This document shows, piece after piece, positions 1-64,000 of a DNA stretch of 64,000 nucleotides (the stretch's first letter is position 1; every line of letters starts with the position of its first letter). The notes below the pieces were generated by a model. That model saw only the letters and a list, made by a program, of their open reading frames with translations. It ran no database searches and had not been told where the DNA came from. The position numbers and the translations under genes were made by a program. Origin of the DNA: Patescibacteria group bacterium UBA924. GTDB taxonomy: Bacteria > Patescibacteriota > Microgenomatia > UBA1400 > PJMF01. The stretch covers positions 11,792 through 75,791 of the forward strand of contig DBDU01000019.1 of the NCBI GenBank assembly GCA_002293725.1. Reading direction: 5' to 3'.

Positions 1-1728
1 TGGGCGATGTACTCAGAGATAAATTGAGCAGGATAGTTTTTATCAAACCACTCTTTGTTTTCAAATGGATAGTGAACCGCTGCAAACGGCATGCTGCCAC
101 TCTCTACCCAACAGTCAAAGACTTCAAAAATGCGTTTACCTTTCACTGTCTTAGCATCGTCCACCCAGACTTCAATATCATCGAGAAACTCACGGTGAAT
201 GTCTGTTAAAGCGTCCACCTGGCTAGGATCGACTGCCCACTTCTTCAACTCTGCCAGCGAGCCGATCACTCGGTAGGTTGAAGAGAGCTTTCCTTTTTCG
301 GTAGGTGCTTGCCAGACTGGCATTGGGGTTCCCCAATAGCGAGAGCGAGAGATGTTCCAGTCAGGAGCGGTCTCTAGTCCTTTGCCAAAACGACCGTGCT
401 TTAAGTAATCAGGGAACCAGTTGATATCTTGGTTCGTTTCGATCAGTCGTTGCTTGAGCTGTTGAACGTTAATAAACCAGGCTGGCACGGCGTTGTAGTA
501 CAGCGGTGTGCCACATCGATAACAGAAAGGGTACGAGTGAGTGTACTTCTCTGCTTTGTACACTAAGCCGCGGTGCGCTAAGTCATCTATCAGGATCTGT
601 TCTGCCTTTTTGTAAAACATGCCAGCCACTGGGGTGACGAACTCAAAAAACTTACCTTCGTCATCTAAAGTCGGAACGCATGGTAACTCTTTCTTTTGCG
701 CCAGGGCGTAGTCATCTTCACCATAGATTGCCGCAGTGTGCACGATTCCAGTACCGTCTTCCAAGCTGACAAAGTCGGCGGTCATGACATAGTGAGCTTT
801 TTTGCCATCTAGCGGCATGTACGTAAATAGTGGTTCGTACTCTAAGCCGTCCAGCTCACTCCCCTTCACGGTTTTGAGTACTTCGGGATGATGAATCTGC
901 TGCATCTTTGCCAGCTCAGCGACTTTTTCTTTCGCAACCCAGTACTTTTCATTACCAACTGTAAACAAGGAGTACTCCGCGTCAGGTAAGACTGCTAAGC
1001 CTACGTTCCCCGGAAGCGTCCAGGGTGTCGTCGTCCATGCTAAAAAGAACTCGTCATTGGTATCTTTGCGTTTAAACTTGACATAGACAGAGTTGTCTTC
1101 GACATCTTTGTATGAGTTGTCCATCGCAATCTCAAAGTTGGACAGCGGAGTGGCACAGCGAGGACAGTACAGTACCACTTTGCGTCCTTGGTAGACGTGA
1201 TCGTTTTCGCACAATTTGGAGAAACCCCACCAGACTGATTCCATGTAATTTTTATCCATGGTTTTATAGGAGTTTTTGAAGTCGACCCAACGACCGATGC
1301 GGCGGATGATCACTTCCCAATCTTTATCAAAGCGCAAGATTGCTGCGCGGCAGGCAGCGTTGAAGTTAGCAATGCCAAACTTTTCGATCCCTTTTTTGCC
1401 ACCTTTGAGCTCTAGCTCGCCTTCGATCATGTTCTCGATTGGCAAACCATGACAGTCCCAGCCCCAGACGCGTTCGACGCGGTAACCTTTCATGGTCCAG
1501 TAACGAGGAATGACATCTTTAGTAGTAGAGGCCAAGATGTGACCGTAGTGTGGTAGACCAGTTGCGAATGGAGGTCCGTCATAGAATACGTACGCTTTAT
1601 CAGCAGGACGTTGCTCTACGGATTTACGAAACGTATTATCGGCATCCCAATAGTTTGCGATCTCTTCTTCCAGTTGTGGGAAGTTAGGAGTTTTAGCAAA
1701 GTCGAGGTTGCGTGCTGTTTTTGACATC
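1..1728 (-). CDS. ileS: Isoleucyl-tRNA synthetase, N-terminal part; the C-terminus lies beyond the window start
   Basis: Not in the ORF track because it runs off the edge. Reverse-strand translation from ATG at 1726-1728 gives MSKTARNLDFAKTPNFPQLEEEIANYWD...YDGPPFATGLPHYGHIL (class I HIGH motif), WTTTPWTLPGN, and a CP1 region typical of IleRS. Confidence 0.9.
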
Positions 1729-2040
1729 TTTCCTTTTGGCGGTTAGCCGCCAGATTCCATAAAAAAACCTGATCACAATTCAGAAATATTCTGAACGATG
1801 ATCAGGCTTCTTGGCAGAAAGGTACCAACCTGGTGTGCTTACTTCCAGCTGTTACGGGCTTACCCGGAAAAATTTACTAAGATAGTTAGCTATCGGTTCT
1901 CTTTTCGCCTCGTGTAGTGATGGCTACACTCAAGCGGCTGTGCGATCTGTACGTCTATTTTACTGCCTTTCATTGATTTTGACAGTACGACTTTCAAGGA
2001 GTTGCGGCAGACTTATCTCTATCTATCTATATCAAAAACT
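1729..2040 (-). promoter_or_regulatory. Candidate T-box riboswitch leader of ileS
   Basis: A 384-nt non-coding leader lies between the membrane-protein gene stop (2113) and the ileS ATG. The minus-strand RNA contains AGGUUGGUACC (complement of 1821-1832), a 10/11 match to the T-box consensus AGGGUGGNACC, followed by a strong terminator about 30 nt before the start codon. This is the classic aminoacyl-tRNA synthetase attenuator layout. The specifier loop was not resolved by eye. Confidence 0.45.
1759..1806 (-). terminator. Intrinsic terminator / attenuator hairpin immediately upstream of ileS
   Basis: Plus-strand 1768-1806 is CCTGATCA-caaTTCAGAAatatTTCTGAAcga-TGATCAGG, an interrupted stem of about 15 bp. 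On the minus-strand RNA it is followed by UUUUUUUAU (complement of 1759-1767). Confidence 0.6.
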
Positions 2041-2112
2041 ATCAATCAACATCGGTGACTGCTAAATATACTCGAGTAAAACTTAGACTGATCAGTCCAG
2101 ATAAATAGAATC

Positions 2113-2616
2113 TCAATTGGAATTTTTGCGTCGGGCTTCTCTCTTTTCCTCGATCATGTACGTTCCTACCCAGGCAATTACGAAACACAGTCCAAGGAGA
2201 TAAGCTGCCAAACCTGAGTGCAGAACGACGTGTTCTTTGGTGGTGCCAAGAGTTAAACCAGGAACAGACTTTGGTGGTTGTTTGCCGTATGACCAAGTTC
2301 CCACCGTACCACAGGCAGGAAGAAATAAGCTCATTCGGTGGAAGTAGTAGCCGGTATCTGTTTCGTGGCTTTCTCGTTTCACTCTGCAGTAGACCGCAGC
2401 ATGACTGGCGGTGAACCAAAAGATAAACACGATTGGAATAAAGGCGATCAAGATGGTTAGCCATTTTTTTACTAAAAATACAACCAACTTGCGTGGAGAT
2501 GGGTTAACGGAAAGGTAAAAGCCATTTAACACACAGTACGATGCTACAACGGCACACAAAACAAACAGAAAAGTAATCAAAATAAAGAATGGTCCAATGT
2601 TTGGTTCACTATTCAT
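2113..2616 (-). CDS. Hypothetical small integral membrane protein, about 4 transmembrane helices, immediately downstream of ftsZ
   Basis: 167-aa ORF with four hydrophobic helices (FFILITFLFVLCAVVASYCVL, LTILIAFIPIVFIFWF, LAAYLLGLCFVIAWVG). It starts 16 nt after the ftsZ stop and is co-oriented with it. No recognisable family. Confidence 0.5.
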   Translation of the reverse strand: MNSEPNIGPFFILITFLFVLCAVVASYCVLNGFYLSVNPSPRKLVVFLVKKWLTILIAFIPIVFIFWFTASHAAVYCRVKRESHETDTGYYFHRMSLFLPACGTVGTWSYGKQPPKSVPGLTLGTTKEHVVLHSGLAAYLLGLCFVIAWVGTYMIEEKREARRKNSN

Positions 2617-2631
2617 GCAGGCAAGCAGCCT

Positions 2632-3954
2632 TTATTTTTTATTTCGCAAAAAGGCTGGTATGTCGAACTCATCCTCAAACTCATTGGCGCCTCCCACCTG
2701 TGAGACTGGTAACGGTGTGGTGCCAGTATCATCTGTGGTCGGAGATTGTGGTTGTGAAGGTGGTGTCGCAGGGCTGCTCCCAAATCCACCTGAAAAAAGT
2801 GATGGTTTAGGTTGGTCAGCACCACTAATCTGTGAAGTGGTCTGGGGCTGAGTGAAAGAGGTTGGGGCTCGATCGATCTTTGTGGGCGTTGGTGGTGTAG
2901 ATTCAGTGGGGGCTGGGCGATCTTTGGCTAGACGCGTAGCTGACTCACGCGAAAACGCTCCAAAGTACGGTCTTGTGCTTGATGCATATCCAAGCTGTTT
3001 CTCATCGAATCCAGTCGCGATAACGCTGATCTTGATCGTTGAGCCCATGTTCTCGTCAATAGTCGCACCGAAGATGACGTTGGCATCTGGGGCGGCAGCG
3101 GCCGCAATAATAGCCGACGCATCCGAGACTTCGCTCATCGACATGTCATTGCCACCGGTGATGTTGTAGAGAATTCCGCGAGCACCATCGATGGAAACTT
3201 CTAAGAGTGGTGAAGAGATAGCCATTCTAGCAGCTGTAGCAGCCCGGTTCTCACCGCTGGCTTGGCCAATACCCATCAAGGCAGAGCCTGAGTCGGCCAT
3301 GATAGTTTTGACGTCAGCGAAGTCGACATTAATTAACCCTGGAATAGTGATTAAGTCAGAGATACCTTGGACACCTTGACCAAGAACGTTATCAGCCAAG
3401 CGGAACGCGTCGATTAAAGTCATTTTTTTATCGACGACATCCATCAAGCGTTGGTTAGGAATGACGATTAAAGTATCGACGTTATCTTTAAGTAGCTCGA
3501 TGCCCTCTTCGGCAGACTGCATCCGACGAATGCCTTCAAAGGAGAATGGTTTGGTGACGACGGCCACCGTTAAAGCACCAGATTCTTTAGCAATTTCGGC
3601 TACGATTGGTGAAGCACCGGTTCCCGTACCACCACCCATACCGGCTGTAATAAAGACCATGTCAGAGTCATAGAGGAGATCTTTTAGTTTCTCTCTACTC
3701 TCTTCGGCAGCCGTGCGACCGACTTCGGGATCGGCACCTGAGCCTAAACCTTTAGTGAAGTTACTGCCAATCTGAACTTTAGTATCTGCTTGGGAAGATA
3801 AAAGGGCTTGTGCATCAGTGTTAATCGTGATGAACTCCACTCCCTGAATCTGGTTGGAGCTGATCATGGAGTTGACTGCGTTGCCGCCGCCGCCACCCAC
3901 GCCAACTACTTTAATTTTAGCGAACGTGGTATTTGTCGGTTTGACCAAACCCAT
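2632..3954 (-). CDS. ftsZ: Cell division GTPase FtsZ
   Basis: [15 protein letters not shown] and the tubulin signature GGGTGTG. A long Pro/Thr/Ser-rich C-terminal linker ends in the conserved FtsA-binding peptide [10 protein letters not shown]. Confidence 0.95.
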
Positions 3955-4025
3955 TGCACTCCTTTACGACTTCTGTGGCCTGTAGTCTACCACCTCTGTC
4001 ACCTTTCGCAACACTCGGCGGTACC

Positions 4026-5336
4026 TCAAGGGAGGAAAGACTTGACTAGTTTAACAACCTGGTTGCCAAGATCCTGTACATTGATTTTTTTGAAGTACTC
4101 TCCAATTGGCATCGACTGAGCAGCTGGCTTACCTGTTGAACGCTTCGCCGCGTAAATGAGCAGCCCGATGCTGGTGGCATAGGAGGGTTTTTGAATATCA
4201 TCGACTAAACCGCGCAGTTCTGTTGGCTTACCTACACGAGCCGGCAAGTTGAGTGTGCGCTTGGCAACTTCAACAATTCCCACTGTCTCTGCTCCACCGC
4301 CTGATAGAACCACCCCGGCGGGAACACCAGCCACTAAGTGATGTTTTTGTAGCTCGGCCAAAATCAAACTGAACATCTCTTTCATTCGTGGCAGCATGAT
4401 GCCTTCAACGATGGTGCGTTTGGATAACGGCTCAGTCTGTTCGTAGATGCCTAGCTTTTGTAGATCCAGCTCATCTTCTTGTTTTTGACGTTTGCGAAAC
4501 TCTTCTTTGGACTCGCCAGGTCGAGGTTTGAGGTTGAAGAGTGGGTCTTGTGCCAAAGCGATCTTGAGCTTCTCTGCACTGTCCAAGCTCATCCGACATC
4601 CTAGGGCGATATCTTGAGTAATGTGACGAGCGCCAATTGGTAGAACACCAGAGTACTGAAGAGCTCCTTCTACATAGGCACAAACAGATGTCGAGCCAGC
4701 CCCAATATCTACTAAGACTACTCCCAGCTCTTTCTCTGTTTCTGAGAGCATGACTTCGGCGGCGGCTAAGCCGGAAAAAACAAAGCCATCAAGCTGTAGG
4801 CCGAGATCTTGGACGATCTTGGCCAAGTTGCGCAAGGCTGGACTTTGGCCGGTAATGATGTGAGCTTCTGCTTCCAACCGCACTCCTGTCATGCCAACAG
4901 GATCTTTGATACCAGTTTGTGAGTCGACGGCAAAGTCGCGTGGGATAACATGAACGATCTCACGGGCTGAAGGCAAAGAAATAGCACGGGCAGCTTCCAG
5001 CACACGATCAACGTCTTCAGGTGTAATCTCTTGCGTTGGCGCCGCTACGGCCACCACGCCTTTGGAGTTTTGTGAAGAGATATTAGCGCCAGAAATGGAG
5101 ATGGTAACTGATTTTACTTCGAGCCCTGCCATACGTTCGGCAGCATCCACACTAGCGGTCATCGTTTCTAAGACGTCTTCTAAATCAACGATCTGACTTT
5201 TGCGCATTCCTTTAGAAGGAACGGCGGCTACGCCAAGCACTTGCAAAGCGTTTGTTTCTGGGTCTTGAGAACCAATCAACGTGACGCACTTATCTGTACC
5301 AAGATCGATCACGCAAAGTGGGCTAGGTCGTAACAT
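4026..5336 (-). CDS. ftsA: Cell division protein FtsA (actin-like ATPase)
   Basis: VIDLGTDKCVTLIG N-terminal phosphate-1 motif, VLVDIGAGSTSV phosphate-2 motif, 436 aa. Sits between ftsQ and ftsZ. Confidence 0.9.
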   Translation of the reverse strand: MLRPSPLCVIDLGTDKCVTLIGSQDPETNALQVLGVAAVPSKGMRKSQIVDLEDVLETMTASVDAAERMAGLEVKSVTISISGANISSQNSKGVVAVAAPTQEITPEDVDRVLEAARAISLPSAREIVHVIPRDFAVDSQTGIKDPVGMTGVRLEAEAHIITGQSPALRNLAKIVQDLGLQLDGFVFSGLAAAEVMLSETEKELGVVLVDIGAGSTSVCAYVEGALQYSGVLPIGARHITQDIALGCRMSLDSAEKLKIALAQDPLFNLKPRPGESKEEFRKRQKQEDELDLQKLGIYEQTEPLSKRTIVEGIMLPRMKEMFSLILAELQKHHLVAGVPAGVVLSGGGAETVGIVEVAKRTLNLPARVGKPTELRGLVDDIQKPSYATSIGLLIYAAKRSTGKPAAQSMPIGEYFKKINVQDLGNQVVKLVKSFLP

Positions 5337-5406
5337 ACTGTATTTACCCTATCATAATTTGACGGTCTTAAGGATAGCAAACTTGGGGTACTGGTTGCAA
5401 AGGGAT

Positions 5407-6165
5407 TCAGCGTGATATGACAGCCGCGGCGGAGGCACTGCTTGAATAGTTCCGCAGAATCACTTGGCTGAACCTCAAGTCGATTTCCGGGATCGTTTCT
5501 TTGAATGTACTAAAATCGAAGTGTTTGAGCAAGTAGGATAGCTTTGCTAACTGTTGTGGCGCTTCTTCAAGCATAAAGTACGCTGTCTTGCCGTTGGGGA
5601 GCTGCAAAGCTGCTTCACTAGGTGAAAGCAAGATGAACTGTGCATCAAGTAATCCTTGTGCTTCCAAGGTAGAAAAAGCGGTAAGGAGCTCGTCATGTAA
5701 TGTTGACTCAATTTTTTCGCGAGTGTTAGGTAAGAACTGAATACCTTCACTTGCGTAAACGACTGGAAAAGTATCATCAGGGTTGGCGAGTCGAATAACA
5801 TAGCCAGCATCATCTACTACCCAGAGTTGACCACTTGGTTCCGCATAGCGATAGCGCGGTTCGGCAGAAAAAAAGGTAATGTGAATCGTATCCGGGAACT
5901 CTTTACTCAACTCGAATCGAGCCAAAAAAGGAGTTAAACGAGTGATCTGTTCACCTACGTCATAAAAGTCGCTAAAAAAAAGTGACTTTCCGAGGTGAGA
6001 GTTGAGCTCAGCTTGAACATAATCAGGACACTCGCCGACGTCAGTTTGACAGGTGATCGTCCGAACGGTGAAGAGTTTGGTTTGGTGAAACACCATGATG
6101 GTGATAACAACCAAGATAACTAGAAACAACGGAAAGACTGTCCGCCAGCCTAATTTCATAGACAA
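5407..6165 (-). CDS. ftsQ: Cell division protein FtsQ/DivIB (single transmembrane helix plus POTRA-like domain)
   Basis: N-terminal transmembrane helix (VFPLFLVILVVITIMVF) followed by a periplasmic domain of about 220 aa. Position between murG and ftsA. Confidence 0.7.
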   Translation of the reverse strand: MSMKLGWRTVFPLFLVILVVITIMVFHQTKLFTVRTITCQTDVGECPDYVQAELNSHLGKSLFFSDFYDVGEQITRLTPFLARFELSKEFPDTIHITFFSAEPRYRYAEPSGQLWVVDDAGYVIRLANPDDTFPVVYASEGIQFLPNTREKIESTLHDELLTAFSTLEAQGLLDAQFILLSPSEAALQLPNGKTAYFMLEEAPQQLAKLSYLLKHFDFSTFKETIPEIDLRFSQVILRNYSSSASAAAVISR

Positions 6166-6182
6166 CAGTGTACGCTACTTCT

Positions 6183-7313
6183 TCAGGTTTGGGCTACAGA
6201 TTGTGCCAACTCATACAGTTTGGCGGTAGGATTTTCTGGGATAGCTTCTTGAAGGGAGACAGCGTGACGCTTTAAGGCTTTATGTTTCTTCTTCATGATT
6301 TTGAGAGCATCAATGAGGGTCTCGGCAGAAGCCTCGCGCTGAGACAGAATTAAGCCGGCGCCAGCATCAGCCATCACCTCGGCATTTAAGCGCTGTTCAT
6401 CATGATGTGCTTGCGGTAAAGGAATAAAGAGGGCGGGTAATCCTACTGCAATCAGCTCACTAACCGTATTTGCGCCGGAGCGGGTCAATACTGAGCTGGC
6501 ATGCTGATAGATCCAAGACAGCTCTTCTTCTGTTACCCACTCGCGGACAAAGTAGAGGTGCTGTTGGGCTATTGGGAGATTACTGCGCGTTTTCTCGAGA
6601 CTCTTTTTATAGTTCATCAAGTTGGTAGGGCTACCACATTGGTGAATAATCCACCAATCTTCTAAAAGACTAGGAAGCGCTTCTTGAACTAAGATATTAA
6701 TGCACTGTGAGCCTTGGTTGCCTCCGGTGATGTAAAGCAAGGGCTTAGTTGGCATAGCAGATGGTAGCCAGGCAGGTGTCTTCGGTTTAGCCGTAAAGAG
6801 TGACTGGCGGAGAGGATTTCCGGTGAAGCGTACTTTCTTGGCAGGAAAGTACTTTTCAGATTCGGGAAAGCTAATGGCAACCGCTGTAGCAAACTTAGAG
6901 ATCCACTGATTTGCTACGCCACCGGTACGAGTCTGTTCATGAGTTAAAACAGGAATGCCCATCGTTTTGGCGGCAATCGCAAAAGGGAGTCCCAGGAAAC
7001 CACCAAAACTAAAGAAGAGGTCTGGCTTGTACTTGGCTAAAAGTTGACGACTACGGTGAATGGCAGCCAACAGGTCTATGAACGTGAGTGGTAACTTCCA
7101 GACTGGTTGTCCATCAAGCTTGGGGGCGTTAAACGGAACAAACGTGACTCCACGTTTGCTGACTTCCTGTTTTTCCCAGCTGCGTTGTTTCAAAGTTGGT
7201 TGAGAGTAAATACGTCCAGCGAAGATAAACTGATCATCTGGGAAGTGTTGCCGAGCATAATCAATCACTGCTAAAGCGGGAGTAAGGTGCCCACCTGAAA
7301 TTAATACTTTCAT
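6183..7313 (-). CDS. murG: UDP-GlcNAc:lipid I N-acetylglucosaminyltransferase MurG
   Basis: MKVLISGGHLTPALAV and GT28 N-terminal and C-terminal domains. The track ORF extends to 7352, but the start at the MKV codon (7311-7313) abuts the ftsW stop. Confidence 0.9.
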   Translation of the reverse strand: MKVLISGGHLTPALAVIDYARQHFPDDQFIFAGRIYSQPTLKQRSWEKQEVSKRGVTFVPFNAPKLDGQPVWKLPLTFIDLLAAIHRSRQLLAKYKPDLFFSFGGFLGLPFAIAAKTMGIPVLTHEQTRTGGVANQWISKFATAVAISFPESEKYFPAKKVRFTGNPLRQSLFTAKPKTPAWLPSAMPTKPLLYITGGNQGSQCINILVQEALPSLLEDWWIIHQCGSPTNLMNYKKSLEKTRSNLPIAQQHLYFVREWVTEEELSWIYQHASSVLTRSGANTVSELIAVGLPALFIPLPQAHHDEQRLNAEVMADAGAGLILSQREASAETLIDALKIMKKKHKALKRHAVSLQEAIPENPTAKLYELAQSVAQT

Positions 7314-7314
7314 C

Positions 7315-8409
7315 TTACGTCTGTCCCCCTGAGTGTTTCTTGCCGATCCCAATCAAGATTCCTACCACGGATAATACCATCACCAGAGAAGTTCCCCCAA
7401 ACGAAAAGAAAGGTAGTGGTACGCCGGTTAATGGAACGAGTGCGACTACAGCTGAAAGATTAAGCACGATCTGCATTCCTAGCCAGATTAAGATGCCATG
7501 GGCAAGTAAGTGGTCGTACGTAGCTGGTTCTGTCTTACGACAGATTTGATGAGCAAGTTTGAGAAATAAGGCGAACAGCAAGATAATCCCCAAACAACCC
7601 AAAAAACCAACTTCCTCTGCCACGATTGAAAAGATCGAGTCGGTACTTGCTTCAGGAATGTAGTTGAACTTTTGCCGCGAGTTACCAATTCCTTGACCAA
7701 TCAGGCCTCCGTTCCCCAGCGCAATGATAATTTGGCGAATGTGAAAACTAGCACCTAGTGGGTCAGACTCGGGATCTAGAAAAGTGGTTAGACGACGCAT
7801 CCGGTAGGGGGAGGTCAAAATTAAGAGCAGTAGTAAGCCAACTCCCGCTCCCCCAGTAGCAAAGAAAGTCTTCCATGGGGCACCAGCTAAAAAGTACAGC
7901 CCAAAAGCGATCGAGATGACAATTAAGGCTGAACCCATGTCTGGTTGAAGGAAGAGTAAGGCCACAGGCAAGCCAGTCAAAAAGAGAAACGGTGGTAACT
8001 TTTGGTGGCGTTCCATCCAGTTTGCAAAAAAAATAATCATGGCAAACTTGACCACTTCGACTGGTTGAAAGCTAAAGCCAGCAATCCCAATCCACCTGCG
8101 AGCTCCATTGACCTCAAATCCTAACCCTGGAATGAAGACCATGATTAATAAAATAATGCTCAAGGCGTACATCAATGGCGAAATTTTCTTCCAAAAAGAA
8201 GTCGGAATAAACGTGCCAACTACTAAACCAACTAGACCTATTCCAAAAGAGATGACTTGTTCCCTGACAAAGTAAAACTGGTTTCCAAAACTAGAGAAAG
8301 CTTCTGCAACCGACGCTTCAAAAACAAACAAGATGCCGATGACGCATAAAATACACGTCAAGAGAAAAAGGCTCCATTCCAGACTAAAGGCAGGGCGGCG
8401 TAGTTTCAT
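7315..8409 (-). CDS. ftsW: Peptidoglycan polymerase FtsW (SEDS family)
   Basis: About 10 transmembrane helices and a SEDS-like motif (SFQPVEVVKFAMIIFFA). The track start at 8451 overlaps murD by 34 nt; the internal Met (MKLRRPAF, 8407-8409) is more likely. Confidence 0.85.
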   Translation of the reverse strand: MKLRRPAFSLEWSLFLLTCILCVIGILFVFEASVAEAFSSFGNQFYFVREQVISFGIGLVGLVVGTFIPTSFWKKISPLMYALSIILLIMVFIPGLGFEVNGARRWIGIAGFSFQPVEVVKFAMIIFFANWMERHQKLPPFLFLTGLPVALLFLQPDMGSALIVISIAFGLYFLAGAPWKTFFATGGAGVGLLLLLILTSPYRMRRLTTFLDPESDPLGASFHIRQIIIALGNGGLIGQGIGNSRQKFNYIPEASTDSIFSIVAEEVGFLGCLGIILLFALFLKLAHQICRKTEPATYDHLLAHGILIWLGMQIVLNLSAVVALVPLTGVPLPFFSFGGTSLVMVLSVVGILIGIGKKHSGGQT

Positions 8410-8417
8410 ACAAGGAC

Positions 8418-9782
8418 TTAAAAATCTTGATTTGCCAGCTGCTCGATCCAAGAACGATACTGTGCAGACTTATCTTCATAGTCCTTAAATTGACCAAAGC
8501 TTGGAGACGAGGGCGACAGTAAGACTACTCCGTTTTCGGGCGCATGTTGATAGGCAAAACGGACGGCTTCTTCCATTGACTCGACCAGCTGCATTTTTGG
8601 CCAGCTACTTTCTGGATACTGAGCTCGAATACCATCAAAAATGAGTTGGCCCGATGGCTTGAAAAAGGCAACGGCCGCAATTTTTTTGGTTTGGATAGCG
8701 TCAATGATCTTTTGATAAGAAATGCCGCGATCAAAGCCACCTACCATTAAGACGTCAACTTTAGGAAGAGAGTCTAAAGCGGCGATGGTCGCTTCTGGAA
8801 TAGTAGCCAGAGTGTCGTCAATCCACGTTACTGCTCCAAACTGACCAACCGTTTCGAGACGATGTGGTAGCGTACGGAACTCTTTCAGTGCGTCGACCAT
8901 TTGATCAGCACTGAGATCTAACTCTAGGCTGGTAACGAGCAGCGCTGGCAAGATGTTCCATTTTTTGATGGTGGACGGAAGATCAAGTTGATTCAACATC
9001 GTCATGACTTGCTGGACAACTTCGGGATACTGAAGTTGAGCTTGATAAGAAAAAGGCAATTTCCGGGCTGGACTGTTTCGAGCGGCGAGTGACAGCTCAG
9101 CTGAGTCTTGATTGTAGATAACTGTGTCATTACTGTTTTGGAAGCGAGTAATCTTGGCTTTAGCGAGGAGATAGTTTTCTAGAGTTCGGTGGTAGTTTAA
9201 GTGCTCAGGAAAAAGATTGAGCAGCACTGCCAGGTGAGGGCTCGTCTGGACTGTTTCTAGCTGATAGCTCGACATCTCAATGACAATAGTTGTCGTTGGA
9301 GTTAGCTCACTGGCAACTTCAAAAACTGGTTTGCCAATGTTGCCAGCTAATAAAACTTCCTTACCTGCGGTAGCGTATAAATGAGCAATCAGACTAGCAG
9401 TGGTACTCTTCCCTTTTGTGCCGGTAATTCCAATTACTTGATCTCGATACACGCTTAAGAACTCTGCCAATTGGGAAGTAACTACTCCACCACTGGCCAG
9501 ATACTCTTGAAGTTCTGGGATGTGAATCGGAACGCCAGGGGTCTTAAAGATAACATCAAACTGTTGCAAGTCTTGGAGATAGGGACCGATACGTAGTTCA
9601 ATGTTTGTTTCCTGCATCCATGCGTGCAGGACATCTTGATTGCCATCGCTAACAAATAACTCAGCTGTGGGACATGCTTTGGTCAGTAAGGTATGGGTAG
9701 TTTGGCCTTCTCTCGCCCAGCCCAAAACTAAGATACGTTTTCCGTCATAGCGTTCAGCAAGATGGGTGGCCAATCTGTTCAT
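8418..9782 (-). CDS. murD: UDP-N-acetylmuramoyl-L-alanine--glutamate ligase (MurD family). Could be a MurD2-type L-Glu ligase given the adjacent MurL-like gene.
   Basis: ILVLGWAREGQ Rossmann-like N-terminus and GITGTKGKSTT P-loop, 454 aa. The ATG overlaps the stop of the upstream PP-loop gene (ATGA). Confidence 0.85.
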   Translation of the reverse strand: MNRLATHLAERYDGKRILVLGWAREGQTTHTLLTKACPTAELFVSDGNQDVLHAWMQETNIELRIGPYLQDLQQFDVIFKTPGVPIHIPELQEYLASGGVVTSQLAEFLSVYRDQVIGITGTKGKSTTASLIAHLYATAGKEVLLAGNIGKPVFEVASELTPTTTIVIEMSSYQLETVQTSPHLAVLLNLFPEHLNYHRTLENYLLAKAKITRFQNSNDTVIYNQDSAELSLAARNSPARKLPFSYQAQLQYPEVVQQVMTMLNQLDLPSTIKKWNILPALLVTSLELDLSADQMVDALKEFRTLPHRLETVGQFGAVTWIDDTLATIPEATIAALDSLPKVDVLMVGGFDRGISYQKIIDAIQTKKIAAVAFFKPSGQLIFDGIRAQYPESSWPKMQLVESMEEAVRFAYQHAPENGVVLLSPSSPSFGQFKDYEDKSAQYRSWIEQLANQDF

Positions 9783-11188
9783 AGCTTCCTTTGGGCGGCA
9801 ATGGCGTCTTTTAAGCTTGGCACAAACTCGGAGGGAATAAAATGGTGTTCTACAAAGCGAACGAGCAGTTCGCGAGCTTCGCTGAGCGCAGCCTCTTTGG
9901 TTTTGCCACTATCAAGAATTTTTTGCCATCCGTACTGAATCAACTCTGGAAGCGGTTGAAGTTGGTTGGCCGCCAGTGCCAAGGCAGCACGAGTCTCGTC
10001 GCGTGTACCTACGCACTCCAGCGACTTTACGTCAGTAAACCCAGCCAGTTGATCTAAAAGATCTCGCAACTCTTGGTTATTGAGAATGTCTTTCTTAAAG
10101 ATACTATCTAGCTCTGTTTCGGTTAAAAATCCGGCCAATAAAACTGCTACAAATAAGCACTTCGGGCACTCACCGCACCAAGTGCCTGTCTTCTGTCCTC
10201 TGTTGCAACTTAAGAAAACGAGCCAGTACTGTTTGAACTGAGTGAACAGTGAGGCAATCTGGAGTTCATGAAGTGGCCTAAGATAGCTAAAGTACTCAAT
10301 TGTTTTGGATAAGTACTGCTGTTGGTACGAACGAAACTGTTCTTCAAACTCTACCGTTTTGGAGTATTGATGGTTAATAGACTGACCAAGAAAAACAGTG
10401 TTGCCTTCGTTGGCGCTCCATTCGTTGGATACGGGAAAGAAAGCGTAGTCATATACATACGCTGCGAACGTGCCTAAGAAAGCAGCCATTGCGTTAAATG
10501 GGGTGTGACCGTTGAGGTATCCTTGGGCATTGAGGTCAAGGATTTGAGGATCGAGCTGACGCTGCACCGTAATATGACTTTTTTGATTGGGCTGAGTTTG
10601 CCAGAACGTTTCCACTACTCGCTGTTGTTGAGGATACTCATTGATCGTAAAAGTAGTCATTGGCGTCTGAGTTTGTCGTAGTAACTCACTACTGACGACT
10701 GAGTCTTTGCCTCCACCAACCGGAAATAAAATACGATGCTGATGAACAGCCTGATCGATTTCGGGATGAAGTTGGTCCGCGTCTTCAACTTCAGTCTGAA
10801 AGGTCACGAAGTTATCTTCCCAACCATTGATTTGATGGATATAGAAGAACTCACTCATGCCTTTGTGTAATAGGTTCAACCAAAACGGAAACTGTTCAGC
10901 ATAGATGCCAGGAACCTTAATGACCCACTCTGGACTGCACGCCGCTTTCCAGTAAGAAAGTCCTTCTACCATTCCAAGCTGAGCAGCCCAGACTTTAAGA
11001 AGTGTTTGATCTTTTGTGGCCAGGGATTCTGCGGTCAATTGAGGAAAGAGGTACCTGCTCTCAAATGCGGGACCAGCTTCAAAGTGGTAGTGCAACCTGA
11101 CAATCAGGTGATCTGACTGTTGATCGAGCACAGCTTGATCAAAGTAAAACCGAGGGTGTTTGAGACGAAGATCATCAAGACTTAGCAT
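9779..11188 (-). CDS. PP-loop ATP pyrophosphatase-like protein with Cys cluster; candidate MurL-like UDP-MurNAc-L-Ala-L-Glu epimerase
   Basis: 469-aa ORF with an SGGxDS-type PP-loop (FPVGGGKDSVV, around residue 155) and a CxxC-containing cluster (CNRGQKTGTWCGECPKC) about 175 residues later, a QueC-like core with N- and C-terminal extensions. It is wedged between mraY and murD and coupled to murD by an ATGA overlap. Confidence 0.5.
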   Translation of the reverse strand: MLSLDDLRLKHPRFYFDQAVLDQQSDHLIVRLHYHFEAGPAFESRYLFPQLTAESLATKDQTLLKVWAAQLGMVEGLSYWKAACSPEWVIKVPGIYAEQFPFWLNLLHKGMSEFFYIHQINGWEDNFVTFQTEVEDADQLHPEIDQAVHQHRILFPVGGGKDSVVSSELLRQTQTPMTTFTINEYPQQQRVVETFWQTQPNQKSHITVQRQLDPQILDLNAQGYLNGHTPFNAMAAFLGTFAAYVYDYAFFPVSNEWSANEGNTVFLGQSINHQYSKTVEFEEQFRSYQQQYLSKTIEYFSYLRPLHELQIASLFTQFKQYWLVFLSCNRGQKTGTWCGECPKCLFVAVLLAGFLTETELDSIFKKDILNNQELRDLLDQLAGFTDVKSLECVGTRDETRAALALAANQLQPLPELIQYGWQKILDSGKTKEAALSEARELLVRFVEHHFIPSEFVPSLKDAIAAQRKL

Positions 11189-11195
11189 GCCAGCA

Positions 11196-12236
11196 TCATA
11201 ACATCGCCAGCCATACTCCGAACAAGGTCAACATGATTTGAACGATCCATGCTCGTTGAACAATTTTGGGCTCTTCCCAACCGTGATACTGCAGCCAAAG
11301 ATGGAAAGGTGAGACCTTGAAGATCTTTTTATGACGGAGTCTTTTAGAGAGGAGCTGTGCACTGGAAGTGAAGATTTCGAAGACGAAAATAAAGCCGATT
11401 ACTACCAAGGCAATTACTTTACCTAGTAGTAGACCTACCACAGCTAAAGTAGCACCAAAAGCGAGCGCGCCCACGTCTCCCATAAAAAGGCGTGCAGGAA
11501 AGATATTAAAGTATAAGAATGAGATCAAGGAACCCAACCAGAGTGCCAACAACATCGAGAGCGGAATGTCTAAGATCTGTGAAGACAAGAACCATAGGCC
11601 AAACAAGGAAATCATTAACACACCGGCAGCCAGCCCATCAAGACCATCGGTAATGTTGACGGCGTTGGTAAAAGCGACGATCACAAAAATGGCAAAAGGA
11701 ATGTATGCCCAGCCAAGCTGGAAGGTCCCCACAAACGGAATGTTAATGAAGGAGATGCCTAACTGGAAGTGCAACATGCAAGCAATAACGGTTGCTAACA
11801 AGATTTGTAAGACAAACTTGTGCTTCATCCGCAAACCAAAAAACTGTTCTTTCTTGAACTGAAAGAACTTTTTAACGTCGTCATACAATCCGAGCAAGCC
11901 AAAGGATAAAAAGGTAAAGAACAAGATATTAATCTCGGTGGGAATGTCATAGACACCAGTGACCGCAATTCCCATGTACTTCACTACCGGAAAGATAAAG
12001 GCAAATAAAACGGTTACTACTAAGATGATCAGTAGTCCTCCACCAACTGGAACACCAGCTTTGACATTATGGAACTGATCAAAGATAGGCGTGTGCTCAC
12101 CAAAAGCATCAATAGTTTTTTGCTTGGCGCGACGAAAACGCATCGCATAGAGCATGTTGATGAAAGGCACGATTAAAATGCTGGTCACCACAAAGGAGAA
12201 AATAAGAAGACCAAGGATAAAAACGAGTGACTGCAT
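11196..12236 (-). CDS. mraY: Phospho-N-acetylmuramoyl-pentapeptide transferase MraY
   Basis: 346 aa, about 10 transmembrane helices, conserved MraY blocks (NAVNITDGLDGLA, FMGDVGALAFG). Confidence 0.93.
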   Translation of the reverse strand: MQSLVFILGLLIFSFVVTSILIVPFINMLYAMRFRRAKQKTIDAFGEHTPIFDQFHNVKAGVPVGGGLLIILVVTVLFAFIFPVVKYMGIAVTGVYDIPTEINILFFTFLSFGLLGLYDDVKKFFQFKKEQFFGLRMKHKFVLQILLATVIACMLHFQLGISFINIPFVGTFQLGWAYIPFAIFVIVAFTNAVNITDGLDGLAAGVLMISLFGLWFLSSQILDIPLSMLLALWLGSLISFLYFNIFPARLFMGDVGALAFGATLAVVGLLLGKVIALVVIGFIFVFEIFTSSAQLLSKRLRHKKIFKVSPFHLWLQYHGWEEPKIVQRAWIVQIMLTLFGVWLAML

Positions 12237-12238
12237 AG

Positions 12239-13558
12239 TTACTGTCTTCTAATGGTAGCACCAAGTGCCTGAAAAACCTCTTCCAAACGTTCATAACCGC
12301 GATCAATGTGCTCGGCACTGTCATGTAAGGTGGTAGTGCCCTCAGCAATTAAGCCGGCGATCATTAACGTTGCGCCATGACGTAAATCTTTAACCGTGAA
12401 CTCACCACCTTTGAGTGGGGTTGGTCCAGTAATCTTGGCCGCGTGTTTATTCTCTGGTTTATCAACATCAAGGTTAAAGTTATACACTTGATCCGGATTT
12501 GCAACTTCGGGATTATACAACTCAATCTTTGCTCCCATGGCATTAAGTGAGTCTACATACTGAAAGCGGTTCTCAGAAACGGTCTCATGTAAGATGCTCG
12601 TCCCACGAGCCTGAGTCATCATCGTTACCCATAAGGGTTGCCAGTCAGTTTTAAAACCTGGATGAATACCAGTAGTAACGTCAGTTGCAGTAAGCTCACC
12701 CTTGTAGAAAAAGCGAACTCCGTAGTTACCAACTTCATAGCCTGCTCCAGCATCATCCAACTTAGCTAAGAACACTTCCAGATCTTTGGCGTCGGCATTC
12801 TCGACGATTACGTCGCCTTTGGTTGCCAGTGCTGCACAGGCAAATGAGACAACCTGGTTGTGATCAGGCATGATTTTATGAATAGCCCCTGATAACTTTG
12901 GGACGCCAATAATCTCAATCACACGATTGGGTTTACGTGTAATCTTGGCTCCCATGCTATTCAGAAACTTAATTAAGTCGTCGATCTCAGTTTCTAAGGC
13001 AGAGTTTTCCAAGATCGTAGTCCCTTTTGCCTTCACTGCTGCCATGATTAATGTCTCGGTTCCAGTATGAGTGCTTTTCTGAAACTTATACGTCGCTCCG
13101 GTCAGCTCTTTAGCCGTGACAATGATCTTGTTATCTTTGACTTCGACTTGTGCACCTAGTGCAATTAAGCCATCAAAGTGACGATCCAGAGGTCGAGCTC
13201 CAATCTTGTCTCCGCCCGGGAAAGGAACTACGGCTCGGCCAAACTTCGCCAACAACGCTGGGATAAACATCGTAGAGGCACGTGAGGCTTCACCAGAAGA
13301 TGGATCGATCTCGTCGAGTTTCAAGCTGGTGGGGTCAATCATGAACGTCCGCTCACCAACCTGCATTGCTTTGGCACCCAGAGAGTTGATTAATGAAGCC
13401 ACTAAGTAAACATCGCTGATGTGACTGAAGTTTAAGATGCGTGATGGTGTATCGGCTAGTAACGCTGCTAACATTAGCTTGTACGACGCGTTCTTCGCTC
13501 CACCCACTCTTACGCTGCCGTATAGTGGTTTACCACCATGAATGACAAAGTTTGACAT
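12239..13558 (-). CDS. murA: UDP-N-acetylglucosamine 1-carboxyvinyltransferase MurA
   Basis: GGAKNASYKLMLAALLAD, 439 aa, EPSP-synthase fold repeats. Confidence 0.93.
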   Translation of the reverse strand: MSNFVIHGGKPLYGSVRVGGAKNASYKLMLAALLADTPSRILNFSHISDVYLVASLINSLGAKAMQVGERTFMIDPTSLKLDEIDPSSGEASRASTMFIPALLAKFGRAVVPFPGGDKIGARPLDRHFDGLIALGAQVEVKDNKIIVTAKELTGATYKFQKSTHTGTETLIMAAVKAKGTTILENSALETEIDDLIKFLNSMGAKITRKPNRVIEIIGVPKLSGAIHKIMPDHNQVVSFACAALATKGDVIVENADAKDLEVFLAKLDDAGAGYEVGNYGVRFFYKGELTATDVTTGIHPGFKTDWQPLWVTMMTQARGTSILHETVSENRFQYVDSLNAMGAKIELYNPEVANPDQVYNFNLDVDKPENKHAAKITGPTPLKGGEFTVKDLRHGATLMIAGLIAEGTTTLHDSAEHIDRGYERLEEVFQALGATIRRQ

Positions 13559-13561
13559 AGA

Positions 13562-14533
13562 TTATTCGAGGAAAAATACCTCTTCCTGGAGTTCAACTCC
13601 AAACTCTTCGTGTACACGTTTTTTAACAATTTTGGCGAGTTCTAGAACTTGTTCACTCGTTCCTTGTCCTTTGTTAACAAAAAAGGCAGCGTGTTTCTGG
13701 CTGACTTCAATATCACCCACACGGGTGCCTTTCAGGCCTGCTTGATCGATTAAGAAGGCAGAGGGACACTCGCGTCGTTCGGCATACTGTGCAAAACGCG
13801 CTTTGAGTAGAGGTGTATTGGATGAGTTACGGAAGTAACACCCTGAGCTAGGTTCTCCTAACGGCTGGGTCTTTGCTCGATAAAGAGTGGCTTCTTTGAC
13901 TAACTCCATTGATTTTTCTTTATTGCCAGGAAAGAGTGCAAACTCGGCTTGCAAGATAATGTCATCGGTTGAGTGAAATACAGAGCTATCGTAAGCGAAC
14001 TGGCACTCTTCTTGTGTTAGCCACTTTACTTCACCTGCTCTCGTAACGACTTCAACTCGGTGGACGTGCTTCCCAATCAGGTCAGAAAGATAGTGGGCAT
14101 TGTTATAAATAGCACCGCCTACTCTACCAGGTACTCCTAAAAAGTACTCTAGACCGCCTAAGCCATCATCAATTGTCTGCCGGACAAATAAGCCTGTTTT
14201 GTATCCTGCACCAACAACTACGAGACGCTGATCACCAATTTTATCTGGTAAAAGCTGATACTCTTCATTGGCAGTTCTGATGACTACCCCTTCGATTCCA
14301 TCGCTGGAAATAACAACGTTGCTCGCTCCCGACAGAACAGTCAGTTTAAGCTTCTGCTTGTGACAGAACTGAACCACTTCAATAATCTCTTCTCTGCCTG
14401 TCAAATCTAAGAAAACTTCGGCTGGACCGCCAATTTTGAAGTAGGTCAACGGGGCTAACGGGTAGTCAAACTCAGGTTTTAACTTAGCTAAGTGCTCTGC
14501 CACTACTGTTTGTGTCTTGGTCAGTTGCTGCAT
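13562..14533 (-). CDS. murB: UDP-N-acetylenolpyruvoylglucosamine reductase MurB
   Basis: FAD-binding YFKIGGPAEVF...TVLSGASNVV, 323 aa. Confidence 0.9.
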   Translation of the reverse strand: MQQLTKTQTVVAEHLAKLKPEFDYPLAPLTYFKIGGPAEVFLDLTGREEIIEVVQFCHKQKLKLTVLSGASNVVISSDGIEGVVIRTANEEYQLLPDKIGDQRLVVVGAGYKTGLFVRQTIDDGLGGLEYFLGVPGRVGGAIYNNAHYLSDLIGKHVHRVEVVTRAGEVKWLTQEECQFAYDSSVFHSTDDIILQAEFALFPGNKEKSMELVKEATLYRAKTQPLGEPSSGCYFRNSSNTPLLKARFAQYAERRECPSAFLIDQAGLKGTRVGDIEVSQKHAAFFVNKGQGTSEQVLELAKIVKKRVHEEFGVELQEEVFFLE

Positions 14534-14535
14534 GA

Positions 14536-16014
14536 TTATGCCTGAATAAGGTCATGTACTTGATAAATATCGCCGGCGCCGATTGTCAGACAAACATCAC
14601 CTGGCCTGAGCTGAGTTTTACAGAACTCTGCCAATTTCTCAAGGGTCTGATAGTTGTGAGTCGTAATCGTTGGATACTTGGTGGCAATTGCCTGGCAGAG
14701 TTGATCACTGGTTACGCTTGGGTCAAATGCTTCGCGGGCAGAAGGGAAGATGTCTATCATGACGACTTCATTTGCTTCGGCAAAAGCATCAATAAACTCA
14801 GTGAAAAACTGTTTGGTGCGCGTAAAGGTGTGCGATTGGAAGGCAACCACTAACTTTCGATCAGGAAACCACTCACGGTAGGCGTGAATAACGCTGTGTA
14901 CTTCGTGAGGGTGATGTGCATAGTCATCATAGTAACGAACGCCATTTTTCTCGCCAATAAACTGACTTCGCCGTAGTGTTGATTGAAAGCTGGCTAAAGC
15001 TGCCACCGCTTTGGGCACGTCGACGCCTAGCGCCCAACATGCGGCAACAGCAGCAGCGGCATTACGCAGGTTGTACATGCCAGGAAGCTGGAGTTGGAGT
15101 CGTTGAGTAAATTGAAGGTGATTGGCGACTAACACACAGCTGGTTTGACCGTTCTGTGCCCAAAAAGTATCGCTGTCTAAGATAAAGCTTGGATGACTAG
15201 CAGGATCCTCGCTGAGATCGGCGCCGGCCGCGGTTTCTCCGAACCAAACTAACTGTCGTTCTTGTGACTCCGACCAATATGGTAGTGATTCAAGAGTAGA
15301 TTGATCAGCGATATTCGCAATTAATGTTCCTCGGGTCTGAACTTGATCGAAGAACTTAGCAAACTGCTTTTTTGTTTGGTCGAAATCTTTGTATACATCA
15401 GGATGATCATGACGAAGGTTGGTACAGACAGTCACAAACGGACGCATAAACGAAAAGCGGGGTGTAATTTCTTCGCCGCGGCTAGGTGCGCTCGGGTCGG
15501 TTACGTACTCATCCGCTTCGGCAATGAAGAACTCTGCTTGCTGATGCCACTGTCCCGTTTTCTCTAAGCCAGGAATGTCTCCAACCCCGATGGCGAAGTT
15601 TGGGTGGTAGCCAAGCTTTTCTAAGATCCAAGTGATCATGGCAGAGGTAGTCGACTTCCCGCCTACCCCACAGACTGCCACGCCCTTGTTGTCGTTAAAG
15701 AGATCTGCAACGGCTTCGGCATGAGTAAAAGTTGGAAGGTTCTGGGCGCTGGCCGCCTTAACTTGCGGATTATCCTGTGAGTTGTGGGCAGCGGTGTAAA
15801 TCACGCACTCGGTTTCGGCAGGTAAAGCTGTGTCAAACGACGAGTCGATCACGATCTGGCGTTGATCTAGCAGTTTCTGGGTTACAAACTCTTCAGCAAC
15901 ATCCGAGCCGCGCACAGACTTGCCAGCGTCCAACAAGCACTGAGCTAGGGCGGTCATGGCCACACCTTTAATTCCTACCAGATAGAAGTTTTGAAACGCT
16001 AGTAAACGAGACAT
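14536..16014 (-). CDS. murC: UDP-N-acetylmuramate--L-alanine ligase MurC
   Basis: YLVGIKGVAMTALAQCLLDAGKSVRGSD (MurC-type N-terminus), GVGGKSTTSAM P-loop, 492 aa. Confidence 0.88.
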   Translation of the reverse strand: MSRLLAFQNFYLVGIKGVAMTALAQCLLDAGKSVRGSDVAEEFVTQKLLDQRQIVIDSSFDTALPAETECVIYTAAHNSQDNPQVKAASAQNLPTFTHAEAVADLFNDNKGVAVCGVGGKSTTSAMITWILEKLGYHPNFAIGVGDIPGLEKTGQWHQQAEFFIAEADEYVTDPSAPSRGEEITPRFSFMRPFVTVCTNLRHDHPDVYKDFDQTKKQFAKFFDQVQTRGTLIANIADQSTLESLPYWSESQERQLVWFGETAAGADLSEDPASHPSFILDSDTFWAQNGQTSCVLVANHLQFTQRLQLQLPGMYNLRNAAAAVAACWALGVDVPKAVAALASFQSTLRRSQFIGEKNGVRYYDDYAHHPHEVHSVIHAYREWFPDRKLVVAFQSHTFTRTKQFFTEFIDAFAEANEVVMIDIFPSAREAFDPSVTSDQLCQAIATKYPTITTHNYQTLEKLAEFCKTQLRPGDVCLTIGAGDIYQVHDLIQA

Positions 16015-16018
16015 GATC

Positions 16019-16996
16019 TTACTGTAACAGTTTGCTGAGAACTTGGCGAACTTTATTCACATCATGGCGTAACAAAGATCGATGAACGGTATCAACGGCT
16101 GTTTTTTTACTGAGCTCTTCAGAAATTAAGTCTGCGCGAATCACGCTAGCATCTTCACCCAGATCATCTTTGACAGGAAACTCGTGGTGAGCTCCATAAA
16201 GCTCAAGAACCGTCTCGGGAATGTGGCCGTTGTTCACGACGGCGTAGTCAACTTTCCGACCAATCGCAGTCTCAATTCCTTCCACATGTTGACGAGCAGT
16301 CATGTCATGGGTCTGTGTGAGCCGGGTCATGAGGTTGACCATACACACTACTTTTGCTTTCGACTCTTGAAATGCTTCTTTAGTGCCTTCTGGCAGCAGG
16401 GCTGCGAGTAAGCTGGCATAGTAATCACCAGGACCAATCACAACTAGCTTTGCTGCTTGGATGGCGGTAGCTGCTTTTGGGTTAATAGTAGCTTGGGGAA
16501 TCAGCTGCACACTCTCAATTGGACGTGGAGTAGTAATATCTTCATCTAAAGTATGTTCGCCGACAATGACTTCACCATCTTTATAGTGAATCTCTAGTTG
16601 AACATTATCTGAAGTAGCAGGAACGACCTCACCGTGAAGTCGGAAGACCTTTTCGGCTATCTCCAACGCACGAGTTGTATCGCCAGTCATATCTTGTAAG
16701 GCGGTCAAAATCAGGTTGCCTAAGTTGTGACCTTTGAGTCCATTCCCTTTCTCAAAGCGGTAAAGCAAAATCTTGCGAATCCACTCTTCACCATCCGCTT
16801 GAGCCAGCGCAGCCAACGCTTGTCGTAGATCGCCTACTGGCTGAAAACCAAACTCATCACGGATTCGGCCGGTTGAACCACCGGAGTCTGAAACGGCAAT
16901 GATGCTGGTTAAGCTGACAGCCTGTTTTTTGAGGGCAGAGATAACTGGGAAAGTGCCAGTGCCGCCACCGATCACCACAACTGAGGTATCAACCAT
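16019..16996 (-). CDS. yvcK: YvcK/CofD-family protein (gluconeogenesis factor / UDP-GlcNAc-binding GlmR-like)
   Basis: VVIGGGTGTFPV...VSDSGGSTGRIR signature of UPF0052/CofD, 325 aa. Confidence 0.85.
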   Translation of the reverse strand: MVDTSVVVIGGGTGTFPVISALKKQAVSLTSIIAVSDSGGSTGRIRDEFGFQPVGDLRQALAALAQADGEEWIRKILLYRFEKGNGLKGHNLGNLILTALQDMTGDTTRALEIAEKVFRLHGEVVPATSDNVQLEIHYKDGEVIVGEHTLDEDITTPRPIESVQLIPQATINPKAATAIQAAKLVVIGPGDYYASLLAALLPEGTKEAFQESKAKVVCMVNLMTRLTQTHDMTARQHVEGIETAIGRKVDYAVVNNGHIPETVLELYGAHHEFPVKDDLGEDASVIRADLISEELSKKTAVDTVHRSLLRHDVNKVRQVLSKLLQ

Positions 16997-16999
16997 GAC

Positions 17000-18247
17000 T
17001 TACTCCTTTTTTGGATCTAACGCTAGCAGTGCCTCTTGTGCCGCAGTGAGGTCACTCCAAGGATACTCTACCTTACCATAACTCATACTCTTTTCATGTC
17101 CTTTTCCGAAAATTCCGACGACGTCACCTGACTTAGCGTACTTTTGAATGGCAAAGTCGATTGCTTCCTGGCGGTCAGCAATGGAAGCCACTTTCTGGTG
17201 GTTCTTACCCAAGTTAGACTTCATTTGGCGAATGATTGACCAAACATCTTCTGTTCGCGGATCTTCGGCCGTGAAGATGGCAAAGTCAGCAAGCTCGGCT
17301 CCGATTCTTCCCATCATCGGTCTTTTCTGGACGTCACGTAAGCCGGCACAACCGAAAACAGCAATCAATCTTCCTTTGGACTTTTCCTGTTTCATTTTCT
17401 TTCGAACTGCCGTCAAAGCAGACTCTAACGCATTTGGTGTATGCGCAAAATCGATGATCACTTGAATGTTCTTTACTTTACCAACATGCTGCATTCTTCC
17501 TGGGACTCCGGGAAACTCTTTGAGCCCCTTGGCAAAGTCTTGGTCACTGACCTGGAGCTGCTTAGCAATGGTATAGACCAGTCGGGCATTCATCTGGTTA
17601 TAGAGTTGAGGGAAACGATCTTGAATAGCTTTCGAAACGCTAGTGGGAAGACGTTCAGAACGTGAGTAGCTGAGGATGTCGTCTTCTCTGCCGCTAAGCT
17701 GTTTTTTCAACTCGCGGAAAGAGTTACTGTCATCTGCATTTAAGACAATTTTCTCCGCTCTTTTGGCTAGCAAGGCTTTAGCAGCGACGTACTCTTGATA
17801 GGTCACGTGATAGTCCAAGTGTTCGTGAGTGATGTTCGTATAGCCAGCAATCTTTGGATACACTCCCCATAAGCGGTGTTGATATAACCCGTGTGAGGTA
17901 GTTTCTAAGACAACGTACTCGATGCCTAGCTCAGCCATCTTGGCTAAAAAACGCTGTACGTCACCTGCATCAGGAGTGGTGACGTGGAAGCCGGTATCAA
18001 TCTCCTCGTCACCAATGTAGGCCGCGACGGTAGTCACTAACGCAACCTTTTTGCCGGCCGCTTTCAGAATGTAGTACAACAGCGTTGACGAGCTGGTTTT
18101 GCCGTCGGTACCGGTAATAGCGATAATCTTTAACTTGCGCGCAGGAAAACCGTACTGGAGCTCTGCGAGAAATCCGCGGAGGAGGCCAGTTTTAATCAAG
18201 TGGAAGAAACGCTTGATTTTATAAAGAAGAAGCTTCGTCATCTGCAT
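17000..18247 (-). CDS. murE: Mur ligase family protein, MurE-like (UDP-MurNAc-tripeptide synthetase) with a short N-terminal domain
   Basis: IAITGTDGKTSSS P-loop. C-terminal TAEDPRTED resembles the MurE DNPR motif. Only 415 aa. Position after ftsI is as in canonical dcw clusters. Confidence 0.6.
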   Translation of the reverse strand: MQMTKLLLYKIKRFFHLIKTGLLRGFLAELQYGFPARKLKIIAITGTDGKTSSSTLLYYILKAAGKKVALVTTVAAYIGDEEIDTGFHVTTPDAGDVQRFLAKMAELGIEYVVLETTSHGLYQHRLWGVYPKIAGYTNITHEHLDYHVTYQEYVAAKALLAKRAEKIVLNADDSNSFRELKKQLSGREDDILSYSRSERLPTSVSKAIQDRFPQLYNQMNARLVYTIAKQLQVSDQDFAKGLKEFPGVPGRMQHVGKVKNIQVIIDFAHTPNALESALTAVRKKMKQEKSKGRLIAVFGCAGLRDVQKRPMMGRIGAELADFAIFTAEDPRTEDVWSIIRQMKSNLGKNHQKVASIADRQEAIDFAIQKYAKSGDVVGIFGKGHEKSMSYGKVEYPWSDLTAAQEALLALDPKKE

Positions 18248-18278
18248 AATTCTAATCGTTTCTCTCTGGCATTATAAC

Positions 18279-20111
18279 CTAGCGATCTGCCGGAATGTTC
18301 AAAAGTAAGTAGAGCTTATTGGCGATGTTATACCAGAGTGGAGCTGCAGTTTCAGAAGCCCATTGTGAGCTTTGAGGTTGTCTCAGCGTGACTAGCATCA
18401 CGAACTTTGGTTCTTCAACCGGAGAAAAACCAATAAAGCTAGCAATGGTATTTTCCTGATCGTAGTGGCCCGCAATTGGAATTTGAGCAGTTCCTGTTTT
18501 TCCAGCAACCGAGTGGGTTTTCGAACGAGTCCACTGCGCTTCACCCTTCTGCGCTGCGTACTCCATCATCACACCCACTCGACGGGCACTTTCAGCTGAA
18601 ACAACCTGTCCCTCTTCTACCGGTTGGACTGGGATCTCAGTCTCTTTTTGATGATCGATAACCTTGCTGATAATCGTCGGACGCATCATCTTTCCATCGT
18701 TAGCGATTGCCCCTACAGCCCTGATCATCTGCATGCCCGTTGTGGCAATTCCTTGACCAAACGAGCTGGTAGCTAAGTCAATAAACTTCCAGTCTTTACG
18801 GAAAGGAGTGGGAGTATCTTCTTGAAGCTCAATGTGGGTCGCATTGCCAATGCCAAACTTTTTCAGGTACTCTGTAAATCGTTTTTCGCCTAACAACTCG
18901 GCAATAAAAATCATGGCTGTGTTATCTGATTTGGCGAGGCCATCGATGATGGTGGTGTCAGGGTTGTACGTATCATTCCAGGTACGAATGGTGTACTCAC
19001 CAATCTGACGAGCGGTCGCACACTTGGTACAGATGGTATTTTCGTTAATTACGCCAGCGTCAATTCCAGCGGCAACGGTTAGGACTTTAAAGATAGAACC
19101 GGGTTCGAATGTATTGGCGATAATCGGATTTTTATGATACTGAGATGGGTACTCATAGAAGAGGCCTGGCTCATAGTTGGGATATGACGCCATAGCCAAG
19201 ATTTGACCCGTTTTAGGGTCCATAATGACTACGTCTCCCCCAACAGCTCCGTAGCGTTCGATACCTGTTTTGAGACTCTCCTCAACGGTGTGTTGAATAT
19301 CGCGTCTAATGGTTAAGACCACGTCACGTCCATTTGTGATAGGAGTTTCTTCCAAGTCGTCAAAGAAGAGATGAAAACCTAAAGCATCCTTATTAAATGT
19401 CTGCCGATCTGATTGACCGCGTAGCTCTTTATCAAGTGAGCCTTCAATTCCAAAGTACCCTTGGTCTTCGCCAGCTTGATTTTTACCTACGAAGCCGAGG
19501 ATGTGGGCAGCGGTTGAGGCTTCTGGATAGTCACGAACAAAGTACTCCTCAAAACCGAGGCCGTCTATATCTAGAGAGTCGATGGCCTGTTTCTGTTCAT
19601 TGGTTACCTTTTGTTTTAAAGCTACCCATTTACGACCTGGCTGGCTCAACTTAGTTAGAATTGAGCCCTCTAAGCTCTGTCGTTCCTGAGTAATCATGGC
19701 TGGCTGACTTGCCATTTCTGCTGTAACGTCAACCAACAGGGGCGCAATTGCTTGACTGACCTCCAACGGTGTCTTCTTCATGATGTGTGGCTCTGCAAAT
19801 AAACGATAGACTGGGGCGTTATTGACTAGGATATAGCCATCACTGGTCATAATCTTGCCGCGTTGACCTTGGTGCGTAACCGTCCGGCGGTACTGACTCT
19901 CGGCTTCAGCTTGTAAGCGAGTTTTATGAATCACTTGCCAATAAAAAAGTCTGGCAATTACACCCAGTAACAGGAAGTAGATAGCAAACAACAGAAAACG
20001 TGAACGAAAGTTCGCTTCTTTTTCAGGCGTCTTTCGTTCGGAGGATAGTGGTTTGCGTCGTGAGCCCGCGGTTCCGGAAGGAACTGGGTGGTACTCAAAG
20101 TTACGCGCCAT
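18279..20111 (-). CDS. ftsI: Penicillin-binding protein 2 / FtsI transpeptidase
   Basis: N-terminal transmembrane helix, dimerisation domain, transpeptidase SxxK (GSIFK), KTGT motif, 610 aa. Confidence 0.9.
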   Translation of the reverse strand: MARNFEYHPVPSGTAGSRRKPLSSERKTPEKEANFRSRFLLFAIYFLLLGVIARLFYWQVIHKTRLQAEAESQYRRTVTHQGQRGKIMTSDGYILVNNAPVYRLFAEPHIMKKTPLEVSQAIAPLLVDVTAEMASQPAMITQERQSLEGSILTKLSQPGRKWVALKQKVTNEQKQAIDSLDIDGLGFEEYFVRDYPEASTAAHILGFVGKNQAGEDQGYFGIEGSLDKELRGQSDRQTFNKDALGFHLFFDDLEETPITNGRDVVLTIRRDIQHTVEESLKTGIERYGAVGGDVVIMDPKTGQILAMASYPNYEPGLFYEYPSQYHKNPIIANTFEPGSIFKVLTVAAGIDAGVINENTICTKCATARQIGEYTIRTWNDTYNPDTTIIDGLAKSDNTAMIFIAELLGEKRFTEYLKKFGIGNATHIELQEDTPTPFRKDWKFIDLATSSFGQGIATTGMQMIRAVGAIANDGKMMRPTIISKVIDHQKETEIPVQPVEEGQVVSAESARRVGVMMEYAAQKGEAQWTRSKTHSVAGKTGTAQIPIAGHYDQENTIASFIGFSPVEEPKFVMLVTLRQPQSSQWASETAAPLWYNIANKLYLLLNIPADR

Positions 20112-20117
20112 AGCTGA

Positions 20118-20402
20118 TTATCTTGAAGCTACGACAGTGCTCGTGTCAACACGAACGATGTTCTGGATAGCTACGAAGCCTTGAGCCACAGCATCTTGAT
20201 TGAGCTGGGTCATGGAAAGAAATTGCGCAGTTTGTTGCTCAACGCGTCCGACGCGAGCAGCCATCTGTCGTTTTTGATTCTCTAAAGAGGAGATGCGTTT
20301 ACCGTAGTCAATATGGGTGCTGCCAATAAAAACGGTGTGCAAAGCGATGCCAAATGTTAGCAGGCTGAGAAATGCATAGTAGGCAACGTATTTTCGATTC
20401 AT
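20118..20402 (-). CDS. ftsL: Cell division protein FtsL-like (transmembrane helix plus coiled coil)
   Basis: 94 aa with N-terminal transmembrane helix (VAYYAFLSLLTFGIALHTVFI) and a short coiled region. Position between rsmH and ftsI. Confidence 0.65.
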   Translation of the reverse strand: MNRKYVAYYAFLSLLTFGIALHTVFIGSTHIDYGKRISSLENQKRQMAARVGRVEQQTAQFLSMTQLNQDAVAQGFVAIQNIVRVDTSTVVASR

Positions 20403-21304
20403 GATTCTTTCTTGGCGAACACTCGTAACTTGGCGCTTCGCGATCTTGGATTGTGGGTAACTTCTGCTTCAGTTGGCATAACGGCCTTTTTATCAAGTGG
20501 CTGGCCATAGCCTTTGTCTTGCCATTTTTGGAAGAGATGTTTGACAACTCGATCTTCACCTTCGTGGAAGCTAATCGTCACGATCTTGCCTCCTGCCTGA
20601 ACAACTTCTAAAGCTTGAGGTAAAGCAGCTTCGATACTGTCTACTTCACTGTTGACTGCCATTCGTAAAGCCTGGAAGACTTTAGTGGCAGGATGAAGGT
20701 GTCCTGTTCTTGGTTTCACTTTACTAATCGCCTCGGCTAGCTCTTGGGTCGTAGTGAACGGCTTGCGAGTGCGTTGTTGAACGATCATCTTGGCAATTCG
20801 ACGGCTCTGTTCTTCGCCGCCGTAGACCCAGAAAAGCTCTGCCAACTGTTTTTCGGGCAGAACGATCAGCAAGTCTTTAGCTTGAACTCCGAGACGCTTA
20901 TCCATTCTCATATCGAGCGGACCGTTGTGAATGAAGCTAAAGCCTCGTTCGGCGGTATCGATCTGAGGGCTACTAACGCCAAAGTCAAACAAAATACCAG
21001 CAATAGCTGGAATATCTTTCTCTGTGCGGAGCCGTTCCCAGGAGTCTTTGAGCTTGCCAAAGTTTTGATTAATCAGAATCAGCCGACCGTCTTGAATTTC
21101 TTGAGCGAAGTTTGCTTCGCCGAAGGCTACTGCGTCCTGATCACAATCGAAACCGATCACCCGTCCACCTCGTTCGAGAATGGCTCGGGTGTGGCCGCCT
21201 CGGCCAAAGGTGGCGTCGATGTACCACTGGGTTGCGTTCACTTGGAGTGCGTCAAGTGCTTCGGTCTTTAGCACACTAATGTGTTCATTCATGTGTTGTT
21301 CCAA
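20399..21304 (-). CDS. rsmH: 16S rRNA (cytosine1402-N4)-methyltransferase RsmH (MraW)
   Basis: YIDATFGRGGHTRAIL SAM-binding motif, 301 aa. The start may be the internal Met at 21292. Confidence 0.92.
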   Translation of the reverse strand: MEQHMNEHISVLKTEALDALQVNATQWYIDATFGRGGHTRAILERGGRVIGFDCDQDAVAFGEANFAQEIQDGRLILINQNFGKLKDSWERLRTEKDIPAIAGILFDFGVSSPQIDTAERGFSFIHNGPLDMRMDKRLGVQAKDLLIVLPEKQLAELFWVYGGEEQSRRIAKMIVQQRTRKPFTTTQELAEAISKVKPRTGHLHPATKVFQALRMAVNSEVDSIEAALPQALEVVQAGGKIVTISFHEGEDRVVKHLFQKWQDKGYGQPLDKKAVMPTEAEVTHNPRSRSAKLRVFAKKES

Positions 21305-21713
21305 TCTGTTCGGCGATGGCTTCTGCTTGACCTGCTAAGGTGTCGAGATAGGCGTGATACTTGTCCACGTTCCAGATCTCGACTCGCTCAAAGCTACCGA
21401 CAATTACCACGTTCTTTGTGAGCTGGGCAGTTGCTCGCAAATATTCGGGAATTGCCACTCTACCTTGGCTATCGACTTCGACAGCGTCGGCATCGTTGGT
21501 TAACAACCGCACAAAGTCGCGGTGTGCTTTCTTGGTGAAACCGAGTTGATTCAAAGCTTGGACTTGTTCGTGGAAGTTTTTTTGTGGAAACAAGAAGACT
21601 CCACCGTCCAAACCTCGAGTTATCACCCACTGTTTTTCCATTTCACGGAATGACTTTGGTAGTGAAACGCGTCCTTTCTCTTCAATAGTGTGGTAATATC
21701 GTCCGATAAACAT
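21285..21713 (-). CDS. mraZ: Transcriptional regulator MraZ
   Basis: MFIGRYYHTIEEKGRVSLP with duplicated MraZ/SpoVT-AbrB-like halves, 142 aa. First gene of the operon. Confidence 0.9.
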   Translation of the reverse strand: MFIGRYYHTIEEKGRVSLPKSFREMEKQWVITRGLDGGVFLFPQKNFHEQVQALNQLGFTKKAHRDFVRLLTNDADAVEVDSQGRVAIPEYLRATAQLTKNVVIVGSFERVEIWNVDKYHAYLDTLAGQAEAIAEQIGTTHE

Positions 21714-21969
21714 TTATAAGCTATTTTACCATTTCTTACCACTTATTTACTCAATAGTATTACAGTACTAACACTTGGTGTACAGACCAAAAAAAGCCGA
21801 AACAATTGTAAAAATGACTCAAAAAGACACGTTTGTAAGAAATGATTTGAGGCCTAAAAATATAGCATTTAACTCATTATATTGCTAAAAATAGGCAAAT
21901 TAACAAAAGATTGATTGATCAATTAAAAAATGAAGAAAAAAGCTAAAAAAGGAAAAAGCGTAGTGAGTT
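21714..21969 (-). promoter_or_regulatory. dcw operon promoter region with candidate MraZ-box direct repeats
   Basis: 256-nt AT-rich non-coding region upstream of mraZ. On the minus strand TGAGTAAATA / AGTGGTAAGA / AATGGTAAAA form three direct repeats at 10-bp phase (plus-strand 21722-21756), 10-45 nt upstream of the mraZ ATG. This resembles the phased GTGG-type repeats MraZ binds in other bacteria. Confidence 0.4.
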
Positions 21970-23574
21970 CTAGTAACGATAGAAAAGTGACTCTCGGTTT
22001 CGCCACTTTCCGACTTTCAGCCAACTCGACCAGCTCCCCACCGCACAGCCGTTTACCGGTGCAACCTTGAACCAGTACTCAGTACTGGGGTCTAAGCTAG
22101 AGATGGTTATATTCTGGACACCTTGATTTGAAGACTGAGAAATGGTGTTAGATAAGCTGCCAAATCTTTCATCTCCTTGCTCAAAGCCGTAGATGACATG
22201 ATAGTGTTGGACGTTATCGTTGGTGGGTGTGAAGTACAACGTGGTAGCGTTTTGTGTACGATTAATTTGAAACAGATCGGGTACCCCTGCGGGTATCCAG
22301 TCTCCACAGCCAGGTGGTTGCGCTGGAGACGGCGCTGAAAAAGCAGGGTGCGCCTGGCCTGGTTGTGGTGAGGGTGAAGGCGGTGGAACAGGGTCGTTAT
22401 AAATCAGCACTCGGTTATTTCCTTGATCGGCGATAACCATTTGAGTTGAATTGGCAAAGACTCCTTTAGCTAGATTAACGGAGCTAGCTGAGATGCCACC
22501 ATTATTGATAGCAGTTGAGACAAAGTCAGGTTGCCCAATCACGACGTCAGCAGGAGCATTATCAGTCACCGGAATTGAGTTCCAGATTAGATATCTACTG
22601 GAGTTCCGATCAGCAATAAATAATCTTCCTAAGGGATCAACTTCTAAGAAAAAAGGATGGACCGTAGACGCAGTTGAGGGAGGCGAAGTCGTAGCGGTGT
22701 CAAAGTTGGTCTGACCAAGTACAAGGGTTGCTGGTGCTCCATTGGAAGTCGGGACGGGGTCGAAGATGGTGGCACGGAAGTTCCCTCGTTCTCCTACGAT
22801 CAGTGTATTATCAAAGACGGCGATTCCTCGGGGGTTGCTGAGCTTGGTTTGTGTAGTTCCCGGTGAGATAGTAGCAAAATCGGGTTGACCGACCACCACG
22901 TTGGCGGTGGCGCCATTGCCGGTGGGAATGGTGTTGTAAATTAAGATCCGGTTATTCCCTGTATCACTAATGAATAACTTGGTTCCATCACTAGCGATAT
23001 CGGTGGGGGCAAACATCTTGTTGCTACCAGAGCCAGAACTACAGGTAGTTAGATCCGTTTGTCCAATCACTACATTCGCGCTTGCTCCATTAGAGGTAGG
23101 AATAGAGTTATAGATTAAGACTCGATGTTGACCTGAATCTGCGAGAATCAGCTTTCCATTCACATATAAAATACCGCTATCAGCAAGGTTCAAACCATTT
23201 GGGGTACAACCTAAGCTTGAACCGGAACTCATGGTCGTATTACCGATCACCACATCAGCCGGTATACCTGCCGTAGTGGGAACCGTGTTCCAGATTAGGA
23301 CTCGTTTATTCTCACCATCAACGACCAATAGCTTACCTTCGGCAATAATCGCGTCACGAGGTCCACTGAATCCGAACTCTGAGACAGAGCCCCCAGCATT
23401 AATGGAGTTGGATTCAAAGTCGGATTGTCCAACAACTACGGCGGCAGGCTGGTGAGTGGTGTAAGCGGCCACGACTGAAGAAGTACCTAAAAAGATCCCC
23501 AGAAGAATAGTCAATAGTATGGAAGTAAGAATCCTTTTTGAGGATTTAGCCGTAGAGGAATGAGCGAGTAACAT
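21970..23574 (-). CDS. Secreted/anchored NHL-like six-bladed beta-propeller repeat protein with a C-terminal FN3-like domain
   Basis: N-terminal signal/anchor (ILTSILLTILLGIFLG). About six 47-50-aa repeats (PADVVIGQPDF...NNRVLIYN, HRVLIYN, NRILIYN). A Pro-rich linker (PVPPPSPSPQPGQ) precedes a C-terminal beta-sandwich (HYHVIYG...YWFKVAPVNGC). Confidence 0.7.
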   Translation of the reverse strand: MLLAHSSTAKSSKRILTSILLTILLGIFLGTSSVVAAYTTHQPAAVVVGQSDFESNSINAGGSVSEFGFSGPRDAIIAEGKLLVVDGENKRVLIWNTVPTTAGIPADVVIGNTTMSSGSSLGCTPNGLNLADSGILYVNGKLILADSGQHRVLIYNSIPTSNGASANVVIGQTDLTTCSSGSGSNKMFAPTDIASDGTKLFISDTGNNRILIYNTIPTGNGATANVVVGQPDFATISPGTTQTKLSNPRGIAVFDNTLIVGERGNFRATIFDPVPTSNGAPATLVLGQTNFDTATTSPPSTASTVHPFFLEVDPLGRLFIADRNSSRYLIWNSIPVTDNAPADVVIGQPDFVSTAINNGGISASSVNLAKGVFANSTQMVIADQGNNRVLIYNDPVPPPSPSPQPGQAHPAFSAPSPAQPPGCGDWIPAGVPDLFQINRTQNATTLYFTPTNDNVQHYHVIYGFEQGDERFGSLSNTISQSSNQGVQNITISSLDPSTEYWFKVAPVNGCAVGSWSSWLKVGKWRNRESLFYRY

Positions 23575-23622
23575 GACGCTCTGTACATAGTACAGTAGCT
23601 GTCATATTCATTTCAATATTCG

Positions 23623-24435
23623 CTACTCTTTGATAACCACATATGCTTGACCAAAAGGAACTTCTGCGGTCAAGCTCTTATCGTCAGCAGTGCCGGCAAC
23701 GGTCTTCCAAGTGGAGCCGTCCCAGACAGCTACTTTAGCAGCGGTGGCATCTTCGTTAGCACGCATAGTTACTTCAACTGTTCCAGTTAAAGTACTGACT
23801 GTACTTAAGCTGTAGATATCAGAGATCGGAGTACCTGGTAAGGTACCAGGGTATCCAGGAGAGTTAGTAATGATCACTACGCGTTGCTTGGCAATTTCTG
23901 GGCTATCGATTTGGAACTTGGCGTCTTTGGACGCGGCGGTTGTTTCACGAGCGGTGTTATCAATATAACGCCAGTCATTTTTTAGTGCATACTCATCTGT
24001 ACCTGAAAAACGAGTAACTAGAGTCCCACCCTGAACGTTTTGATGGTAGGTACACGCACCGCCTGCGCTACAGCTCCCGAGCAGAATGTCTTTTGAGGCT
24101 GGAAAGGAAGTCAAAGGCAGCTCACCGAAAGCACCTTGGAGCAGCTCACCAGCTTGATACTCCAGTTCGTACTCAACGGCATCAGCTGGTTTCTTTAGCT
24201 CTTCAATCACCAAGAAGATGTTTCGTCCACCTTCTGAGGGGCGAATTAGGATATAGGGTCGCTCTGCGACCGGAATGACATTAAAAGTACTGATCTTTTT
24301 CTTTTTTTGAGCAGTTTGAGGAGTCTCTTCAGGTTTGGAGCGGCTTTTCATAAAAGCATAGACGCCAACTCCTGCCAGTATGAGTACGATAAGGCCGACA
24401 ACGGCGCCTACTATGATCATCTGTTTCTTTTGCAT
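23623..24435 (-). CDS. Hypothetical membrane-anchored protein
   Basis: 270 aa, N-terminal transmembrane helix (IIVGAVVGLIVLILAGVGVYAF), then a soluble domain of unknown family. Confidence 0.5.
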   Translation of the reverse strand: MQKKQMIIVGAVVGLIVLILAGVGVYAFMKSRSKPEETPQTAQKKKKISTFNVIPVAERPYILIRPSEGGRNIFLVIEELKKPADAVEYELEYQAGELLQGAFGELPLTSFPASKDILLGSCSAGGACTYHQNVQGGTLVTRFSGTDEYALKNDWRYIDNTARETTAASKDAKFQIDSPEIAKQRVVIITNSPGYPGTLPGTPISDIYSLSTVSTLTGTVEVTMRANEDATAAKVAVWDGSTWKTVAGTADDKSLTAEVPFGQAYVVIKE

Positions 24436-24452
24436 ACGAGATCTCCTCTGCT

Positions 24453-25007
24453 CTATTTAACCACATCCTTATGTCGAACACTTAGGAAGTCATAACTGCG
24501 GACGGGTCGCTCTGCGACTGCCGAAGCATACTCTAAAATAGAAGTGTAGTTAGTGTCGTGCAAATCTTGATAACCCATGTGGGTAAAGAGCGTGTTTAAG
24601 CGATCCTGAACGTCTTTAAATCCGCTGGGACTGGTATTAAGTATCTCTAAAATCTGACGAACTTGATGGAAACCATCTTCGTCTTCCACATTTTCTACGA
24701 ACAGTACATCGCTTAACTCTAGGACTTCGAAAACTTGTTTCACTCTTTTCAGCTGTTGTTTGGCTTCTGAGAACTGATTCAAGAGTTGGGCTTGGCTAAT
24801 AATCGGCAACGTCTTCGTTTTCCGGAGATGAAGAGTAATGTGATTCCCTGGTTCAAGGTAGGCCCGTTGGGTTGAGTTCATCTTTCGTACGCCTTTGGCA
24901 ATACAGACAAGCTTCCCCTCATCAGGAGTTAAAACTGTTACCACACGATCAGCTTCGCCAACATTGACGCGCTTGAGCACGATTGCTTCAGTTGTCCAAC
25001 TCTGCAT
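24453..25007 (-). CDS. recO: DNA repair protein RecO (short form lacking the C-terminal zinc-finger region)
   Basis: N-terminal OB fold EAIVLKRVNVGEADRVVTVLTPDEGKLVCIAKGVRK is typical of RecO. Only 184 aa and no Cys4 motif. Confidence 0.7.
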   Translation of the reverse strand: MQSWTTEAIVLKRVNVGEADRVVTVLTPDEGKLVCIAKGVRKMNSTQRAYLEPGNHITLHLRKTKTLPIISQAQLLNQFSEAKQQLKRVKQVFEVLELSDVLFVENVEDEDGFHQVRQILEILNTSPSGFKDVQDRLNTLFTHMGYQDLHDTNYTSILEYASAVAERPVRSYDFLSVRHKDVVK

Positions 25008-27124
25008 TAAAACTTGGTGGTGAACAAGATGTCTTTATCCATCAGCACCTCTTCTTGGCCGCCGTTGACGTCAAAGGTTACAGGGACAGGGCTGATACCA
25101 CCTTGCTTCCATAACTTAATCTTGTAATCTTCTTGGTTGGTATATGGCACAGTGTACTCAAGCTGCAGCTTGGCTTGACTCAACGGATCAAGGAAGAACT
25201 CACCTTCGACGATGGTGAAGTCGCCTTCATCAGTTGTCTTGACGCTACCTTCACGATAACCCTGTGAGCTAATCAGCTGTGACCCTTTGGGTAAGTAGAT
25301 GCGATTCCAGTCACGTAGCCTAGAGTTAAGACAGAGTAAGCCAGCTTCTAGATTACAGTTGTCACCACGGCGAGAGTTCTTATAAGTGATCGCCACTTTC
25401 TTGTTGATCACGCCATTTTCTGGGGCCGAAACTTCTTGAGCTACCTCATACGTCACAAACAAGTTAGATTTGGCGCCACCTAAGTTAGCGTCAATAATTG
25501 CCATGAAGTCTTCAGCATTGGGATCTTTGACTAGACGACCAGCGGCATTAACTTTCTCAGCAGCGGCTTGGTGTGTCTCATCGAAGAAGTAGAACTGAGC
25601 GTGACGAGCTTGAACGTCTTTCCAGGCAATCTCAAAGAGCTGTGGCCACTGTGTCTTGGGTGCTGAGTAAGCTTTTTGCAACAATGCACCCATCATTGGA
25701 CCTAAGATACCTTTTCGATCTTGTCTGATGTATGGTGTTGGTCTAGTAATAATTTCTGACAAGGCGTAAATAATCTGTGGACAGTCACATTTGGGATCGT
25801 TCTCAGCTGAGAACGTGCCATATCCTGGGATCTCGACTGGACCAAGAACACGGACTAGGTCAGTTAAAACTTGGGTATCGACAGCGATGATGCCATCAAT
25901 ATCTTTTGGCTCACCAGGAACTAAGTTGTAGTTGGTGAGGAACTCTTCCATTGACTTCTTGAAGTCAGGATCGATGTTCATGTCTCGGAGATTGTAGTAA
26001 CTCTCAGTGGTTAAGTACTTACCCAAGATTGGTGGAATCGGAATACGTTTGTTGAACTTCTTGTCTAGCTCGTAGATATCATCAGACTTCTCAGGCGTAA
26101 CTTTACCGTTCTCGACAAAGATGACAGAGTAAGCAGTTAAGAAACCACCGGTTGGGCGAAGCTCATTGTCATTTTGGAACAAGACAAAGTACTTTTTGCG
26201 TTCACCATCTGCACCCGCCACACTAGGAAGCTGCTCAATGACTGGACGGAACTCAGTTAAAGCTGCTGCAGCACCAGCACTCAACTCTTGTGCTTGGATG
26301 ATGCGCGGACGAATGAATGTTCCACCGACGGACTCAGGGTAACGATCAGGATTGATCGTAGCAAGCTCTGTTTCGACGGTGTTTAGGTCAGCTCCAATCT
26401 CATCAAGTTCTGGAGTAATTTTCTGTAATGTTTGCAGAATGAGCTTCAAGCGATCTTCGGCAGTACCGCCGGTAAATGTTCCTTCACCTGTGAATCCGAG
26501 TACGTCTGCATAAGGAGTAACGGCCGCTAGTGATTTAATTCCAGCATTTACACCAGCATCAGCTGCATTGAGACCATGAATACCATCATTGTAGTAGGCA
26601 CTGGCAATCGGAATTGAACCGTAGAAACTCAACTTGTTGTACGTTGCGCGAATATCAACTAGTTTATTCTTGACTGAGTCTAAGCCCGCTTGAGCGCCAG
26701 GCAGATTCTGAGCCTTAAAGGCGTCGTAGGCACTTTGTCCTAATACTTCGGCTTCTTCAGCTTGAGCCTTCAACTCCATGGCTACTGTGTAGGTATAGAA
26801 ACCCAGCGCACCAGCGATGCTACCTAGAATCACCAAGATAGCCAAGATCATTACCAGGAACCTTACCCATGTGCGAGCAAAAAGTGGTTTGCGACTTGAG
26901 TTAGGGCGGCGTGGTGACATATCGTCATCCGTCTCAACAGTATCTTCGCGCCTGGCGCGTCGACTTTGAGCCGTTCCATGTGGAGTATAGACTGAGCGTA
27001 AAACTTCGTCTGTGTGATCAGGGGTTTCTGGAGAGGAGGTGCTGGTTGATTTCATACCGGTTAATGCAGTACGTGCAGGAGAAGTACCAAGGTCTAATTT
27101 TTGTGGGCGGGCGGCATCACTCAT
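25007..27124 (-). CDS. DUF4012-like membrane protein (disordered N-terminus, one transmembrane helix, large extracytoplasmic domain)
   Basis: 705 aa. Charged, disordered N-terminal region of about 90 aa, transmembrane helix (FLVMILAILVILGSIAGALGFY), then a conserved block LFQNDNELRPTGGFLTAYSV recalled as the DUF4012 hallmark. Confidence 0.55.
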   Translation of the reverse strand: MSDAARPQKLDLGTSPARTALTGMKSTSTSSPETPDHTDEVLRSVYTPHGTAQSRRARREDTVETDDDMSPRRPNSSRKPLFARTWVRFLVMILAILVILGSIAGALGFYTYTVAMELKAQAEEAEVLGQSAYDAFKAQNLPGAQAGLDSVKNKLVDIRATYNKLSFYGSIPIASAYYNDGIHGLNAADAGVNAGIKSLAAVTPYADVLGFTGEGTFTGGTAEDRLKLILQTLQKITPELDEIGADLNTVETELATINPDRYPESVGGTFIRPRIIQAQELSAGAAAALTEFRPVIEQLPSVAGADGERKKYFVLFQNDNELRPTGGFLTAYSVIFVENGKVTPEKSDDIYELDKKFNKRIPIPPILGKYLTTESYYNLRDMNIDPDFKKSMEEFLTNYNLVPGEPKDIDGIIAVDTQVLTDLVRVLGPVEIPGYGTFSAENDPKCDCPQIIYALSEIITRPTPYIRQDRKGILGPMMGALLQKAYSAPKTQWPQLFEIAWKDVQARHAQFYFFDETHQAAAEKVNAAGRLVKDPNAEDFMAIIDANLGGAKSNLFVTYEVAQEVSAPENGVINKKVAITYKNSRRGDNCNLEAGLLCLNSRLRDWNRIYLPKGSQLISSQGYREGSVKTTDEGDFTIVEGEFFLDPLSQAKLQLEYTVPYTNQEDYKIKLWKQGGISPVPVTFDVNGGQEEVLMDKDILFTTKF

Positions 27125-27163
27125 AGGCAGATAAGTGTTAAGTATAAAGAATATTTGACTATT

Positions 27164-27787
27164 CTACCACTTTGAGATCATTGCTTGTGGTGTCTTGATT
27201 AAAATCTTGAGGTCGTTCCAGATTGAGTGATTATCTGCATACTTAGCATCCATCTTGGCTCGTTGCACAAACGGAACTTCATTTCGACCACTCGTTTGCC
27301 ATGGGCCAGATATACCTGGTTTAACGCTCAAGATCTTAGAGATGTACTCTTTGGTATCAGGGTACTTCTTGGCTTGCTCATCAAGCTCTTTACGAACGTA
27401 CGCACGAGGCCCAACCATGCTCATCTCGCCACGTAGAACGTTAAAAAGTTGGGGAAACTCATCGATCGTTAAAGAACGAAGGACTTTCCCTAACTTGGTA
27501 ATCCGGGGATCATTCTCCAGTTTCCAGTCACCGTTCTTAAATTTTTCTAGTAAAGCTTTATCGCGTTTATGTAAGATCTCGTCGGCGTCGTGCACCATCG
27601 AGCGAAACTTGTAGAGGAAGAACTCTTTACCGTTCTTTCCCACTCGTTTGTGGCGGAAAAGGACTGGCCAGCCAGAGTCGACGTAGATCAGGATTGGAAC
27701 TACAAACCAAATTGGCAAGAACAAGACCATTAAGCCTAGCGCGACTAGAATATCAAGAGCTCGTTTCTGATGTTCGTAACCCAGCAT
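27164..27787 (-). CDS. Polyprenyl-phosphate sugar-phosphate transferase (bacterial sugar transferase family, monotopic PGT, WbaP/PglC-like)
   Basis: 207 aa, one N-terminal membrane helix, conserved KFRSM...DE(F/L)PQL...G(E/D)MS(L/M)VGPR motifs. Confidence 0.88.
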   Translation of the reverse strand: MLGYEHQKRALDILVALGLMVLFLPIWFVVPILIYVDSGWPVLFRHKRVGKNGKEFFLYKFRSMVHDADEILHKRDKALLEKFKNGDWKLENDPRITKLGKVLRSLTIDEFPQLFNVLRGEMSMVGPRAYVRKELDEQAKKYPDTKEYISKILSVKPGISGPWQTSGRNEVPFVQRAKMDAKYADNHSIWNDLKILIKTPQAMISKW

Positions 27788-28927
27788 TTAAAGATATTCT
27801 TTCTTGCCTTCTTCTTTCAGTCGCTCAACGAGTTTCTTTACGTCTTGGCTGCGCTCTTTTGGTACGACTAAGAGGATTTCAGGTGTATCAATAATGATCA
27901 TGTCATTCACGCCGATTAAGCCAATTAATCTGCCATCAGTATGAATTAAGTTGTTCTCAGAGTTAATACACAATGCTTTGACAGAGTCTTCGTCGCTGAC
28001 AGTGACGTTTCCCACTAAGTCTTTTTGGGCAAGTTCGTAGACAACTTTCCAGTCACCTACGTCGTTCCAACCAAAGTCACCAGGAATCAACACTAAGTTA
28101 TCTGCTTTTTCAGAAATAGCGTAGTCAATCGAGATAGATTGAGCTTTTTTATAGATCTCTGGGAGAGCTTCGTGGAATTGAGCCGCAGATAAGCTACCGA
28201 GTTCTTTGGTAAGTTCATACATGTCTGGCATGTACTTGGCAAAAGCTTCTTGAAGTGCCTGGGCCGACCAGACGTACATGTTGGCATTCCAGAAGTACTT
28301 ACCAGTAGAAATGAAGGCGCGAGCGGTAGTAGCGTTTGGTTTCTCTGTAAAGCTGTCTACTTTGAAAACTGGCAACCCGGTGTGTGTTTTGCGCAAGTGA
28401 TCACCAATCTTGATATAGCCAAAGCCAGTTTCTGGTCCGGTGGGAGTAATTCCTACTGCTACCAGATTCTGCCCACCCTCAGCAACTTCAACAGCGGCTT
28501 CCATGACTTTGACAAACTCTTTTTCATCGGTAATGACATGGTCGGAAGCACTGTTGACGACAATTGCTTCGGGATCCTTAGACATGGCGTACAAGGCACC
28601 TGAAAGCATTGCCAAGGCAGTGTCTTTCTTATCGGGCTCGGCAATCACGTTTTCGGTCGGAACTTGCGGCAGGAGGTTTTGAATCTCGGCAATGTAGTTT
28701 TTGTTGGTGACAACGATGATCTGTTCCCAAGGAATGATTTTACTTAAACGACCAGCGGCTACCTGTACCATGGCGTCTTTGCTGGTAAGGCGTAAAAACT
28801 GTTTGGGGGTCGCATTTCGGGATTTTGGCCACAAGCGAGTGCCACCTCCTCCAGCGAGGATGACTCCAAAGACATGTTTATGATCTGACATACGATCCTT
28901 TCTCAGGCATGTGCAGCTCTCGTGCAA
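27788..28927 (-). CDS. manC: Mannose-1-phosphate guanylyltransferase (GDP-mannose pyrophosphorylase)
   Basis: VFGVILAGGGGTRLWPKSRNATPKQF nucleotidyltransferase motif, 379 aa (no cupin/PMI domain). The start is probably the internal Met at 28891. Confidence 0.82.
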   Translation of the reverse strand: MHESCTCLRKDRMSDHKHVFGVILAGGGGTRLWPKSRNATPKQFLRLTSKDAMVQVAAGRLSKIIPWEQIIVVTNKNYIAEIQNLLPQVPTENVIAEPDKKDTALAMLSGALYAMSKDPEAIVVNSASDHVITDEKEFVKVMEAAVEVAEGGQNLVAVGITPTGPETGFGYIKIGDHLRKTHTGLPVFKVDSFTEKPNATTARAFISTGKYFWNANMYVWSAQALQEAFAKYMPDMYELTKELGSLSAAQFHEALPEIYKKAQSISIDYAISEKADNLVLIPGDFGWNDVGDWKVVYELAQKDLVGNVTVSDEDSVKALCINSENNLIHTDGRLIGLIGVNDMIIIDTPEILLVVPKERSQDVKKLVERLKEEGKKEYL

Positions 28928-30071
28928 AGTTTAACCATAAGCGCTCAACGCGCTGACGAAACTGGGACTCAAATGCCTGTGTATTATAGGCATTGACCTG
29001 TTTCTGGATAGTAGCTTCGTTCCATTGACGATGCTCTATCTCATCCATCGCTTTTTTTAACGCCCGTACAGTATATTCGTTGATCTGTACGCTTGAAACA
29101 CCCGTCGGACTAATCTCAGCTGATCCGCTTTTGGCGTGAATGACTGCAGGTTTGCCGAAGAGGTGCGCTTCTAAGGCGGCGATCCCAAAGTCCTCTTCAC
29201 CTGGAGCTAAAAAAGCCCGACAATTTTTGTAGTATGCCGTAAGATCTTTGGATTGTACAGCATGGAGGAACTTGATTTTAGCCTGGGAAGGATACTGAAG
29301 AGCCAGCTGGCGCAGTCGTTTTTGATCTGGACCGTCACCAATAACAACCAAATCCTTACCTAGCTCAAGGCAAGCCTGAATCGCAAGATCAATCTTTTTA
29401 TATGGGACGAAACGAGAGACGATTAAGTAGTACTCATTTTTTTGAAAGCCATCTTTGCTAAGAGGTTCTGGTAAAGATTGTTCTTCCTGAGGTGCTTGAA
29501 TCTCCACTGGGGGGTAGAGCTCTTTAGATGGTGTGAGGTGATAGTACTTAGCGCAACGTTCGGCAACACGTTTAGAGATAGGAATAATGACATCAGGTCG
29601 TTTGGCAGCTGCAACGTCCCACCATCGAAGATAACGGAAAATGGGTTCTTTGATCAGATCAAGGACTCCTTGAGAGTACTCATCCCGATGGCTCCACAAG
29701 TAACGAGTTGGAGTAAGCAAATAACAGATGTGTAATTGATTGGGTCCAGTCAGGACTCCTTTTGCTTCAGCGCTGGTAATAGAAATAACAATATCGAACT
29801 CTTTAAGATTGTGGGCCTCAAATGCCAGCGGCATCAAACCCACATATTGGCGGTGATACTTTTTAGCTCCAGGTAAGTACTGGAGAAAGCTAGGTTGGAC
29901 CTCAAAACTTTCGGCCCAAACTGCCCTTTCTTTGTCATAAACGGAAGTAAAAAGTGGAGCATCTGGAAAGAGTCGATGAAGGCTCTGTAAGACGTTTTCA
30001 GCGCCACCAAAAGGAGTGTTTACTCGATCATAAACGAGCGCAATTTGCGGTGGCGAAGAGTGCTTGGGCAT
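28878..30071 (-). CDS. Glycosyltransferase family 4 (GT-B, retaining)
   Basis: C-terminal EX7E-type motif DFGIAALEAHLFGKPAV, 397 aa. Confidence 0.8.
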   Translation of the reverse strand: MPKHSSPPQIALVYDRVNTPFGGAENVLQSLHRLFPDAPLFTSVYDKERAVWAESFEVQPSFLQYLPGAKKYHRQYVGLMPLAFEAHNLKEFDIVISITSAEAKGVLTGPNQLHICYLLTPTRYLWSHRDEYSQGVLDLIKEPIFRYLRWWDVAAAKRPDVIIPISKRVAERCAKYYHLTPSKELYPPVEIQAPQEEQSLPEPLSKDGFQKNEYYLIVSRFVPYKKIDLAIQACLELGKDLVVIGDGPDQKRLRQLALQYPSQAKIKFLHAVQSKDLTAYYKNCRAFLAPGEEDFGIAALEAHLFGKPAVIHAKSGSAEISPTGVSSVQINEYTVRALKKAMDEIEHRQWNEATIQKQVNAYNTQAFESQFRQRVERLWLNFARELHMPEKGSYVRS

Positions 30072-30075
30072 ATGA

Positions 30076-31200
30076 TTAAAGGGCTAGCGCGTTGGCGTAA
30101 ACTTTCAGGGTAGACTCAGCCATTTTTGACCACTGAAACTGTTTGGCATAGGTCTGTGCTGCTTTAAGATGCTTTTGCCGATCCATTGTTGCTGCAGTTT
30201 GGGCTGCTTGAACAAAAGAAGCGGTATCTTGGGGAGAAAAGAAAAGGGCGTGGTGTTGGTAGACCTCACGGAAAACTGGAATGTCTGAAGCTATAACAGG
30301 TGTGCCGGCTGCCATCGCTTCTAAACCGGTTAGCCCGAAACCCTCCGACAGCGAAGGTTGTACTAGGGCGGTTGCCTCACCTAAAAGTGCTCTGACTTTT
30401 TCGTCTGATTGATAACCCATAAACTCGACGCGATCTGTAAGCTTCTGTTCACTGACAAAGGCCGCAAGCCGCTGTTGAAAGGCTGAACGTGAGCTGACCA
30501 CTTTCAAAGAGTACTCGGGCAGTTCACGCAGTGCTTGAATCACAGTAGTCACATTTTTATGAGGGTACAGTGAGCCCAGATAGACAAAGTACTTTTGAAC
30601 AGCTTTTGGGGTAGGAATTGAGCTTTTTTCGAAAAAATGTGGAGCTACTCCTTCCGCAATAACCACGGTTTTCGCAACTGTTTCTGGATAGTACCGTGCA
30701 ACTTGTTTGGCCACAGTTTGAGTAGGCACAATTATGGCTGCTGCTTTGCGGATGGCATGACTAGCAGTTAAGCGATACATGACATACTTCGGCCAATACT
30801 GCCACTTTGGCAAGGTAGTTACCGCTGAGCCACGGTACTCGTGCCAAAGTAAATCATGAATAGTAACGACTACCTTTCCTGAATACATGAACGGGACATT
30901 AAAGTGTGGAATGTGAAGGATGTCTAATCTTTGTTGATTGAAAATACTCGGCATCTGTAGCTGTTCACCTAGCGAGTAATGTTGAACTGGCGCTAAGACA
31001 ACCTCCACTGTGCCTTCGTAAGAAACGTTTGCCAGAACCTGATCGGCTTGCTCTTGATCACTGAAGAAAAGTACCCACCTGTAGGGTGTCTGTCGTTGGA
31101 GTAGCTCCCGGACTAAATGTTCTGTATATCGCCCGATACCCGCGTGGCGTTGACCTGCCAAACGGCAGTCTATTCCAACACGGGAGATCGTTTGTGACAT
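30076..31200 (-). CDS. Glycosyltransferase family 4
   Basis: GIGRYTEHLVREL N-terminal motif and EGFGLTGLEAMAAGTPVIASD, 374 aa. Confidence 0.85.
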   Translation of the reverse strand: MSQTISRVGIDCRLAGQRHAGIGRYTEHLVRELLQRQTPYRWVLFFSDQEQADQVLANVSYEGTVEVVLAPVQHYSLGEQLQMPSIFNQQRLDILHIPHFNVPFMYSGKVVVTIHDLLWHEYRGSAVTTLPKWQYWPKYVMYRLTASHAIRKAAAIIVPTQTVAKQVARYYPETVAKTVVIAEGVAPHFFEKSSIPTPKAVQKYFVYLGSLYPHKNVTTVIQALRELPEYSLKVVSSRSAFQQRLAAFVSEQKLTDRVEFMGYQSDEKVRALLGEATALVQPSLSEGFGLTGLEAMAAGTPVIASDIPVFREVYQHHALFFSPQDTASFVQAAQTAATMDRQKHLKAAQTYAKQFQWSKMAESTLKVYANALAL

Positions 31201-31220
31201 GGCATTACAGACGCGAGGTC

Positions 31221-31676
31221 TTACTTACTTGATTTTTTGGTTTTGGCTGACTTCATTTTCTCAGCCAATAAGCCGACGCTCTCGGTGACTTCTCTGCGAG
31301 TAGCGACAGCCCCACCATTAGGACCACACTCATCGCAATCACAGTTACCTTCGCAGCAGTGATCACCGTGAGTAGCGATTAAGTCATCGAGCTCTTTTTC
31401 AAGCTTCTTGATTTTGCTTAACCGACCCATGTTTCCAATCATGACGTAGACGAAGTAGCCCACACCAACTAAGAACGCAGCGACAGGAATGTACTCCAGT
31501 AATGGGGGAACTTCAGTCAGCGTGGTTTGGTCGTAGAAGTAACGAAGCAACAAGTTTGGTAAGAACGCCGAAGCAAAGAGTGCCAACACAAATACTGCAA
31601 TCGACTCTACTGCGTAAATTACCTTATCTTGTCTCAATTGAGAGATCTTAAAACGAAGTTGGTCTGCACTGTGCAT
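31221..31676 (-). CDS. Small membrane protein with C-terminal Cys-rich motif (HCCEGNCDCDECGP)
   Basis: 151 aa. Two predicted transmembrane helices (IAVFVLALFASAFLPNLLL, VAAFLVGVGYFVYVMIG), a short coiled region (KIKKLEKELDDLI), then seven Cys in 14 residues. No family recognised. Confidence 0.45.
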   Translation of the reverse strand: MHSADQLRFKISQLRQDKVIYAVESIAVFVLALFASAFLPNLLLRYFYDQTTLTEVPPLLEYIPVAAFLVGVGYFVYVMIGNMGRLSKIKKLEKELDDLIATHGDHCCEGNCDCDECGPNGGAVATRREVTESVGLLAEKMKSAKTKKSSK

Positions 31677-31698
31677 GAGGCTCCTTTATCTTTATGTA

Positions 31699-32559
31699 TT
31701 ACCGTGTTTTGTACCAAACAAAGAGTTGTATCCCCCAGCGAACAAAGAAAGGATACTGGCTTTGATAGTGCTTATCAAAGTATTGTAGCATCGTCTGATA
31801 AAAGTGTGCTGACGTTCTCTGTGAGATTGAGCTATCGGTGTGACCACGACCTGATTTGTACTTGTGATGGACGACAGTAGCTTCTGGAATATAGATAACT
31901 TGATATCCATGATCACGGAAGCGTTTGCACCAGTCCAGGTCTTCGGCATACATGAAGAAGCGCTCATCTAAGTACCCTACTTTTTCCATGGCTGCAGTTC
32001 TAACCATCATCGCTGCCCCACTGCAGGCATCAATTGGGTGAACCTGATCTAACGACTGATAGGTTTGGTGATACTGGGCAAAAAGCTTGGATTTGGGAAA
32101 AGCTTTTGCTAAACCACTAAAGTAACTCAAACTGGCCCAAGGAGTGGGCTCACCGCGGTGACTGGCGGGATCTAACTTACCACTCGCTAGTAATACTTTC
32201 GGTGTGGTAACTGCTACATTGGGGTTAGCATCCATGTAATAGATTAATGCATCCAGCGCCGATTTCTCAGAAAACTCTATGTCTGAGTTAATCAGCATCG
32301 CATAACGACTTCTTACTTGCTTTAGTGCCAAGTTATTACCAACGGCAAAGCCTCCATTTTGGCTAGCTTCTAGCACTTTAACCCAGGAAAACTCTTCCTT
32401 TAACATCTTGACTGAGTGATCAGTACTGGAGTTATCTACGACGATTACTTCTACCTTGAACTTGGTTTTAGCCAGGTAGTATTTTTGAAGTGTTTTTAAC
32501 GCCAAAGAAATCCAGTCTGGCGTGTTGTAGTTTAAGAAGATCAGGGTGAGGTCAGTCAT
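31699..32559 (-). CDS. Glycosyltransferase family 2
   Basis: LTLIFLNYNTPDW...VVDNSSTDHS GT-A DxD-type motifs, 286 aa. Confidence 0.85.
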   Translation of the reverse strand: MTDLTLIFLNYNTPDWISLALKTLQKYYLAKTKFKVEVIVVDNSSTDHSVKMLKEEFSWVKVLEASQNGGFAVGNNLALKQVRSRYAMLINSDIEFSEKSALDALIYYMDANPNVAVTTPKVLLASGKLDPASHRGEPTPWASLSYFSGLAKAFPKSKLFAQYHQTYQSLDQVHPIDACSGAAMMVRTAAMEKVGYLDERFFMYAEDLDWCKRFRDHGYQVIYIPEATVVHHKYKSGRGHTDSSISQRTSAHFYQTMLQYFDKHYQSQYPFFVRWGIQLFVWYKTR

Positions 32560-33766
32560 GGTGTACGTTGGACTGGGCAGCCATCTTTAAGTAAATGCTA
32601 TCAAGTTTCTGAGCAATGAACTCCCAGTCATATTGAGTTTGAACAAACTCTTTCCCATTTTTGGCTAATTTTTTTTGAAGTTCCGGTTGTTGTAAGACTT
32701 TGACAGTTAAGTCGGCAAGCTCTTTGGCAGTGTTGCCAATCAAAACTTGCACACCATGCTCGACGCCTAAGCCTTCCACAGCCAACTGGGTAGCGACAAT
32801 CGGAGTGCCCGCGGCCATAGCTTCCAAGATTTTGTACCTAGTTCCTTTACCACTAAATACGGGAGCTACTAAGACATGTGCGCCGGTAAAAGCATCTCGA
32901 ATATCGGGGATACCACCAGTAATAGTGATGGAAGTATCTTTCTTTTGATACTCGAAGATTTCGGGTGTGGGAGCGTTACCCACAATCCATAGCTTGGAAG
33001 TAGGCAACTTTTTCTTGACGATTGGCCAGACATTTTCCACTAGGAACTTGACTGCTTCGACGTTAGGTAGCCAGTTAAAGGTGCCAACTGAAAGAACGGT
33101 TAAATCTTTAGGCAGCTTTCGTTCTTTTTGGGTAAACCATTTAACATCAACGCCGTTAGAAACAACCTCAATCTTTTTTGGTTCGTGAATCGTTTCGTCG
33201 ATGAAGCGCTTGTCTTCTTCACTCATCGTGATTAACTTGGTACAGCTGCGCCAATAGTGCTCTTCCCAACGCCGAATCTTAGCAATGTCGAGCTTCAGGA
33301 TCTGTCGAAGCGGCCAGAACTTAATCTTATCGGCATAGCTTTCATAACCGAGGTACTCGATGGTTTGTTCCACTAAAATAATAGGAATTTCTGTCTTAGG
33401 AATATTAGGCATCATGTAGAACGTCTCAGCGTGAATAACGTCGTACTTTTCCGCTTGCAACTCTTTTTCAACGGCGGCGATTGTTTGTGGGACATGGTTG
33501 CGGATGACTAAAAAAGGAAAGCTGGAAAAAGCAGTATGAAAGATATTACGGAAAGTGAATGGTTTTTGAGACCGCTTAAAGACACGAACCTTGGCGCAGT
33601 ACTTTTCTAATTCCGGAATATACTGTCGCTCACTCTCCTCCTTAATCAGTGCAAAGAGTGTGACCTCAAACTTCCCTGCTAACTTCTTGAGCAAGTTATA
33701 CGTTCTGATCTGCCCGCCCGATAATAACGGGTACGGCAAGTACGGCGTGAGCATTAAAATTTTCAT
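32552..33766 (-). CDS. Glycosyltransferase family 4
   Basis: MKILMLTPYLPYPLLSGGQIRTYNLLKKL and ILEAMAAGTPIVAT, 404 aa. Confidence 0.85.
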   Translation of the reverse strand: MKILMLTPYLPYPLLSGGQIRTYNLLKKLAGKFEVTLFALIKEESERQYIPELEKYCAKVRVFKRSQKPFTFRNIFHTAFSSFPFLVIRNHVPQTIAAVEKELQAEKYDVIHAETFYMMPNIPKTEIPIILVEQTIEYLGYESYADKIKFWPLRQILKLDIAKIRRWEEHYWRSCTKLITMSEEDKRFIDETIHEPKKIEVVSNGVDVKWFTQKERKLPKDLTVLSVGTFNWLPNVEAVKFLVENVWPIVKKKLPTSKLWIVGNAPTPEIFEYQKKDTSITITGGIPDIRDAFTGAHVLVAPVFSGKGTRYKILEAMAAGTPIVATQLAVEGLGVEHGVQVLIGNTAKELADLTVKVLQQPELQKKLAKNGKEFVQTQYDWEFIAQKLDSIYLKMAAQSNVHHD

Positions 33767-35190
33767 GGTGAGAGCTTGATAATAATGTGGTTAGGCGTTT
33801 TTTCAATCACCTGATACCGCTGTTCGAGCGCCTTGGCTTCATCGTCATAGGCAGTATTCACATAGTAGGTAGCACCTTGCTCAATCTTCTTCTCAATCTC
33901 ACCGCCCAAGGTCCAACCGGTTCGGTTGGTTTGGAAAAGCAAGGCTGTATCACTCATAGCTGGGGCAATGACTTTTGCGTCGGCTGGGGTTAAGCGATCA
34001 ATAGCGGCGCCTGCCTGTTCCCAATCTGCGCGAGTGCCATAAAAGCCGGCGACGAACTCACGACTGACCAAAATACTACCAATAAGTAAGAGGGTTGTCA
34101 GCGTTAAGCCGATCCATTGTTGTTTACGCATGTAGAAGAAGTGGTAGATTACCCACAGACCTTGCCCCATTGCTAGAGCAACCAGTGGTAAAGTAATACT
34201 TTGATAGTAATCATGGCGGACGTTACCGGTGGCAATGACCACTAAGTAAGTTAAGACACACAGTCCCCAGACAACGATCAGCTCTCTCATCTTGTCTTTT
34301 TTAACGAGACTGAGAAGGACTACAATATTTGCTCCCCCTAGAATCATCTTGGTATATCTTTCCCATCCTAACCATCGGAACCAAGCTGGCCGTAAGCGGA
34401 TGCCATCGCCATTAAATAACCACGTCGAAGCTGGGATACCAGCGGGAAACTGTTGAATCCATGTTCTCCACCAAATCAGTGGAACAAGTGTTAAACCATA
34501 AAGGTAAAGTGCTGGTTGGCGAAAAACCCGTCCTTTAAAGTGACGGACTGCTAAATATGCCAAGATGGGTGCAAAGAAAAGAGCAAACGGCTTGAGAAGT
34601 AATGCCAATGTAAAGGCAATAAATGACAGACAATACCATTTCCACTTTCTTTCTTCTAACCAAAAGTCGAATGCCAAGATGGCGAGTGTGACAAAAAAAG
34701 TAAAACTAGGCTCAGGCAGGATCACTCGCGAGTAGTAGACGGCGTAAGGCAAACTAGCAAAGACAAAGGCTGAAAGATACCCCACCGCCGGATTTGCCCA
34801 CCGCTTGCCTAGGTAATACAAACTGACGACAGTTCCCAAGGAACAGAGGATCGAGAATAAACGAGATAAGATTACTAGATCGAGAACGGGAAAGGTCCGT
34901 AAGATAACTGCTAACCCAGCATTAATAAACGGAAACTCGACCATTCGGTAGCCATGTGGATTTTCCAAACCAGATTGAATGTTGCCTAAATCTTGGTAAG
35001 TCGGGTGTAGTAAGTCGATACCGTGATTGACGTACTCGCGAGTAACTGAAGCAGTATCTGCCTGACGGAAGGAATGCCAATCGGTCAGACTATTGGTTAA
35101 ACCAAAAAGCCGCAAGAATAACGCCATCACCACAATGAGAACTAAGGTCCAGTTAAACTCGAGTTTTCTTCTTAGGCTTGGCTTTGGCAT
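33763..35190 (-). CDS. GT-C fold membrane glycosyltransferase (ArnT/PMT-like, GT39/GT83-type)
   Basis: 475 aa, about 11 transmembrane helices. An acidic first-loop motif after transmembrane helix 1 (WHSFRQADTASVTRE) and a C-terminal soluble domain. Confidence 0.6.
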   Translation of the reverse strand: MPKPSLRRKLEFNWTLVLIVVMALFLRLFGLTNSLTDWHSFRQADTASVTREYVNHGIDLLHPTYQDLGNIQSGLENPHGYRMVEFPFINAGLAVILRTFPVLDLVILSRLFSILCSLGTVVSLYYLGKRWANPAVGYLSAFVFASLPYAVYYSRVILPEPSFTFFVTLAILAFDFWLEERKWKWYCLSFIAFTLALLLKPFALFFAPILAYLAVRHFKGRVFRQPALYLYGLTLVPLIWWRTWIQQFPAGIPASTWLFNGDGIRLRPAWFRWLGWERYTKMILGGANIVVLLSLVKKDKMRELIVVWGLCVLTYLVVIATGNVRHDYYQSITLPLVALAMGQGLWVIYHFFYMRKQQWIGLTLTTLLLIGSILVSREFVAGFYGTRADWEQAGAAIDRLTPADAKVIAPAMSDTALLFQTNRTGWTLGGEIEKKIEQGATYYVNTAYDDEAKALEQRYQVIEKTPNHIIIKLSP

Positions 35191-36988
35191 GTCTAACGCC
35201 TTCTTTCGCTAATGTTGACGTGGCTGGGTAAACTGCTTTTTGTTCTGCCTCTTTAGCTAACCGGTCTCGAACTGCCAGGTAACCGAGGAAGAGACCAGCG
35301 AGTGCCCAATACGTTTGGGCAACTTTAGAAGCGGCAAAGACGTCAATATAGATGGCATTGAGCAACAGTCCAATACTGCCTCCGAGTAAACCTACACTCA
35401 TGGCGCTGACTAAGTAGTCGCTGTCGCGTAAGTTGCGAATAGCGGCGTACAAAATGATTCCCACACAGCCATAGAAAGTGATGAATCCTAGTAAGCCTGT
35501 TTCTCCAAGAGTACGCAAGAAGTTGTTGTCTGTGCTGTCAGCTTCGGTGAACTGATCAATATTTTCTTTGGTTAACGTCGCATAGCCACTGCCAGTAATT
35601 GGGTTAGACAAGAAGCCCTCGATTGCTCTGGGCCAGAGAGTCTCTTGTCGGATACATAATGATAATTCTTGTTTCAGTGCACACTCTGAGTAGACGCGTG
35701 GTTTAGCAACGGTAATGTATGTAGTCTCGCCTGTGGCCGAGACAGTTGCCACTACCACCTGATCAGGAATGTCTTCATAGACGCCTGCAGGTAGTTGGGT
35801 TGGTTTGGGTGAAGGTGACGGGCTTGGTTTTTCAGTAGGCGTGAGGGGTGATGGTGGTTGATCAACGCTGCTAGCTACATCGGCAGTGGCTGCCGCAGCT
35901 GCGGTAACATCATCAGTGGAGATGCCACCACTGGGTGGGTTTCCTTTGGGTAAACGTTCTTGTAACTGTTGAGGCGTTAAGGGCAATGAGGCAAGCGCTT
36001 GATCTGAGATAATCATCCGGCGTTGGTTATTTAAGGTATCTACGACTGACTTAAGGGCGGGCTGGCTATTTACCACGTGGCTTAGACGCTCTGTCATGTC
36101 AGCGCCAAAGTAGTAGAACAGTAACGCGCTCATGACCACAAAAATGGCGCTGCGAGTAGTAAAGAACCATACTTTCTGTTTAATCCCAGTCTTATTTAAA
36201 GTAGTAGCCAAGATGACAACTCCTACACCGGCAATAAAGGCAGCAAATGGAGTTCGAGAGGCACTTAAAATTAATAGCCAAGTCCCGATCCAAAAGATGA
36301 AGTGTAATCCAAGGCTAATTGCTCTTTTACGAGCTCGATAAGCCACCGCGAGTAAAAGTGGTAGGGCGATGACTAAGTAAGCGGCCATATCGTAGTGACC
36401 AGCAAACGTGGATTGAACGCGTGCATATTGAGTCAGATACAGACGAACGCCTTTACTAAACTCTCGGTTCATCGTTGAGTAAACTGGGAAGTAAAAGTAG
36501 CGTTGGCCATAACCATAGAGAGCGATGGACAGTACGGTTAAGGCAAAGATAGAAACTGCCAGGACTAAGTGGCTGCGTTTCTTGATAGCGCTGTAGAGTA
36601 TAAAAAATAACGAAAAGTACTCAAGGTAACGGAAGTAGTGTAGTAGCGTTTTGCCCACGTGTAGCGGCTCAAGCGGAATAGTTTTAATGACAAAGATGGC
36701 AACGAGTGTCGAAACCAAGCCAACCACTGCGTAAGCTACAACCATCCAGAACATAGCAGATACAAAACGTGCCTTCTTACGTAGTACTTGAATTGCCCAA
36801 ACAATCACTGTTAGACCAATCAACAGATCTTCGGCACGGACGCGAACGATGTACTGCTCAATAGGACTCCACAGCGGAATCTTGGGATACAGTGGAATAA
36901 ACGCAAGCAGTATTGAAGCAAGAATAATCAAGAGATGATCATCCAGCCAGTTTGCCCATTTCTTGAGCTGAGTTGTAAATGTGGTCAT
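35153..36988 (-). CDS. O-antigen ligase / Wzy-family membrane protein with an internal Pro/Ser-rich linker
   Basis: 611 aa, polytopic. Wzy_C-like block NNFLRTLGETGLLGFITFYG. Linker PSPLTPTEKPSPSPSPKPTQLP. Confidence 0.6.
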   Translation of the reverse strand: MTTFTTQLKKWANWLDDHLLIILASILLAFIPLYPKIPLWSPIEQYIVRVRAEDLLIGLTVIVWAIQVLRKKARFVSAMFWMVVAYAVVGLVSTLVAIFVIKTIPLEPLHVGKTLLHYFRYLEYFSLFFILYSAIKKRSHLVLAVSIFALTVLSIALYGYGQRYFYFPVYSTMNREFSKGVRLYLTQYARVQSTFAGHYDMAAYLVIALPLLLAVAYRARKRAISLGLHFIFWIGTWLLILSASRTPFAAFIAGVGVVILATTLNKTGIKQKVWFFTTRSAIFVVMSALLFYYFGADMTERLSHVVNSQPALKSVVDTLNNQRRMIISDQALASLPLTPQQLQERLPKGNPPSGGISTDDVTAAAAATADVASSVDQPPSPLTPTEKPSPSPSPKPTQLPAGVYEDIPDQVVVATVSATGETTYITVAKPRVYSECALKQELSLCIRQETLWPRAIEGFLSNPITGSGYATLTKENIDQFTEADSTDNNFLRTLGETGLLGFITFYGCVGIILYAAIRNLRDSDYLVSAMSVGLLGGSIGLLLNAIYIDVFAASKVAQTYWALAGLFLGYLAVRDRLAKEAEQKAVYPATSTLAKEGVRHAKAKPKKKTRV

Positions 36989-36991
36989 AGT

Positions 36992-37975
36992 CTATAGTGG
37001 ACGAAGCACTCGGCTGGCCTGTTTATATATTGCCGCTCGATGCGCGTCACGAATCATTGTACCAAACAGAATGATTCGTAACAGGATACCAATCCCGAGG
37101 ATCAGCTTTAAAATGGGTTTTTGCCAGATTGGTTTATGTTTAGCCCAGATATAAATATACCCTTTAAGCTCACCGATAATGGCATTTTTCGAGGAAGAGC
37201 TGGCGCTGCCATAGTGGATAACTTTGGCTGAAGGCAAGATAGCCACATCCCAATGATGTGACTTGGCCCTCATGCAGAACTCAATATCCTCGCCATACAT
37301 AAAGATACTACTGTCAAGAAGTCCAGCTTCCAGGAAGACTGCTCTTCTGATCATCACAGCAGTTCCCCCTACCCAATCGACGAGGTATGGTTTTGAGCCT
37401 TGATGATGGTGCGCATTCCGACCAGTGTGCTGAGTGGATGGTAAGAACTTACCGATCACCGGAATATCGTCTAAGAAAAGCATGTGCGTGGTGAGTGAAA
37501 AAAGGGTGGGAAACGAGCCTCCCTGAGCCTGAAGACTGCCATCGGGATTAAGAAGTTGAGCGGCTAGGACGCCCAAGTGATCCAGTTTATCTCTCGCTTC
37601 AGCTAAAACGGCTGTCTCAAGATTACTTTGTGACATGCTAAAGGTAGCAATCATCTGAGCGAGTGCATCTTCTTGGACGACCGTGTCAGAATTAAGCAGC
37701 AGTACGTACTCACCTTTGGAACGTTCAATAGCTTTATTGTTAGCTCCCGCGAAGCCTAGATTAGCTTGGTTTTTGATTAAGTGAAGACGAGACGAGCTTT
37801 TCACTAGCTTTTCTACTGCTTCGACACTGCCATCAGTCGAGTTGTTATCAACTACCCAAATGTCTGTCTTTTGATCAAGTTCAGGAGAGCGCTGTAAAGA
37901 TTCCTCAACTGAAGCAAGGGTTTGAAGCGTCAATGCTTTGGTGTTGTAGGAAACAATAACAATGCTTAACAACAT
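36992..37975 (-). CDS. Glycosyltransferase family 2
   Basis: LSIVIVSYNTKAL...VVDNNSTDGS, 327 aa. Confidence 0.85.
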   Translation of the reverse strand: MLLSIVIVSYNTKALTLQTLASVEESLQRSPELDQKTDIWVVDNNSTDGSVEAVEKLVKSSSRLHLIKNQANLGFAGANNKAIERSKGEYVLLLNSDTVVQEDALAQMIATFSMSQSNLETAVLAEARDKLDHLGVLAAQLLNPDGSLQAQGGSFPTLFSLTTHMLFLDDIPVIGKFLPSTQHTGRNAHHHQGSKPYLVDWVGGTAVMIRRAVFLEAGLLDSSIFMYGEDIEFCMRAKSHHWDVAILPSAKVIHYGSASSSSKNAIIGELKGYIYIWAKHKPIWQKPILKLILGIGILLRIILFGTMIRDAHRAAIYKQASRVLRPL

Positions 37976-37979
37976 ACGT

Positions 37980-38579
37980 TTATTGGAACCAACGGGCGCG
38001 GCCCAGCCGATAGCTATACTCCGTCAGGCCTCGCTGTGCGATCTGTTTGGCTGGTACGCCACCCACCACCGTGTTCTCAGGGACATCTTTAGTAACCACG
38101 GCTCCGGCAGCGACCACAGCTCCTTTGCCTACGGTGACTCCTGGAAGGACTATGGCTCGTGGACCGATGAAAACATAGTCTTCAATCTGGGTCTTAGCTT
38201 CGATAGCAGTAAAGTGGGGATCACGAATATCATGTTGGGAGTTGTAGATCATGGCTCCGGTGGCAATATCCACGTGGTCACCAATTAGCAATGGTGCGCG
38301 GCCATCTAAGACCACTTGTTCACCAATAATAGAGTCTGTACCAATTTTTACGCCTCGTGGATCATAAATACGAACGCGCATGTGAAGCGTTGAACCAGTG
38401 CCAATTCGCATTCCAGCTAAACGATAAAAAAAGCGACGGAGATGATGCAGTGGTAGCTCGCCAACTCCCCACCACAAAAAGCCAGTGACAAACTCTAACC
38501 AAATTGAGGATACACGACCTTGAACTTTTTGAGCTACTTGGGTGGTATTAAGTGGTTGCCCGTGTTTATCTTTCAACAT
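37980..38579 (-). CDS. Hexapeptide-repeat (left-handed beta-helix) sugar O-acetyltransferase
   Basis: Hexapeptide repeats [15 protein letters not shown]...[13 protein letters not shown]...[28 protein letters not shown], 199 aa. Confidence 0.8.
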
Positions 38580-38624
38580 AGTAGTAAGTATAGAGCATCT
38601 TGATTCGTCTTGGGCAGCCTGGTT

Positions 38625-39656
38625 TTAACCTCGCTTGGGAACGCGTTTACCAAGATGCATATATCCTGAGTCAGAAATAATTCTTCCTTTTGGAGTGCGA
38701 TTAATAAAACCGATCTGAATAAGGTAAGGTTCTAACACTTCTTCGATAGTGCCGGGATCTTCACTTAAGGTAGCGGCGATCGTGGCGAGACCAACAGGAC
38801 CACCTGCATGTTTATCAATGATTAACTCTAAAAACCGACGGTCATTTTCGTCTAGTCCCAGTGGGTCTACCCCTAAGCGGTCGAGTGCTTCTTGAACAAC
38901 TTTGGGCGTAATAACATTCTGAGCTTTAATTTGACTAAAATCGCGAACGCGTTTGAGTAGTTTAAGAGCGATACGCGGTGTGCCTCGGGCACGTTGGCTA
39001 ATAACCAATGCGCTGTCGGGGTCGAGCTCAACGCTTAACTTTTGTGCCGCTTTTTGCAAGATAACTAAGAGCTCTTCAGGACGGTAGTACTCCATTCGGT
39101 GCGTGACGCCAAAACGATCTCGAAACGGTCCAGTCAACGAGCCAAAGCGAGTCGTCGCGCCTACTAAGGTGAACTGTGGTAAGTCTAATCGAATGGTTCT
39201 GGCCGAAGGTCCTTTACCTAAAACAATATCAAGTGCAAAGTCTTCCATGGCAGGATAGAGCGTTTCTTCAACTGCTTTAGGTAGTCGATGAATCTCATCG
39301 ATAAACAGTACGTCTCCTGGTTGAAGATTAGTCAGAATTGCTGCTAGGTCGCCTGCTTTTGCGAGGGCTGTCCCAGAGGTAATTTTGATATTTGTCCCCA
39401 TCTCTTTGGCGATTAAGTGAGATAAGGTAGTTTTCCCGAGTCCCGGTGGCCCATAGAGTAAGACGTGATCGATGACTTCTTGACGAGCTTTAGCTGCTTC
39501 AATCGCGATCCGCAGAGACTCTTTGACGGCTGACTGACCAAAAAACTCATCCCACTGACTTGCACGCAAGCTAGTTAGCAGAACTTCATCCTCACTGACT
39601 GACTCAAGAGCTTGGTGTGGATCAAATGGTGGCTGGAGTGAGTGATCATCAATCAT
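38625..39656 (-). CDS. ruvB: Holliday junction branch migration ATPase RuvB
   Basis: [13 protein letters not shown] Walker A and the AAA+ RuvB architecture, 343 aa. Confidence 0.95.
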
Positions 39657-40237
39657 AATCTAGTCAGGTGCGGAAGTGCTTCTTTTAAGATAGCAGCCGT
39701 CGTTTTGTTCTCTACTTCTAGCTGTGGTAAGACTTTATCAACGTCACGTTCGGCAAAGCCTAGTTGAAGAAGTGCTTCTTTGACCTCTTGGTGTTGTGCC
39801 GAAAGTGGCTGTAGATCTATATCTTTCAAAGCTCCTAGCTTGCCGCGGAGTTCAATAATAATTTTTTGGGCCAGCTTTTTACCGACTCGTGGAACTTGAC
39901 TAAAAAAACCAATCTCAGCCTGCTGAACTGCGTTGACGATCTCACTAGGAGTGAAGTTTAGTATCTGTAGCGCAGTCTTCGGACCTACTCCAGAGACATC
40001 TAACAACAACTCAAACACCGATTGCTCTTCTCTATTCGCAAAACCAAACAGTTCGAGCGCATCTTCTTTGACATGTGTATGAATGAAAAGCTCGACTTGG
40101 CCGTCTTCTCCTACCAATTGATAGTGTCGCTCTGGAATGTTAACGCCATACCCTACTCCCCCACAGACTACGATCAGTCCTGCGGGTTGACGGAGAGCTT
40201 GTCCTTTGAGGTAAGCAATCATACGCAGACTATACAC
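39653..40237 (-). CDS. ruvA: Holliday junction DNA helicase subunit RuvA
   Basis: MIAYLKGQ start (probably at 40222), HhH motifs ([11 protein letters not shown]), 194 aa. Confidence 0.9.
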
Positions 40238-40745
40238 TAGTCGGCGTTCGAACGGCTGTCAACGCGACGCCAATTGCGTCAATGGTATCGTCAATCTCTT
40301 GTTCAACTTTTTGCCGTAAAGCCAAAGGGATGTTGCCCAATTGAAGCAGCACCATCTTGCGCATTGCCGTTTTATCGGCGCGACCATTCCCAGTCACACA
40401 AGATTTAATCGTTCCTGGATTAAACTCTTCAATACTCACTTGATGCTCGAGTAAACACGCAATAGTTAGCCCGCGAATCTCAGCAACCGCTAGAGCAGTA
40501 GTCACATTTTTAGAGAAGAAAAGCTGCTCCATTCCTGCTTTCGTTGGACGGTAGCGATCCAGCAGTTGCTTAAGTGTCTGTTGGATTTGAGCGTAGCGTT
40601 CAAGACGACTTTTTTTGCGATCAGTTTCGACACAACCGCAGTTCAGCAGAACTACTTGACCTTGAGTCACACTCAGCACAGCCCAACCGAAACGGTCGTA
40701 CCCAGGATCGATACCTAAAATAATACTAGGGACACTGTTTACCAT
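40230..40745 (-). CDS. ruvC: Holliday junction resolvase RuvC
   Basis: ILGIDPGYDRFGWAV RNase-H-like N-terminus, 171 aa. Upstream of ruvA in a ruvCAB arrangement. Confidence 0.9.
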   Translation of the reverse strand: MVNSVPSIILGIDPGYDRFGWAVLSVTQGQVVLLNCGCVETDRKKSRLERYAQIQQTLKQLLDRYRPTKAGMEQLFFSKNVTTALAVAEIRGLTIACLLEHQVSIEEFNPGTIKSCVTGNGRADKTAMRKMVLLQLGNIPLALRQKVEQEIDDTIDAIGVALTAVRTPTSV

Positions 40746-41880
40746 GATCTGTCGCGACTTGAATCATCTCTTGCAAGATAATCTCAGCAGAGCGCTGCCA
40801 ACTAAACTTCTTCAGTTGTAGACGACCTTTCTTGAGCAGAACTGCTCGCCCACGAGCAGTTAACTTAAAAACTTCTTGGAATGTGTTTGCTAACTCTTCT
40901 GTGTCGGTAGGCGTAACTTGGAAGCCAGCCTCTCCCATTACCTCAGGTAAGCTCGAAGAGTTGGCTGAGATGGGGAGAGTTCCATGAGCCATGGCTTCTA
41001 AAGGCGGGATGCCAAATCCTTCGTATTGACCGATCAAAACTGTACACTCGCTCTTCTTGTAAAGAAGTTCTTTTTGGGCGTCTGTGACGTAACCGAGTAA
41101 ATGAATACGATCCTTGTACGCTGAATGTTGAGCGGCTCCAAGTATATCTTTTGCCAACCAACCAATTTTGCCAGCAATTACCAACTGTGGGGTGCTCTTT
41201 TTAGAAGAGTATTTATCACAAAAAAGAGAGAAGGCATGAATCAACTGAACTAAGTTTTTTCGTGGCTGAAGTGTGCCTACATATAAAATAAATGGGTCCT
41301 TAATTCCTGCTTCTTTTTTTAACCAAATTAAAGAGGCCTTCTCTGTAGCAGCGGCAGTAGGTAGTGCTGGATATGCCACAAAAACGTCATCAGCCTTTCG
41401 CTTATATGTTTTGACAACTTCTTCTTTAGTGAACTCACTAATGGAGAGGACTTTATCAGCATGTTTGACGCTATAGCGTGTCCATTCCTTCAGCTGTAAG
41501 TAGTCTTTACGTTTGAACTGTTTAGGATACTTTAAGAAAGCGAGATCCATGACTGATGAGATATACGGGACACTACTGACACGCGGGGCATAATGGCCTG
41601 GTGTAAAGAAGACGTCGTACTTTTGGCGCTGGAGAAAGAGATGCATCGGTAAACCAATTTGGGTCCAGAGTGGTCGTGGAGTAACTACTTGATATCGCCA
41701 GCCTTCCCGCTCCGCTGGTAAGTCTGCTAAACAAGATGAAGAGAGCAAGACAGTCCAGCTGTACTCTTGTTTTTCTCGAGTCAGTTTTTCTAAAGCGATG
41801 AGAAGCTCATAAGCATAGACATTGCTGCCTACTCGTTGGGTTGTATTGGCTTCATTTCCATCAATAGCAAAGTGATACAT
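40726..41880 (-). CDS. Glycosyltransferase family 4
   Basis: EGFGIPPLEAMAHGTLPISAN, 384 aa. Confidence 0.82.
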   Translation of the reverse strand: MYHFAIDGNEANTTQRVGSNVYAYELLIALEKLTREKQEYSWTVLLSSSCLADLPAEREGWRYQVVTPRPLWTQIGLPMHLFLQRQKYDVFFTPGHYAPRVSSVPYISSVMDLAFLKYPKQFKRKDYLQLKEWTRYSVKHADKVLSISEFTKEEVVKTYKRKADDVFVAYPALPTAAATEKASLIWLKKEAGIKDPFILYVGTLQPRKNLVQLIHAFSLFCDKYSSKKSTPQLVIAGKIGWLAKDILGAAQHSAYKDRIHLLGYVTDAQKELLYKKSECTVLIGQYEGFGIPPLEAMAHGTLPISANSSSLPEVMGEAGFQVTPTDTEELANTFQEVFKLTARGRAVLLKKGRLQLKKFSWQRSAEIILQEMIQVATDHGKQCP

Positions 41881-41912
41881 GATTTAATTGTAGCGGTTTA
41901 GGGAGGGGTTGC

Positions 41913-43058
41913 CTACCTACCTTGGTGCAGAAGCAGAGCCTTGTGGTACACCTTACACGTTTCTTCTGCCACGCGGTACCAGTTAAATAGCTGCAAACGA
42001 ATAATCATTTTTTGCAAACGACGACGTTGTGCTTCTACGTTCTCACCGAGAATCGTCTTGATTCCTTTACGAATACTCTCGACCGATTCTGGATTAACCA
42101 GCTCCGCAGCATTGCCAGCTACTTCGGGCATAGCTGAAACATTCGAAGTAACGACTGGTGTGCCAAAGTGGAAAGCTTCCAAGATCGGTAGGCCAAAGCC
42201 TTCATAGAGACTAGGGTACAACAGCAGCTCCGCTTCACCATACAGAACCGCTAGCTCTTCATCACTTACTTTTCCTAGAAAACGAAGCTGAGGGCTTTTT
42301 AGCACTTGGCCTAGCTCTTCTGTGTCATCCCAGCCAGCCGCGCCTGCGACAAGGAGTTGGACTTCTTTGCGCAGTGGCCACCAAGCCTCAATTGCCCGAC
42401 GTAAGTTTTTTCGTGGTTCACGTGTCCCTACACACAGAATAAAAGGTTGAGTGAGCTGCAGTTTTTTCTTTAACGCTGTTTCTTTTTCTTCCGTCAGCTG
42501 CTGGCCGACTTGGATGTACTCTTGCGGCAGACTTTCATAAACGACGTGGACATCTTGAGCTCTAAAGTGAAGCAGTTCTACGATGTCTCGCTTCGTTGCT
42601 TGGCTGACAGCAATAATTTGAGCGTGACGTTTTTTGAGCTCTTCCCAGGATTTTTGATGGAGTTTCAGGATACGAGGATGAGCTGTTTCGGGGTACTTTA
42701 AGATAGCTAAATCATGAATTGTAGACACAATTGGTAAGTTTTTATCAGGTGGCTGTAACCAATCCCAGGAATGAAAAACTTGTACATCTGGAAAAACCTT
42801 CTTAATCGGGTTTTGATGTAAAGAGTTCCATAGCACTTCTTGGATCCGCGGTGGATATGACTGAATAACGACTTTATTGCGACTACTCTTACCTTTCAGT
42901 TCAGTCGCTAATGCTTCGAGTCGTTTCTTTTGTCGTAGACTTGAGCCATATAACCGTAATTCGACGTCACTCCGTTGACCCAGTGCTCGAACTAAGTTGC
43001 CCGTGTAACGAGAAACGCCGCGATCGTAGATGATGGAGGTGATATCAATGCCGATCTT
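41913..43058 (-). CDS. Glycosyltransferase family 4
   Basis: MKIGIDITSIIYDRGVSRYTGNLVRAL (GT4 N-terminal motif) and EGFGLPILEAFHFGTPVVTSN. The track start at 43112 overlaps the upstream gene; the Met at 43058 is more likely. Confidence 0.82.
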   Translation of the reverse strand, partial: KIGIDITSIIYDRGVSRYTGNLVRALGQRSDVELRLYGSSLRQKKRLEALATELKGKSSRNKVVIQSYPPRIQEVLWNSLHQNPIKKVFPDVQVFHSWDWLQPPDKNLPIVSTIHDLAILKYPETAHPRILKLHQKSWEELKKRHAQIIAVSQATKRDIVELLHFRAQDVHVVYESLPQEYIQVGQQLTEEKETALKKKLQLTQPFILCVGTREPRKNLRRAIEAWWPLRKEVQLLVAGAAGWDDTEELGQVLKSPQLRFLGKVSDEELAVLYGEAELLLYPSLYEGFGLPILEAFHFGTPVVTSNVSAMPEVAGNAAELVNPESVESIRKGIKTILGENVEAQRRRLQKMIIRLQLFNWYRVAEETCKVYHKALLLHQGR

Positions 43059-44634
43059 CATAGCACGAACGACAGTATTGTGAAAAACCGATGATTTGTC
43101 TAGCCTGAGCATACACCCTGATCATCCCTAAGGGTGCGTTTCCTTGAATAACATCAACTTGTTGAAAGCCATATCGTTCGAGGTCAGCTTGGATGATGCG
43201 TTCTGGATCGGAAAGGTCTTGAAGATAGTCAAAGACTAAGATGTAGTCATAGTCTGTCAGCTGTTTAATTAACTGACGCTCAGGACTGGCAGGATCATGA
43301 CTGACAATAAAAACGCCTGTGGCGGCTGTGGGAAAGTTGGTGTCATTGTACCAAGCCCAGCTGGCGAACTCTTGTGGGAAAGAGAACAAAACGATGCTAT
43401 CAGCAGGGCTGTACTTTTCGTCAATATAGGCATGAACCTCTCGCCAGTTTTCGCGCTGGTACTTCGTTTGAGTAAAGTAGGAAAAGCTGGAAAATAGGTT
43501 GATAAGTAAAAGTAGTAAACCAAGACTAATGCCGCTCCAACGGAGAGTGATGGCTTTTTTTTCAATAGCTTGAGTAATCAGATAGCTGAAAGCTAAGTAA
43601 AATGCTGGGAGGGCAAAAAGAACTCGCTTAGGCTGGAGGATCGGGATCCAAAAGGAAACCACCCAAGCTAAGGCAATGGGAATGACGCCCCAACATAACA
43701 GCAGAAAACTTTTTTGCCAGAATGACCTTTGATGACGAAGTTTCCAAGTGAGATAAAGACCTAATACCACAATACCGCCAAAAGTGATGAAGTACAGAGG
43801 ATCTGCTGAGAGATCTAAAACGCCATAGATGAACTTGCCCACGGTCAAACCGAGTGCTTTAAGTTGAGTGAAGCTGACGACTTCTTCCCAACCGGGAAAG
43901 GTAGCCCGCAGTTGCTGGCCGGCTTGTACTTGATCTAAAAACGAGGGCACCCATGGTGCGAAGCTAAGAACAGCGAGAAGATTACTGATCACAAAACCAG
44001 CCAGTACTGTTCGGTTCCTCAAGTGAGTAAAAATCACGTAGCAAAACTGCCCCACTAGTACAAAAGGATAAAGGTAAGAGCTGTAGAGCCCCAAGGCACT
44101 CCAGAACCCAAGCCAGATATATTTTTGCCAAGCAAAGGCACCTTTTTGACCAAAAGATAGAATCTGTAACCAACTGAGAAGAGCGAACACTGTTGGTAGA
44201 CTGTACGGGCGCAGCTCTTGAGAGTAAAAAATGTGAAAAGAAGAGGTAGCTAAAAGCAGCCCAGCCATCCAGCCAGTCCCAGCTGAAAAGTACTTTTGGC
44301 CAATTTTGATGGTTGCCCAAAGAGTAACTAAACCCGGGATAAGTGCCGCTCCTAACCTTAGCCAAGCTTCATGATTGGAAACGCGTAGTAAGACAAAAAC
44401 AATCAAGTGAATCAGCGGAGGCTGGAAGTCGTCACGAATTTGTAGCTGTTGTGAAAACGGACGAGCGCTTTCAAGAGCTTGAGCAGCTTCATCGAGCCAG
44501 AGTGAACCATCCAACTGTGGTAAGCGCATTACCAAACCCAACAGAAGAAGTATGGCCAATAAAGTAGCTGGCTTAATCTTTTTAAGTTGGATTATGAACT
44601 CAGTGAGTAAGGATTTCACACTTCTCATTATCAT
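43045..44634 (-). CDS. GT-C fold membrane glycosyltransferase, ArnT-like (GT83/GT39)
   Basis: 529 aa, about 12 transmembrane helices, first-loop acidic motif LWLDEAAQ, C-terminal soluble domain. Confidence 0.65.
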   Translation of the reverse strand: MIMRSVKSLLTEFIIQLKKIKPATLLAILLLLGLVMRLPQLDGSLWLDEAAQALESARPFSQQLQIRDDFQPPLIHLIVFVLLRVSNHEAWLRLGAALIPGLVTLWATIKIGQKYFSAGTGWMAGLLLATSSFHIFYSQELRPYSLPTVFALLSWLQILSFGQKGAFAWQKYIWLGFWSALGLYSSYLYPFVLVGQFCYVIFTHLRNRTVLAGFVISNLLAVLSFAPWVPSFLDQVQAGQQLRATFPGWEEVVSFTQLKALGLTVGKFIYGVLDLSADPLYFITFGGIVVLGLYLTWKLRHQRSFWQKSFLLLCWGVIPIALAWVVSFWIPILQPKRVLFALPAFYLAFSYLITQAIEKKAITLRWSGISLGLLLLLINLFSSFSYFTQTKYQRENWREVHAYIDEKYSPADSIVLFSFPQEFASWAWYNDTNFPTAATGVFIVSHDPASPERQLIKQLTDYDYILVFDYLQDLSDPERIIQADLERYGFQQVDVIQGNAPLGMIRVYAQARQIIGFSQYCRSCYEDRH

Positions 44635-44664
44635 TACTTTAGGTGATTTGAAAAGGCAACGCCA

Positions 44665-44693
44665 CTGACAATCTCAGAGGAGTTCGCTATACT
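44665..44693 (+). promoter_or_regulatory. Candidate sigma70-type promoter of the UXS-like gene, possibly giving a leaderless mRNA
   Basis: CTGACA (44665-44670), a 17-nt spacer, then TATACT (44688-44693). The ATG at 44701 lies 8 nt after the -10, so the predicted transcription start is at or within a nucleotide of the start codon. Confidence 0.35.
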
Positions 44694-44700
44694 GCGTGCT

Positions 44701-45714
44701 ATGTCTAGACCACTTCCTTCTGATGTCAGCCAGTTCTATGCTCAAAAAAAAGTTCTTGTCACAGGTGGAGCAGGCTTTATTGGCTCTCACCTCACAGAGC
44801 TGCTGCTTCAATTGGGAGCCGAAGTAACTGTAGTCGATAATTTTTTAACTGGTGCTCGCCAGAATATTGCTCACTTGACTGCAGAAGTGATTGAGGCCGA
44901 TGCCTCTCAACCTGTAGAAACGTATCTGCCAGCACAGTACACTCCTGATCTTGTTTTTCACTTTGCTTCGCCAGCAAGCCCGCCAAAGTATCAAGCTCAC
45001 CCTGTCGAAACATACTTAGTAAATAGCATGGCGACACATCAGCTTTTACAGTATCTGAAGTCTAAAGCTCCTAAGGCTCGTTTCTTGTTTGCTAGTACCT
45101 CGGAAGTGTATGGTGATCCACAAGTTCATCCCCAGCCGGAAAGTTATTGGGGAAATGTAAATCCTAATGGAGTTCGGTCTTGTTATGACGAAGCAAAACG
45201 CTTGGGCGAGACGATCTGCGGCGTGCATAGTCGTGACTTCCAGATGGATGTTCGTATCGTACGTATCTTTAATACATATGGTCCCCGTATGGATTTAGAA
45301 GATGGTCGGGTGATTCCTGATTTTATTAAACAAGCCTTGGCTGGTCAGCCATTTCAAGTGTATGGAGACGGCACACAAACGCGCTCGTACTGTTACGTAG
45401 ACGACTTAGTTGATGGGATTATTTTGTTAATGCAGAAAGACAGTGCCAAAGGACAAACAGTTAATCTTGGCAATCCTGGGGAGTTCACCGTTTTGCAGAC
45501 GGCTGAAGTGGTTAACCGAGTGTCTGCTGAAGTAAAAGGTGTTGAGCCCCCGTCTCCTCCCCCAATCGAGTTTCGACCATTACCCCAAGATGACCCGCTT
45601 CGTCGACGACCTGATATTCAAAAAGCAAAAGAAGTATTGGGTTGGGAGCCTGTTATTTCCTTCGAGGAAGGTCTCAAAAAGACCATTACTTTTTTCCAGT
45701 CGCGACAAGGTTAA
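44701..45714 (+). CDS. UDP-glucuronate decarboxylase (UDP-xylose synthase-like) / ArnA-C-domain-like short-chain dehydrogenase/reductase (SDR)
   Basis: KKVLVTGGAGFIGSHL...VVDNFLTGARQNIAHL (UXS-type DNFFTG motif), catalytic YxxxK (YDEAKR), 337 aa. Only plus-strand gene in the window. Confidence 0.8.
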   Translation: MSRPLPSDVSQFYAQKKVLVTGGAGFIGSHLTELLLQLGAEVTVVDNFLTGARQNIAHLTAEVIEADASQPVETYLPAQYTPDLVFHFASPASPPKYQAHPVETYLVNSMATHQLLQYLKSKAPKARFLFASTSEVYGDPQVHPQPESYWGNVNPNGVRSCYDEAKRLGETICGVHSRDFQMDVRIVRIFNTYGPRMDLEDGRVIPDFIKQALAGQPFQVYGDGTQTRSYCYVDDLVDGIILLMQKDSAKGQTVNLGNPGEFTVLQTAEVVNRVSAEVKGVEPPSPPPIEFRPLPQDDPLRRRPDIQKAKEVLGWEPVISFEEGLKKTITFFQSRQG

Positions 45715-47315
45715 TCAACGCTATTCAGCGTTTTAATGAAGCCGGACAAGTTACGAGCTCTTTCTATTACAATTGCCCACCCCGAAGTTAGCCACTGTTG
45801 AGCTGTTGTGTGTTTGAGAGTAAGCAGCCACCAGTTTTTGGTATCTTGCCAGGCTTTTTGGCTAGGGTCTCGGCGAGAAGTTTGCTGGCCAATGTGTGTA
45901 ATCTCCACCTCCGGTAAAGCGAGATGCTGCCAGCCTCGTTTCTTCATTCGCAGTCCTAAATCTATATCTTCCAAGTAGGAACCAAAGCGTTCGTCATACA
46001 AACCAACTTCTTCTAAAGCACGACGGTTATAAATAACGGCCGCAGCGTTATTGGCGTCAATAGATTGACCGTTATTGGTAGTAAGTACCTTCGCTTTTCC
46101 CTTAGGTAAAACGGTAATTCCGAGTGACTCGACTTCTTTGTTGGGCTTGAGTACCTGTGGAGCAATACTGCCGATTTTTTTCTGAGGGTGCTGCTCTAAA
46201 TACTCAACTAATGGTTCAAACCAACTTTTTTTGGCGAAGGTATCGTCGTTGACGGTTCCAATGTACTTACCGCGCGCACGGCGGAAGCCAAGATTGACCG
46301 TGTGAGCAAAGCCTTTATTTTGCTCTAAGCAAATAAACACTACCTCAGGATACTTCCGGCGCAAGTCAGTGATGTCGTTGACACTAGTGACGATGATAAG
46401 CTCGTGCTTAGTAAAGGTAAGAAGATGAAGCTGCTGTTCTAAAAACTTCTCCAGCAAAGGACGTTGCATGTTTGGAACAACGAGTGAGAGCTCAATCTGA
46501 CTATCGGCGGATAACAGGACGTTGTGAGAAAAACGTCTTGTGTTCCAGTTTAATATCCACTTTTGAATGCTCCCTAGGTTTTGATCGATAAACTGGCGCA
46601 TGGAAAGGAAAAAGAGTTCAGTACGTTTTTGTGTATGAAGTTGGTCAAAAGATAGTGCTCCCTGATGGATAACTCGTTGGGAAGTGACTGTAAAGGGTTG
46701 ATGCTGATTGAGTAACTGGAGACTAAGTCGACTGTCTTCAAACCAGACAAAGTATCGCTCGTCCCACCCTCCTAACTGTTCAAAAATGCTCCGCTTAATC
46801 AGTAAACAGGCACCTGGCAGCGTCTTTCCTTGTGAAAAAGGAGGCTGTCCTAAGCGATTGAGTGGCGTGAACTCCCAAAGCAAGCTCATGAAGCTAGGAA
46901 TATCTTTTTGGTAACGCGGATCTATCTCACCGTTGGGAGTGATCAATGTGGGTGAGAGAGCCGACAGTGATTGTTGTTTGGCAGTTGTAAGCAATGCTTC
47001 GATTTCAGCGGTGGAGATATGAACGTCCGTATTTAGAAATAGAATGTACTTGCTGGAATTGACATAGCTTCCGCTGTTTCCTGCTTTCCCAAAACCTTGA
47101 TTGTGTTTATTAGTGTAAAAAGTGACCCGTGGGAAACTTCTTTCCAGACGAGTAGTATCCCCACCATTGTTTACTACGCAAATACAATCGTGAATATCTT
47201 TAAGTTCTGTCAGCTGTCGTTCTAAAGCGGCTGGAGTATTCCAGTGAATAATAACGATGGATAAAAGCGAGCTATCTATCACTCCACTCCCCAACTGTAT
47301 AACGTGGCTGGCCAA
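45711..47315 (-). CDS. Two-domain glycosyltransferase family 2
   Basis: 534 aa with two GT-A halves (LSIVIIHWNTPAAL... and LSLVVPNMQRPLLEKF...). Its stop codon overlaps the UXS stop on the opposite strand. Confidence 0.75.
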   Translation of the reverse strand: MASHVIQLGSGVIDSSLLSIVIIHWNTPAALERQLTELKDIHDCICVVNNGGDTTRLERSFPRVTFYTNKHNQGFGKAGNSGSYVNSSKYILFLNTDVHISTAEIEALLTTAKQQSLSALSPTLITPNGEIDPRYQKDIPSFMSLLWEFTPLNRLGQPPFSQGKTLPGACLLIKRSIFEQLGGWDERYFVWFEDSRLSLQLLNQHQPFTVTSQRVIHQGALSFDQLHTQKRTELFFLSMRQFIDQNLGSIQKWILNWNTRRFSHNVLLSADSQIELSLVVPNMQRPLLEKFLEQQLHLLTFTKHELIIVTSVNDITDLRRKYPEVVFICLEQNKGFAHTVNLGFRRARGKYIGTVNDDTFAKKSWFEPLVEYLEQHPQKKIGSIAPQVLKPNKEVESLGITVLPKGKAKVLTTNNGQSIDANNAAAVIYNRRALEEVGLYDERFGSYLEDIDLGLRMKKRGWQHLALPEVEITHIGQQTSRRDPSQKAWQDTKNWWLLTLKHTTAQQWLTSGWAIVIERARNLSGFIKTLNSVD

Positions 47316-48835
47316 AGTGAGTAAGGATTTTCGTCGTAGATATAGTGATCCGTTTTCAGCTCAGTGTGTAAGTGTTCTTGCGCGTACGCAATTACATCAG
47401 CAGGTAGTGAGGAGTCATCGATCCACAAGAAACCGCGTGGATATGTAGCCATCACATTTTGAAGATCAGCCACGGTAGATATAAGGCGAATATTATGTTG
47501 ATCAGCCACTACTTTTTCATTCAATTCGTTAAGCGAGAAAGCAGTTTGTTTATGAAATCCTTCGTCTTCCCAACGAAAGATAAAGTATGAGTTATCCTCA
47601 CCGAGGTACCAACGAGGCCGATCAGGCCATGTTTCGATCACAGCAGTTTGCCCTTGGGCAAACTGCCCTTTCTGCTGAATGATGTTGTAAGCCTGATGAT
47701 AGTCAACTAAGGCAATGTCCCGCATATCCTTGTTGACTGAGTAGTACGGTTTTGGTTTCAAAACGAAGTTGTCTCCGTTAACAAGAATGAAAAGTACAAG
47801 AATACAGAGTACGCCTAAAGTGATTGTTTTTCGCGGCGCTTGTGAACTGTTTCTCGTAACACCATCTGCAATAGCAGAAGCTCCCACGGCTGCAAAAAGG
47901 AAGAAGTACTGAATCACTGGAACGAGGTACTTGGTCATATAGTGACCAAAGAAAAAGGTAACAAAAACTACCTGTAAGGCCAGCAGAATGAAGATAGCCC
48001 AAGGTGTTGACCGAAAATGTCGAAGTTGCCAGAGGATTCCTATAAAAAGAAGTAAAGTAAGAAGAGTTTGTTCACGCCATAAAAGTGCGTGGTAGTACCA
48101 TAGATTGTTGTGTAAAGCGAAGAAACCAAAAGTTACTCCGTTTGTGAGTAACTGAATAATTCCTAATCGATATGCCAGAACTGCTCCTACTACTACAAAC
48201 ACGAGTCCTAAGATGTGTGTAGATCGTCTACTGAGTAGTCTTCTTAACTCTCTTGGTTTGGTAATAACAAAGTCGATAGCAATGGCAATCACCACGAAAG
48301 CGAACAGCACATGGGTAAAGAAACCAAGGAGAGTCAGTATGCTAAGACTCAGTAACCATTTTGCTTGAAACTTCTCTTTCCACTGATAGTAACTTAGTAG
48401 AGCAAGAACGCCTAAAAACTGTTGTAATACGTAACCCCGAGCTTGAGTCGACCAAGTAATTTCCAAATACGAACACGCACACAATACTGCCGCAACTACT
48501 GCTACACGAGTCGAGAAAAGTTTCTTTCCTAAAAGAAAGAGCGCAGCCGGAAGAAGGGCTCCAAAGATAACACTAGGAAAGCGTGCTGTCGTTTCACTGA
48601 CGCCAGCTATCGCAAACGAGACGGCAATGAGTAAGTGAGTGAGTGAGTTGTTTGCTTCTATAAATGGAAGAAGATTACTTTGTCCTTCAAGTACGATTTC
48701 TTTTAGCAGTAGTGCCTGTCTGCCACTACTAAACTCGTCTACCCAAAAAGGATGGTTAATGCGAAGAGCTGAAGCACGTAAGCCAAAACTAAAAATGCTA
48801 AGCAGAATCAGGAAGATAAGTATTTTTTTTGTCAT
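47279..48835 (-). CDS. GT-C fold membrane glycosyltransferase, ArnT/PMT-like
   Basis: 518 aa, about 12 transmembrane helices, first-loop motif HPFWVDEFSSGRQA, C-terminal soluble domain. Confidence 0.65.
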   Translation of the reverse strand: MTKKILIFLILLSIFSFGLRASALRINHPFWVDEFSSGRQALLLKEIVLEGQSNLLPFIEANNSLTHLLIAVSFAIAGVSETTARFPSVIFGALLPAALFLLGKKLFSTRVAVVAAVLCACSYLEITWSTQARGYVLQQFLGVLALLSYYQWKEKFQAKWLLSLSILTLLGFFTHVLFAFVVIAIAIDFVITKPRELRRLLSRRSTHILGLVFVVVGAVLAYRLGIIQLLTNGVTFGFFALHNNLWYYHALLWREQTLLTLLLFIGILWQLRHFRSTPWAIFILLALQVVFVTFFFGHYMTKYLVPVIQYFFLFAAVGASAIADGVTRNSSQAPRKTITLGVLCILVLFILVNGDNFVLKPKPYYSVNKDMRDIALVDYHQAYNIIQQKGQFAQGQTAVIETWPDRPRWYLGEDNSYFIFRWEDEGFHKQTAFSLNELNEKVVADQHNIRLISTVADLQNVMATYPRGFLWIDDSSLPADVIAYAQEHLHTELKTDHYIYDENPYSLWPATLYSWGVE

Positions 48836-49950
48836 ATGGGTACGTAAGTAAACTCAACTGGGTTACTGACTCTGTCTTCAATCAGAACTTGAATATTGCC
48901 AGTTGGTGTCGTGTTTGGATCTACCACAAAAATAATCTCACTCTTACTCCATCGTAAGACTCGTTGTGGGAATATTCTACCGTTTTTATCGATTAACTGT
49001 ACTTTACTCGTCTCATACTGAGCTTCTCCAAAGTTCTGACCGTAGATTCTCACGCCTGTCCACATTTGAGCTTTATGATGACTAAGATCGAGAATATGGG
49101 GCATGGTACGTAGAGAAACAGTCAGTTGATTGAATAGTAGAATGCAAGCTAATAAGATTCCGGAAGTGGCTAGTGTTACGGTGTACGGAAAGAACTTGGC
49201 TGCTTTCCTGGCAACCAGCACTAAAATAACACCTACGACCGCACAGATAATAAGCAAGATACTATAGAAGTGTGTTGTTACTTCATTCCAAAATGGAACA
49301 GGAGTAAAAAAGTTTTTAAAGAAAGTAAACTGACTTCTTAACAGAAGTGAGAATGCAACTACGCCAGTAATTGAAGTAAGGATACTGAGCAAGACTGTAA
49401 TCTGTTCAAATACGTCAACAGTATTAGCAAGAAGCTGGTGACTAACTTGATAATCAGGGTGAGCAAATAACTTCTTCGCTCGTTCTAACTCTTTTGTGCT
49501 GAACTTCTTCGATCGCAAATGATACTTTAATGAAACGAAGAATAAGAAGAGTGTTTTATGAATATCCGTTAGTGTTTCATAAAGCAAGCTTTCCTCTTCC
49601 TCTAATTGACGACGGTAGTGAACAAGATTAAGAACAACTCCATAACCAAAAAAGAAAAAAGCTTGGATAGCAAATTTTTCTGCAAGTACAAATGCATCAG
49701 CCACACTACAAACAAAGGCAAAAATTAAAAATGCGGCCGAAATCCAGACAGCATCTTTTCGTCGTAGTTTATAAAGAGCCGCAAAAAGGAAAAAAATTGC
49801 GTACAGAATACCAATTCTTAGTGACGTATTAAGCGTCATAAAGAAAGTAACACTAATACTGACACCGACAGTAGCAATCAGGACAAAAGTTCTGAACACT
49901 TCAATTAATGTTAGGGTGTGCTGGAGGTTTTTCTTGAGACGCGCTTTCAT
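48832..49950 (-). CDS. Polytopic membrane protein with C-terminal IPT/TIG-like beta-sandwich domain
   Basis: 372 aa, about 8 transmembrane helices. The C-terminal roughly 90 aa (VRIYGQNFGEAQYETSKVQLIDKNG...SEIIFVVDPNTTPTGNIQVLIEDRVSNPVEFTYVPI) matches the IPT/TIG pattern. Confidence 0.45.
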   Translation of the reverse strand: MKARLKKNLQHTLTLIEVFRTFVLIATVGVSISVTFFMTLNTSLRIGILYAIFFLFAALYKLRRKDAVWISAAFLIFAFVCSVADAFVLAEKFAIQAFFFFGYGVVLNLVHYRRQLEEEESLLYETLTDIHKTLFLFFVSLKYHLRSKKFSTKELERAKKLFAHPDYQVSHQLLANTVDVFEQITVLLSILTSITGVVAFSLLLRSQFTFFKNFFTPVPFWNEVTTHFYSILLIICAVVGVILVLVARKAAKFFPYTVTLATSGILLACILLFNQLTVSLRTMPHILDLSHHKAQMWTGVRIYGQNFGEAQYETSKVQLIDKNGRIFPQRVLRWSKSEIIFVVDPNTTPTGNIQVLIEDRVSNPVEFTYVPI

Positions 49951-52220
49951 TTCACTTTAGTTTTTCTCATCTGCTGTAAGCCGATAAGACACAAAACAAA
50001 AAATAATACCACTCCACTAGAAAATAACCCTAAGATAAAGAGTAACTGGGGAATAAATACAATCACATAATCTGTCCCGTCCGTGGAGTTAGGAAGTTGC
50101 CAACTATTCGCATATCCCATGAAACGGTCATGCGTCTGACCTGATTGATCATTCATGAACAAGAAAGGAACAAAACGAAGAGAGACAAATCCATTAAGTG
50201 GAGTACAGGTTTTTACTATACTGTTGCGATAGTTTTGTTGACCTATCCAAAAGTCGATTTGAATGTGTTGTGTTTCTACTGACTGTTCTTGACATGGTGG
50301 CTGAATAAAGCTGGGACGTTTAAAAACTTTCCAGTTTGGATCATATGAGTCAAGAAAAGCGATTGAAGACCCATCAGTGGTGTCCAGATTTTGTATGACA
50401 TAAATACTGTTGTTAACCTTTTGGTAGGTTAAGTCACGTCCAACAAACTGCCCAGTTTTGTACTGCTCTGGAACAGAGTATATCTCAAGCTGACCAAGAT
50501 CTTGTTTTGATGGCAAGAAAGATCCTAACATCGGTGTGAGCTTTTCTGGCAGGTAGGCGGGATCGAGGCGACCGTAGCTTAACGAGCTTTGAACATTGCG
50601 ATTGAGATCAAAGTCCTTACGATGCAAAATAGTTCCAATGTTGAAGTAACCTAGACTTTTGAGAAACTCGTTGGGGTTTTCCTCTTCTAGATAGGTATAT
50701 GCTTCCTCGATTGACGCAAATGCCTTTTCTTGCACCGACGGTCCGTATCCTTTGGTGTAACCTATACTTGATTGGTCAAGAAGTTGAGCCGTTAACCAGC
50801 CCCCTTCATATCCCCAATTGTAGTTATCGAACGGCGAGTGATTACGTGGCAGCAGCAGTACTCTATCTTGATGGTGTCGTTGGAGCTGAGTGAACTCTTG
50901 CCAGTATTCCGGAATGTTCACATAGTACTTTTGAGGAAAGATCGCTTGTGTGTAGTACGGTAAGCCAAGCACAAAAACGCTGATAGCTAGCAGCCCAATC
51001 AGCACTCTCTTGTAAGGTATCTTAATACTTTGGATGGCGAATGCTAGGAGTACACTCATACTAAGTACTGCCCACAGCGGAAACTTAATATCACTCGAAC
51101 GATAGAGGGCGAAAAGTGGAAGGTACTTTAGCAAAAAAGCATATACTTCTCCAAAAGGCGGAGCTGTCCCCTTACTCAAAAAAACGCCAATAAAGAAAAG
51201 TACAAAAAAGAAATCAATTTTGGCATGTTGTTGAACAAGGCGCTTACGAGCAAGTAAGGCTGTGGTGATTAACAGGACAAGGCCTAAGCCAATAAACTGT
51301 GACAGTGGTCGGTAGTACGGATAGTAGCTGTAGTACAACTGACCGACTTCATTCGCTTTATCGAACCAATAGTATTGATTAAATGTCAGTCCGCGAAGAA
51401 TTGGATTGACCAGGTAATTTGGGTGAGTAAAGTTTGTTTCATAGACGACTGCCCCACCAAAGGCTGATTGGTAGAACAACAGTAAGGGAATCAGCCAAAA
51501 TGCATTAGCCGTGAAGAGGGCCGCCATAATGCTTAGACCTTTTCCTGTCCATTCCTTATAACGTTCCGGATGAAGATAGAGAAGGTAAAGTAGGTACAAG
51601 AAGGGAAAAATAGCTACTAGGCCAAACAGACCCAAGTTTTGAGCAAGCGGGGTGGCAAAAAAAAGACAAAGACTTAGAAGAAACCAGTTGCGGAGTGTCG
51701 CCTTGGTATCAATAAACTTTAAAGAAAGTTTGGCAATCAACGGGAAAAACATGAAAGCGTATGAGTAGCTAGGTAACCAAGTAAACATCATTACCATGAA
51801 CGGATTACAGATGTAGAACAAGCTAGCAATGCTGTAGGTGTACGTATTTTGTTTTGGTAAGACGTACCGGAGTAAGTTGTAGCAGCCGAAGAAACTTAAA
51901 CTCAGAGTGGCTCCAATAAAGAGTTTTTGGGCAATAACCACCCCAAATACAGAAGAAAGTGCTGCCATCAAAAGATGGTAGTGAAAGGAGATAAAGTAGA
52001 TATTTGGTAGACCAAAACCATACTCATTATTCCAGAGTGACATGTTTTTAATAAAAAAGCTCAAAGGTTCGGGGTTAGTTAGCGTCTCGCCACCAAGGAT
52101 AAGCTGATTCTGAGACGCCAACGTAAAACCGACCACAAAGAGTGCAACGGAGATAAGCCACGGAACCATTCTAGTGAAGAGTCGTATAGGTTTTTTTGTG
52201 GGCATTCTTTTCAAGGACAA
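49947..52220 (-). CDS. Large GT-C-like membrane protein, YfhO-like (N-terminal polytopic domain, extracytoplasmic domain, C-terminal transmembrane anchor)
   Basis: 757 aa. About 12 N-terminal transmembrane helices, a soluble region of about 300 aa, and a final transmembrane helix (LLFILGLFSSGVVLFFVLCLIGL), which is the YfhO topology. The true start may be an internal Met (52169 or 52205). Confidence 0.5.
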   Translation of the reverse strand: MSLKRMPTKKPIRLFTRMVPWLISVALFVVGFTLASQNQLILGGETLTNPEPLSFFIKNMSLWNNEYGFGLPNIYFISFHYHLLMAALSSVFGVVIAQKLFIGATLSLSFFGCYNLLRYVLPKQNTYTYSIASLFYICNPFMVMMFTWLPSYSYAFMFFPLIAKLSLKFIDTKATLRNWFLLSLCLFFATPLAQNLGLFGLVAIFPFLYLLYLLYLHPERYKEWTGKGLSIMAALFTANAFWLIPLLLFYQSAFGGAVVYETNFTHPNYLVNPILRGLTFNQYYWFDKANEVGQLYYSYYPYYRPLSQFIGLGLVLLITTALLARKRLVQQHAKIDFFFVLFFIGVFLSKGTAPPFGEVYAFLLKYLPLFALYRSSDIKFPLWAVLSMSVLLAFAIQSIKIPYKRVLIGLLAISVFVLGLPYYTQAIFPQKYYVNIPEYWQEFTQLQRHHQDRVLLLPRNHSPFDNYNWGYEGGWLTAQLLDQSSIGYTKGYGPSVQEKAFASIEEAYTYLEEENPNEFLKSLGYFNIGTILHRKDFDLNRNVQSSLSYGRLDPAYLPEKLTPMLGSFLPSKQDLGQLEIYSVPEQYKTGQFVGRDLTYQKVNNSIYVIQNLDTTDGSSIAFLDSYDPNWKVFKRPSFIQPPCQEQSVETQHIQIDFWIGQQNYRNSIVKTCTPLNGFVSLRFVPFLFMNDQSGQTHDRFMGYANSWQLPNSTDGTDYVIVFIPQLLFILGLFSSGVVLFFVLCLIGLQQMRKTKVK

Positions 52221-52746
52221 ACTGAACTTCCCAGGCTTTCAGGATACCAGAAAAGAGCCTCTCGTAGATACCAGGAAATTGATTTGCAAACCAATTAAAA
52301 AGACTATCTAAACCTGGAAGTAAGACAATCCTGAGTTTTCGTGATTTGAGAACAAGCCCATTCTGAAGATAGTAATCGAGATACTCAGGTTCAAATGCAT
52401 AGTAAGACCAAAAAGATTTATGGGTGAAGTGGTACGCGTAAGGGTTTGAGTAGTGTGGAACGATAATCGTAACTTCACCACCATCTTTGAGGACACGATT
52501 CACCTCATTGAGCATCTTAGCCGGGTCATTAACGTGTTCTAAAAAGTGAGACATGTAGACTTTATCCACAGTCCCATCGCTAAAAGGTAAGCCGTCTTTC
52601 TCTACATCGGCAACGATATCTACTCCCGGTTGAGCGATCAGATCAAGTCCTAAGTAACCCTCTTTCTTGTGAGGACCACAGCCGACATCAACATACAAGG
52701 GCGAAGGAAACTTTACTTTGGAAGAAGGTTTTTTCTTTTTAGTCAT
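52171..52746 (-). CDS. Class I SAM-dependent methyltransferase
   Basis: Motif I VDVGCGPHK, motif post-I/II region, 191 aa. Confidence 0.75.
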   Translation of the reverse strand: MTKKKKPSSKVKFPSPLYVDVGCGPHKKEGYLGLDLIAQPGVDIVADVEKDGLPFSDGTVDKVYMSHFLEHVNDPAKMLNEVNRVLKDGGEVTIIVPHYSNPYAYHFTHKSFWSYYAFEPEYLDYYLQNGLVLKSRKLRIVLLPGLDSLFNWFANQFPGIYERLFSGILKAWEVQFVLEKNAHKKTYTTLH

Positions 52747-53320
52747 GTCTTTTACTTTCCCAAACTTTCTTTTTGAGGTTGTACTGTTTGATCACTTGGG
52801 CAGGATTCCCAGCTACCACACTATAATTGGGGACGTCATGGGTGACAACACTGTTTGCGCCAACGACGCTTTGCTGACCAATAGTTACTCCTGGCATAAT
52901 TACACTGTTAATACCGATGAAAGAGCCCCGACCAATCTTGACTTTCCCTTTCGGTAGAAGTGGTTGCTCTTTAATGGGAGTGTTGGGATCTTGATAGTCG
53001 TGAATATGGTCACAGATGAACACTCTGTCTGAAAGCATGACATCGTCTTCAATTCTTACTTCGTCTAAGGCAGCCACGAAGAAGTGACTCCCAACTGCAA
53101 CATTCTTCCCTATTTTTAAGACAGGCTGCTGGTCGACGTTGGTTTGATGTCTAGTAAGGGCGAAGTAGGCACCCTCGGCAATGAAAGAGCTGTCTCCTAC
53201 TTGTAAGAGGTCAAAGTTCCATCCCTTAAAAGGAAACTTAATGACTGCTTTATTTCCTAAGTGAGGAAAAAAGAAGATCTTTTCTATTTGAGACAGGAGA
53301 CGAAGGATAAGTAACTTCAT
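52739..53320 (-). CDS. Hexapeptide-repeat acetyltransferase (left-handed beta-helix)
   Basis: IGRGSFIGINSVIMPGVTIGQQSVVGANSVVTHDVPNYSVVAGNPAQ. The track start at 53374 overlaps the upstream GT4; the Met at 53320 is likely. Confidence 0.78.
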   Translation of the reverse strand: MKLLILRLLSQIEKIFFFPHLGNKAVIKFPFKGWNFDLLQVGDSSFIAEGAYFALTRHQTNVDQQPVLKIGKNVAVGSHFFVAALDEVRIEDDVMLSDRVFICDHIHDYQDPNTPIKEQPLLPKGKVKIGRGSFIGINSVIMPGVTIGQQSVVGANSVVTHDVPNYSVVAGNPAQVIKQYNLKKKVWESKRHD

Positions 53321-54507
53321 AACGTTTTTTGGATAAAGCGAGCAAAGTCGGTCGCTTTTTGTGACCAACTCCAAAGTTGTTGCAGCTTCTGTTGTTCCTT
53401 CTTCGTAGGATGAACCGTCTGATAGTACTGTTCATCTGTGAGTAACTTTATAACACTCTGACTGTACTGTTTCATATCACCGGGTGCTACTTTGACGCAA
53501 CCGGTGGTGTAAAGTGTTTGAAACTCGGGAAGGTCATACATAACTACTGGTAATCCAGTACAGAGCGCTTCAGCGGCTACCATACCATTATTGTCATACA
53601 CCGTAGCATGTGTGAGAAGCTTACTCTGTAAGTAAATGCGATACTTCTCCACTCCATTGACGTATCCCATCCAGGTTAGGTTGTCTTGTATTCCGAGCTG
53701 TTCCGCTTTTTGATGCAGATACTGTTCGTATGCTGGATCACCATTTCCAATAACGGCTAGTTGGGCATTTGGTAAAATGGCAGTTACTTCTTTCCAGATA
53801 TCCAACAAACGACTTATTCCTTTTTGTTCGTGTAAACGGCTACAGAAAACGGCATCAAACTTTATCTTTGATTTTTGATCATGACGTTGGGCAACTCTGA
53901 CTTCCTCTACGTTCACCCCTCCATAAATGGCATGGAGCTGTTTTTGCTCTGACTGAGGAAAAAAGCGACGATCCGAATCATTTGTCAGTAAGCAAGCGTT
54001 AGCTCGTTGTCTAATTTTTGTAAAAAGAAACTTTTGGTAAAGGTAATACAAAATGTACTTAACGACAGGAAAACCATATTGATGTTGAAGATTACTTAGT
54101 GGTGATGGCACAAAAAGAAAGAAGCTAGCTAACCACTCAAAGTGAAAGCGTTCCTTGAGCTTCCACACAGGGATAACATCTGGTGCAAAATCGGTTGCAG
54201 TATAAAAGATATCGCTTGGTTGGAGAGGGTGTTGAGCAAAGTACTCTTCGTACATTCGACTCACATAGCGAACTTCTTCAAGATGGGTGCGTAATGAAAC
54301 TTTGAGATAAGGATAAGGAATTCCGATGATCTCTACCTTGGTTGCTGCCTCTAGATTCAGTTTAAAGGTTTCTGGTTCTGAAGTAAGAACAATAAAATCG
54401 AACTGATGGTATAGATTATTAATCAGCTCAAAAAGAATCTTCATGTGGCCACCCATTGTTCCAGGTGGTCCGAAGTAAATTGCTGAAACGAAAAAACGTC
54501 GTTTCAT
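53317..54507 (-). CDS. Glycosyltransferase family 4-like
   Basis: C-terminal GT-B motif VAAEALCTGLPVVMYDL. The start is likely the Met at 54507 (MKRRFFVSAIYFGPPG). Confidence 0.7.
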   Translation of the reverse strand: MKRRFFVSAIYFGPPGTMGGHMKILFELINNLYHQFDFIVLTSEPETFKLNLEAATKVEIIGIPYPYLKVSLRTHLEEVRYVSRMYEEYFAQHPLQPSDIFYTATDFAPDVIPVWKLKERFHFEWLASFFLFVPSPLSNLQHQYGFPVVKYILYYLYQKFLFTKIRQRANACLLTNDSDRRFFPQSEQKQLHAIYGGVNVEEVRVAQRHDQKSKIKFDAVFCSRLHEQKGISRLLDIWKEVTAILPNAQLAVIGNGDPAYEQYLHQKAEQLGIQDNLTWMGYVNGVEKYRIYLQSKLLTHATVYDNNGMVAAEALCTGLPVVMYDLPEFQTLYTTGCVKVAPGDMKQYSQSVIKLLTDEQYYQTVHPTKKEQQKLQQLWSWSQKATDFARFIQKTL

Positions 54508-55124
54508 GTTTCCTGTTTTTGCAATGTGATGACGACCTCCATAGCACCACCTACCCAATAACACCAAATTCTCTCAAACAGAACCGGCGAACAGGCAATC
54601 AAAAAATTGAACAGACGAACAAATGGTTTGGCAAACCAGACGCACTGATTGGGATGAATATACTGAGCATATACGCCATCATTTGGATAAAGGCCGAAGT
54701 ACTTAATCTGTTTATTTAAAATCTTAAAAGCTACGGTGGTGTAGTAGTGATGATTATGACCAGGTTCCAGTGGATCAAAACTCGTATAGCCAAACGGACG
54801 AACATGAGTAATATCGGTGAATGCTCCCAAGCTGGAAAAGTGTGGCACACGCATGTACAACGTACCACCTGGTTTTAAAATGCGATGGAGCTCTTCAATC
54901 TTTCTAAGTGGTTCGTGCAGGTGCTCTAAAACGTGATACATGTGAATCTCGTCAATGCTGTTTTTAGCAAAAGGGTAAGGGACCTGGTCTAAGTCGTGTA
55001 CCACATCAACAAAGTCTGGGATAGCTACTCGATCCACCCCGATTGATCCAGGAATGCGGGTATTACCACAGCCGATGTTAAGAATTTTTTTTGGCTTTGT
55101 TTTCATCTTTGTTATCCTTTCCAA
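54504..55124 (-). CDS. Class I SAM-dependent methyltransferase
   Basis: Motif I ILNIGCGNTRIPGSIGVD, motif II region LKPGGTLYM, 206 aa. Confidence 0.75.
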   Translation of the reverse strand: MERITKMKTKPKKILNIGCGNTRIPGSIGVDRVAIPDFVDVVHDLDQVPYPFAKNSIDEIHMYHVLEHLHEPLRKIEELHRILKPGGTLYMRVPHFSSLGAFTDITHVRPFGYTSFDPLEPGHNHHYYTTVAFKILNKQIKYFGLYPNDGVYAQYIHPNQCVWFAKPFVRLFNFLIACSPVLFERIWCYWVGGAMEVVITLQKQET

Positions 55125-56160
55125 TCTCTTTCAGCAATGTTTTCACCCGATGATGATATGTGTGCTCATGCCGCACTCGTGCTTGACCTTTTTTAATAAT
55201 TTTTTCTCGTTCTTTAGGGTGCCGTACATAGTACTCTATTTTTTCAAACCAGTTTTGAGTATCACTAGCAACAACGATCTCTTCGCCAACGTTGAAGTAC
55301 CTTGCTAAACAGGCGACGTCATCGACAACTTCGAACCCCCCAGCTAAGGGAATCTTAAAGCTACGCTCGTTACAGTCTCCGCCATAGAATCGTTGATAGT
55401 CTTCATGAATGTTTACTGAGATGAGAGAGGAAGTGTAAATACTTGACTCGTCTGTCAGCTGCAACTTCGGTTTTTGTAACGAACGCAAGAAGGGTAAATT
55501 GAAGTACTGACCAACTCGTTGAACCCAGCCTAGGGCTTTGCTAGTAGCAGTCCAATCTTGACCATATAAGCGAACGTCATACATCTCCTGAAGCGGAAAA
55601 AGAAGCTCATCAAAGTAAGCTTTCTTTTGCGGCAAGTTAGTTCCTACATACGAAATTTGTGTGGCAAACTGTTTGTCGAAGCGAGGTTGAATAACGGTGG
55701 CATCAGCAGCTAGTGGCAAAGTAAAAAAGGTTGCTCCAGTTGTTTCCTGAAAACCACTCATTCGTGGATCGTCTTGTTCGACGACATGATAGAAAAAATC
55801 TCCTAGCAGGTCGTCTTGTAAAAGATCAAGTAAAACGCGATCGTTCTTCATGCTAGAAGCTTCATTAATACGAAACTTTGCCATCGGTGAGTTCCAAAAG
55901 TCAATCTTTGTGACCAAAGTCATCCCTTTGGCTCGGTATTTTTTAAGCAACTGGAAGTCCAAAAACTTACGATAATAAAAATGTGAAGAGGTTAAAAAAA
56001 TATCTGGTTGATGCTGATCTAGGAATGTTTCTAATTTATCGCCAGCGGTGAAAGGTAAAAAGACATGACCCAACTCAGTGAAGGCATGTTTAAAGCCATT
56101 ATAAACAGTTCGCTGGGCGTAGATGGTATCTAGACTAGGTTGATGATAGGCAACTTTCAT
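55078..56160 (-). CDS. CgeB-family (DUF3880 plus GT1-like) glycosyltransferase-like protein
   Basis: 360 aa. The C-terminal part (SLISVNIHEDYQRFYGGDCNERSFKIPLAGGFEVVDD) resembles the CgeB spore-maturation glycosyltransferase family. Confidence 0.5.
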   Translation of the reverse strand: MKVAYHQPSLDTIYAQRTVYNGFKHAFTELGHVFLPFTAGDKLETFLDQHQPDIFLTSSHFYYRKFLDFQLLKKYRAKGMTLVTKIDFWNSPMAKFRINEASSMKNDRVLLDLLQDDLLGDFFYHVVEQDDPRMSGFQETTGATFFTLPLAADATVIQPRFDKQFATQISYVGTNLPQKKAYFDELLFPLQEMYDVRLYGQDWTATSKALGWVQRVGQYFNLPFLRSLQKPKLQLTDESSIYTSSLISVNIHEDYQRFYGGDCNERSFKIPLAGGFEVVDDVACLARYFNVGEEIVVASDTQNWFEKIEYYVRHPKEREKIIKKGQARVRHEHTYHHRVKTLLKEIGKDNKDENKAKKNS

Positions 56161-56163
56161 AGA

Positions 56164-56982
56164 TTACTTGGAGTTCCTCATCAGATTAAAAAGCTGCAGT
56201 CGCATTTTGGGTGGAATCAAGTAGAGCGTCAGTAGCTGCGCGAGATTGAAAAAAATATCACTTAGACTGACTGTATAGGCAGGGTGAGTATGGTACTTCC
56301 ATCGGGTTTTAAGCGTGATAATTTCCTGATGACGAGAAACACGGTGAGTTGCAGACTTGGGGTGAATTCGGTAACGTAGGACTACGTACTGCAAATTAGC
56401 AAACTGCCACTTTTGACCAATTCTAAAGCTCATATCTAAGTCTTCCACTGGCGAGAGTGTTTCGCCATAGGAACCAGCTTCTTTTAAACACTCCCGTCTA
56501 ATCATTGCTGCCGGTTGGGCAACCGGTGAGTATTTGAAGATTGTTCGGCGTAAAGCAGTGTCATCGGCTTGATACTTGCGGTAGCTAAGCGTTTCTTCAT
56601 CAGAGAAAAATTCAAGATAGCCACCCACGATTCCTACTTTGGGGTGTGAATCAAGATAACTTTTTTGATCTGCTAAGCGAGTAGCAACCGATAAATCGTC
56701 GGCATCTTGCCAAGCAATATACTTCCCTTTAGCAGCCTGCACTAATATGTTTCGTGAGGCTGCAATATTAAGATTTTGTTGATTCGATAAAATGCGGATT
56801 CTCTTTTCTTTTTTGGCCAACTTCCGCACTATTTCTAAGGTGTTGTCAGTACTGGCGTCATCTAAACAGATAATCTCGAAGTCTTGAAAAGACTGTTGAA
56901 GAATACTTTCTATTGAAGCCTCAATGTATTGAGCAGCGTTATATGCCGGCATCAGAACCGAGATGGTGGGCGAATTATGCAT
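56164..56982 (-). CDS. Glycosyltransferase family 2
   Basis: ISVLMPAYNAAQYIEASIESILQQSFQDFEIICLDDASTDNT, 272 aa. Confidence 0.85.
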   Translation of the reverse strand: MHNSPTISVLMPAYNAAQYIEASIESILQQSFQDFEIICLDDASTDNTLEIVRKLAKKEKRIRILSNQQNLNIAASRNILVQAAKGKYIAWQDADDLSVATRLADQKSYLDSHPKVGIVGGYLEFFSDEETLSYRKYQADDTALRRTIFKYSPVAQPAAMIRRECLKEAGSYGETLSPVEDLDMSFRIGQKWQFANLQYVVLRYRIHPKSATHRVSRHQEIITLKTRWKYHTHPAYTVSLSDIFFNLAQLLTLYLIPPKMRLQLFNLMRNSK

Positions 56983-56984
56983 AA

Positions 56985-57806
56985 CTATGGTTTATTGACG
57001 AACATTTTTAAGACGTGGTCAAAGAGGCGTTCTTGTTGATAGTCGTCATCATAAAATTTTTTAATTCGTAAGCGATAGTAAACTGCTAAGGTGTCTTGCA
57101 ACATGTTAAGGATGCCATTCTCACCCCATAACTTGATAGTGGTATTACTCCAATCTAAGTTAACCTTCACAGGAGCGTCGTAGATTCGTTGATATCCTAA
57201 ATGGTGGGCTACAGCTAAGATCTCAATGTCGAAGGCAAACTTTTTGACAATTAAACGAGGTAAAACTTTAGCTAATACTTGTCTTTTGTATGCTTTCAGG
57301 CCCGTCTGAGTATCTCTGACCTGTAAGCCGAAAAGAGTTTTAACTAATAAGTAATATCCATAGGTCAAAATTTTTCTTTGAATAGGATACTCAACGATAG
57401 AAGCAGGATGGAGCTTACTACCGATAATAATGTCGGCGTTATACCACCGCATATGCTCTAGGAGCATCGTGATCCCAAGTGGGTCGATGTCCATTCCACC
57501 ATCGATGAACGTTACAATGTCCCCTTTTGCTTCTTTCATTCCGTAGCGAACAGCGTAACCCTTTCCCCTATTCTCTTCATAGCCAATAGCTTTCAACCTT
57601 TTATCTTTGATCTTTTTCACTTCTTGAAGTGAGTTATCTTGTTTACTGCCGTCCACTACAGCAAGTACCTCGAACTCGTATGGCGTAGCGGCGAGCGTTT
57701 GAAGAATATTCTGTAAATCTTTATGAATTGTTTTTTCTTGTTTAAAGATGGGAACGATTACAGACAAAAAAGGCGGTTCATATTGCGTAGTCTGTGCGAG
57801 TTTCAT
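56985..57806 (-). CDS. GT2 polyprenyl-phosphate glycosyltransferase (DPM1/ArnC/GtrB-like, soluble form)
   Basis: LSVIVPIFKQEKTI...VVDGSKQD...RGKGYAVRYGMKEAKGDIVTFIDGGMDIDP pattern of polyprenyl-phosphate-sugar synthases, 273 aa. Confidence 0.65.
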   Translation of the reverse strand: MKLAQTTQYEPPFLSVIVPIFKQEKTIHKDLQNILQTLAATPYEFEVLAVVDGSKQDNSLQEVKKIKDKRLKAIGYEENRGKGYAVRYGMKEAKGDIVTFIDGGMDIDPLGITMLLEHMRWYNADIIIGSKLHPASIVEYPIQRKILTYGYYLLVKTLFGLQVRDTQTGLKAYKRQVLAKVLPRLIVKKFAFDIEILAVAHHLGYQRIYDAPVKVNLDWSNTTIKLWGENGILNMLQDTLAVYYRLRIKKFYDDDYQQERLFDHVLKMFVNKP

Positions 57807-59089
57807 GATTCTTTTTTCTCAACAATCTGAAGGGCATATCGAACATACCAAACTGTGAATGCCATGTGAAGAGCAGTTGCAGCTACCCGACTCAGTGCGG
57901 CGGCCATCAGACCGTAACTGGCAAGGAAAAGCAGATTTCCCAAACAGATGACGACGACCTGCAAGATGCCTCCTATCGAAAAGTAGTTAGGATGATCAAC
58001 GGCATAAAAGAAAGAGATCAACGGTACGATTGCTAAAGAAAGGAAGGCATTAAAAACGAGAATGATCATCGGAATTAACCCAGAAGAAAACTCTGGTCCT
58101 AAAGTGAAGAGAAGTACATACTGAGCAAACGGCAGGAAACACAGAAAACCAGTCGCTGCCATTAAGACAATGAGCAACGACTTACGAAGATAAGAGTGAA
58201 GTAGCTGAGAGGTTTGATAACGTGCCACTCGATTATTGAGAACGCCGCCCACCGCCGAGCTAACAAAAGTAATAAACAAAGCAATTCGCATTGAGGCAGA
58301 GTAGATACCAGTCTCAAATGTACTTAAGTACTTTTGGACGAAAAGTACATCGATGTTGGCAATTAACGTAGCAGCAATCATTCCTACGGCTGCGTGACCC
58401 ACGTGCTTCTTTACTTCTGCTCGAAGCGTTTGGGAACCGCTATGAGGAAGTATAAAAAACCACTGCCCAAAGAAAGTAGCAACAATGAGTGCGGCTACCA
58501 ACGGGGCCGCATAGTAAAAGACAGAGATAGACGTAGCGGTGGCATAGCCGGTAATACCAAGCAGCACAAAAGTAACGACTTTCATTGCAGCTTGGAGGAC
58601 ATTCAGAACTCCAACCCACTGAAACTTGTGCATAGCTGAAAGCACCAAGAAAACGTATTCGTAAATTATCAAGCCAATACTTCCAATTAAGGCTAAAAAT
58701 AAAAGTGTGGGATAGGGATAGTTAAGAAGATCTTGGGCAAATGGAATAGTCAGGCCGATGAGAGAAATTCCCACAATCGTTAATAGCAACTTCCACTGCG
58801 AGATTTGGGCGAGAAACTCTTTTTGTTTTTGAGGATCGTCGTGTAATCGAGGGAGTTGCCGGGTAATAATCGTCGCCAGTCCCATATCGCCCACTTTTGA
58901 GACGATCATCATGATGGCAGTTCCTACCGAGAAGATTCCGAACTGAACAGGACCTAGAACTCGAGAAACATAGATGAGCGCAATTGCCGATAGAACGGCG
59001 GTAGTTGTGGAGCCGATCGTTAAGAGTGCCGACTGTCGAACTGCCTGTGAGCTGAGAAGAAGCGTGTATGCACGACGCAGTTGAGTCAT
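57803..59089 (-). CDS. wzx: Wzx-type polysaccharide flippase (MOP superfamily)
   Basis: 428 aa, about 12 transmembrane helices, N-terminal LLTIGSTTTAVLSAIALIYVSRVLGPVQFGIF is typical of Wzx/polysaccharide biosynthesis proteins. Confidence 0.75.
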   Translation of the reverse strand: MTQLRRAYTLLLSSQAVRQSALLTIGSTTTAVLSAIALIYVSRVLGPVQFGIFSVGTAIMMIVSKVGDMGLATIITRQLPRLHDDPQKQKEFLAQISQWKLLLTIVGISLIGLTIPFAQDLLNYPYPTLLFLALIGSIGLIIYEYVFLVLSAMHKFQWVGVLNVLQAAMKVVTFVLLGITGYATATSISVFYYAAPLVAALIVATFFGQWFFILPHSGSQTLRAEVKKHVGHAAVGMIAATLIANIDVLFVQKYLSTFETGIYSASMRIALFITFVSSAVGGVLNNRVARYQTSQLLHSYLRKSLLIVLMAATGFLCFLPFAQYVLLFTLGPEFSSGLIPMIILVFNAFLSLAIVPLISFFYAVDHPNYFSIGGILQVVVICLGNLLFLASYGLMAAALSRVAATALHMAFTVWYVRYALQIVEKKES

Positions 59090-59093
59090 AGGA

Positions 59094-60002
59094 TTATGAC
59101 AGTGATCTAAAGTACTCCACTGTCTTTTGCAAGCCTTCTTGAATCGCCACTTTGGCTTTCCAACCTAAAAGCTCAGTTGCTTTAGAAGAGTCAGCAACTA
59201 AGACAAGTGGGTCACCTGGCCGATTCGGAAAGTTATGAATATTTGCTTTCTTTCCTAAAAGCTCTTCGAGCATAGTGATAACTTCGCGAACCATGGTTGG
59301 CCGGTTGGTAGATAAGTTAAAGTAGTGGTACTTTTCAGGTTGATTCTGACAAAGTGCTATTGCTTGCAAGTGAGCATCCACCACATCAGTGATGTAAATA
59401 AAGTCGCGTTGGTGTTCACCACTCCCCCAGACAGTTACTTCTTGCCCTGTCTCAATCTGGTGGATAAAACGAGGAATTGCATGAGACTCTGGTTCGTGGT
59501 GTTCTTCAGGTCCGTATAAATTGAAGTAACGTAAGCCAACACCTGTCATTTGATATGAAGCAACATATGAGCTTACTAAAGCCTCCATAGCAAGCTTGGT
59601 CATACCGTATGGATTAATCGGTAGAGTTCGATCATCTTCTTTAATCGGAGTGTGCAATGGTTCACCATACACGGCTGCACTTGAAGAGAATATAAAGTTC
59701 TTTACCCCATTCTGTCTCATTGCTTCCAGGACTGAAACAGTACCGGAAATATTAACGTCGACAAACCGTTGGGGAAACTTGACGGACTCACCAGCTTCAA
59801 TCAGTGCCGCTAAGTGAAACACCGTATCAGCATCTGTAATTACTTCAAGCATTTTTTGGCTGTCACAGATATCAGCGATAACTGTTTCTACGTCGGGATT
59901 GGGTTTGAGGTCGACATTTTTAACGCTGTGACCCTCGGCGATCAATGCTTTACATAGGTGATGGCCTAAGAATCCAGACCCACCAGTAACAATTACTTTT
60001 GC
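59094..60002 (-). CDS. NAD-dependent nucleotide-sugar epimerase/dehydratase (GalE/UDP-sugar 4-epimerase-like SDR)
   Basis: MAKVIVTGGSGFLGHHL Rossmann motif, catalytic YxxxK (YGMTKLAMEAL). Start likely at 60002. Confidence 0.8.
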   Translation of the reverse strand, partial: AKVIVTGGSGFLGHHLCKALIAEGHSVKNVDLKPNPDVETVIADICDSQKMLEVITDADTVFHLAALIEAGESVKFPQRFVDVNISGTVSVLEAMRQNGVKNFIFSSSAAVYGEPLHTPIKEDDRTLPINPYGMTKLAMEALVSSYVASYQMTGVGLRYFNLYGPEEHHEPESHAIPRFIHQIETGQEVTVWGSGEHQRDFIYITDVVDAHLQAIALCQNQPEKYHYFNLSTNRPTMVREVITMLEELLGKKANIHNFPNRPGDPLVLVADSSKATELLGWKAKVAIQEGLQKTVEYFRSLS

Positions 60003-60013
60003 CATGCTCACTC

Positions 60014-61270
60014 CTAACTTAACCAATAGCCTTGGACAAATAAGACTGTATTGATTGCTAGACTAATTACAAATACTCCATTTACTACCCAGAACAGCCT
60101 TGGCCTTGATTCCAGGTAACTCATAAGCAGCAAGTATAGCGGAAAACAGACTAAGATGTAGCGAGGCATACTTGAGAACGTTCCAGTAACAGTTGGCATT
60201 AAGAAAGCACCTAAAGCAAAAAGAACATACGAAAGTCGCACTCTCCAAAGTGAGAAAAACAAGGCTATTGCGCCTCCAATTCCAGTTAGGAACTCCAGAA
60301 AGTACGTGTAGTACCCCCAACTTTGTGGTGGTACAGTCAGTAAAATCCGTAAAGACCGCCAGGCAACTTGCGGATACAAAACGATACTTTCCTGTCTTCC
60401 GGCCCCAAACTCACTTTGGACATGAAGGAAGTACAGTGGATCACCAAAGGTGTTCGCTAAGTATGCTGTATAAGCGAGTAAGCCTACTCCCCCTAGCAAG
60501 ATCAACAAGATCTCTCGCCAGCAGCTATCAGCAAAGCTTCTGAGCTGAGAAAAACGCAACTGTTTTGTTGCTGATTTAGGATGAGTGTTTCGCCATTGGA
60601 GCCACAGCTCAACCAGTAGCGCTGGTAAGAGGAAAATGCCAACCACTCGTGTAGCTGTAGCAATAATCGTTAAGCCAGCTGCAAGCGCCCACTGTTGTCT
60701 TCGGGCGGTATAAAAGGCAGCGATAATAGTGAAGAAAAAGAGTGACTCGGTATATAACGCACCAAAGAAAAATGATGTAGGAAAGATGAGTAATAAAGTA
60801 AGTCCAACCCAGGCACGGCGAACGCCATACTCAGATTTAAGAAAAGCGAACCACAACAGAAATGAGGCCAAAGCAGCTATATTGCTTACCAATAACCCTA
60901 CCAGTAAGGTATTCATTTCGCCGCCGCTGAGGATAAAAAGAGTTCTCAGGATGACAAACGGGAAGAACGGGAAAAATGCCTGAATTAAACCTGTACCGAT
61001 ATAACCTTTTTCGGCAATTGTTAGATAGTGTACGCCGTCAAAGTTGGCCCAACTGAAAAGCCACTGTGGCAAGTTATATCTTGGTAAGATGGCATCGGCA
61101 TAGGGGAAACTTGGATCGTAGAGAATCAAGTGCCCAGCAAGTGCTCCCAATAAAAAAAGCCCAACGCGCCAGCCTAAAAAAGCAACCACAATTTTTATAA
61201 CTTCTTGATTAGTCAGACCGAAAATGCTTTTTTTTATACTAGCTGTCATGTTTCTCTCGTCTCTGTGCAA
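60014..61270 (-). CDS. GT-C fold membrane (manno)syltransferase-like protein (PIG-V/DUF2029-like)
   Basis: 418 aa, about 10 transmembrane helices, loop motif WANFDGVHYLTIAEKGY. Start may be the Met at 61249. Confidence 0.5.
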   Translation of the reverse strand: MHRDERNMTASIKKSIFGLTNQEVIKIVVAFLGWRVGLFLLGALAGHLILYDPSFPYADAILPRYNLPQWLFSWANFDGVHYLTIAEKGYIGTGLIQAFFPFFPFVILRTLFILSGGEMNTLLVGLLVSNIAALASFLLWFAFLKSEYGVRRAWVGLTLLLIFPTSFFFGALYTESLFFFTIIAAFYTARRQQWALAAGLTIIATATRVVGIFLLPALLVELWLQWRNTHPKSATKQLRFSQLRSFADSCWREILLILLGGVGLLAYTAYLANTFGDPLYFLHVQSEFGAGRQESIVLYPQVAWRSLRILLTVPPQSWGYYTYFLEFLTGIGGAIALFFSLWRVRLSYVLFALGAFLMPTVTGTFSSMPRYILVCFPLYLLLMSYLESRPRLFWVVNGVFVISLAINTVLFVQGYWLS

Positions 61271-62972
61271 AGAAAAGCGACGCTACAGTACAGAGTGCAG
61301 TGGCAAAGGTAAGGAAGGAAAGGGCATTTCCTAATACTCTTGGCCAAGTCCATTGAGTGAACTGACTATGAACGGTAAAAGTTCCTGGTTCGAGACGGTA
61401 GGCAATCCTCCCTCCGATGAGTTGGTCATCTTCGTATGAGACTGGTTGAGAGGTACTATTACTTTCGATAGTTGTTTGCCAACCAGGAAAGTTCATGGTT
61501 GGCTCTGCAATCAAAGCTGGGCTGCTGACAATGGCTTGATAAGAGCGTCGACTTCCATTCCAACTAAGGACATTTATTTCAGCCTGACCGCTGAGTACTG
61601 TTGGTACTGGTTGCCAGTCTCCTAGTTCGCTAAACGTAAAGTTTCGTGCAAGGTTTTCATTACTTGTGGTGGTACTTTGCTCAAAAAGGTCATAGTGAAG
61701 TGACGGTTTATTAATGTACCCAACGGGAGCAAGCCGAAGCAGGATGACAGTCTGAATGACCACCAGTAAGACTAAGAGGTACTTTTGCCAGGCAATGTTT
61801 CTTTGAAAGACATATCCAACTAAGAAAGTATTAGCAATTAAAGCCAGTAGGCCCAGTCGCCAAGGGAATTGAATAAATCGGACAAGTGGTGTGGTTTGCC
61901 AGAGTGAGTGAGTTACTGTAGTTTGCAGCAAAGTAAGCAGGATAGTTGCTATAAAGAAAATCAAGAAAGTGCTTTGATCTTTGGTGTGGCGATGCTTCTT
62001 GCCTAGCCTGTCGGCGATAACAAGACCAATACTACAGCCGATTGCTCCAAGCTGAGTCAGACCGAGTGCAAAAGAGAGTGAGTCGACAGAGCCAACATAC
62101 GAGTAGCCAAACTGGATAGAGCTACTTACTAGCTGTCTAAAAGTGGGAAAGTGTTGAGCATACTGTTGTGCTAGTGCGCTCCCGCCTACCACAATACTTG
62201 ATTGCTCAGCTAATGCCGGAATCCAGAACCAAACGGAGAGTCCTAAACCGAAGAGTAAAGCAGTGATTGTTCTGAGTAAGCCGTCTTGTGTGCTTCGCTG
62301 TCGCCAGAGACTCCACCCCAGAATGAGTGGAGTGGCAAAGAGAACGGTGACGTTGTGTGAAAGGAAGAATGCTCCCAAAATACTGCCACCCAAAACACTT
62401 TCCAGTGAGAAAATGCGAGAAAGTAAGGACCGTTGTTCGATAACTGCTTTGCGGTCTGAACTGTACTCAACCCACAACAGCCAACAAAGAATCAGAGATA
62501 GGGCCATTACTTCACCCACGTTCCCTCTGAAAATAATCGACTGAAAAAGATATGGTGAAGCAGCAAAACTCGTACTTGCTACGACTCTCCCCCAAAACGG
62601 AACTCCCAACTTAGTTAACCATAACCAGGTAGCGTAAATCGCGACGAAAACAGAGCTAAACATAATTATTTTAAAGGTAAAGTGGTAGGGTATCTTTGCT
62701 ACAGAAAATGGCAACGAAACCAAGTTTGCGAGTGGATAGTTATAGTTAAAAACGGGATAGCCCAAACGATGATAGAGGTTTGGAGCGAAACGAGGGGGAA
62801 ACTGCCCCTCCCTGATTGCTATCTTATAGTTGGCAAAACGAGCCAGGTGATTTTCCCCGTCGTGTGTATCTGGTACTCCAGGATGAAAGTATGCTTTGCA
62901 CGAAATAAACGTCAGAACGAGGCAAAAAAACAGTCTACTAAGCTGAACAACTGATAAGCGTGGACGTCTCAT
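61239..62972 (-). CDS. Large polytopic membrane protein, putative GT-C glycosyltransferase with C-terminal transmembrane anchor
   Basis: 577 aa. Acidic first-loop motif PDTHDGENHLARF, about 11 transmembrane helices, an extracytoplasmic domain, and a terminal transmembrane helix (ALSFLTFATALCTVASLFF). Confidence 0.45.
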   Translation of the reverse strand: MRRPRLSVVQLSRLFFCLVLTFISCKAYFHPGVPDTHDGENHLARFANYKIAIREGQFPPRFAPNLYHRLGYPVFNYNYPLANLVSLPFSVAKIPYHFTFKIIMFSSVFVAIYATWLWLTKLGVPFWGRVVASTSFAASPYLFQSIIFRGNVGEVMALSLILCWLLWVEYSSDRKAVIEQRSLLSRIFSLESVLGGSILGAFFLSHNVTVLFATPLILGWSLWRQRSTQDGLLRTITALLFGLGLSVWFWIPALAEQSSIVVGGSALAQQYAQHFPTFRQLVSSSIQFGYSYVGSVDSLSFALGLTQLGAIGCSIGLVIADRLGKKHRHTKDQSTFLIFFIATILLTLLQTTVTHSLWQTTPLVRFIQFPWRLGLLALIANTFLVGYVFQRNIAWQKYLLVLLVVIQTVILLRLAPVGYINKPSLHYDLFEQSTTTSNENLARNFTFSELGDWQPVPTVLSGQAEINVLSWNGSRRSYQAIVSSPALIAEPTMNFPGWQTTIESNSTSQPVSYEDDQLIGGRIAYRLEPGTFTVHSQFTQWTWPRVLGNALSFLTFATALCTVASLFFAQRREKHDS

Positions 62973-64000
62973 GACAAGTTGAGCACTTTTTTATACACAG
63001 CAACTGTTTCTTCGGCTACTTTGGTCCAAGAAAACTGCTGACTCCAAGTATACGCAGCTTTAATCACCTCTTGGCGATGAGTTTTACTCCACTTGAGAAC
63101 GGTGAGAACGGCATCAGCAAATGCCTCGGCTTCGGGCAGTACAAGTTGAGCGTGTTCTCCACCGACTTCAATCAAAGAGGAGTTCTTTGACGCGATGACT
63201 GGAACTTTTGCTTGCATTGCTTCTAGAACTGGTAATCCAAACCCTTCATACAGTGAAGGTTGAATGTACGCGACTGCACCTGAGTAAATAGCGGCTAGCG
63301 AATCGAGGTCATCAACTCCAAGGTTAGTTATAAACTGGACTCGATTAGGAACGTCACTTAACGCCACTTGAGCCTCGATCCAACGCCACTCAGGAATGTC
63401 TTGCTCAGTAAAGTTTTTTCCAACACATACCAGATGAATGTCTTCAGGTAAGTACTTCAGCATTTTCACGAGCTGAGGAATGTTCTTGTTGTAGTTAATA
63501 TCACCCACATACAAGACATATTGTGCCGGAAGACCCAGTTTCTGGCGTACAGTATCTTGCATTTTTTCTGATTGAGCCAAGATTCCAGGTGGGGCGGCTA
63601 AATAAATCGGATGAACCAAGTTAGGTTTTACTTTCAAGTACTTGATAATATCTTGACGTGACGCTTGTGAGTCAGTAATAACTGCCTCTACGCTTTGCAG
63701 CGCAAAAGCCTGTTTATAGAAACGAAGCTTTCCTTTTCGCCCTGGTTTATAGTGTTCTGGAAACTTAAGAGGAATTACGTCGTGTACGGTTACTACTGTT
63801 TTAAACTTCCGAAATAAAGGAAGAGTAGAAAAAAAGAGGTCAAAGAACGGATAGTGAATAAGCGTGGATTTGGCGTCGTACTGTTGAATATTTTTGTGAA
63901 AGTGACGCACATCTTCTCTATTTTCAACTGGCACGACATTTAGATCTTCCCTTTTTTCCAGCTCTTGCTTAAGCAACCGAGTGTAGGTACCAATTCCGCG
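62969..64000 (-). CDS. Glycosyltransferase family 4, N-terminus beyond the window end
   Basis: EGFGLPVLEAMQAKVPVIASKN. The reading frame continues upstream past 63976 (…GIGTYTRLLKQELEK, a GT4 N-terminal motif), so the gene is truncated by the window. Confidence 0.8.
   Translation of the reverse strand, partial: RGIGTYTRLLKQELEKREDLNVVPVENREDVRHFHKNIQQYDAKSTLIHYPFFDLFFSTLPLFRKFKTVVTVHDVIPLKFPEHYKPGRKGKLRFYKQAFALQSVEAVITDSQASRQDIIKYLKVKPNLVHPIYLAAPPGILAQSEKMQDTVRQKLGLPAQYVLYVGDINYNKNIPQLVKMLKYLPEDIHLVCVGKNFTEQDIPEWRWIEAQVALSDVPNRVQFITNLGVDDLDSLAAIYSGAVAYIQPSLYEGFGLPVLEAMQAKVPVIASKNSSLIEVGGEHAQLVLPEAEAFADAVLTVLKWSKTHRQEVIKAAYTWSQQFSWTKVAEETVAVYKKVLNLS

Follow-up and report, generated by a model that had tools for sequence, protein, structure and literature searches.

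A probable MurL epimerase gene translationally coupled to a MurD2-type ligase gene in a Patescibacteria dcw cluster

The mraY-murD interval

The window, by which we mean the whole 64-kb stretch of DNA that was analyzed, carries a dcw cluster encoded entirely on one strand (Table 1). The order of its genes is mraZ, rsmH, an ftsI-like PBP gene, murE, a yvcK-like gene, murC, murB, murA, mraY, murL, murD, ftsW, murG, an ORF at the ftsQ position, ftsA and ftsZ. The identities of murA, murB, murC, ftsW and murG are based on ORF order, on matches in related loci and on Pfam calls for an identical JGI contig. The gene designated murL is a 469-aa ORF with an ATG start, and the ORF list of the window places it between mraY and murD, as stated in a sequence-only reading of the same DNA; the strand, which that reading did not give, is the minus strand. 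The same reading had its stop codon overlapping the start of murD. The plus-strand tcat at positions 9779-9782 is indeed ATGA on the minus strand, where the murD ATG (9782-9780) overlaps the TGA stop (9781-9779) of the upstream gene.

The start codon is supported by a relative with 97% identity (P0001), which is likewise 469 aa long and aligned at 100% coverage. An identical protein has been called on 15 public contigs. In GenBank, the 97%-identical protein is named 'hypothetical protein'. Between mraY and murD, no promoter-like or terminator-like site was found on the minus strand, and such sites around murL are at or near the chance level; a promoter-like site lies upstream of mraZ (21888-21859). 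The window as a whole contains no tRNA genes and no Rfam matches. Its first 2 kb are taken up by an ORF that runs off the window end and appears by eye to be aminoacyl-tRNA-synthetase-like.

Table 1 Features of the murL locus (positions in the window)
Feature	Position	Strand	Description
dcw cluster, all one strand	2632..21713	-	From the ORF list and profile matches
murD, MurD2 (L-Glu-adding) type	8418..9782	-	TIGR01087, E 3.5e-92; Mur ligase M and C domains; translationally coupled to murL
ATGA stop/start overlap murL/murD	9779..9782	-	tcat on the plus strand
murL	9779..11188	-	N-terminal domain, QueC-like PP-loop core, C-terminal helical domain
Invariant Cys392 in the KSxECVGTRxE loop	10013..10015	-	C-terminal domain; candidate acid/base residue
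Four-Cys cluster C328-x9-C338-x2-C341-x2-C344	10157..10207	-	QueC-type spacing
PP-loop GGGKDS, residues 158-163	10700..10717	-	Predicted ATP pyrophosphate-binding loop
mraY	11196..12236	-	TIGR00445, E 1.1e-49; directly upstream of murL, 7-nt spacer

Family and fold of the 469-aa protein

The sequence-only reading proposed a MurL-like epimerase, and the profile comparison agrees. Residues 13-460 align with positions 9-444 of the 447-position NCBIfam model for MurL, NF041275, in what is effectively a full-length match (243.4 bits, E 3.4e-72). The score does not reach the equivalog cut-off of 700 bits. It should be noted that the name of the model, MurL_Xanthmoales, suggests that it was built for Xanthomonadales, so that the shortfall points to distance from that clade and not to non-homology. 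On the profile evidence the protein would at best be a distant orthologue. Precomputed Pfam matches to both MurL_N and MurL_epimerase_C (E at most 1e-5) are recorded for the exact window sequence and also for all 120 listed homologues, and homologues at 47-59% identity carry the JGI name UDP-N-acetyl-alpha-D-muramoyl-L-alanyl-L-glutamate epimerase. The gene belongs to the known MurL family, whose pathway is already known (MurL/MurD2, reviewed in PMC8788868 and PMC5808125), and the fallback offered earlier, an undescribed enzyme that modifies a lipid II precursor, is not needed. The function of MurL is conserved between the proteobacterial and actinobacterial enzymes. The members that have been tested experimentally all come from outside the Patescibacteria, Bacteroidota and Bacillota.

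Two motifs had been read from the sequence, an SGGxDS-type PP-loop (GGGKDS) and a CGECPKC cluster with QueC-like spacing, and both were recovered, the second at residues 338-344 with an additional cysteine at 328. The PP-loop follows a strand (150-156), opens a helix (161-171) and is aligned to the SGGKDS of the TtuA protein PH0300 (profile match, E 3.7e-6). The fold search and the TtuA match both support the reading of a PP-loop with a Cys cluster. Across an alignment of 61 homologues with 37-70% identity, no variation is seen at G159, G160, D162, C328, C338, C341 or C344, and conservation at G158, K161 and S163 is at least 90%, which argues that the motifs did not arise by chance. The protein has the Rossmann-like alpha/beta/alpha fold that is common to QueC, TilS, ThiI and the GMP, NAD and argininosuccinate synthetases. 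QueC is its top structural match, and its structural neighbours include NAD synthetase and asparagine synthetase B. By analogy with QueC, the four invariant cysteines probably bind Zn in a structural site.

An unrelated PP-loop enzyme of tRNA or nucleobase modification (QueC, TilS or TtuA-like) could be present in the dcw operon by accident, and there are weak matches to Pfam QueC (PF06508, E 0.08) and to NCBIfam TtuA (E 0.18) that would be in line with this. These matches, however, are confined to the Cys cluster or to the PP-loop and are far under the family cut-offs: PF06508 positions 155-200 of 210 align to residues 303-345, covering only the Cys cluster, at 12.8 bits against a gathering threshold of 22. 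The MurL model, in contrast, is matched over its full length, the murL-murD order is kept in several phyla, and MurL is found fused to Mur enzymes. An accidental neighbour of this kind is therefore extremely improbable, and a QueC, TilS or TtuA identity for the protein was rejected.

The C-terminal domain contributes a further conserved element, a KSxECVGTRxE loop in which, in the same alignment, K388 and C392 are invariant and conservation is at least 90% at E391, V393, G394 and E398. A base acting at the C-alpha is likely to be among the invariant residues C392, C84, H228, H273, K277 and K388; more speculatively, Cys392 is a candidate acid/base for C-alpha proton exchange. The literature describes MurL as an ATP-consuming epimerase without known domains. 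Neither sequence nor profile searches found a solved MurL structure, and no paper linking MurL to a PP-loop or to QueC was found in the literature searched. If the assignment is correct, the QueC-like PP-loop fold would be the first structural rationale for this ATP-consuming epimerase, and it offers a testable mechanism consisting of PP-loop adenylation and a short list of invariant candidate bases.

The linked ligase and the source of D-glutamate

The neighbouring MurD was earlier suggested to be a MurD2-type L-Glu ligase, and its residues fit that assignment. Numbering follows E. coli MurD and was verified on K115, H183 and K198; the NDSKAT motif supplies K319 and T321, and K348 is the lysine of GGDGK. 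E197, R358, P433 and F435 of X. oryzae MurD2 correspond to D182, K348, A414 and L416 of E. coli MurD (PMC8788868). The X. oryzae double mutant E197D/R358K reverts to D-Glu ligation, the K319T mutant of E. coli MurD gains acceptance of L-Glu, and the Pro and Phe found in X. oryzae MurD2 at the A414 and L416 positions do not determine specificity (PMC8788868). At positions 182, 319, 348, 414 and 416 the window MurD has E, L, R, P and F. E. coli MurD has D, K and K at the first three of these, and the four canonical MurD structures aligned (three gram-negative-type and that of S. agalactiae) have D/K/K or T/K/R. These residues support a ligase that would add L-Glu, and we consider it highly probable that the 469-aa ORF encodes a MurL epimerase that is co-translated with a MurD2-type ligase.

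No MurI motifs were found in any frame of the 64-kb window (the genome is about 1.2 Mb), and neither Asp_Glu_race nor Aminotran_4, the D-amino-acid aminotransferase family, was found among its scanned ORFs. Published MurL/MurD2 organisms are without D-Glu-forming genes, and the organism probably needs no glutamate racemase. MurL and MurD2 could instead be real and auxiliary, with MurI, a D-amino-acid aminotransferase, a moonlighting DapF or D-Glu from a host also present. The genome search covered 64 kb, DapF of Chlamydia serves as a D-Glu racemase, so that hidden sources of D-Glu do exist (PMC5885031), and cultivated Patescibacteria are described as episymbionts on other microbes (PMC11623550). 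On the other hand, the sole MurD-like gene in the window is of the MurD2 type and occupies the canonical murD slot of the dcw cluster. From its E and R residues and the absence of K319 it is predicted not to use D-Glu, which would leave free D-Glu without an entry point, and D-Glu-forming genes are absent from the published organisms with this pathway. We therefore judge an auxiliary role to be unlikely. As the main route, MurL and MurD2 would fill the D-glutamate step in the peptidoglycan synthesis of this bacterium without a racemase. Two annotations would be corrected, from 'hypothetical protein' to MurL and from a MurD 'D-glutamate ligase' to the MurD2 type.

From the Xanthomonas, Micromonospora and Salinispora enzymes it is known that ATP is converted to AMP and that the reaction runs one way, from L to D. 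In the mechanism we propose, the QueC-like PP-loop domain of MurL would bind ATP together with the MurD product and adenylate the alpha-carboxylate of the terminal L-Glu with release of PPi. The activated Glu would then lose its C-alpha proton and regain one on the opposite side, with hydrolysis of the adenylate to AMP. The PP-loop fold is compatible with AMP formation by MurL.

Carboxylate adenylation by a PP-loop enzyme also opens amidation, so this chemistry alone is no proof of epimerisation. A diverged member of the family might adenylate the Glu alpha-carboxylate for amidation to iso-glutamine, as MurT/GatD do by another route, or for attack by another nucleophile. The structural neighbours named above include carboxylate-adenylating amidotransferases or formers of amides or nitriles, the score is well under the equivalog cut-off (243 against 700 bits) and the assayed MurL proteins all come from outside the phylum of the window protein. 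Against this, the full-length HMM match to the MurL of a characterised clade involves no gain or loss of domains, the operon contains neither a glutaminase domain nor a glutaminase partner, and function is shared by MurL from Proteobacteria and Actinobacteria. Furthermore, the L-Glu determinants of the partner MurD imply that, failing an epimerase, the stem peptide would contain L-Glu. Such a change of chemistry is thus quite improbable, and epimerisation by MurL is the reading that we retain.

Distribution and comparison with known systems

The 80 best loci were fetched; they span several phyla, and neither Xanthomonas nor Micromonospora is represented. In about 70 of the 80, murL is followed immediately by a MurD-like ORF, and in a further 5 the two are fused (L024, L042, L045 and L075 are among the fusions). 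Fusions of the types MurL-Mur ligase, Mur ligase-MurL and MurB-MurL are seen among the cluster representatives. The order mraY-murL-murD-ftsW occurs in 14 of the fetched loci, the majority of which carry a Patescibacteria label. We scored 75 MurL-linked MurD sequences (74 from fetched loci and that of the window). E182 is present in 70 of the 75 and R348 in 73 of 74, K319 in none of 74. Position 414 varies (A, P, S or T), and, apart from a single sequence, 416 is always Y or F. One linked MurD (L028) is an exception, with the canonical D182 and K348. The shared residues could partly reflect descent of a mobile murL-murD cassette as opposed to independent functional constraint.

Relatives of MurL were found in at least 587 species-representative genomes from the Patescibacteria, Bacteroidota, Bacillota, Acidobacteria and other groups, and 1068 protein clusters (50% identity) match at E values up to 1e-30. 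In published work MurL/MurD2 is taken to be restricted to a few genera, a view on which proposals of narrow-spectrum antibiotics are based. The numbers of genomes and clusters, with the same signature in the partner ligase throughout, argue against this view, and the pathway appears to be much more broadly distributed than the literature indicates. No paper linking MurL to Patescibacteria was found in the literature searched, where a TM7x transcriptome paper mentions only galE. When the 'Vitreimonas' MurL (L040) was used as a search seed only CPR-like relatives were returned, and the label of this MAG is probably wrong. The fetched locus of P0133, from a 7-Mb genome, has a GC content of 51%.

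We lean slightly towards a broader proposal, in which MurD2/MurL is the standard D-Glu route of Patescibacteria, many Bacteroidales, Lentimicrobiaceae, Lachnospiraceae and Ruminococcus, and MurL is an adenylating PP-loop enzyme of the QueC-like type that probably contains Zn. If the pathway is this widespread, thousands of 'MurD D-glutamate ligase' annotations would be wrong, a missing murI in a reduced genome would be no sign of D-Glu auxotrophy and inhibitors of MurL/MurD2 would not be narrow-spectrum.

The closest known system is the Xanthomonas-type MurL, to which the window protein is homologous over its full length through the NCBIfam model and with which it shares both Pfam MurL domains. 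Here too the gene is upstream of, and adjoins, a MurD-type ligase with L-Glu determinants, and the PP-loop core would account for the reported ATP-to-AMP requirement. Unlike the Xanthomonas type, the pair is located inside the dcw operon, where it takes the canonical murD slot (mraY-murL-murD-ftsW), and is translationally coupled, and its host belongs to the Patescibacteria, a group absent from the published distribution. The window ligase resembles X. oryzae MurD2 (XOO_1320), compared residue by residue via the E. coli MurD positions, in its Glu, Arg, Pro and Phe at the four distinguishing positions and in the absence of K319. It differs in scoring above the cut-off of the D-Glu ligase model TIGR01087 (309.8 against 212 bits), and annotation pipelines will therefore name it a D-glutamate ligase.

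MurI, like MurL, is a source of the D-Glu stereocentre in the stem peptide of peptidoglycan. It is a cofactor-independent, reversible two-Cys racemase that acts on free glutamate before ligation, whereas MurL works in one direction on the ligated product, at the expense of ATP, and the two folds are unrelated. With QueC, Cap9 and QatC the window protein shares a PP-loop at the first strand-helix turn, a C-x(n)-CxxCxxC cluster of similar spacing and, by prediction, carboxylate adenylation as the opening chemistry. Its identity to QueC is 16-17%, its score is under the Pfam QueC threshold, and MurL adds two domains that contain family-invariant residues, an N-terminal one of about 145 aa and a helical C-terminal one of about 115 aa. 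MurL acts on a UDP-muramyl dipeptide and brings about epimerisation where QueC forms a nitrile. Judged from its sequence, the protein is predicted to work like QueC in the first half-reaction and is not itself a QueC.

Position, motifs and family of the 469-aa protein

The sequence-only reading had placed a 469-aa gene with a GGGKDS PP-loop and a cysteine cluster between mraY and murD, and this arrangement is present in the sequence on the minus strand. Positions 9779-9782 read tcat on the plus strand and ATGA on the coding strand, so the murD start overlaps the murL stop. When the protein is aligned with 60 homologues (37-69% identity), the key motif residues G159, G160, D162, C328, C338, C341 and C344 are invariant, as are C392, H228, H273, K277, K388, E256 and E261, and there are 36 invariant columns in all. 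On sequence grounds, a chance match of the two motifs is ruled out. The coding strand carries no promoter- or terminator-like site from mraY to murD, and a promoter-like site is found upstream of mraZ.

Features of the window and of fetched loci (L0xx) that encode MurL relatives
Feature	Position	Strand	Basis
murL, 469-aa ORF, ATG start	9779..11188	-	ORF listing
mraY, upstream of murL	11196..12236	-	NCBIfam
murD, downstream of murL	8418..9782	-	NCBIfam
GGGKDS, residues 158-163	10700-10717	-	direct reading
C328, C338, C341, C344	10157-10207	-	direct reading
dcw cluster: mraZ, rsmH, FtsI-like PBP, murE, yvcK-like, murC, murB, murA, mraY, murL, murD, ftsW, murG, ftsQ-position ORF, ftsA, ftsZ	2632-21713	-	
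YvcK/CofD-related UDP-GlcNAc-binding protein gene, between murE and murC	16019-16996	-	TIGR01826, E 9e-78
murE, short, 415 aa	17000-18247	-	TIGR01085, positions 73-471 of 472 only
NHL-repeat/fibronectin-III protein, 534 aa, directly upstream of dcw cluster	21970-23574		
DUF4012 protein, 705 aa, upstream of dcw cluster	25007-27124		
Surface-glycan or glycosylation locus, ~37 kb	27164-64000	almost entirely -	
RuvABC, embedded in glycan locus	38625-40745		
MurL-MurD fusion, Bacteroidota	L024:410-3211		single stop-to-stop frame
MurL-MurD fusion, Bacteroidota	L042:9920-12664		single stop-to-stop frame
MurL-MurD fusion, Bacteroidota	L045:9941-12928		single stop-to-stop frame
MurL-MurD fusion, Bacteroidota	L075:9911-12697		single stop-to-stop frame

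Against the local Pfam copy, the protein had only weak matches (DUF6395, E 7.7e-4; QueC, E 0.08, residues 303-345). The NCBIfam equivalog model NF041275, for the UDP-N-acetyl-alpha-D-muramoyl-L-alanyl-L-glutamate epimerase MurL of Xanthomonadales, aligned residues 13-460 with model positions 9-444 of 447 (E 3.4e-72, 243 bits). Judged by this alignment, the match is full-length homology, although it lies under the 700-bit cut-off and the model name points to Xanthomonadales. It agrees with the MurL-like epimerase proposed in the sequence-only reading. Thousands of relatives were found in a large protein collection, and every one among the matches listed carries PF26298 (MurL_epimerase_C) and PF26299 (MurL_N), both also on record for the exact 469-aa sequence. 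Several JGI entries with 47-59% identity are already named as MurL epimerase; the nearest named relative (MBW7956211.1, 97% identity, Patescibacteria group bacterium) is a 'hypothetical protein'. Fifteen contigs carry the identical protein, and six of these exceed 1 Mb. Identity as QueC, TilS or TtuA was refuted by the profile matches, the murD linkage and the fusions to Mur enzymes.

Within the dcw cluster, which includes murA and murB, murE seems from its profile match to lack most of its N-terminal domain; the preceding PBP gene reaches to 18279, so a start further upstream would not fit. MurI motifs occur in no frame of the 64-kb window (genome ~1.2 Mb), and Asp_Glu_race, D-amino-acid aminotransferase, alr, ddl and murF are absent from the ORFs scanned in these 64 kb. 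With 64 kb of the genome covered, it is unlikely, though possible, that MurL and MurD2 serve as auxiliaries beside a hidden source of D-Glu. The glycan locus encodes at least 14 GT1/GT2/GT4 glycosyltransferases, four PMT_2-type and one AftD-like GT-C enzymes, a Wzy_C protein, a flippase, sugar epimerases/dehydratases, hexapeptide acyltransferases and methyltransferases. The only long family-matched ORF on the plus strand of the window is at 44701-45714. ORFs at 23623-24435, 31221-31676, 48832-49950, 60014-61270 and 61239-62972 matched no Pfam family.

The neighbouring MurD and its L-Glu signature

X. oryzae MurD2 and E. coli MurD differ at E197/D182, R358/K348, P433/A414 and F435/L416; the E197D/R358K double mutant of MurD2 becomes a D-Glu ligase, and K319T in E. 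coli MurD brings acceptance of L-Glu (Feng et al. 2019, summarised in PMC8788868). With the mature E. coli K-12 numbering verified on K115, D182, H183, K198, K319 and K348, the aligned window MurD has E/L/T/R/P/S/F/Y at 182/319/321/348/414/415/416/422. All four MurD2 residues are present and K319 is absent, as expected if murD is the MurD2-type ligase suggested earlier. E. coli MurD has D/K/K at 182/319/348, and D/K/K or T/K/R is found in the four canonical MurD structures with listed alignments, of which three are gram-negative-type sequences and one is from S. agalactiae. From these sequence comparisons, the 469-aa protein is a MurL family member paired with a MurD2-type ligase. A MurL-family protein with diverged chemistry, such as amidation, would have the adenylation step in common with epimerisation, but the partner MurD bears the L-Glu signature, a glutaminase is lacking in the operon and the MurL match is full-length, making this alternative very unlikely.

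TIGR01087 (murD, D-glutamate ligase) matches the window MurD with 309.8 bits, and no bacterial MurD2 model is among the matches listed for it. Because the cut-off of 212 is passed, pipelines will name this and many similar genes D-Glu ligases, probably a systematic misannotation.

Distribution, linkage and fusions of murL

With each GTDB species represented by one genome, a scan found confirmed MurL relatives in at least 587 species genomes. By label, the best 80 of these loci comprise 21 Patescibacteria (Saccharibacteria, Microgenomates lineages, Paceibacterota and the complete genome of Minisyncoccus archaeiphilus), 29 Bacteroidota, 16 Bacillota (including Pseudobutyrivibrio xylanivorans DSM 14809) and 14 others (including Acidobacteria and Rokuibacteriota). 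The nearest protein relatives of the MurL of L040 (DASPLQ010000012.1, 'Vitreimonas sp.') are from Patescibacteria (Woesebacteria and similar, ~1-1.4 Mb contigs), so that label is probably wrong; the labels of L008, L031 and L046 ('uncultured Enterobacteriaceae/Pseudomonadales') looked equally unlikely.

A MurD-like ORF directly follows murL on the same strand in ~70 of the 80 loci and shares one reading frame with it in 5 more. The remaining loci without a linked murD are mostly short or truncated contigs; in L030 and L050 no murD was found within the fetched flank. The window order mraY-murL-murD-ftsW recurs in 14 loci, mostly Patescibacteria, and mraY-murL-murD without a detected ftsW in 3 more; elsewhere the murL-murD pair stands alone. 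Among 75 MurL-linked MurDs scored (74 from fetched loci plus that of the window), E182 is present in 70/75 and R348 in 73/74, while K319 is found in 0/74, with I or L there in nearly all. One Patescibacteria MurD directly downstream of murL (L028:11202-12566) keeps the canonical D182 and K348 with Ala/Ser at K319/T321; it is an exception to the signature, and its Glu stereospecificity is not predictable. At L082:7487-11229, in a 7-Mb genome (51% GC across the fetched locus), genes for an MR_MLE protein of the enolase superfamily and for an M20 peptidase come after MurL and a MurD with E/L/R at 182/319/348. Because the MR_MLE family includes L-Ala-D/L-Glu epimerases, this neighbour suggests a possible connection with muropeptide recycling.

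The four Bacteroidota fusions are polypeptides of 915-996 aa, and L071 has MurL and MurD in one shorter frame. When 1.84 billion cluster representatives were searched exhaustively with HMMER, 2253 matched at E ≤1e-3 and 1068 at E ≤1e-30; lengths are 780-1083 aa in ~30 of the best 150. By Pfam, the long proteins sampled are MurL-Mur ligase, Mur ligase (PF01225 N-domain)-MurL and MurB-MurL fusions; fusion proteins among the representatives include P0251, P0289, P0304, P0346 and P0361. Linkage and fusions tie the MurL family to cytoplasmic UDP-MurNAc-peptide steps in several phyla.

Predicted fold, proposed mechanism and relation to known systems

Searching solved structures with the protein sequence found no related one. 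The AlphaFold2 model built on the 60-homologue alignment is very confident (pLDDT 96.7, pTM 0.94), and its Foldseek matches are QueC (E ~2.5e-4), then QatC and TtuA. The alignment profile matched TtuA PH0300 (E 3.7e-6), with vPvgGGkDS aligned to VAVSGGKDS. Based on the fold search and this match, the modelled core (residues ~150-350) is assigned to the QueC subgroup of PP-loop ATP pyrophosphatases, and the spacing of its four-cysteine cluster is like that of QueC. The additional terminal domains noticed in the sequence-only reading appear in the model as an N-terminal alpha/beta and a C-terminal helical domain, both with family-invariant residues. A search of the accessible literature found no paper joining MurL to PP-loop or QueC.

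PP-loop enzymes adenylate their substrates with release of PPi, which fits the published consumption of one ATP and formation of AMP by MurL. By analogy, the PP-loop domain would adenylate the alpha-carboxylate of the MurD-added L-Glu. The C-alpha proton of the activated Glu would exchange, we suggest possibly via an oxazolone with the preceding amide; N-acyl amino-acid active esters form oxazolones. Hydrolysis would yield AMP and the D-Glu product. The reaction is reported to be one-way, as would be expected when it consumes ATP and its adenylation step is selective for the substrate. As in QueC, the four invariant cysteines probably hold a structural Zn, and for the acid/base residues we infer C392 (KSxECVGTRxE loop), C84, H228, H273, K277 and K388 as candidates.

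First found in Xanthomonas oryzae, the MurL/MurD2 pathway has since been confirmed in Micromonospora and Salinispora. Curated models are available in Pfam and NCBIfam, and close relatives are named by JGI, so the murL-murD pair is not a new system. Three points go beyond the accessible literature: the breadth of the MurL family, which contrasts with the published statement that it is confined to 'relatively few bacterial genera'; its conserved position within the dcw operon of Patescibacteria; and the predicted QueC-like PP-loop fold.

Follow-up and report, generated by a model that had tools for sequence, protein, structure and literature searches.

The closest analogue of the locus described here appears to be the lipomannan/arabinogalactan assembly of Corynebacteriales, in which many GT-C enzymes act serially outside the membrane on a GT4-made primer, using polyprenyl-phosphate donors from a DPM1-like GT2 (PMC3485146). 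In streptococci, GacI and GacJ are a characterised Und-P-GlcNAc synthase pair that operates with the GT-C enzyme GacL and with GacK, a precedent for a Wzx-family flippase of an Und-P-sugar (bioRxiv 10.1101/180810). The Pgf and GtrB/PgtC2 systems of S. mutans O-glycosylate Ser/Thr-rich disordered protein regions (PMC12041528).

Here, we have analysed a window of 64,000 nucleotides (the whole stretch of DNA considered) from an uncultured member of the Patescibacteria (Microgenomates type) whose genome measures ~1.2 Mb. Six GT-C genes lie in the 37-kb locus that begins at 27164, whereas the 27 kb upstream, occupied by division and cell-wall genes, contain none. Past the window end the locus goes on for at least 9 kb, and five further GT-C genes there bring the density to at least 11 within ~39-40 kb. 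The part inside the window is probably most of a core-genome envelope-glycan assembly region at least 46 kb long. An initial annotation, all of whose coordinates match ORFs, had drawn the locus as a 37-kb block downstream of a polyprenyl-phosphate sugar phosphotransferase (PGT) and ManC. This outline has to be redrawn: every locus gene except one (44701-45714) is on the minus strand, so that the PGT is the final gene and PGT and ManC sit at the 3' end, and RuvC, RuvA and RuvB (Pfam) occupy 38625-40745, inside the locus. ArgS is interleaved in at least eight relatives, and such interleaved housekeeping genes indicate core genome rather than an island. GC content is 39-42% over 48-58 kb vs 44-48% in the rest of the window. 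The genes of the locus are as follows:

27164-27787, minus: small polyprenyl-phosphate hexose-1-phosphate transferase (PGT), last gene; Bac_transf 206.7 bits, NCBIfam EPS_sugtrans/WbaP C-terminal domain 244 bits
27788-28927, minus: mannose-1-phosphate guanylyltransferase, ManC-like; NTP_transferase 134.9 bits, ManC_GMP_beta-helix 63.3 bits
28878-30071, minus: GT4; Pfam Glycos_transf_1/Glyco_trans_1_4 group, above cut-off
30076-31200, minus: GT4; Pfam GT family match above cut-off
31221-31676, minus: 151-aa protein with two estimated TM helices, no assigned function
31699-32559, minus: GT2; Glycos_transf_2 above cut-off
32552-33766, minus: GT4; Pfam GT family match above cut-off
33763-35190, minus: GT-C "PMT2a", PMT_2/PMT-like, ~11 TM; PMT_2 60.5 bits, PMT 43.8 bits
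35153-36988, minus: Wzy_C-family protein (polymerase, ligase or O-oligosaccharyltransferase type); Wzy_C 36.1 bits, cut-off 31.7
36992-37975, minus: GT2 with C-terminal TM; Pfam
37980-38579, minus: hexapeptide acyltransferase; Pfam
40726-41880, minus: GT4; Glycos_transf_1 95.8 bits
41913-43112, minus: GT4; Glycos_transf_1 98.7 bits
43045-44634, minus: GT-C "PMT2b", PMT_2-like, DE motif after TM1; PMT_2 32.5 bits
44701-45714, plus: extended-SDR nucleotide-sugar epimerase/dehydratase; Epimerase 191 bits, GDP_Man_Dehyd 186 bits
45711-47315, minus: two-domain GT-A/GT2, 534 aa; Glycos_transf_2 90.2 bits in two stretches
47279-48835, minus: GT-C "PMT2c", PMT_2-like, DE motif after TM1; PMT_2 57.3 bits
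48832-49950, minus: 6-TM protein with a weak C-terminal TIG-like domain; TIG E 0.0063, under cut-off
49947-52220, minus: GT-C, AftD-N-terminal-like, 757 aa; GT-C_AftD 53.9 bits, profile positions 25-514 of 661
52171-56160, minus: methyltransferase, hexapeptide acyltransferase, GT4 (53317-54567), methyltransferase and CgeB-like Glyco_trans_1_2 protein (55078-56160); Pfam
56164-56982, minus: GT2 "GT2b", SpsA/chondroitin-synthase-like; Glycos_transf_2 120.7 bits, PDB matches
56985-57806, minus: DPM1/DPMS/GtrB-like GT2; PDB 5mlz, NCBIfam
57803-59089, minus: Wzx-family flippase, ~13 TM; Polysacc_synt 74.5 bits
59094-60026, minus: GalE-like UDP-hexose 4-epimerase, cassette member; Epimerase 220 bits, NCBIfam galE 204 bits (cut-off 262)
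60014-61270, minus: GT-C, PIG-V/Gpi18-like, cassette member; PF04188 in homologs, AF2 and Foldseek
61239-62972, minus: GT-C, PTPS_related/AftD-like, cassette member; PF10131 or PF11847 in homologs, AF2 and Foldseek
62969-64000, minus: GT4, cassette member, cut by the window end; Glycos_transf_1 85.7 bits

The initial annotation had correctly named the PGT, ManC, the CgeB-like glycosyltransferase, the Wzx flippase, the Wzy_C-family protein and five GT2 enzymes (31699, 36992, 45711, 56164, 56985; Pfam), whereas its nine GT4 enzymes come down to seven (starts 28878, 30076, 32552, 40726, 41913, 53317, 62969). The last of these is complete in L006 (8916-10004), and its full length is 362 aa with a start at about window-equivalent 64057. 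The ManC-like protein, which is predicted to supply GDP-mannose, has no PMI domain and matches NCBIfam GMP_PMI with 303 bits over profile positions 3-353 of 467. NCBIfam matches of the SDR at 44701 are all under equivalog cut-offs. The GT2 at 56985, likewise recognised earlier as DPM1/ArnC/GtrB-like, has the Pyrococcus Dol-P-Man synthase 5mlz as its closest PDB relative (E 1.8e-10, residues 10-184), followed by GtrB and ArnC, and matches NCBIfam PgfS, AglJ, ArnC and DPhHxTase, all far under equivalog cut-offs. It is a candidate polyprenyl-phosphate sugar synthase in which neither a TM helix nor an amphipathic anchor was detected, whereas GtrB, CsbB and ArnC have C-terminal TM helices. Its gene overlaps that of the Wzx-family protein by 4 bp. 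The family matches thus support a donor supply in which this GT2 and ManC could provide polyprenyl-phosphate sugars. Neither GtrA nor DUF2304 was found at this genome's locus, while in relatives a GT2 and DUF2304 pair follows the epimerase; a lipid-anchor enzyme was not identified at the locus either.

All six membrane proteins listed as GT-C are GT-C-fold enzymes, not transporters, four of them through Pfam (PMT_2 in three, GT-C_AftD in one) and two through AlphaFold and Foldseek. The Wzy_C protein, counted earlier as a seventh, shows no sequence or profile relation to the GT-C set (hhalign <2%), and the 6-TM protein at 48832 is not GT-C by sequence (<1% to every GT-C family). The six were also called paralogous, but their best pairwise BLASTP E is 0.13 and they are linked at the profile-profile level only, in an hhalign network that connects x3 with PMT2c (94%), the PTPS-like family with x3 (93%), x1 with PMT2a (84%) and PMT2b with both PMT2c and x2 (67%); Wzx, Wzy_C and the 6-TM protein, which served as negative controls, all stay below 2%. 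True paralogs occur in the extension, among four of its five GT-C genes (BLASTP 1e-13 to 1e-74). The DE motif is seen in PMT2b as LWLDEAAQ, and in x0, x2 and x3 orthologs the conservation of the DE and GDxK motifs is 90% or more. Sequence searches of the PDB gave no match for PMT2a or for the protein at 49947, which is, by its Pfam match, a predicted AftD-like GT-C with a large C-terminal part outside the membrane and a final TM. YfhO was not detected in this genome's locus.

The proteins at 60014 and 61239 have neither Pfam nor PDB sequence matches, the former staying under the PF04188 threshold that its homologs pass. AF2 modelled both with confidence (pLDDT 91.4 and pTM 0.91 for 60014; 86.5 and 0.90 for 61239), and the top matches of the models are GT-C enzymes only. 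Foldseek-PDB ranks 1-36 for 60014 and 1-25 for 61239 are all GT-C-fold proteins; ALG9, ALG3, ALG12 and PIG-M are among the matches of 60014, AftD aligns to 61239 with an rmsd of 6.1 over 429 columns, and AftD, AftA, EmbB, EmbC, PimE and ArnT are among the matches of the pair. The TM-scores are modest (0.4-0.5) and the shared part is the GT-C core only, so that sub-family and substrate are not readable from Foldseek. Conserved acidic residues sit in the first outer loop of both: H37 and D38 are invariant in the PTPS-like family (D38 in 46 sequences), as is D78 of the WANFDGVHY motif in 46 PIG-V-like sequences. The 61239 protein ends in a beta-sandwich and a final TM; the beta-sandwich resembles CBM and glycoside-hydrolase accessory domains (Foldseek ranks 38-48), a weak pointer to a carbohydrate acceptor.

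Using the 61239 protein as anchor, we found a relative encoded in 351 GTDB species genomes, labelled Pacebacteria, Woesebacteria or Microgenomates. Neighbours were counted over the best 80 loci (31-50% identity): GT2x in 72, x3 in 68, GT4 in 62, x2 in 61, the epimerase in 60, the PIG-V-like gene in 48, x1 in 45, the DPMS-like GT2 in 31 and GT2b, which recurs beside the cassette, in 16. Sixteen of 39 DPMS-like copies adjoin a GT-C or polytopic ORF. The resulting cassette is collinear, spanning window positions 56164-64000 and ~9 kb past the window end, and comprises four PMT_2-like paralogs, a GT2, a GT4, PTPS/AftD-like and PIG-V-like GT-C, a GalE-like epimerase and a DPMS-like GT2. It begins with a GT2-GT-C fusion and three PMT_2-like GT-C paralogs, the first followed by a PimE-like GT-C on the opposite strand, and continues with the GT2, the GT4, the PTPS/AftD-like GT-C, the PIG-V-like GT-C and the epimerase; the DPMS-like GT2 and the Wzx-family flippase are nearby. 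Among the 33 loci with full flanks, a four-gene run is contiguous in 25 and a seven-gene run in 17, and the median is six GT-C per 21.6 kb. The locus is "unusually rich" in GT-C, as first described, when set against bacteria in general, but not within its own lineage, where such density is the norm. In three genomes (L012, L017, L059), the PTPS-like and PIG-V-like genes are one fused ORF. Folds and enzyme families, gene order, its conservation and this fusion are direct observations. A multi-GT-C cassette conserved in distant relatives, together with the fusion of two members, argues for a real multi-step pathway, in line with the multi-step extracytoplasmic glycosylation proposed at the outset.

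We consider it likely that the region has two layers and encodes the stepwise, extracytoplasmic assembly of a glycan from polyprenyl-phosphate sugars; the donors, topology of action, order of steps and acceptor we infer from knowledge of the families. Layer 1 would be the lineage-conserved cassette. Cytoplasmic GT4 and GT2 enzymes would build a lipid-linked primer, ManC and the epimerase would provide GDP-Man and UDP-hexoses, and the DPMS-like GT2 would charge undecaprenyl phosphate with monosaccharides. After a flip of these donors across the membrane, the six or seven distinct GT-C enzymes would elongate and branch a surface glycoconjugate on its outer face, with the PTPS-like and PIG-V-like enzymes probably forming a complex. 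The product we favour is a lipoglycan or a polysaccharide linked to the wall, made in a way that would resemble lipomannan, LAM and arabinogalactan assembly in Corynebacteriales. Layer 2 (27164-56160) would be a more variable Wzx/Wzy-type heteropolysaccharide region. Besides the PGT, Wzy_C, the GT4 and GT2 enzymes and the acyl- and methyltransferases, it has another four GT-C enzymes, which would attach side chains outside the membrane. The eleven-GT-C locus and the shared cassette together point to an undescribed, elaborate cell-surface sugar coat.

The likeness to Corynebacteriales (PimE, MptA/B/C, EmbA/B/C, AftA-D, with Ppm1 or DPA donors) lies in the many distinct GT-C enzymes and the DPM1-like GT2, and the GT2 and DUF2304 pair of relatives resembles PpgS/Rv3632. 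However, the locus has no sequence-level orthologs of Mpt, Emb or Aft beyond the Pfam AftD N-terminal domain of the 49947 protein, itself half the length of AftD; the arabinose pathway (DprE, UbiA) is missing; and the host, whose genome is 1.2 Mb, is a monoderm that lacks a mycolate envelope. Mycobacterial lipomannan, LAM and arabinogalactan genes are spread across several loci, whereas the genes here are clustered in one cassette. The eukaryotic ER Dol-P-Man/Glc series (ALG3/9/12, ALG6/8/10, PIG-M/V/B/Z) is likewise a sequential, one-sugar-per-enzyme line of distinct GT-C on a lipid-linked glycan, and the 60014 homologs carry the PIG-V/Gpi18 Pfam domain, but the locus is bacterial and has no OST/STT3-type or GPI-transamidase-type transfer step. 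In GacI/J/K/L, CsbB-GtcA-YfhO and GtrA/B/C, a GT2 makes an Und-P-sugar, a DUF2304 partner or Wzx-family flippase helps, and a GT-C modifies a wall polymer outside. The GT2 and DUF2304 pair of relatives and the overlapping Wzx-family and DPMS-like genes of the window recall this arrangement, although GacL, CsbB and Gtr systems use one GT-C for one sugar, against 6 to 11 here. The analogies to CsbB-YfhO and Pmt first drawn are valid, but the Corynebacteriales multi-GT-C pathways, GacI/J/K/L and Pgf are closer.

A serious alternative, though one we hold to be rather unlikely, is protein O-glycosylation, in which the DPMS-like GT2 makes Und-P-sugars that GT-C enzymes transfer to surface or membrane proteins, at extracytoplasmic stretches rich in Ser/Thr/Pro. 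The acceptors would be pilins, S-layer or adhesin-like proteins, enzymes of division and of the wall, and perhaps the NHL-fn3 protein. The several GT-C would extend the glycan or serve separate protein classes, and a role as PglL-type O-oligosaccharyltransferase is conceivable for the Wzy_C protein. The alternative is serious because the streptococcal combination of GT2, epimerase and GT-C acts on proteins and because, among solved structures, the flagellin O-GlcNAc transferase GmaR comes closest to the cassette GT2x, with SunS next. The GT2, GalE-like epimerase and two adjacent GT-C mirror the S. mutans Pgf operon (PgfS, PgfE, PgfM1, PgfM2: a GT-A enzyme, a 4-epimerase and two GT-C genes side by side) and GtrB/PgtC2, and PgfS is among the top NCBIfam matches of 56985 (E 4e-14). 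PMT_2 and PMT matches (the latter passed by 33763) and a DE motif after TM1 in several locus proteins are shared with actinobacterial and eukaryotic Pmt (GT39), and S/T/P-rich tracts occur in three proteins encoded in the window (see below). Known bacterial GT-C protein O-glycosylation, however, employs one or two GT-C enzymes, far fewer than the 6 to 11 distinct families here; PgfM and PgtC2 are YfhO-family, as no locus protein is; the PMT_4TMC and MIR domains of true GT39 Pmt are absent from all locus proteins (Pfam); and no conserved acceptor gene was seen inside the cassette in the survey of related loci. The NHL linker is Pro-rich with just 16% Ser/Thr, and the CBM-like matches hint at carbohydrate instead.

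Conventional Wzx/Wzy synthesis of a capsule or O-antigen-like polymer, with a single repeat unit assembled on Und-PP in the cytoplasm, then flipped and polymerised, and the GT-C enzymes as minor, occasional Gtr/YfhO-type side-chain decorators, would account for the PGT, the Wzx-family and Wzy_C proteins, the many GT4 and GT2 enzymes, the acyl- and methyltransferases and the low-GC variable segment (52171-56160), and probably fits the window from 27 to 56 kb. As an explanation of the whole it is very unlikely: the window has six GT-C and the extended locus eleven, the GT-C-dense portion is the conserved rather than the variable one across relatives of 31-50% identity, and a Pfam scan of all ORFs found neither Wzz/PCP nor an LCP ligase. 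These points speak against a conventional single-polymerase O-antigen cluster. We regard as highly improbable an ArnT-like modification of membrane lipids or lipid-linked peptidoglycan precursors that would change charge or protect against antimicrobials or host defence with no chain building. ArnT belongs to PMT_2 and appears among the structural matches, and the GT-C genes are found together with SDR epimerase/dehydratase and GT2 genes, a combination also seen in the arn operon; yet the aminotransferase, formyltransferase and deformylase of the Arn pathway are all absent, no NCBIfam ArnT match was found at the locus, and many GT-C families in fixed order with a two-member fusion suit chain building better.

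Outside the cassette, the GT2 at 45711 is a conserved partner of PMT2c in L010, L013, L016, L048 and L059, and the order of the GT4 pair at 40726 and 41913, adjoining RuvC and RuvA, is repeated in L082. The NHL propeller protein noted at first exists as an NHL and fn3 protein with a Pro/Ser-rich linker at 21970-23574, 3.6 kb from the locus past RecO and a DUF4012 gene; it is a possible glycosylation target by proximity only. The Wzy_C protein has a long Pro/Ser/Thr-rich extracytoplasmic loop (residues 373-397 are 72% S/T/P), and S/T/P-rich tracts are also present in the NHL protein and in the protein encoded at 23623-24435.

The initial annotation had listed six membrane proteins between 27164 and the window end as GT-C-fold glycosyltransferases. 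All six stand as members of that fold, and together with genes lying just past the window end they bring the region to at least 11 GT-C genes in ~39 kb. Several of these genes belong to a collinear cassette that is conserved in related genomes. From 27164 to the window end, 34 open reading frames (ORFs) are close-packed or overlapping, all on the minus strand except 44701-45714. Pfam scans, which took in all ORFs between 21970 and the end of the window, count five GT2 enzymes, one CgeB-like Glyco_trans_1_2 protein, two hexapeptide acyltransferases, two methyltransferases, two SDR epimerase/dehydratases and seven GT4 enzymes, where nine GT4 had been claimed. They agree with the earlier assignments of the polyprenyl-phosphate sugar phosphotransferase (PGT), ManC, the five GT2, the CgeB-like protein, Wzx and Wzy_C. 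The PGT gene had been placed ahead of the array, but in transcriptional order it comes at the very end. The array itself is confirmed, with RuvC, RuvA and RuvB embedded in it.

Landmark features of the window
1-21713, minus strand: complete dcw cluster (MraZ, MraW, PBP, Mur ligases, MraY, FtsW, MurG, FtsQ-like, FtsA, FtsZ)
21970-23574: NHL + fn3 protein, anchored at its N terminus
24453-25007, minus strand: short RecO, 184 aa, RecO_N domain only
25007-27124, minus strand: DUF4012 protein, 705 aa, single TM helix, directly adjoining the PGT gene
from 27164, minus strand: PGT (Bac_transf, 206.7 bits)
from 27788, minus strand: ManC-like guanylyltransferase (Pfam; NCBIfam GMP domain, 303 bits)
31221-31676, minus strand: protein of 151 aa, two TM helices, C terminus drawn out into a Cys-rich tail, HGDHCCEGNCDCDECG
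35153-36988, minus strand: Wzy_C protein (Wzy_C, 36.1 bits)
38625-40745, minus strand: RuvC, RuvA and RuvB, mid-array among glycosylation genes
48832-49950, minus strand: 372-aa protein with ~6 TM helices and a weak C-terminal TIG/IPT-like domain
from 57803, minus strand: Wzx-family protein (Polysacc_synt, 74.5 bits)

The DUF4012 protein could be a partner in polysaccharide export or attachment. The 31221-31676 protein has no family match, and the window contains no tRNA genes or Rfam matches.

GT-C enzymes are polytopic (~8-13 TM helices), their first extracytoplasmic loop carries one or more conserved acidic residues, and they use lipid-phosphate-linked sugar donors on the extracytoplasmic face. 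Four of the six listed proteins exceed Pfam cut-offs for GT-C families: the PMT_2-like proteins at 33763 (PMT_2, 60.5 bits; PMT, PF02366, 43.8 bits), 43045 (32.5 bits) and 47279 (57.3 bits), and the protein at 49947, which matches positions 25-514 of the 661-position GT-C_AftD profile (PF11847, 53.9 bits). The latter has 757 aa; AftD joins a GT-C_AftD N-terminal domain to a large periplasmic region with CBMs, for a total of ~1,400 aa. The remaining two, at 60014 and 61239, gave no Pfam match up to E 10, and PDB searches with single sequences and profiles returned nothing useful for these two or for 33763 and 49947. Among 8,000 candidates scored per search, 928 homologs of 60014 and 452 of 61239 were found; in precomputed annotation, many of the former, 45-60% identical, carry PF04188 (PIG-V/Gpi18), and many of the latter carry PF10131/PF11847 (PTPS_related / GT-C_AftD). 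Hereafter, we call them the PIG-V-like and the PTPS-like enzyme, respectively.

AlphaFold2 models built from 46-sequence alignments are confident for both the PIG-V-like enzyme (pLDDT 91.4, pTM 0.91) and the PTPS-like enzyme (pLDDT 86.5, pTM 0.90). In Foldseek searches of the PDB, ranks 1-36 for the PIG-V-like model are all GT-C folds (STT3, ALG9, AglB, PglB, ArnT, AftA, EmbC, PIG-M, PIG-U, ALG3, Pmt4, ALG12, PimE), the first other fold appearing at probability 0.06. Ranks 1-25 for the PTPS-like model are likewise all GT-C (STT3, AftD, ArnT, Pmt4, AglB, PglB, Pmt1/2, ALG3, EmbB), with AftD superposing at rmsd 6.1 over 429 columns. TM-scores are modest for both models (0.4-0.5), as expected because only the GT-C core is common to the matches, and for neither model does a non-GT-C fold exceed probability 0.1. 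For these two proteins, the predicted structures thus exclude a transporter or non-GT fold, which the initial annotation had named as grounds for refutation, and the GT-C claim therefore stands for all six proteins, four by Pfam and two by predicted structure. The acidic signature is present as well: D38 (with H37) is invariant across 46 PTPS-like sequences, D78 across 46 PIG-V-like sequences, and a DE pair follows TM1 in the sequences of 43045 and 47279.

The GT-C families of the region are linked to one another by hhalign at 57-94%. The six in-window enzymes had been called paralogous, but their best pairwise BLASTP E value is 0.13, and there are no close paralogs among them. The Wzy_C protein, counted as a seventh member, shows no profile relation to the set (hhalign <2%), nor does the Wzx-family protein (hhalign <2%). 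The 48832-49950 protein (6 TM) is ruled out as a GT-C member at the same level; its gene is flanked by two GT-C genes with a 4-bp overlap with each, and in two related loci (L010 and L016) its homologs adjoin the homolog of 47279.

The source contig around the PTPS-like gene is treated here as a locus (L006) in which position 10001 corresponds to window 62972. It shows that the window end truncates the last GT4, whose full length is 362 aa. The genes past the window end span ~9 kb and bring the glycan region to at least 46 kb of a ~1.2-Mb genome.

Genes past the window end (source-contig locus L006, 1-10000)
GT2x: GT2 enzyme, 261 aa
x1, x2 and x3: three tandem polytopic PMT_2-like GT-C enzymes, 544-591 aa
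x0: 829 aa, a GT2 domain fused to a fourth copy of the x1-x3 membrane domain; this stretch takes in the C-terminal part of the protein
YEYPP protein: polytopic, 467 aa, opposite strand, named for its YEYPP motif

The term paralogous is valid for x0-x3, which are related at BLASTP E values of 1e-13 to 1e-74 and at 100% by hhalign. The PMT_2 score is above the cut-off of 26.1 for x3 (32.5 bits) and sub-threshold for x2 (20.6 bits), and the family motifs, a DE pair after TM1 and GDxK, are each conserved to 90% or more among orthologs of x0, x2 and x3. The YEYPP protein has no Pfam match, and hhalign ties it only weakly to the PTPS family (57%).

A profile scan across GTDB, with each species represented by a single genome, found relatives of the PTPS-like enzyme encoded in 351 genomes. 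The family as a whole comprises 12,244 representatives at 50% identity with E up to 1e-3, or 2,684 with E up to 1e-30. The best 80 of the 351 loci are only 31-50% identical and are labelled Pacebacteria/Paceibacterota, Woesebacteria, Microgenomates or unclassified Patescibacteria. Matching all proteins of the window and its continuation against the ORFs of these 80 loci defines a collinear cassette in the order [GT2-GT-C x0] - x1 - (YEYPP) - x2 - x3 - GT2x - GT4 - PTPS-like - PIG-V-like - GalE-like epimerase. The most frequent neighbour of the PTPS-like gene is GT2x (72/80 best loci), followed by x3 (68/80), GT4 (62/80), x2 (61/80), the epimerase (60/80), the PIG-V-like gene (48/80), x1 (45/80), and x0 and the GT2 at 56985-57806 (31/80 each). 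Full 10-kb flanks are available for 33 loci. In 25 of these, x3-GT2x-GT4-PTPS form an unbroken run; in 17, so do all seven genes from x2 through the epimerase. GT-C homologs in the 33 loci number 4-8 per 21.6 kb (median 6). The cassette is also present in dozens of TPA MAGs titled 'uncultured Pseudomonadales bacterium' (L011, L013, L017-L019 and others), a taxonomic label that is probably wrong.

Single ORFs of 937-961 aa encode the PTPS-like and PIG-V-like enzymes as one fused protein in three genomes (L012 9944-12784; L017 3293-6106; L059 10010-12895). Residues 12-532 of the L059 fusion match the PTPS-like enzyme (E 1e-110) and residues 559-961 the PIG-V-like enzyme (E 3e-73). By the Rosetta-stone argument, such a fusion suggests that the two enzymes act together; the two families appear to work as a pair. 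Several database homologs of 917-951 aa resemble these fusions.

The cassette is interleaved with housekeeping genes. At least eight relatives have a ~590-aa ORF between x1 and x2 (L025 3056-4822; also L024, L028, L033, L050, L075, L077, L082), and the L025 copy reads as an arginyl-tRNA synthetase from sequence motifs. One of these relatives, L082, also has the window order PMT2b-GT4-GT4-RuvC-RuvA, in which PMT2b is the GT-C at 43045; the arrangement is therefore old. The interleaved housekeeping genes and the deep synteny, including this common order, lead us to reject a horizontally acquired island for the cassette and place the region in the core genome.

In the comparison with relatives, which the initial annotation had proposed, the multi-GT-C cassette is conserved, while most of 27164-56160 is unconserved around the anchor gene. 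Between 48 and 58 kb, GC content is only 39-42%, whereas other parts of the window have 44-48%. This segment, which comprises the AftD-like GT-C, methyl- and acyltransferases, a GT4, the CgeB-like gene and a pair of GT2 genes, lacks conservation in relatives. Poor conservation and low GC together fit a variable, serotype-like part, and the 48-58 kb segment may be an insertion of that kind. The Wzx/Wzy pathway comprises an initiating PGT, a Wzx flippase and a Wzy-type polymerase, with a Wzz/PCP regulator and, in monoderms, an LCP wall ligase. The core trio is present here by Pfam; no Wzz/PCP or LytR_cpsA_psr (LCP) match was found in scans of 52 of the 55 tabulated window ORFs, including all from 21970 on. 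We read the 27-56 kb part as a Wzx/Wzy-type heteropolysaccharide pathway with GT-C enzymes that add side chains.

Polyprenyl-phosphate sugar synthases are anchored by C-terminal TM helices or by a small partner (DPM3, Ppm1-D1, GacJ/DUF2304). Among four GT2 domains compared with solved structures (56985, 56164, GT2x and the x0 N-terminal domain), only that at 56985-57806 is closest to such synthases. Its best PDB match is the Pyrococcus Dol-P-Man synthase (DPMS; 5mlz, E 1.8e-10) over residues 10-184, the catalytic domain, followed by GtrB and ArnC, which bears out its earlier description as DPM1/ArnC/GtrB-like. Its NCBIfam matches (PgfS, AglJ, ArnC, Dol-P-hexose transferase) all fall far under their equivalog cut-offs. 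GT2x is closest to the flagellin O-GlcNAc transferase GmaR and to SunS, and the 56164 and x0 domains resemble chondroitin synthase and SpsA-type enzymes. The DPMS-like GT2 (273 aa) has no predicted TM segment, its gene and the Wzx-family gene share 4 bp, and neither DUF2304 nor GtrA was found in the window or its continuation. In 19 related loci, a ~225-aa GT2 followed by a ~115-aa ORF with 2-5 predicted TM segments lies downstream of the conserved epimerase; in one such pair (L021 13736-14736), the small ORF is DUF2304 (PF10066, 57.3 bits) and the GT2 is 25% identical to the DPMS-like GT2. In S. pyogenes, the GT2 GacI makes GlcNAc-P-Und and is stimulated by the DUF2304 protein GacJ, the Wzx-family protein GacK aids membrane crossing, and the GT-C GacL attaches the sugar to the wall polysaccharide (bioRxiv 10.1101/180810). 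The pairs in relatives have the same arrangement as GacI/GacJ and as PpgS/Rv3632 of M. tuberculosis, whereas the GT2 of this genome is coupled to the Wzx-family gene, without DUF2304. The GalE-like epimerase scores 204 bits in NCBIfam, under the equivalog cut-off.

To the observed folds, families, outer-loop acidic residues (D38, D78, DE), conserved gene order and fusion, we add a putative route modelled on what is established for GT-C enzymes and Wzx/Wzy pathways. Lipid-linked primers or repeat units would be built in the cytoplasm by GT4 and GT2 enzymes, and the DPMS-like GT2 would load undecaprenyl phosphate with monosaccharides; GDP-Man and UDP-hexoses would come from ManC and the GalE-like epimerase. 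The loaded donors would then be flipped across the membrane to its outer face, where distinct GT-C enzymes would each add sugars in one linkage type.

Six or seven distinct GT-C families in fixed order make a chain-building pattern rather than decoration with single sugars, as in mycobacterial LM/LAM/arabinogalactan (PMC3485146) and in the ALG/PIG series of the ER. We favour a lipoglycan or wall-linked polysaccharide as the product. Two observations hint at it: a C-terminal beta-sandwich in the PTPS-like model that resembles CBM and glycoside-hydrolase accessory domains (Foldseek ranks 38-48), and weak NCBIfam matches of the cassette GT4 to glycolipid-anchor glycosyltransferases. The serious rival is a machinery for protein O-glycosylation. 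The S. mutans Pgf operon has a matching composition (a GT-A enzyme, a 4-epimerase and two GT-C), the targets of streptococcal GtrB/PgtC2 systems are disordered, Ser/Thr-rich stretches of membrane proteins (PMC12041528), and GT2x resembles protein/peptide glycosyltransferases. S/T/P-rich tracts are present in the NHL protein linker, the 23623-24435 protein and the Wzy_C loop, but the NHL linker is mostly proline, with Ser/Thr at only 16%, and no conserved acceptor gene accompanies the cassette. The GT-C family count is also far above that of known protein O-glycosylation systems, and YfhO features are absent. Pmt enzymes (GT39) pair the PMT N-terminal domain with a C-terminal PMT_4TMC domain, plus MIR in eukaryotes; Pfam at E up to 0.01 found neither PMT_4TMC nor MIR in any of the proteins. 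A conventional O-antigen or capsule cluster with a single polymerase would share the PGT, Wzx and Wzy_C trio, and ArnT-like lipid modification would agree with the ArnT matches of both models; set against the serial GT-C families, each is much less likely.

Going beyond the favoured lipoglycan or wall-linked polysaccharide, we tentatively suggest a fuller picture, which we hold to be possible but less likely than not: the cassette of six or seven GT-C, one GT4, GT2 enzymes and an epimerase, its PTPS-like/PIG-V-like pair working as a complex, would make a chemically undescribed glycoconjugate specific to the envelope of the Microgenomates-type lineage. Such a molecule would be the CPR equivalent of lipoarabinomannan or of teichoic acids, and central to envelope cohesion or host attachment in these ultrasmall episymbionts. 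If so, a 1.2-Mb genome would spend ~1% of its genes and ~4% of its DNA on this glycoconjugate.

Patescibacteria have lost most biosynthetic pathways, and to our knowledge their envelope chemistry is essentially uncharted. In the passages available from it, a recent Saccharibacteria study calls the glycosylation processes of that group unexplored, and the corresponding passages of general Patescibacteria papers leave glycosylation unmentioned. Full-text literature searches on GT-C enzymes, glycosyltransferases and related systems in CPR/Patescibacteria turned up no account of the cassette, nor any description of GT-C enzymes in Patescibacteria. The enzymology of GT-C proteins and polyprenyl-phosphate sugars is already well known, so a known principle is extended and no new one introduced. 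What appears to be new is the scale (at least 11 GT-C, ~1% of the genes of the 1.2-Mb genome by an estimated gene total), the cassette of several GT-C genes that Microgenomates-type Patescibacteria conserve, the pairing of PTPS-like and PIG-V-like enzymes with its fusions, and the GT2-GT-C fusion. The retention of so many GT-C enzymes in so small a genome implies strong selection for an elaborate surface glycan.

That eleven or more GT-C genes share one core-genome region, several of them in a cassette common to relatives 31-50% identical, provides gene targets for finding the glycan and a handle on CPR envelope chemistry. The product and acceptor that we infer belong to uncultivated organisms, and the cassette offers a way to ask whether the glycan mediates host attachment or phage or immune evasion. 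It is also a way into two GT-C families, PTPS_related-like and bacterial PIG-V-like, for which we found no solved structure and no characterised member.

Some smaller features of the region deserve mention. The ~160-aa loop of the Wzy_C protein (residues ~310-470), between TM blocks, is very Pro/Ser/Thr-rich, PSPLTPTEKPSPSPSPKPTQLP. RuvC and its upstream GT4 share 20 bp of overlap. The dcw cluster adjoins the glycan region on the same strand, and the C-terminal linker of its FtsZ is 68% S/T/P.

Follow-up and report, generated by a model that had tools for sequence, protein, structure and literature searches.

A UDP-xylose synthase gene divergently paired with a GT-C glycosyltransferase gene in Patescibacteria

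A 64-kb stretch of DNA from a Patescibacteria (CPR) bacterium with a genome of ~1.2 Mb, analysed here as a whole and called the window, carries a gene for a UDP-glucuronate decarboxylase (UXS) among many glycosyltransferase genes, and raises the question of which enzymes use the pentose that this decarboxylase would supply. An earlier note had proposed that an ArnC-like GT2 loads a neutral pentose onto undecaprenyl phosphate and that ArnT-like GT-C enzymes transfer it outside the membrane. In the best explanation of the present analysis, to which we give about an even chance, UDP-xylose would instead be used directly by cytoplasmic GT4/GT2 enzymes, and the GT-Cs would use a separate polyprenyl-phosphate-hexose.

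Identity and setting of the UDP-xylose synthase gene

44701–45714, plus strand: UXS, UDP-glucuronate decarboxylase/UDP-xylose synthase (EC 4.1.1.35), 337 aa, extended SDR, ATG start
44635–44700, no strand: divergent intergenic region between GT-C and UXS, 66 nt, with a promoter-like CTGACA-17-TATACT

The UXS open reading frame has the same limits in the JGI gene call on the source contig. Its best solved-structure matches are those of human UDP-glucuronate decarboxylase 1 (2b69/4gll; E, 1e-96; 327 bits), with 51.5% identity to human UXS1 over 305 aligned residues, while the next family (GalE-like) reaches 137 bits only. The signature of the enzyme, known from the mechanism of human UXS1, consists of an NAD-binding GxxGxxG motif and the catalytic T/S-x-E, Y-x3-K, and Arg residues. 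The corresponding motifs of the window protein, GGAGFIGSH (residue 22), STSEVYG (132), YDEAKR (162), and QTR (226), all align with the human NAD-binding and catalytic residues, and the two proteins also share a full-length extended-SDR match and their length; what sets the window protein apart is that it is slightly extended at the N-terminus and carries a proline-rich insert of 8 residues near residue 290. Judged from its sequence, 44701–45714 encodes a genuine, routine UDP-xylose synthase with intact catalytic residues. The enzyme would oxidise UDP-glucuronate at C4 by means of tightly bound NAD+, decarboxylate it, and reduce the resulting 4-keto-pentose back to UDP-D-xylose.

The decarboxylase had previously been described as of the UXS/ArnA-C-domain type, of which the first half stands and the second does not. 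The protein consists of a single SDR domain in its 337 aa, without an N-terminal formyltransferase domain, and scores 88 bits against NCBIfam ArnA (PRK08125; cut-off, 777) and 91 bits against the Ralstonia-type UDP-4-keto-pentose/UDP-xylose synthase (PRK11908; cut-off, 294), values so far under the cut-offs that it is assigned to the UXS type and not to the ArnA type. The gene itself had likewise been located correctly, but with a region start at 44665, which is 36 nt too early for the true ATG at 44701. Position 44665 falls on the −35-like hexamer of the CTGACA-17-TATACT element, a promoter by consensus match only, which ends 7 nt upstream of the ATG.

As noted earlier, UXS is the only plus-strand gene of the window: all other plus-strand open reading frames of at least 100 aa nest in Pfam-supported minus-strand genes. 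One minus-strand open reading frame extends past the window start, and there are no tRNAs in the window. Within a very large envelope-glycan locus, UXS marks the junction between a phylum-conserved block (RuvBAC, two GT4, and GT-C) on one flank and a strain-variable set of glycosyltransferases on the other.

The conserved block beside UXS

43045–44634, minus strand: GT-C, 529 aa, PMT_2 (Pfam, 32.5 bits), annotated 'GT39', conserved divergent partner of UXS
41913–43112, minus strand: GT4b, cytoplasmic Leloir glycosyltransferase (Pfam Glycos_transf_1/Glyco_transf_4; PDB matches MshA, PimA, and PimB')
40726–41880, minus strand: GT4a, second conserved Leloir glycosyltransferase of the UXS block

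The block has the conserved order RuvB-RuvA-RuvC-GT4-GT4-GT-C/UXS. Of the Patescibacteria species loci, 71 have a sufficiently long flank, and in 57 of these (~80%) an orthologue of the GT-C occupies position −1 or −2 relative to UXS; the two genes are directly divergent in 47 loci with a median spacer of 66 nt, and two GT4 genes, GT-C, and UXS occur together in ~60 of 80 species loci. That one GT-C is the divergent partner of UXS across Patescibacteria is a comparative result new to the present work. GT4a, GT4b, and GT-C form a fixed trio across relatives, GT4b being the most conserved glycosyltransferase of the block (41–76% identity), and UXS is the sole sugar-nucleotide-modifying enzyme conserved there; a polyprenyl-phosphate GT2 is not part of the block. 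Because RuvABC also belongs to it, the synteny is not purely functional but partly historical. When the survey was seeded on the GT-C, UXS was not adjacent in two of six contexts.

The GT-C family comprises at least 635 homologues with an invariant WLDEAAQ in loop 1. A profile of 20 family members matched no PDB sequence at E ≤ 1, while Foldseek with the AF2 model (pLDDT, 87.5) retrieved STT3, ALG12, and ArnT at a TM score of ~0.55 and E of ~1e-7, the best fold matches including the oligosaccharyltransferases STT3/AglB/PglB, level with ArnT. On the basis of this model, we confidently predict that 43045–44634 belongs to the GT-C fold class (ArnT/PMT/STT3). Its assignment as ArnT (GT83) was rejected; there is no sequence-level match, and the likeness is one of fold class only.

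The fold matches and the fixed trio bear on a further reading, in which the GT4 pair would take UDP-xylose to build a short oligosaccharide with xylose on a lipid carrier, and the GT-C, after flipping, would act as an oligosaccharyltransferase or ligase that transfers the glycan en bloc to an acceptor (protein, lipid, or wall). The window also holds Wzx-type flippases and a candidate initiator:

27164–27787, minus strand: polyprenyl-phosphate phosphoglycosyltransferase (Bac_transf), initiator of a lipid-PP-linked glycan

The fold match, however, is at class level and does not separate an oligosaccharyltransferase from ArnT or ALG enzymes, Pfam gives PMT_2, the sequence profile finds no solved relative, and the proposal comes with no identifiable acceptor protein. 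We consider en-bloc transfer improbable.

The DPM1-like GT2 and other glycosyltransferases

Outside the conserved block, the window contains the following glycosyltransferase and sugar genes.

27788–28927, minus strand: ManC-type mannose-1-phosphate guanylyltransferase (Pfam), GDP-mannose source
33763–35190, minus strand: GT-C, PMT_2/PMT, 475 aa
45711–47315, minus strand: two-domain GT2, 534 aa, with an N-terminal TM helix, convergent with UXS
47279–48835, minus strand: GT-C, PMT_2, 518 aa, strain-variable segment
48832–49950, minus strand: membrane protein, 372 aa, ~6 TM helices, weak C-terminal TIG match, variable segment
49947–52220, minus strand: AftD-type GT-C, 757 aa (Pfam GT-C_AftD, 53.9 bits), variable segment
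56985–57806, minus strand: DPM1/GtrB/ArnC-family GT2, 273 aa, putative polyprenyl-phosphate sugar synthase
57803–59089, minus strand: MOP/Wzx-type flippase, 428 aa, ~12 TM helices (Pfam Polysacc_synt)
60014–61270, minus strand: PIG-V/Gpi18-like GT-C, 418 aa (from Pfam domains of homologues, PF04188)
61239–62972, minus strand: polytopic membrane protein, 577 aa, maybe a GT-C, with an invariant HDGExH loop-1 motif

The genes after UXS vary from genome to genome. The stop codons of UXS and the 45711–47315 GT2 overlap in TTAA, and their adjacency is not conserved among relatives; among 160 related loci, the 47279–48835 GT-C has one full-length homologue only, and the AftD-type GT-C (49947–52220) has none. 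Where at least three ArnT/PMT-like GT-Cs had been reported, we count at least five (33763–35190, 43045–44634, 47279–48835, 49947–52220, and 60014–61270). The ManC-type protein scores 303 bits against TIGR01479, under the cut-off of 373.

An ArnC-like GT2, as claimed earlier, is indeed found in the locus at 56985–57806, where it is a putative polyprenyl-phosphate glycosyltransferase; it is closer to dolichyl-phosphate-mannose synthase (DPMS) than to ArnC. When the family profile was searched against PDB, the entire catalytic domain aligned with P. furiosus DPMS (4.9e-19, positions 5–174), GtrB (1.4e-15), and ArnC (8e-13); DPMS, matched at 1.8e-10 by the single sequence as well, is the closest solved relative. 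A C-terminal membrane anchor or interface helices would be expected of such an enzyme; a hydropathy scan predicts no TM helix in this GT2, and some members of the family, such as human DPM1 and the catalytic domain of mycobacterial Ppm1, have none either. The other GT2s considered as ArnC-like were rejected: 36992–37975 (327 aa, one C-terminal TM helix) has heparosan/chondroitin-type GT2s as PDB and NCBIfam matches, and 45711–47315, 31699–32559, and 56164–56982 match none of DPMS, GtrB, and ArnC.

The DPM1-like GT2 belongs to a module with the order GT4, 577-aa membrane protein, PIG-V-like GT-C, MOP flippase, and GT2, which is conserved in 80 loci seeded independently on the GT2; of the related loci whose flank is long enough, most have a flippase of similar size directly upstream of the GT2. 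Homologues of 60014–61270 carry PF04188, are named Gpi18-like mannosyltransferase, and have a conserved FDGxHY...GY motif. In hhalign comparisons with the family of the UXS-paired GT-C (43045–44634), the 577-aa family gave a probability of 12%, and the 418-aa PIG-V-like family one of 0.8%. By its sequence relationships, this module, together with ManC, looks like a polyprenyl-phosphate-hexose system, with mannose as the simplest choice of sugar.

The same genes can be read as a route to lipid-linked xylose, in which the DPM1-like GT2 would form polyprenyl-phosphate-xylose, the MOP flippase would turn it over, and the GT-C at 43045–44634 would transfer the sugar outside, in the manner of Gtr or Arn but with a neutral pentopyranose. 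Such a route would account for the widespread positioning of the GT-C next to UXS and for the conservation in the block of no sugar-nucleotide-modifying enzyme other than UXS, and a UDP-pentose is the donor of ArnC, which belongs to this GT2 family too. Moreover, UXS-flippase-GT2 operons are present in six of the 80 UXS-seeded species loci (L004, L005, L010, L031, L046, and L073) and in L164, and the opposite order, flippase-GT2-UXS, is seen with a different UXS clade in L090, L108, and L111. On the other side, a true UXS adjoins the DPM1-like GT2 in only ~3 of the 80 GT2-seeded loci, the constant partners of this GT2 are the flippase and the PIG-V-like GT-C, 11 kb separate it from UXS in the window, the partly historical synteny around RuvABC and the GT-C contexts lacking an adjacent UXS weaken the pairing argument, and the literature searched offers no precedent. 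We regard this route as unlikely for the present locus, and hold an equally low expectation of a phylum-wide Patescibacteria system in which UDP-xylose is loaded onto polyprenyl phosphate by the DPM1-like GT2, flipped by the MOP protein, and transferred by the UXS-paired GT-C. From the earlier interpretation, the gene inventory is retained, to which the comparison of genomes adds the pairing of UXS with a GT-C; for the idea that the ArnC-like GT2 loads a pentose onto undecaprenyl phosphate we find nothing specific, that enzyme lying 11 kb off in a module of its own.

Missing functions, known systems, and the fate of UDP-xylose

Pfam scans of the window (open reading frames of at least 100 aa, excluding those nested in longer genes) revealed no aminotransferase, formyltransferase, UDP-glucose dehydrogenase (Ugd), UbiA, DprE, or HAD-phosphatase. 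A DegT query gave no tblastn match in the window, and no aminotransferase, formyltransferase, or Ugd was found in the 10 kb past its 3' end, in agreement with the earlier statement that the locus has no ArnB-like aminotransferase or formyltransferase. Catalytic-motif regular expressions, a crude method, likewise matched no Ugd in any open reading frame of the window or the 160 loci, nor, in 80 relatives, at a distance of up to 10 kb from UXS; the ~425-aa protein following UXS in several loci, considered as a candidate Ugd, is a polytopic MOP/Polysacc_synt flippase.

These searches bear on a hidden Arn-type pathway, in which UDP-4-keto-pentose would leave UXS and be converted into an Ara4N-type sugar for the ArnC/ArnT-like pair by an aminotransferase whose gene lies elsewhere in the genome. 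DegT-family aminotransferases do occur within 10 kb of UXS in nine of the 80 relatives, and in L164 and L031 a DegT gene directly follows UXS-flippase-GT2-GT4. Yet glycan loci often encode DegT enzymes for unrelated amino sugars, no aminotransferase or formyltransferase was found in the 64 kb or the further 10 kb, the decarboxylase shares 51.5% identity with human UXS1 and scores far under the cut-offs of ArnA and 4-keto-pentose synthase, and the lipid A target is absent from Patescibacteria. A pathway of this kind is very improbable here.

Compared with the Arn system (ArnA-ArnB-ArnC-ArnT, Und-P-Ara4N), the window has in common a UDP-glucuronate decarboxylase, a GT2 of the ArnC/DPM1/GtrB family, and GT-Cs of the ArnT/PMT fold. 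It differs in the UXS-type decarboxylase without formyltransferase domain, in the absence of ArnB, ArnD, and ArnE/F, in a GT2 that is nearer to DPMS and without predicted TM helices, and in a GT-C without sequence match to ArnT. The Gtr system (GtrA-GtrB-GtrC) and the actinobacterial Ppm1 with its GT-C mannosyltransferases resemble the window in having a GtrB/DPM1-family synthase beside a flippase and GT-Cs, one of those in the window being PIG-V-like; the window module, however, has a flippase of the MOP/Wzx type and not of the GtrA type, its GT2 has no predicted membrane anchor, and, unlike Gtr, it is phylum-conserved and not a serotype-converting add-on. Bacterial Uxs enzymes exist in Sinorhizobium and Bacteroides. 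In contrast to known UXS genes, that of the window is without a nearby Ugd, and its partner is a GT-C and not a UDP-xylose 4-epimerase or a capsule locus.

Three-component systems for Und-P-Ribf/Xylf/Araf are widespread and start from PRPP, not from UDP-xylose (Kelly 2024, PMC11127046); they consist of PPPRS (a UbiA-like synthase), a MATE flippase, and GT136, and yield furanoses (PMC11127046). The earlier view that lipid-linked pentose donors are scarcely known beyond mycobacterial decaprenyl-phosphate arabinose (DPA) is therefore outdated. In both the PRPP-derived systems and DPA, a pentose is added extracytoplasmically from a polyprenyl-phosphate donor through a GT-C, whereas the UbiA-like, HAD-phosphatase, and DprE genes are those absent from the Pfam scans of the window, and the proposed lipid-xylose route would use UDP-xylose (a pyranose) through a GT2. 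The literature searched contained no lipid donor derived from UDP-xylose (Und-P- or Dol-P-xylose) and nothing relevant on Patescibacteria together with UDP-xylose.

Direct cytoplasmic use of UDP-xylose is favoured by three considerations. First, among the conserved neighbours of UXS, only the two GT4s can take a nucleotide sugar as their direct donor. Second, the DPM1-like GT2 belongs to another module and is closest to dolichyl-phosphate-mannose synthase, with a GDP-mannose pyrophosphorylase encoded in the window. Third, varying genes after UXS are to be expected for a sugar-nucleotide gene that serves a variable glycan locus. We infer that the cytoplasmic Leloir users would be the conserved GT4 pair, the GT2 and GT4 enzymes encoded in the variable segment, or the two groups together, and that xylose would thereby enter a lipid-linked or lipid-anchored glycan. 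The DPM1-like GT2 would separately make polyprenyl-phosphate-hexose, most simply with mannose, the adjacent MOP flippase would flip this donor, and the many GT-Cs would work with it outside the membrane. Counting against direct use are the phylum-wide pairing of UXS with the GT-C, since the GT-C itself cannot use UDP-xylose, and the operons in which UXS, flippase, and GT2 stand together in either order; the lack of Ugd in all regions searched and the fact that no glycosyltransferase of the locus is assignable as a xylosyltransferase also weigh against it.

Patescibacteria form a vast group, for the most part uncultured, and next to nothing is known of the chemistry of their cell envelopes; the recognition of UXS, two GT4s, and GT-C as a block conserved across them is a comparative by-product of value in itself, naming four or five candidate genes for the few cultivable and genetically tractable members. 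Should the lipid-phosphate-xylose route exist, it would represent a new type of donor for extracytoplasmic glycosylation, a lipid-linked pentopyranose made from a nucleotide sugar being a route described for no organism in the literature searched. Altogether, the conservation of the block suggests that xylose is a conserved constituent of a core envelope glycoconjugate in Patescibacteria episymbionts.

Gene content of the window and the UXS gene

The gene map is based on Pfam and NCBIfam scans of open reading frames (ORFs) of at least 100 aa, with those nested in longer genes left out. All mapped genes lie on the minus strand except that for UDP-glucuronate decarboxylase/UDP-xylose synthase (UXS), and no other plus-strand gene in the 64 kb is credible, as the earlier note had claimed.

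Genes mapped in the window
1-1742 (-), IleS-like ORF, running off the window start
2632-21713 (-), dcw cluster (cell division, peptidoglycan synthesis)
21970-27124 (-), NHL/fn3 protein, 270-aa protein without family, RecO, DUF4012 protein
27164-27787 (-), phosphoglycosyltransferase initiator
27788-28927 (-), ManC (mannose-1-phosphate guanylyltransferase)
28878-38579 (-), GT4s, GT2s, PMT-type GT-C (33763-35190), Wzy_C protein, acetyltransferase
38625-40745 (-), RuvB, RuvA, RuvC
40726-43112 (-), two GT4 enzymes (GT4a, GT4b)
43045-44634 (-), GT-C, 529 aa, PMT_2
44701-45714 (+), UXS
45711-47315 (-), two-domain GT2
47279-48835 (-), GT-C, 518 aa, PMT_2
48832-49950 (-), membrane protein, ~6 TM, weak TIG match
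49947-52220 (-), AftD-type GT-C
52171-56982 (-), methyltransferases, acetyltransferase, further GTs
56985-57806 (-), DPM1-like GT2
57803-59089 (-), Wzx/MOP flippase
59094-60026 (-), GalE-like epimerase
60014-62972 (-), two polytopic membrane proteins
62969-63976 (-), GT4

Domain scans bear out the inventory proposed earlier (a decarboxylase, an ArnC-like GT2, and at least three GT-C enzymes), and also the claimed lack of an ArnB-like aminotransferase and a formyltransferase at the locus: no aminotransferase, formyltransferase, UDP-glucose dehydrogenase (Ugd), UbiA, or DprE was found in the window or in the 10 kb past its end, and tblastn of the window with a DegT query gave no match. A hidden Arn-type pathway is regarded as highly improbable. 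The 10-kb extension (L169 1-8941) encodes another GT4, a GmaR-like GT2, and two to three more Agl23/PMT_2-like polytopic proteins; with it included, at least seven GT-C-type proteins lie within about 45 kb of this genome. The dcw cluster holds a 469-aa protein that matches no family credibly (9779-11188, between a MurD-like ligase and MraY) and a CofD-family (2-phospho-L-lactate transferase-like) gene between two Mur ligases (16019-16996).

The UXS ORF starts with ATG, encodes 337 aa, and is identical to the JGI gene call on the source contig. The span proposed earlier (44665-45714) had the correct end, but began 36 nt upstream of the ATG, on the -35-like hexamer of a sigma-70-like pair (CTGACA-17-TATACT; 44665-44700; consensus match only) that ends 7 nt before the ATG, so that the mRNA would have little or no leader. 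UXS converges with the two-domain GT2 (534 aa), the two stop codons overlapping in the palindrome TTAA (45711-45714), and a weak terminator-like hairpin (45670-45684) lies within the 3' end of UXS. By its Pfam domains (Epimerase and GDP_Man_Dehyd) the protein belongs to the extended SDRs, with human UDP-glucuronate decarboxylase 1 as its best solved-structure match (E 1e-96; 327 bits; 51.5% identity across 305 aligned residues) and GalE-like epimerases as the runner-up family (137 bits); the catalytic elements STSE, YxxxK, and QTR and the NAD-binding motif are all present and aligned. It falls well short of the curated thresholds of ArnA (88 bits against 777) and of the Ralstonia-type UDP-4-keto-pentose/UDP-xylose synthase (91 bits against 294), so that the gene is a UXS and not the ArnA-like decarboxylase that had been offered jointly with it; judged from sequence, it is a further member of a known enzyme family. 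UXS in Patescibacteria is not discussed in the literature searched.

A conserved block ending at UXS

ORFs were called in 80 species-representative loci seeded with UXS (53-67% identity), most of them taken as Patescibacteria by label or shared synteny, and matched to the window proteins. A block RuvB-RuvA-RuvC-GT4a-GT4b-GT-C recurs, followed divergently by UXS. Where 2.5 kb or more of upstream sequence was available (71 loci), the orthologue of the 529-aa GT-C is the immediate divergent neighbor of UXS in 47, at a median intergenic distance of 66 nt (also 66 nt in the window), and lies within two genes in 57. When contexts were seeded with the GT-C, UXS was the divergent neighbor in four of six, the other two retaining GT4-GT4-RuvC with UXS missing. 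RuvB-RuvA-RuvC sits inside the glycan locus (38625-45714), syntenic with GT4a-GT4b-GT-C/UXS in about 57/80 Patescibacteria species loci, so that the recombination operon and the envelope-glycosylation block travel together across the phylum.

On the 3' side of UXS the content differs among loci (Wzx, a large Wzy_C protein, or other genes), and the two-domain GT2, the 518-aa GT-C, and the AftD-like GT-C of the window have almost no counterparts. UXS thus sits where a block conserved across the phylum gives way to a variable glycan region. The GC content is 0.39-0.42 over 48000-58000 vs 0.44-0.48 elsewhere; this stretch encodes the 518-aa GT-C, the AftD-like GT-C, the TIG membrane protein, and methyltransferases, which have almost no counterparts in related genomes, and it is probably a glycan segment that varies between strains or was acquired.

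Several arrangements vary. Between GT-C and UXS, six relatives (L009 9105-9977 and five other loci) have a nucleotidyltransferase with an N-terminal ribbon-helix-helix domain, L074 has a 225-aa GT2, L078 a 237-aa ORF, and L005 an unannotated 224-aa protein. In L053 (CP011212, labelled candidate division TM6), UXS, GT-C, GT4b, GT4a, and RuvC lie on one strand, not divergently; either the block occurs outside Patescibacteria or the record is misassigned. Dozens of species-representative MAGs on small contigs (L005-L082) are labelled 'uncultured Pseudomonadales' and have the Patescibacteria-type RuvBAC-GT4-GT4-GT-C/UXS synteny; these labels look wrong.

The 529-aa GT-C has at least 635 homologues, annotated at source as 'GT39 family' or 'mannosyltransferase' at most and, where the source is named, all from Patescibacteria; WLDEAAQ in the first loop is invariant across the family. 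Its confident AlphaFold model (pLDDT 87.5, pTM 0.86) matches STT3, ALG12, ArnT, AglB, PglB, and PMT at TM about 0.5-0.56, and the family sequence profile finds no solved relative. The description as ArnT-like accordingly holds for the fold and not for the sequence, and the model places the protein no more precisely than in the GT-C fold class.

The DPM1-like GT2 and its module

Of the five GT2 genes of the window, only the one encoding 273 aa (no TM helix predicted) looks like a polyprenyl-phosphate glycosyltransferase. Searched alone, its sequence matches P. furiosus DPMS (1.8e-10), GtrB, and ArnC, and a profile of 17 orthologues over the whole catalytic domain gives DPMS 4.9e-19, GtrB 1.4e-15, and ArnC 8e-13; it is thus of the family named earlier, but nearer to DPMS than to ArnC. 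In 80 metagenome loci seeded with this GT2 (orthologues 47-56% identical), the order is GT4, a 577-aa membrane protein, a 418-aa membrane protein, a MOP flippase (about 415-445 aa), GT2, and then variable GTs, the first three being homologous to 62969-63976, 61239-62972, and 60014-61270, respectively. Neither Pfam nor NCBIfam has a match to the 577-aa protein, which carries an invariant HDGExH loop motif; the module (56985-63976) continues past the window end, in L169. Among homologues of the 418-aa protein, many have the PF04188 domain and the name Gpi18-like mannosyltransferase; this protein is therefore a GT-C of the PIG-V type, whose members take dolichyl-phosphate-mannose as donor. The DPM1-like GT2 thus comes with a flippase and a GT-C consumer of its own, and its simplest product, given ManC in the window, would be polyprenyl-phosphate-mannose.

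A true UXS adjoins this GT2 in only three of the GT2-seeded loci (L090, L108, and L111; order flippase-GT2-UXS); this UXS scores 352 bits against human UXS1 and shares only 45% identity with that of the window. The order UXS-flippase-GT2 occurs in 6/80 UXS-seeded loci, and in L164. L164 (1-4868) and L031 (9986-15804) carry UXS, (a small ORF), flippase, DPM1-like GT2, GT4, and a DegT-family aminotransferase; a DegT homologue lies within 10 kb of UXS in 9/80 species loci, and the window is without any.

Possible uses of UDP-xylose

The loading of a pentose onto undecaprenyl-phosphate, as suggested earlier, would yield a lipid-phosphate-xylose. Consistent with this are the tight UXS/GT-C pairing, the position of UXS as the sole conserved sugar-nucleotide-modifying gene of the block, and the two independent arrangements in which a UXS is linked with a flippase-GT2 pair. 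However, the conserved block itself lacks a polyprenyl-phosphate GT2 and has two Leloir GT4 enzymes that may take UDP-xylose directly; its conservation is partly plain synteny, RuvABC being included; the GT2 has its constant partners elsewhere; and the UXS/GT2 adjacencies fall in the variable part of the locus, where any sugar-nucleotide gene may sit. We therefore consider the lipid-linked route unlikely, and favor, at about an even chance, direct use of UDP-xylose in the cytoplasm, with polyprenyl-phosphate-hexose serving as donor for the GT-C enzymes. Of the earlier proposal, the inventory stands, and the comparison adds a real UXS/GT-C link, but the lipid-carrier step fits less well than this more ordinary reading. 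That the GT-C acts en bloc, like an OST, on a xylose-containing unit built by the GT4 enzymes seems rather improbable. A search of the window and of all 160 loci for Ugd motifs gave nothing, so that the source of UDP-glucuronate is not seen there.

Lipid-linked pentose donors were described earlier as little known beyond mycobacterial DPA, but Kelly et al. (2024, PMC11127046) showed that in many bacteria GT-C (GT136) enzymes are supplied with undecaprenyl-phosphate-linked ribo-, xylo-, and arabinofuranose donors. A UbiA-like synthase makes these donors from PRPP, in some cases together with an SDR epimerase, and a MATE flippase exports them. The machinery of that PRPP-derived system is all absent from the window, and UDP-xylose as the source of a polyprenyl-phosphate donor is not reported in the literature searched. 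The most useful result to carry forward is the phylum-wide GT4-GT4-GT-C/UXS block.
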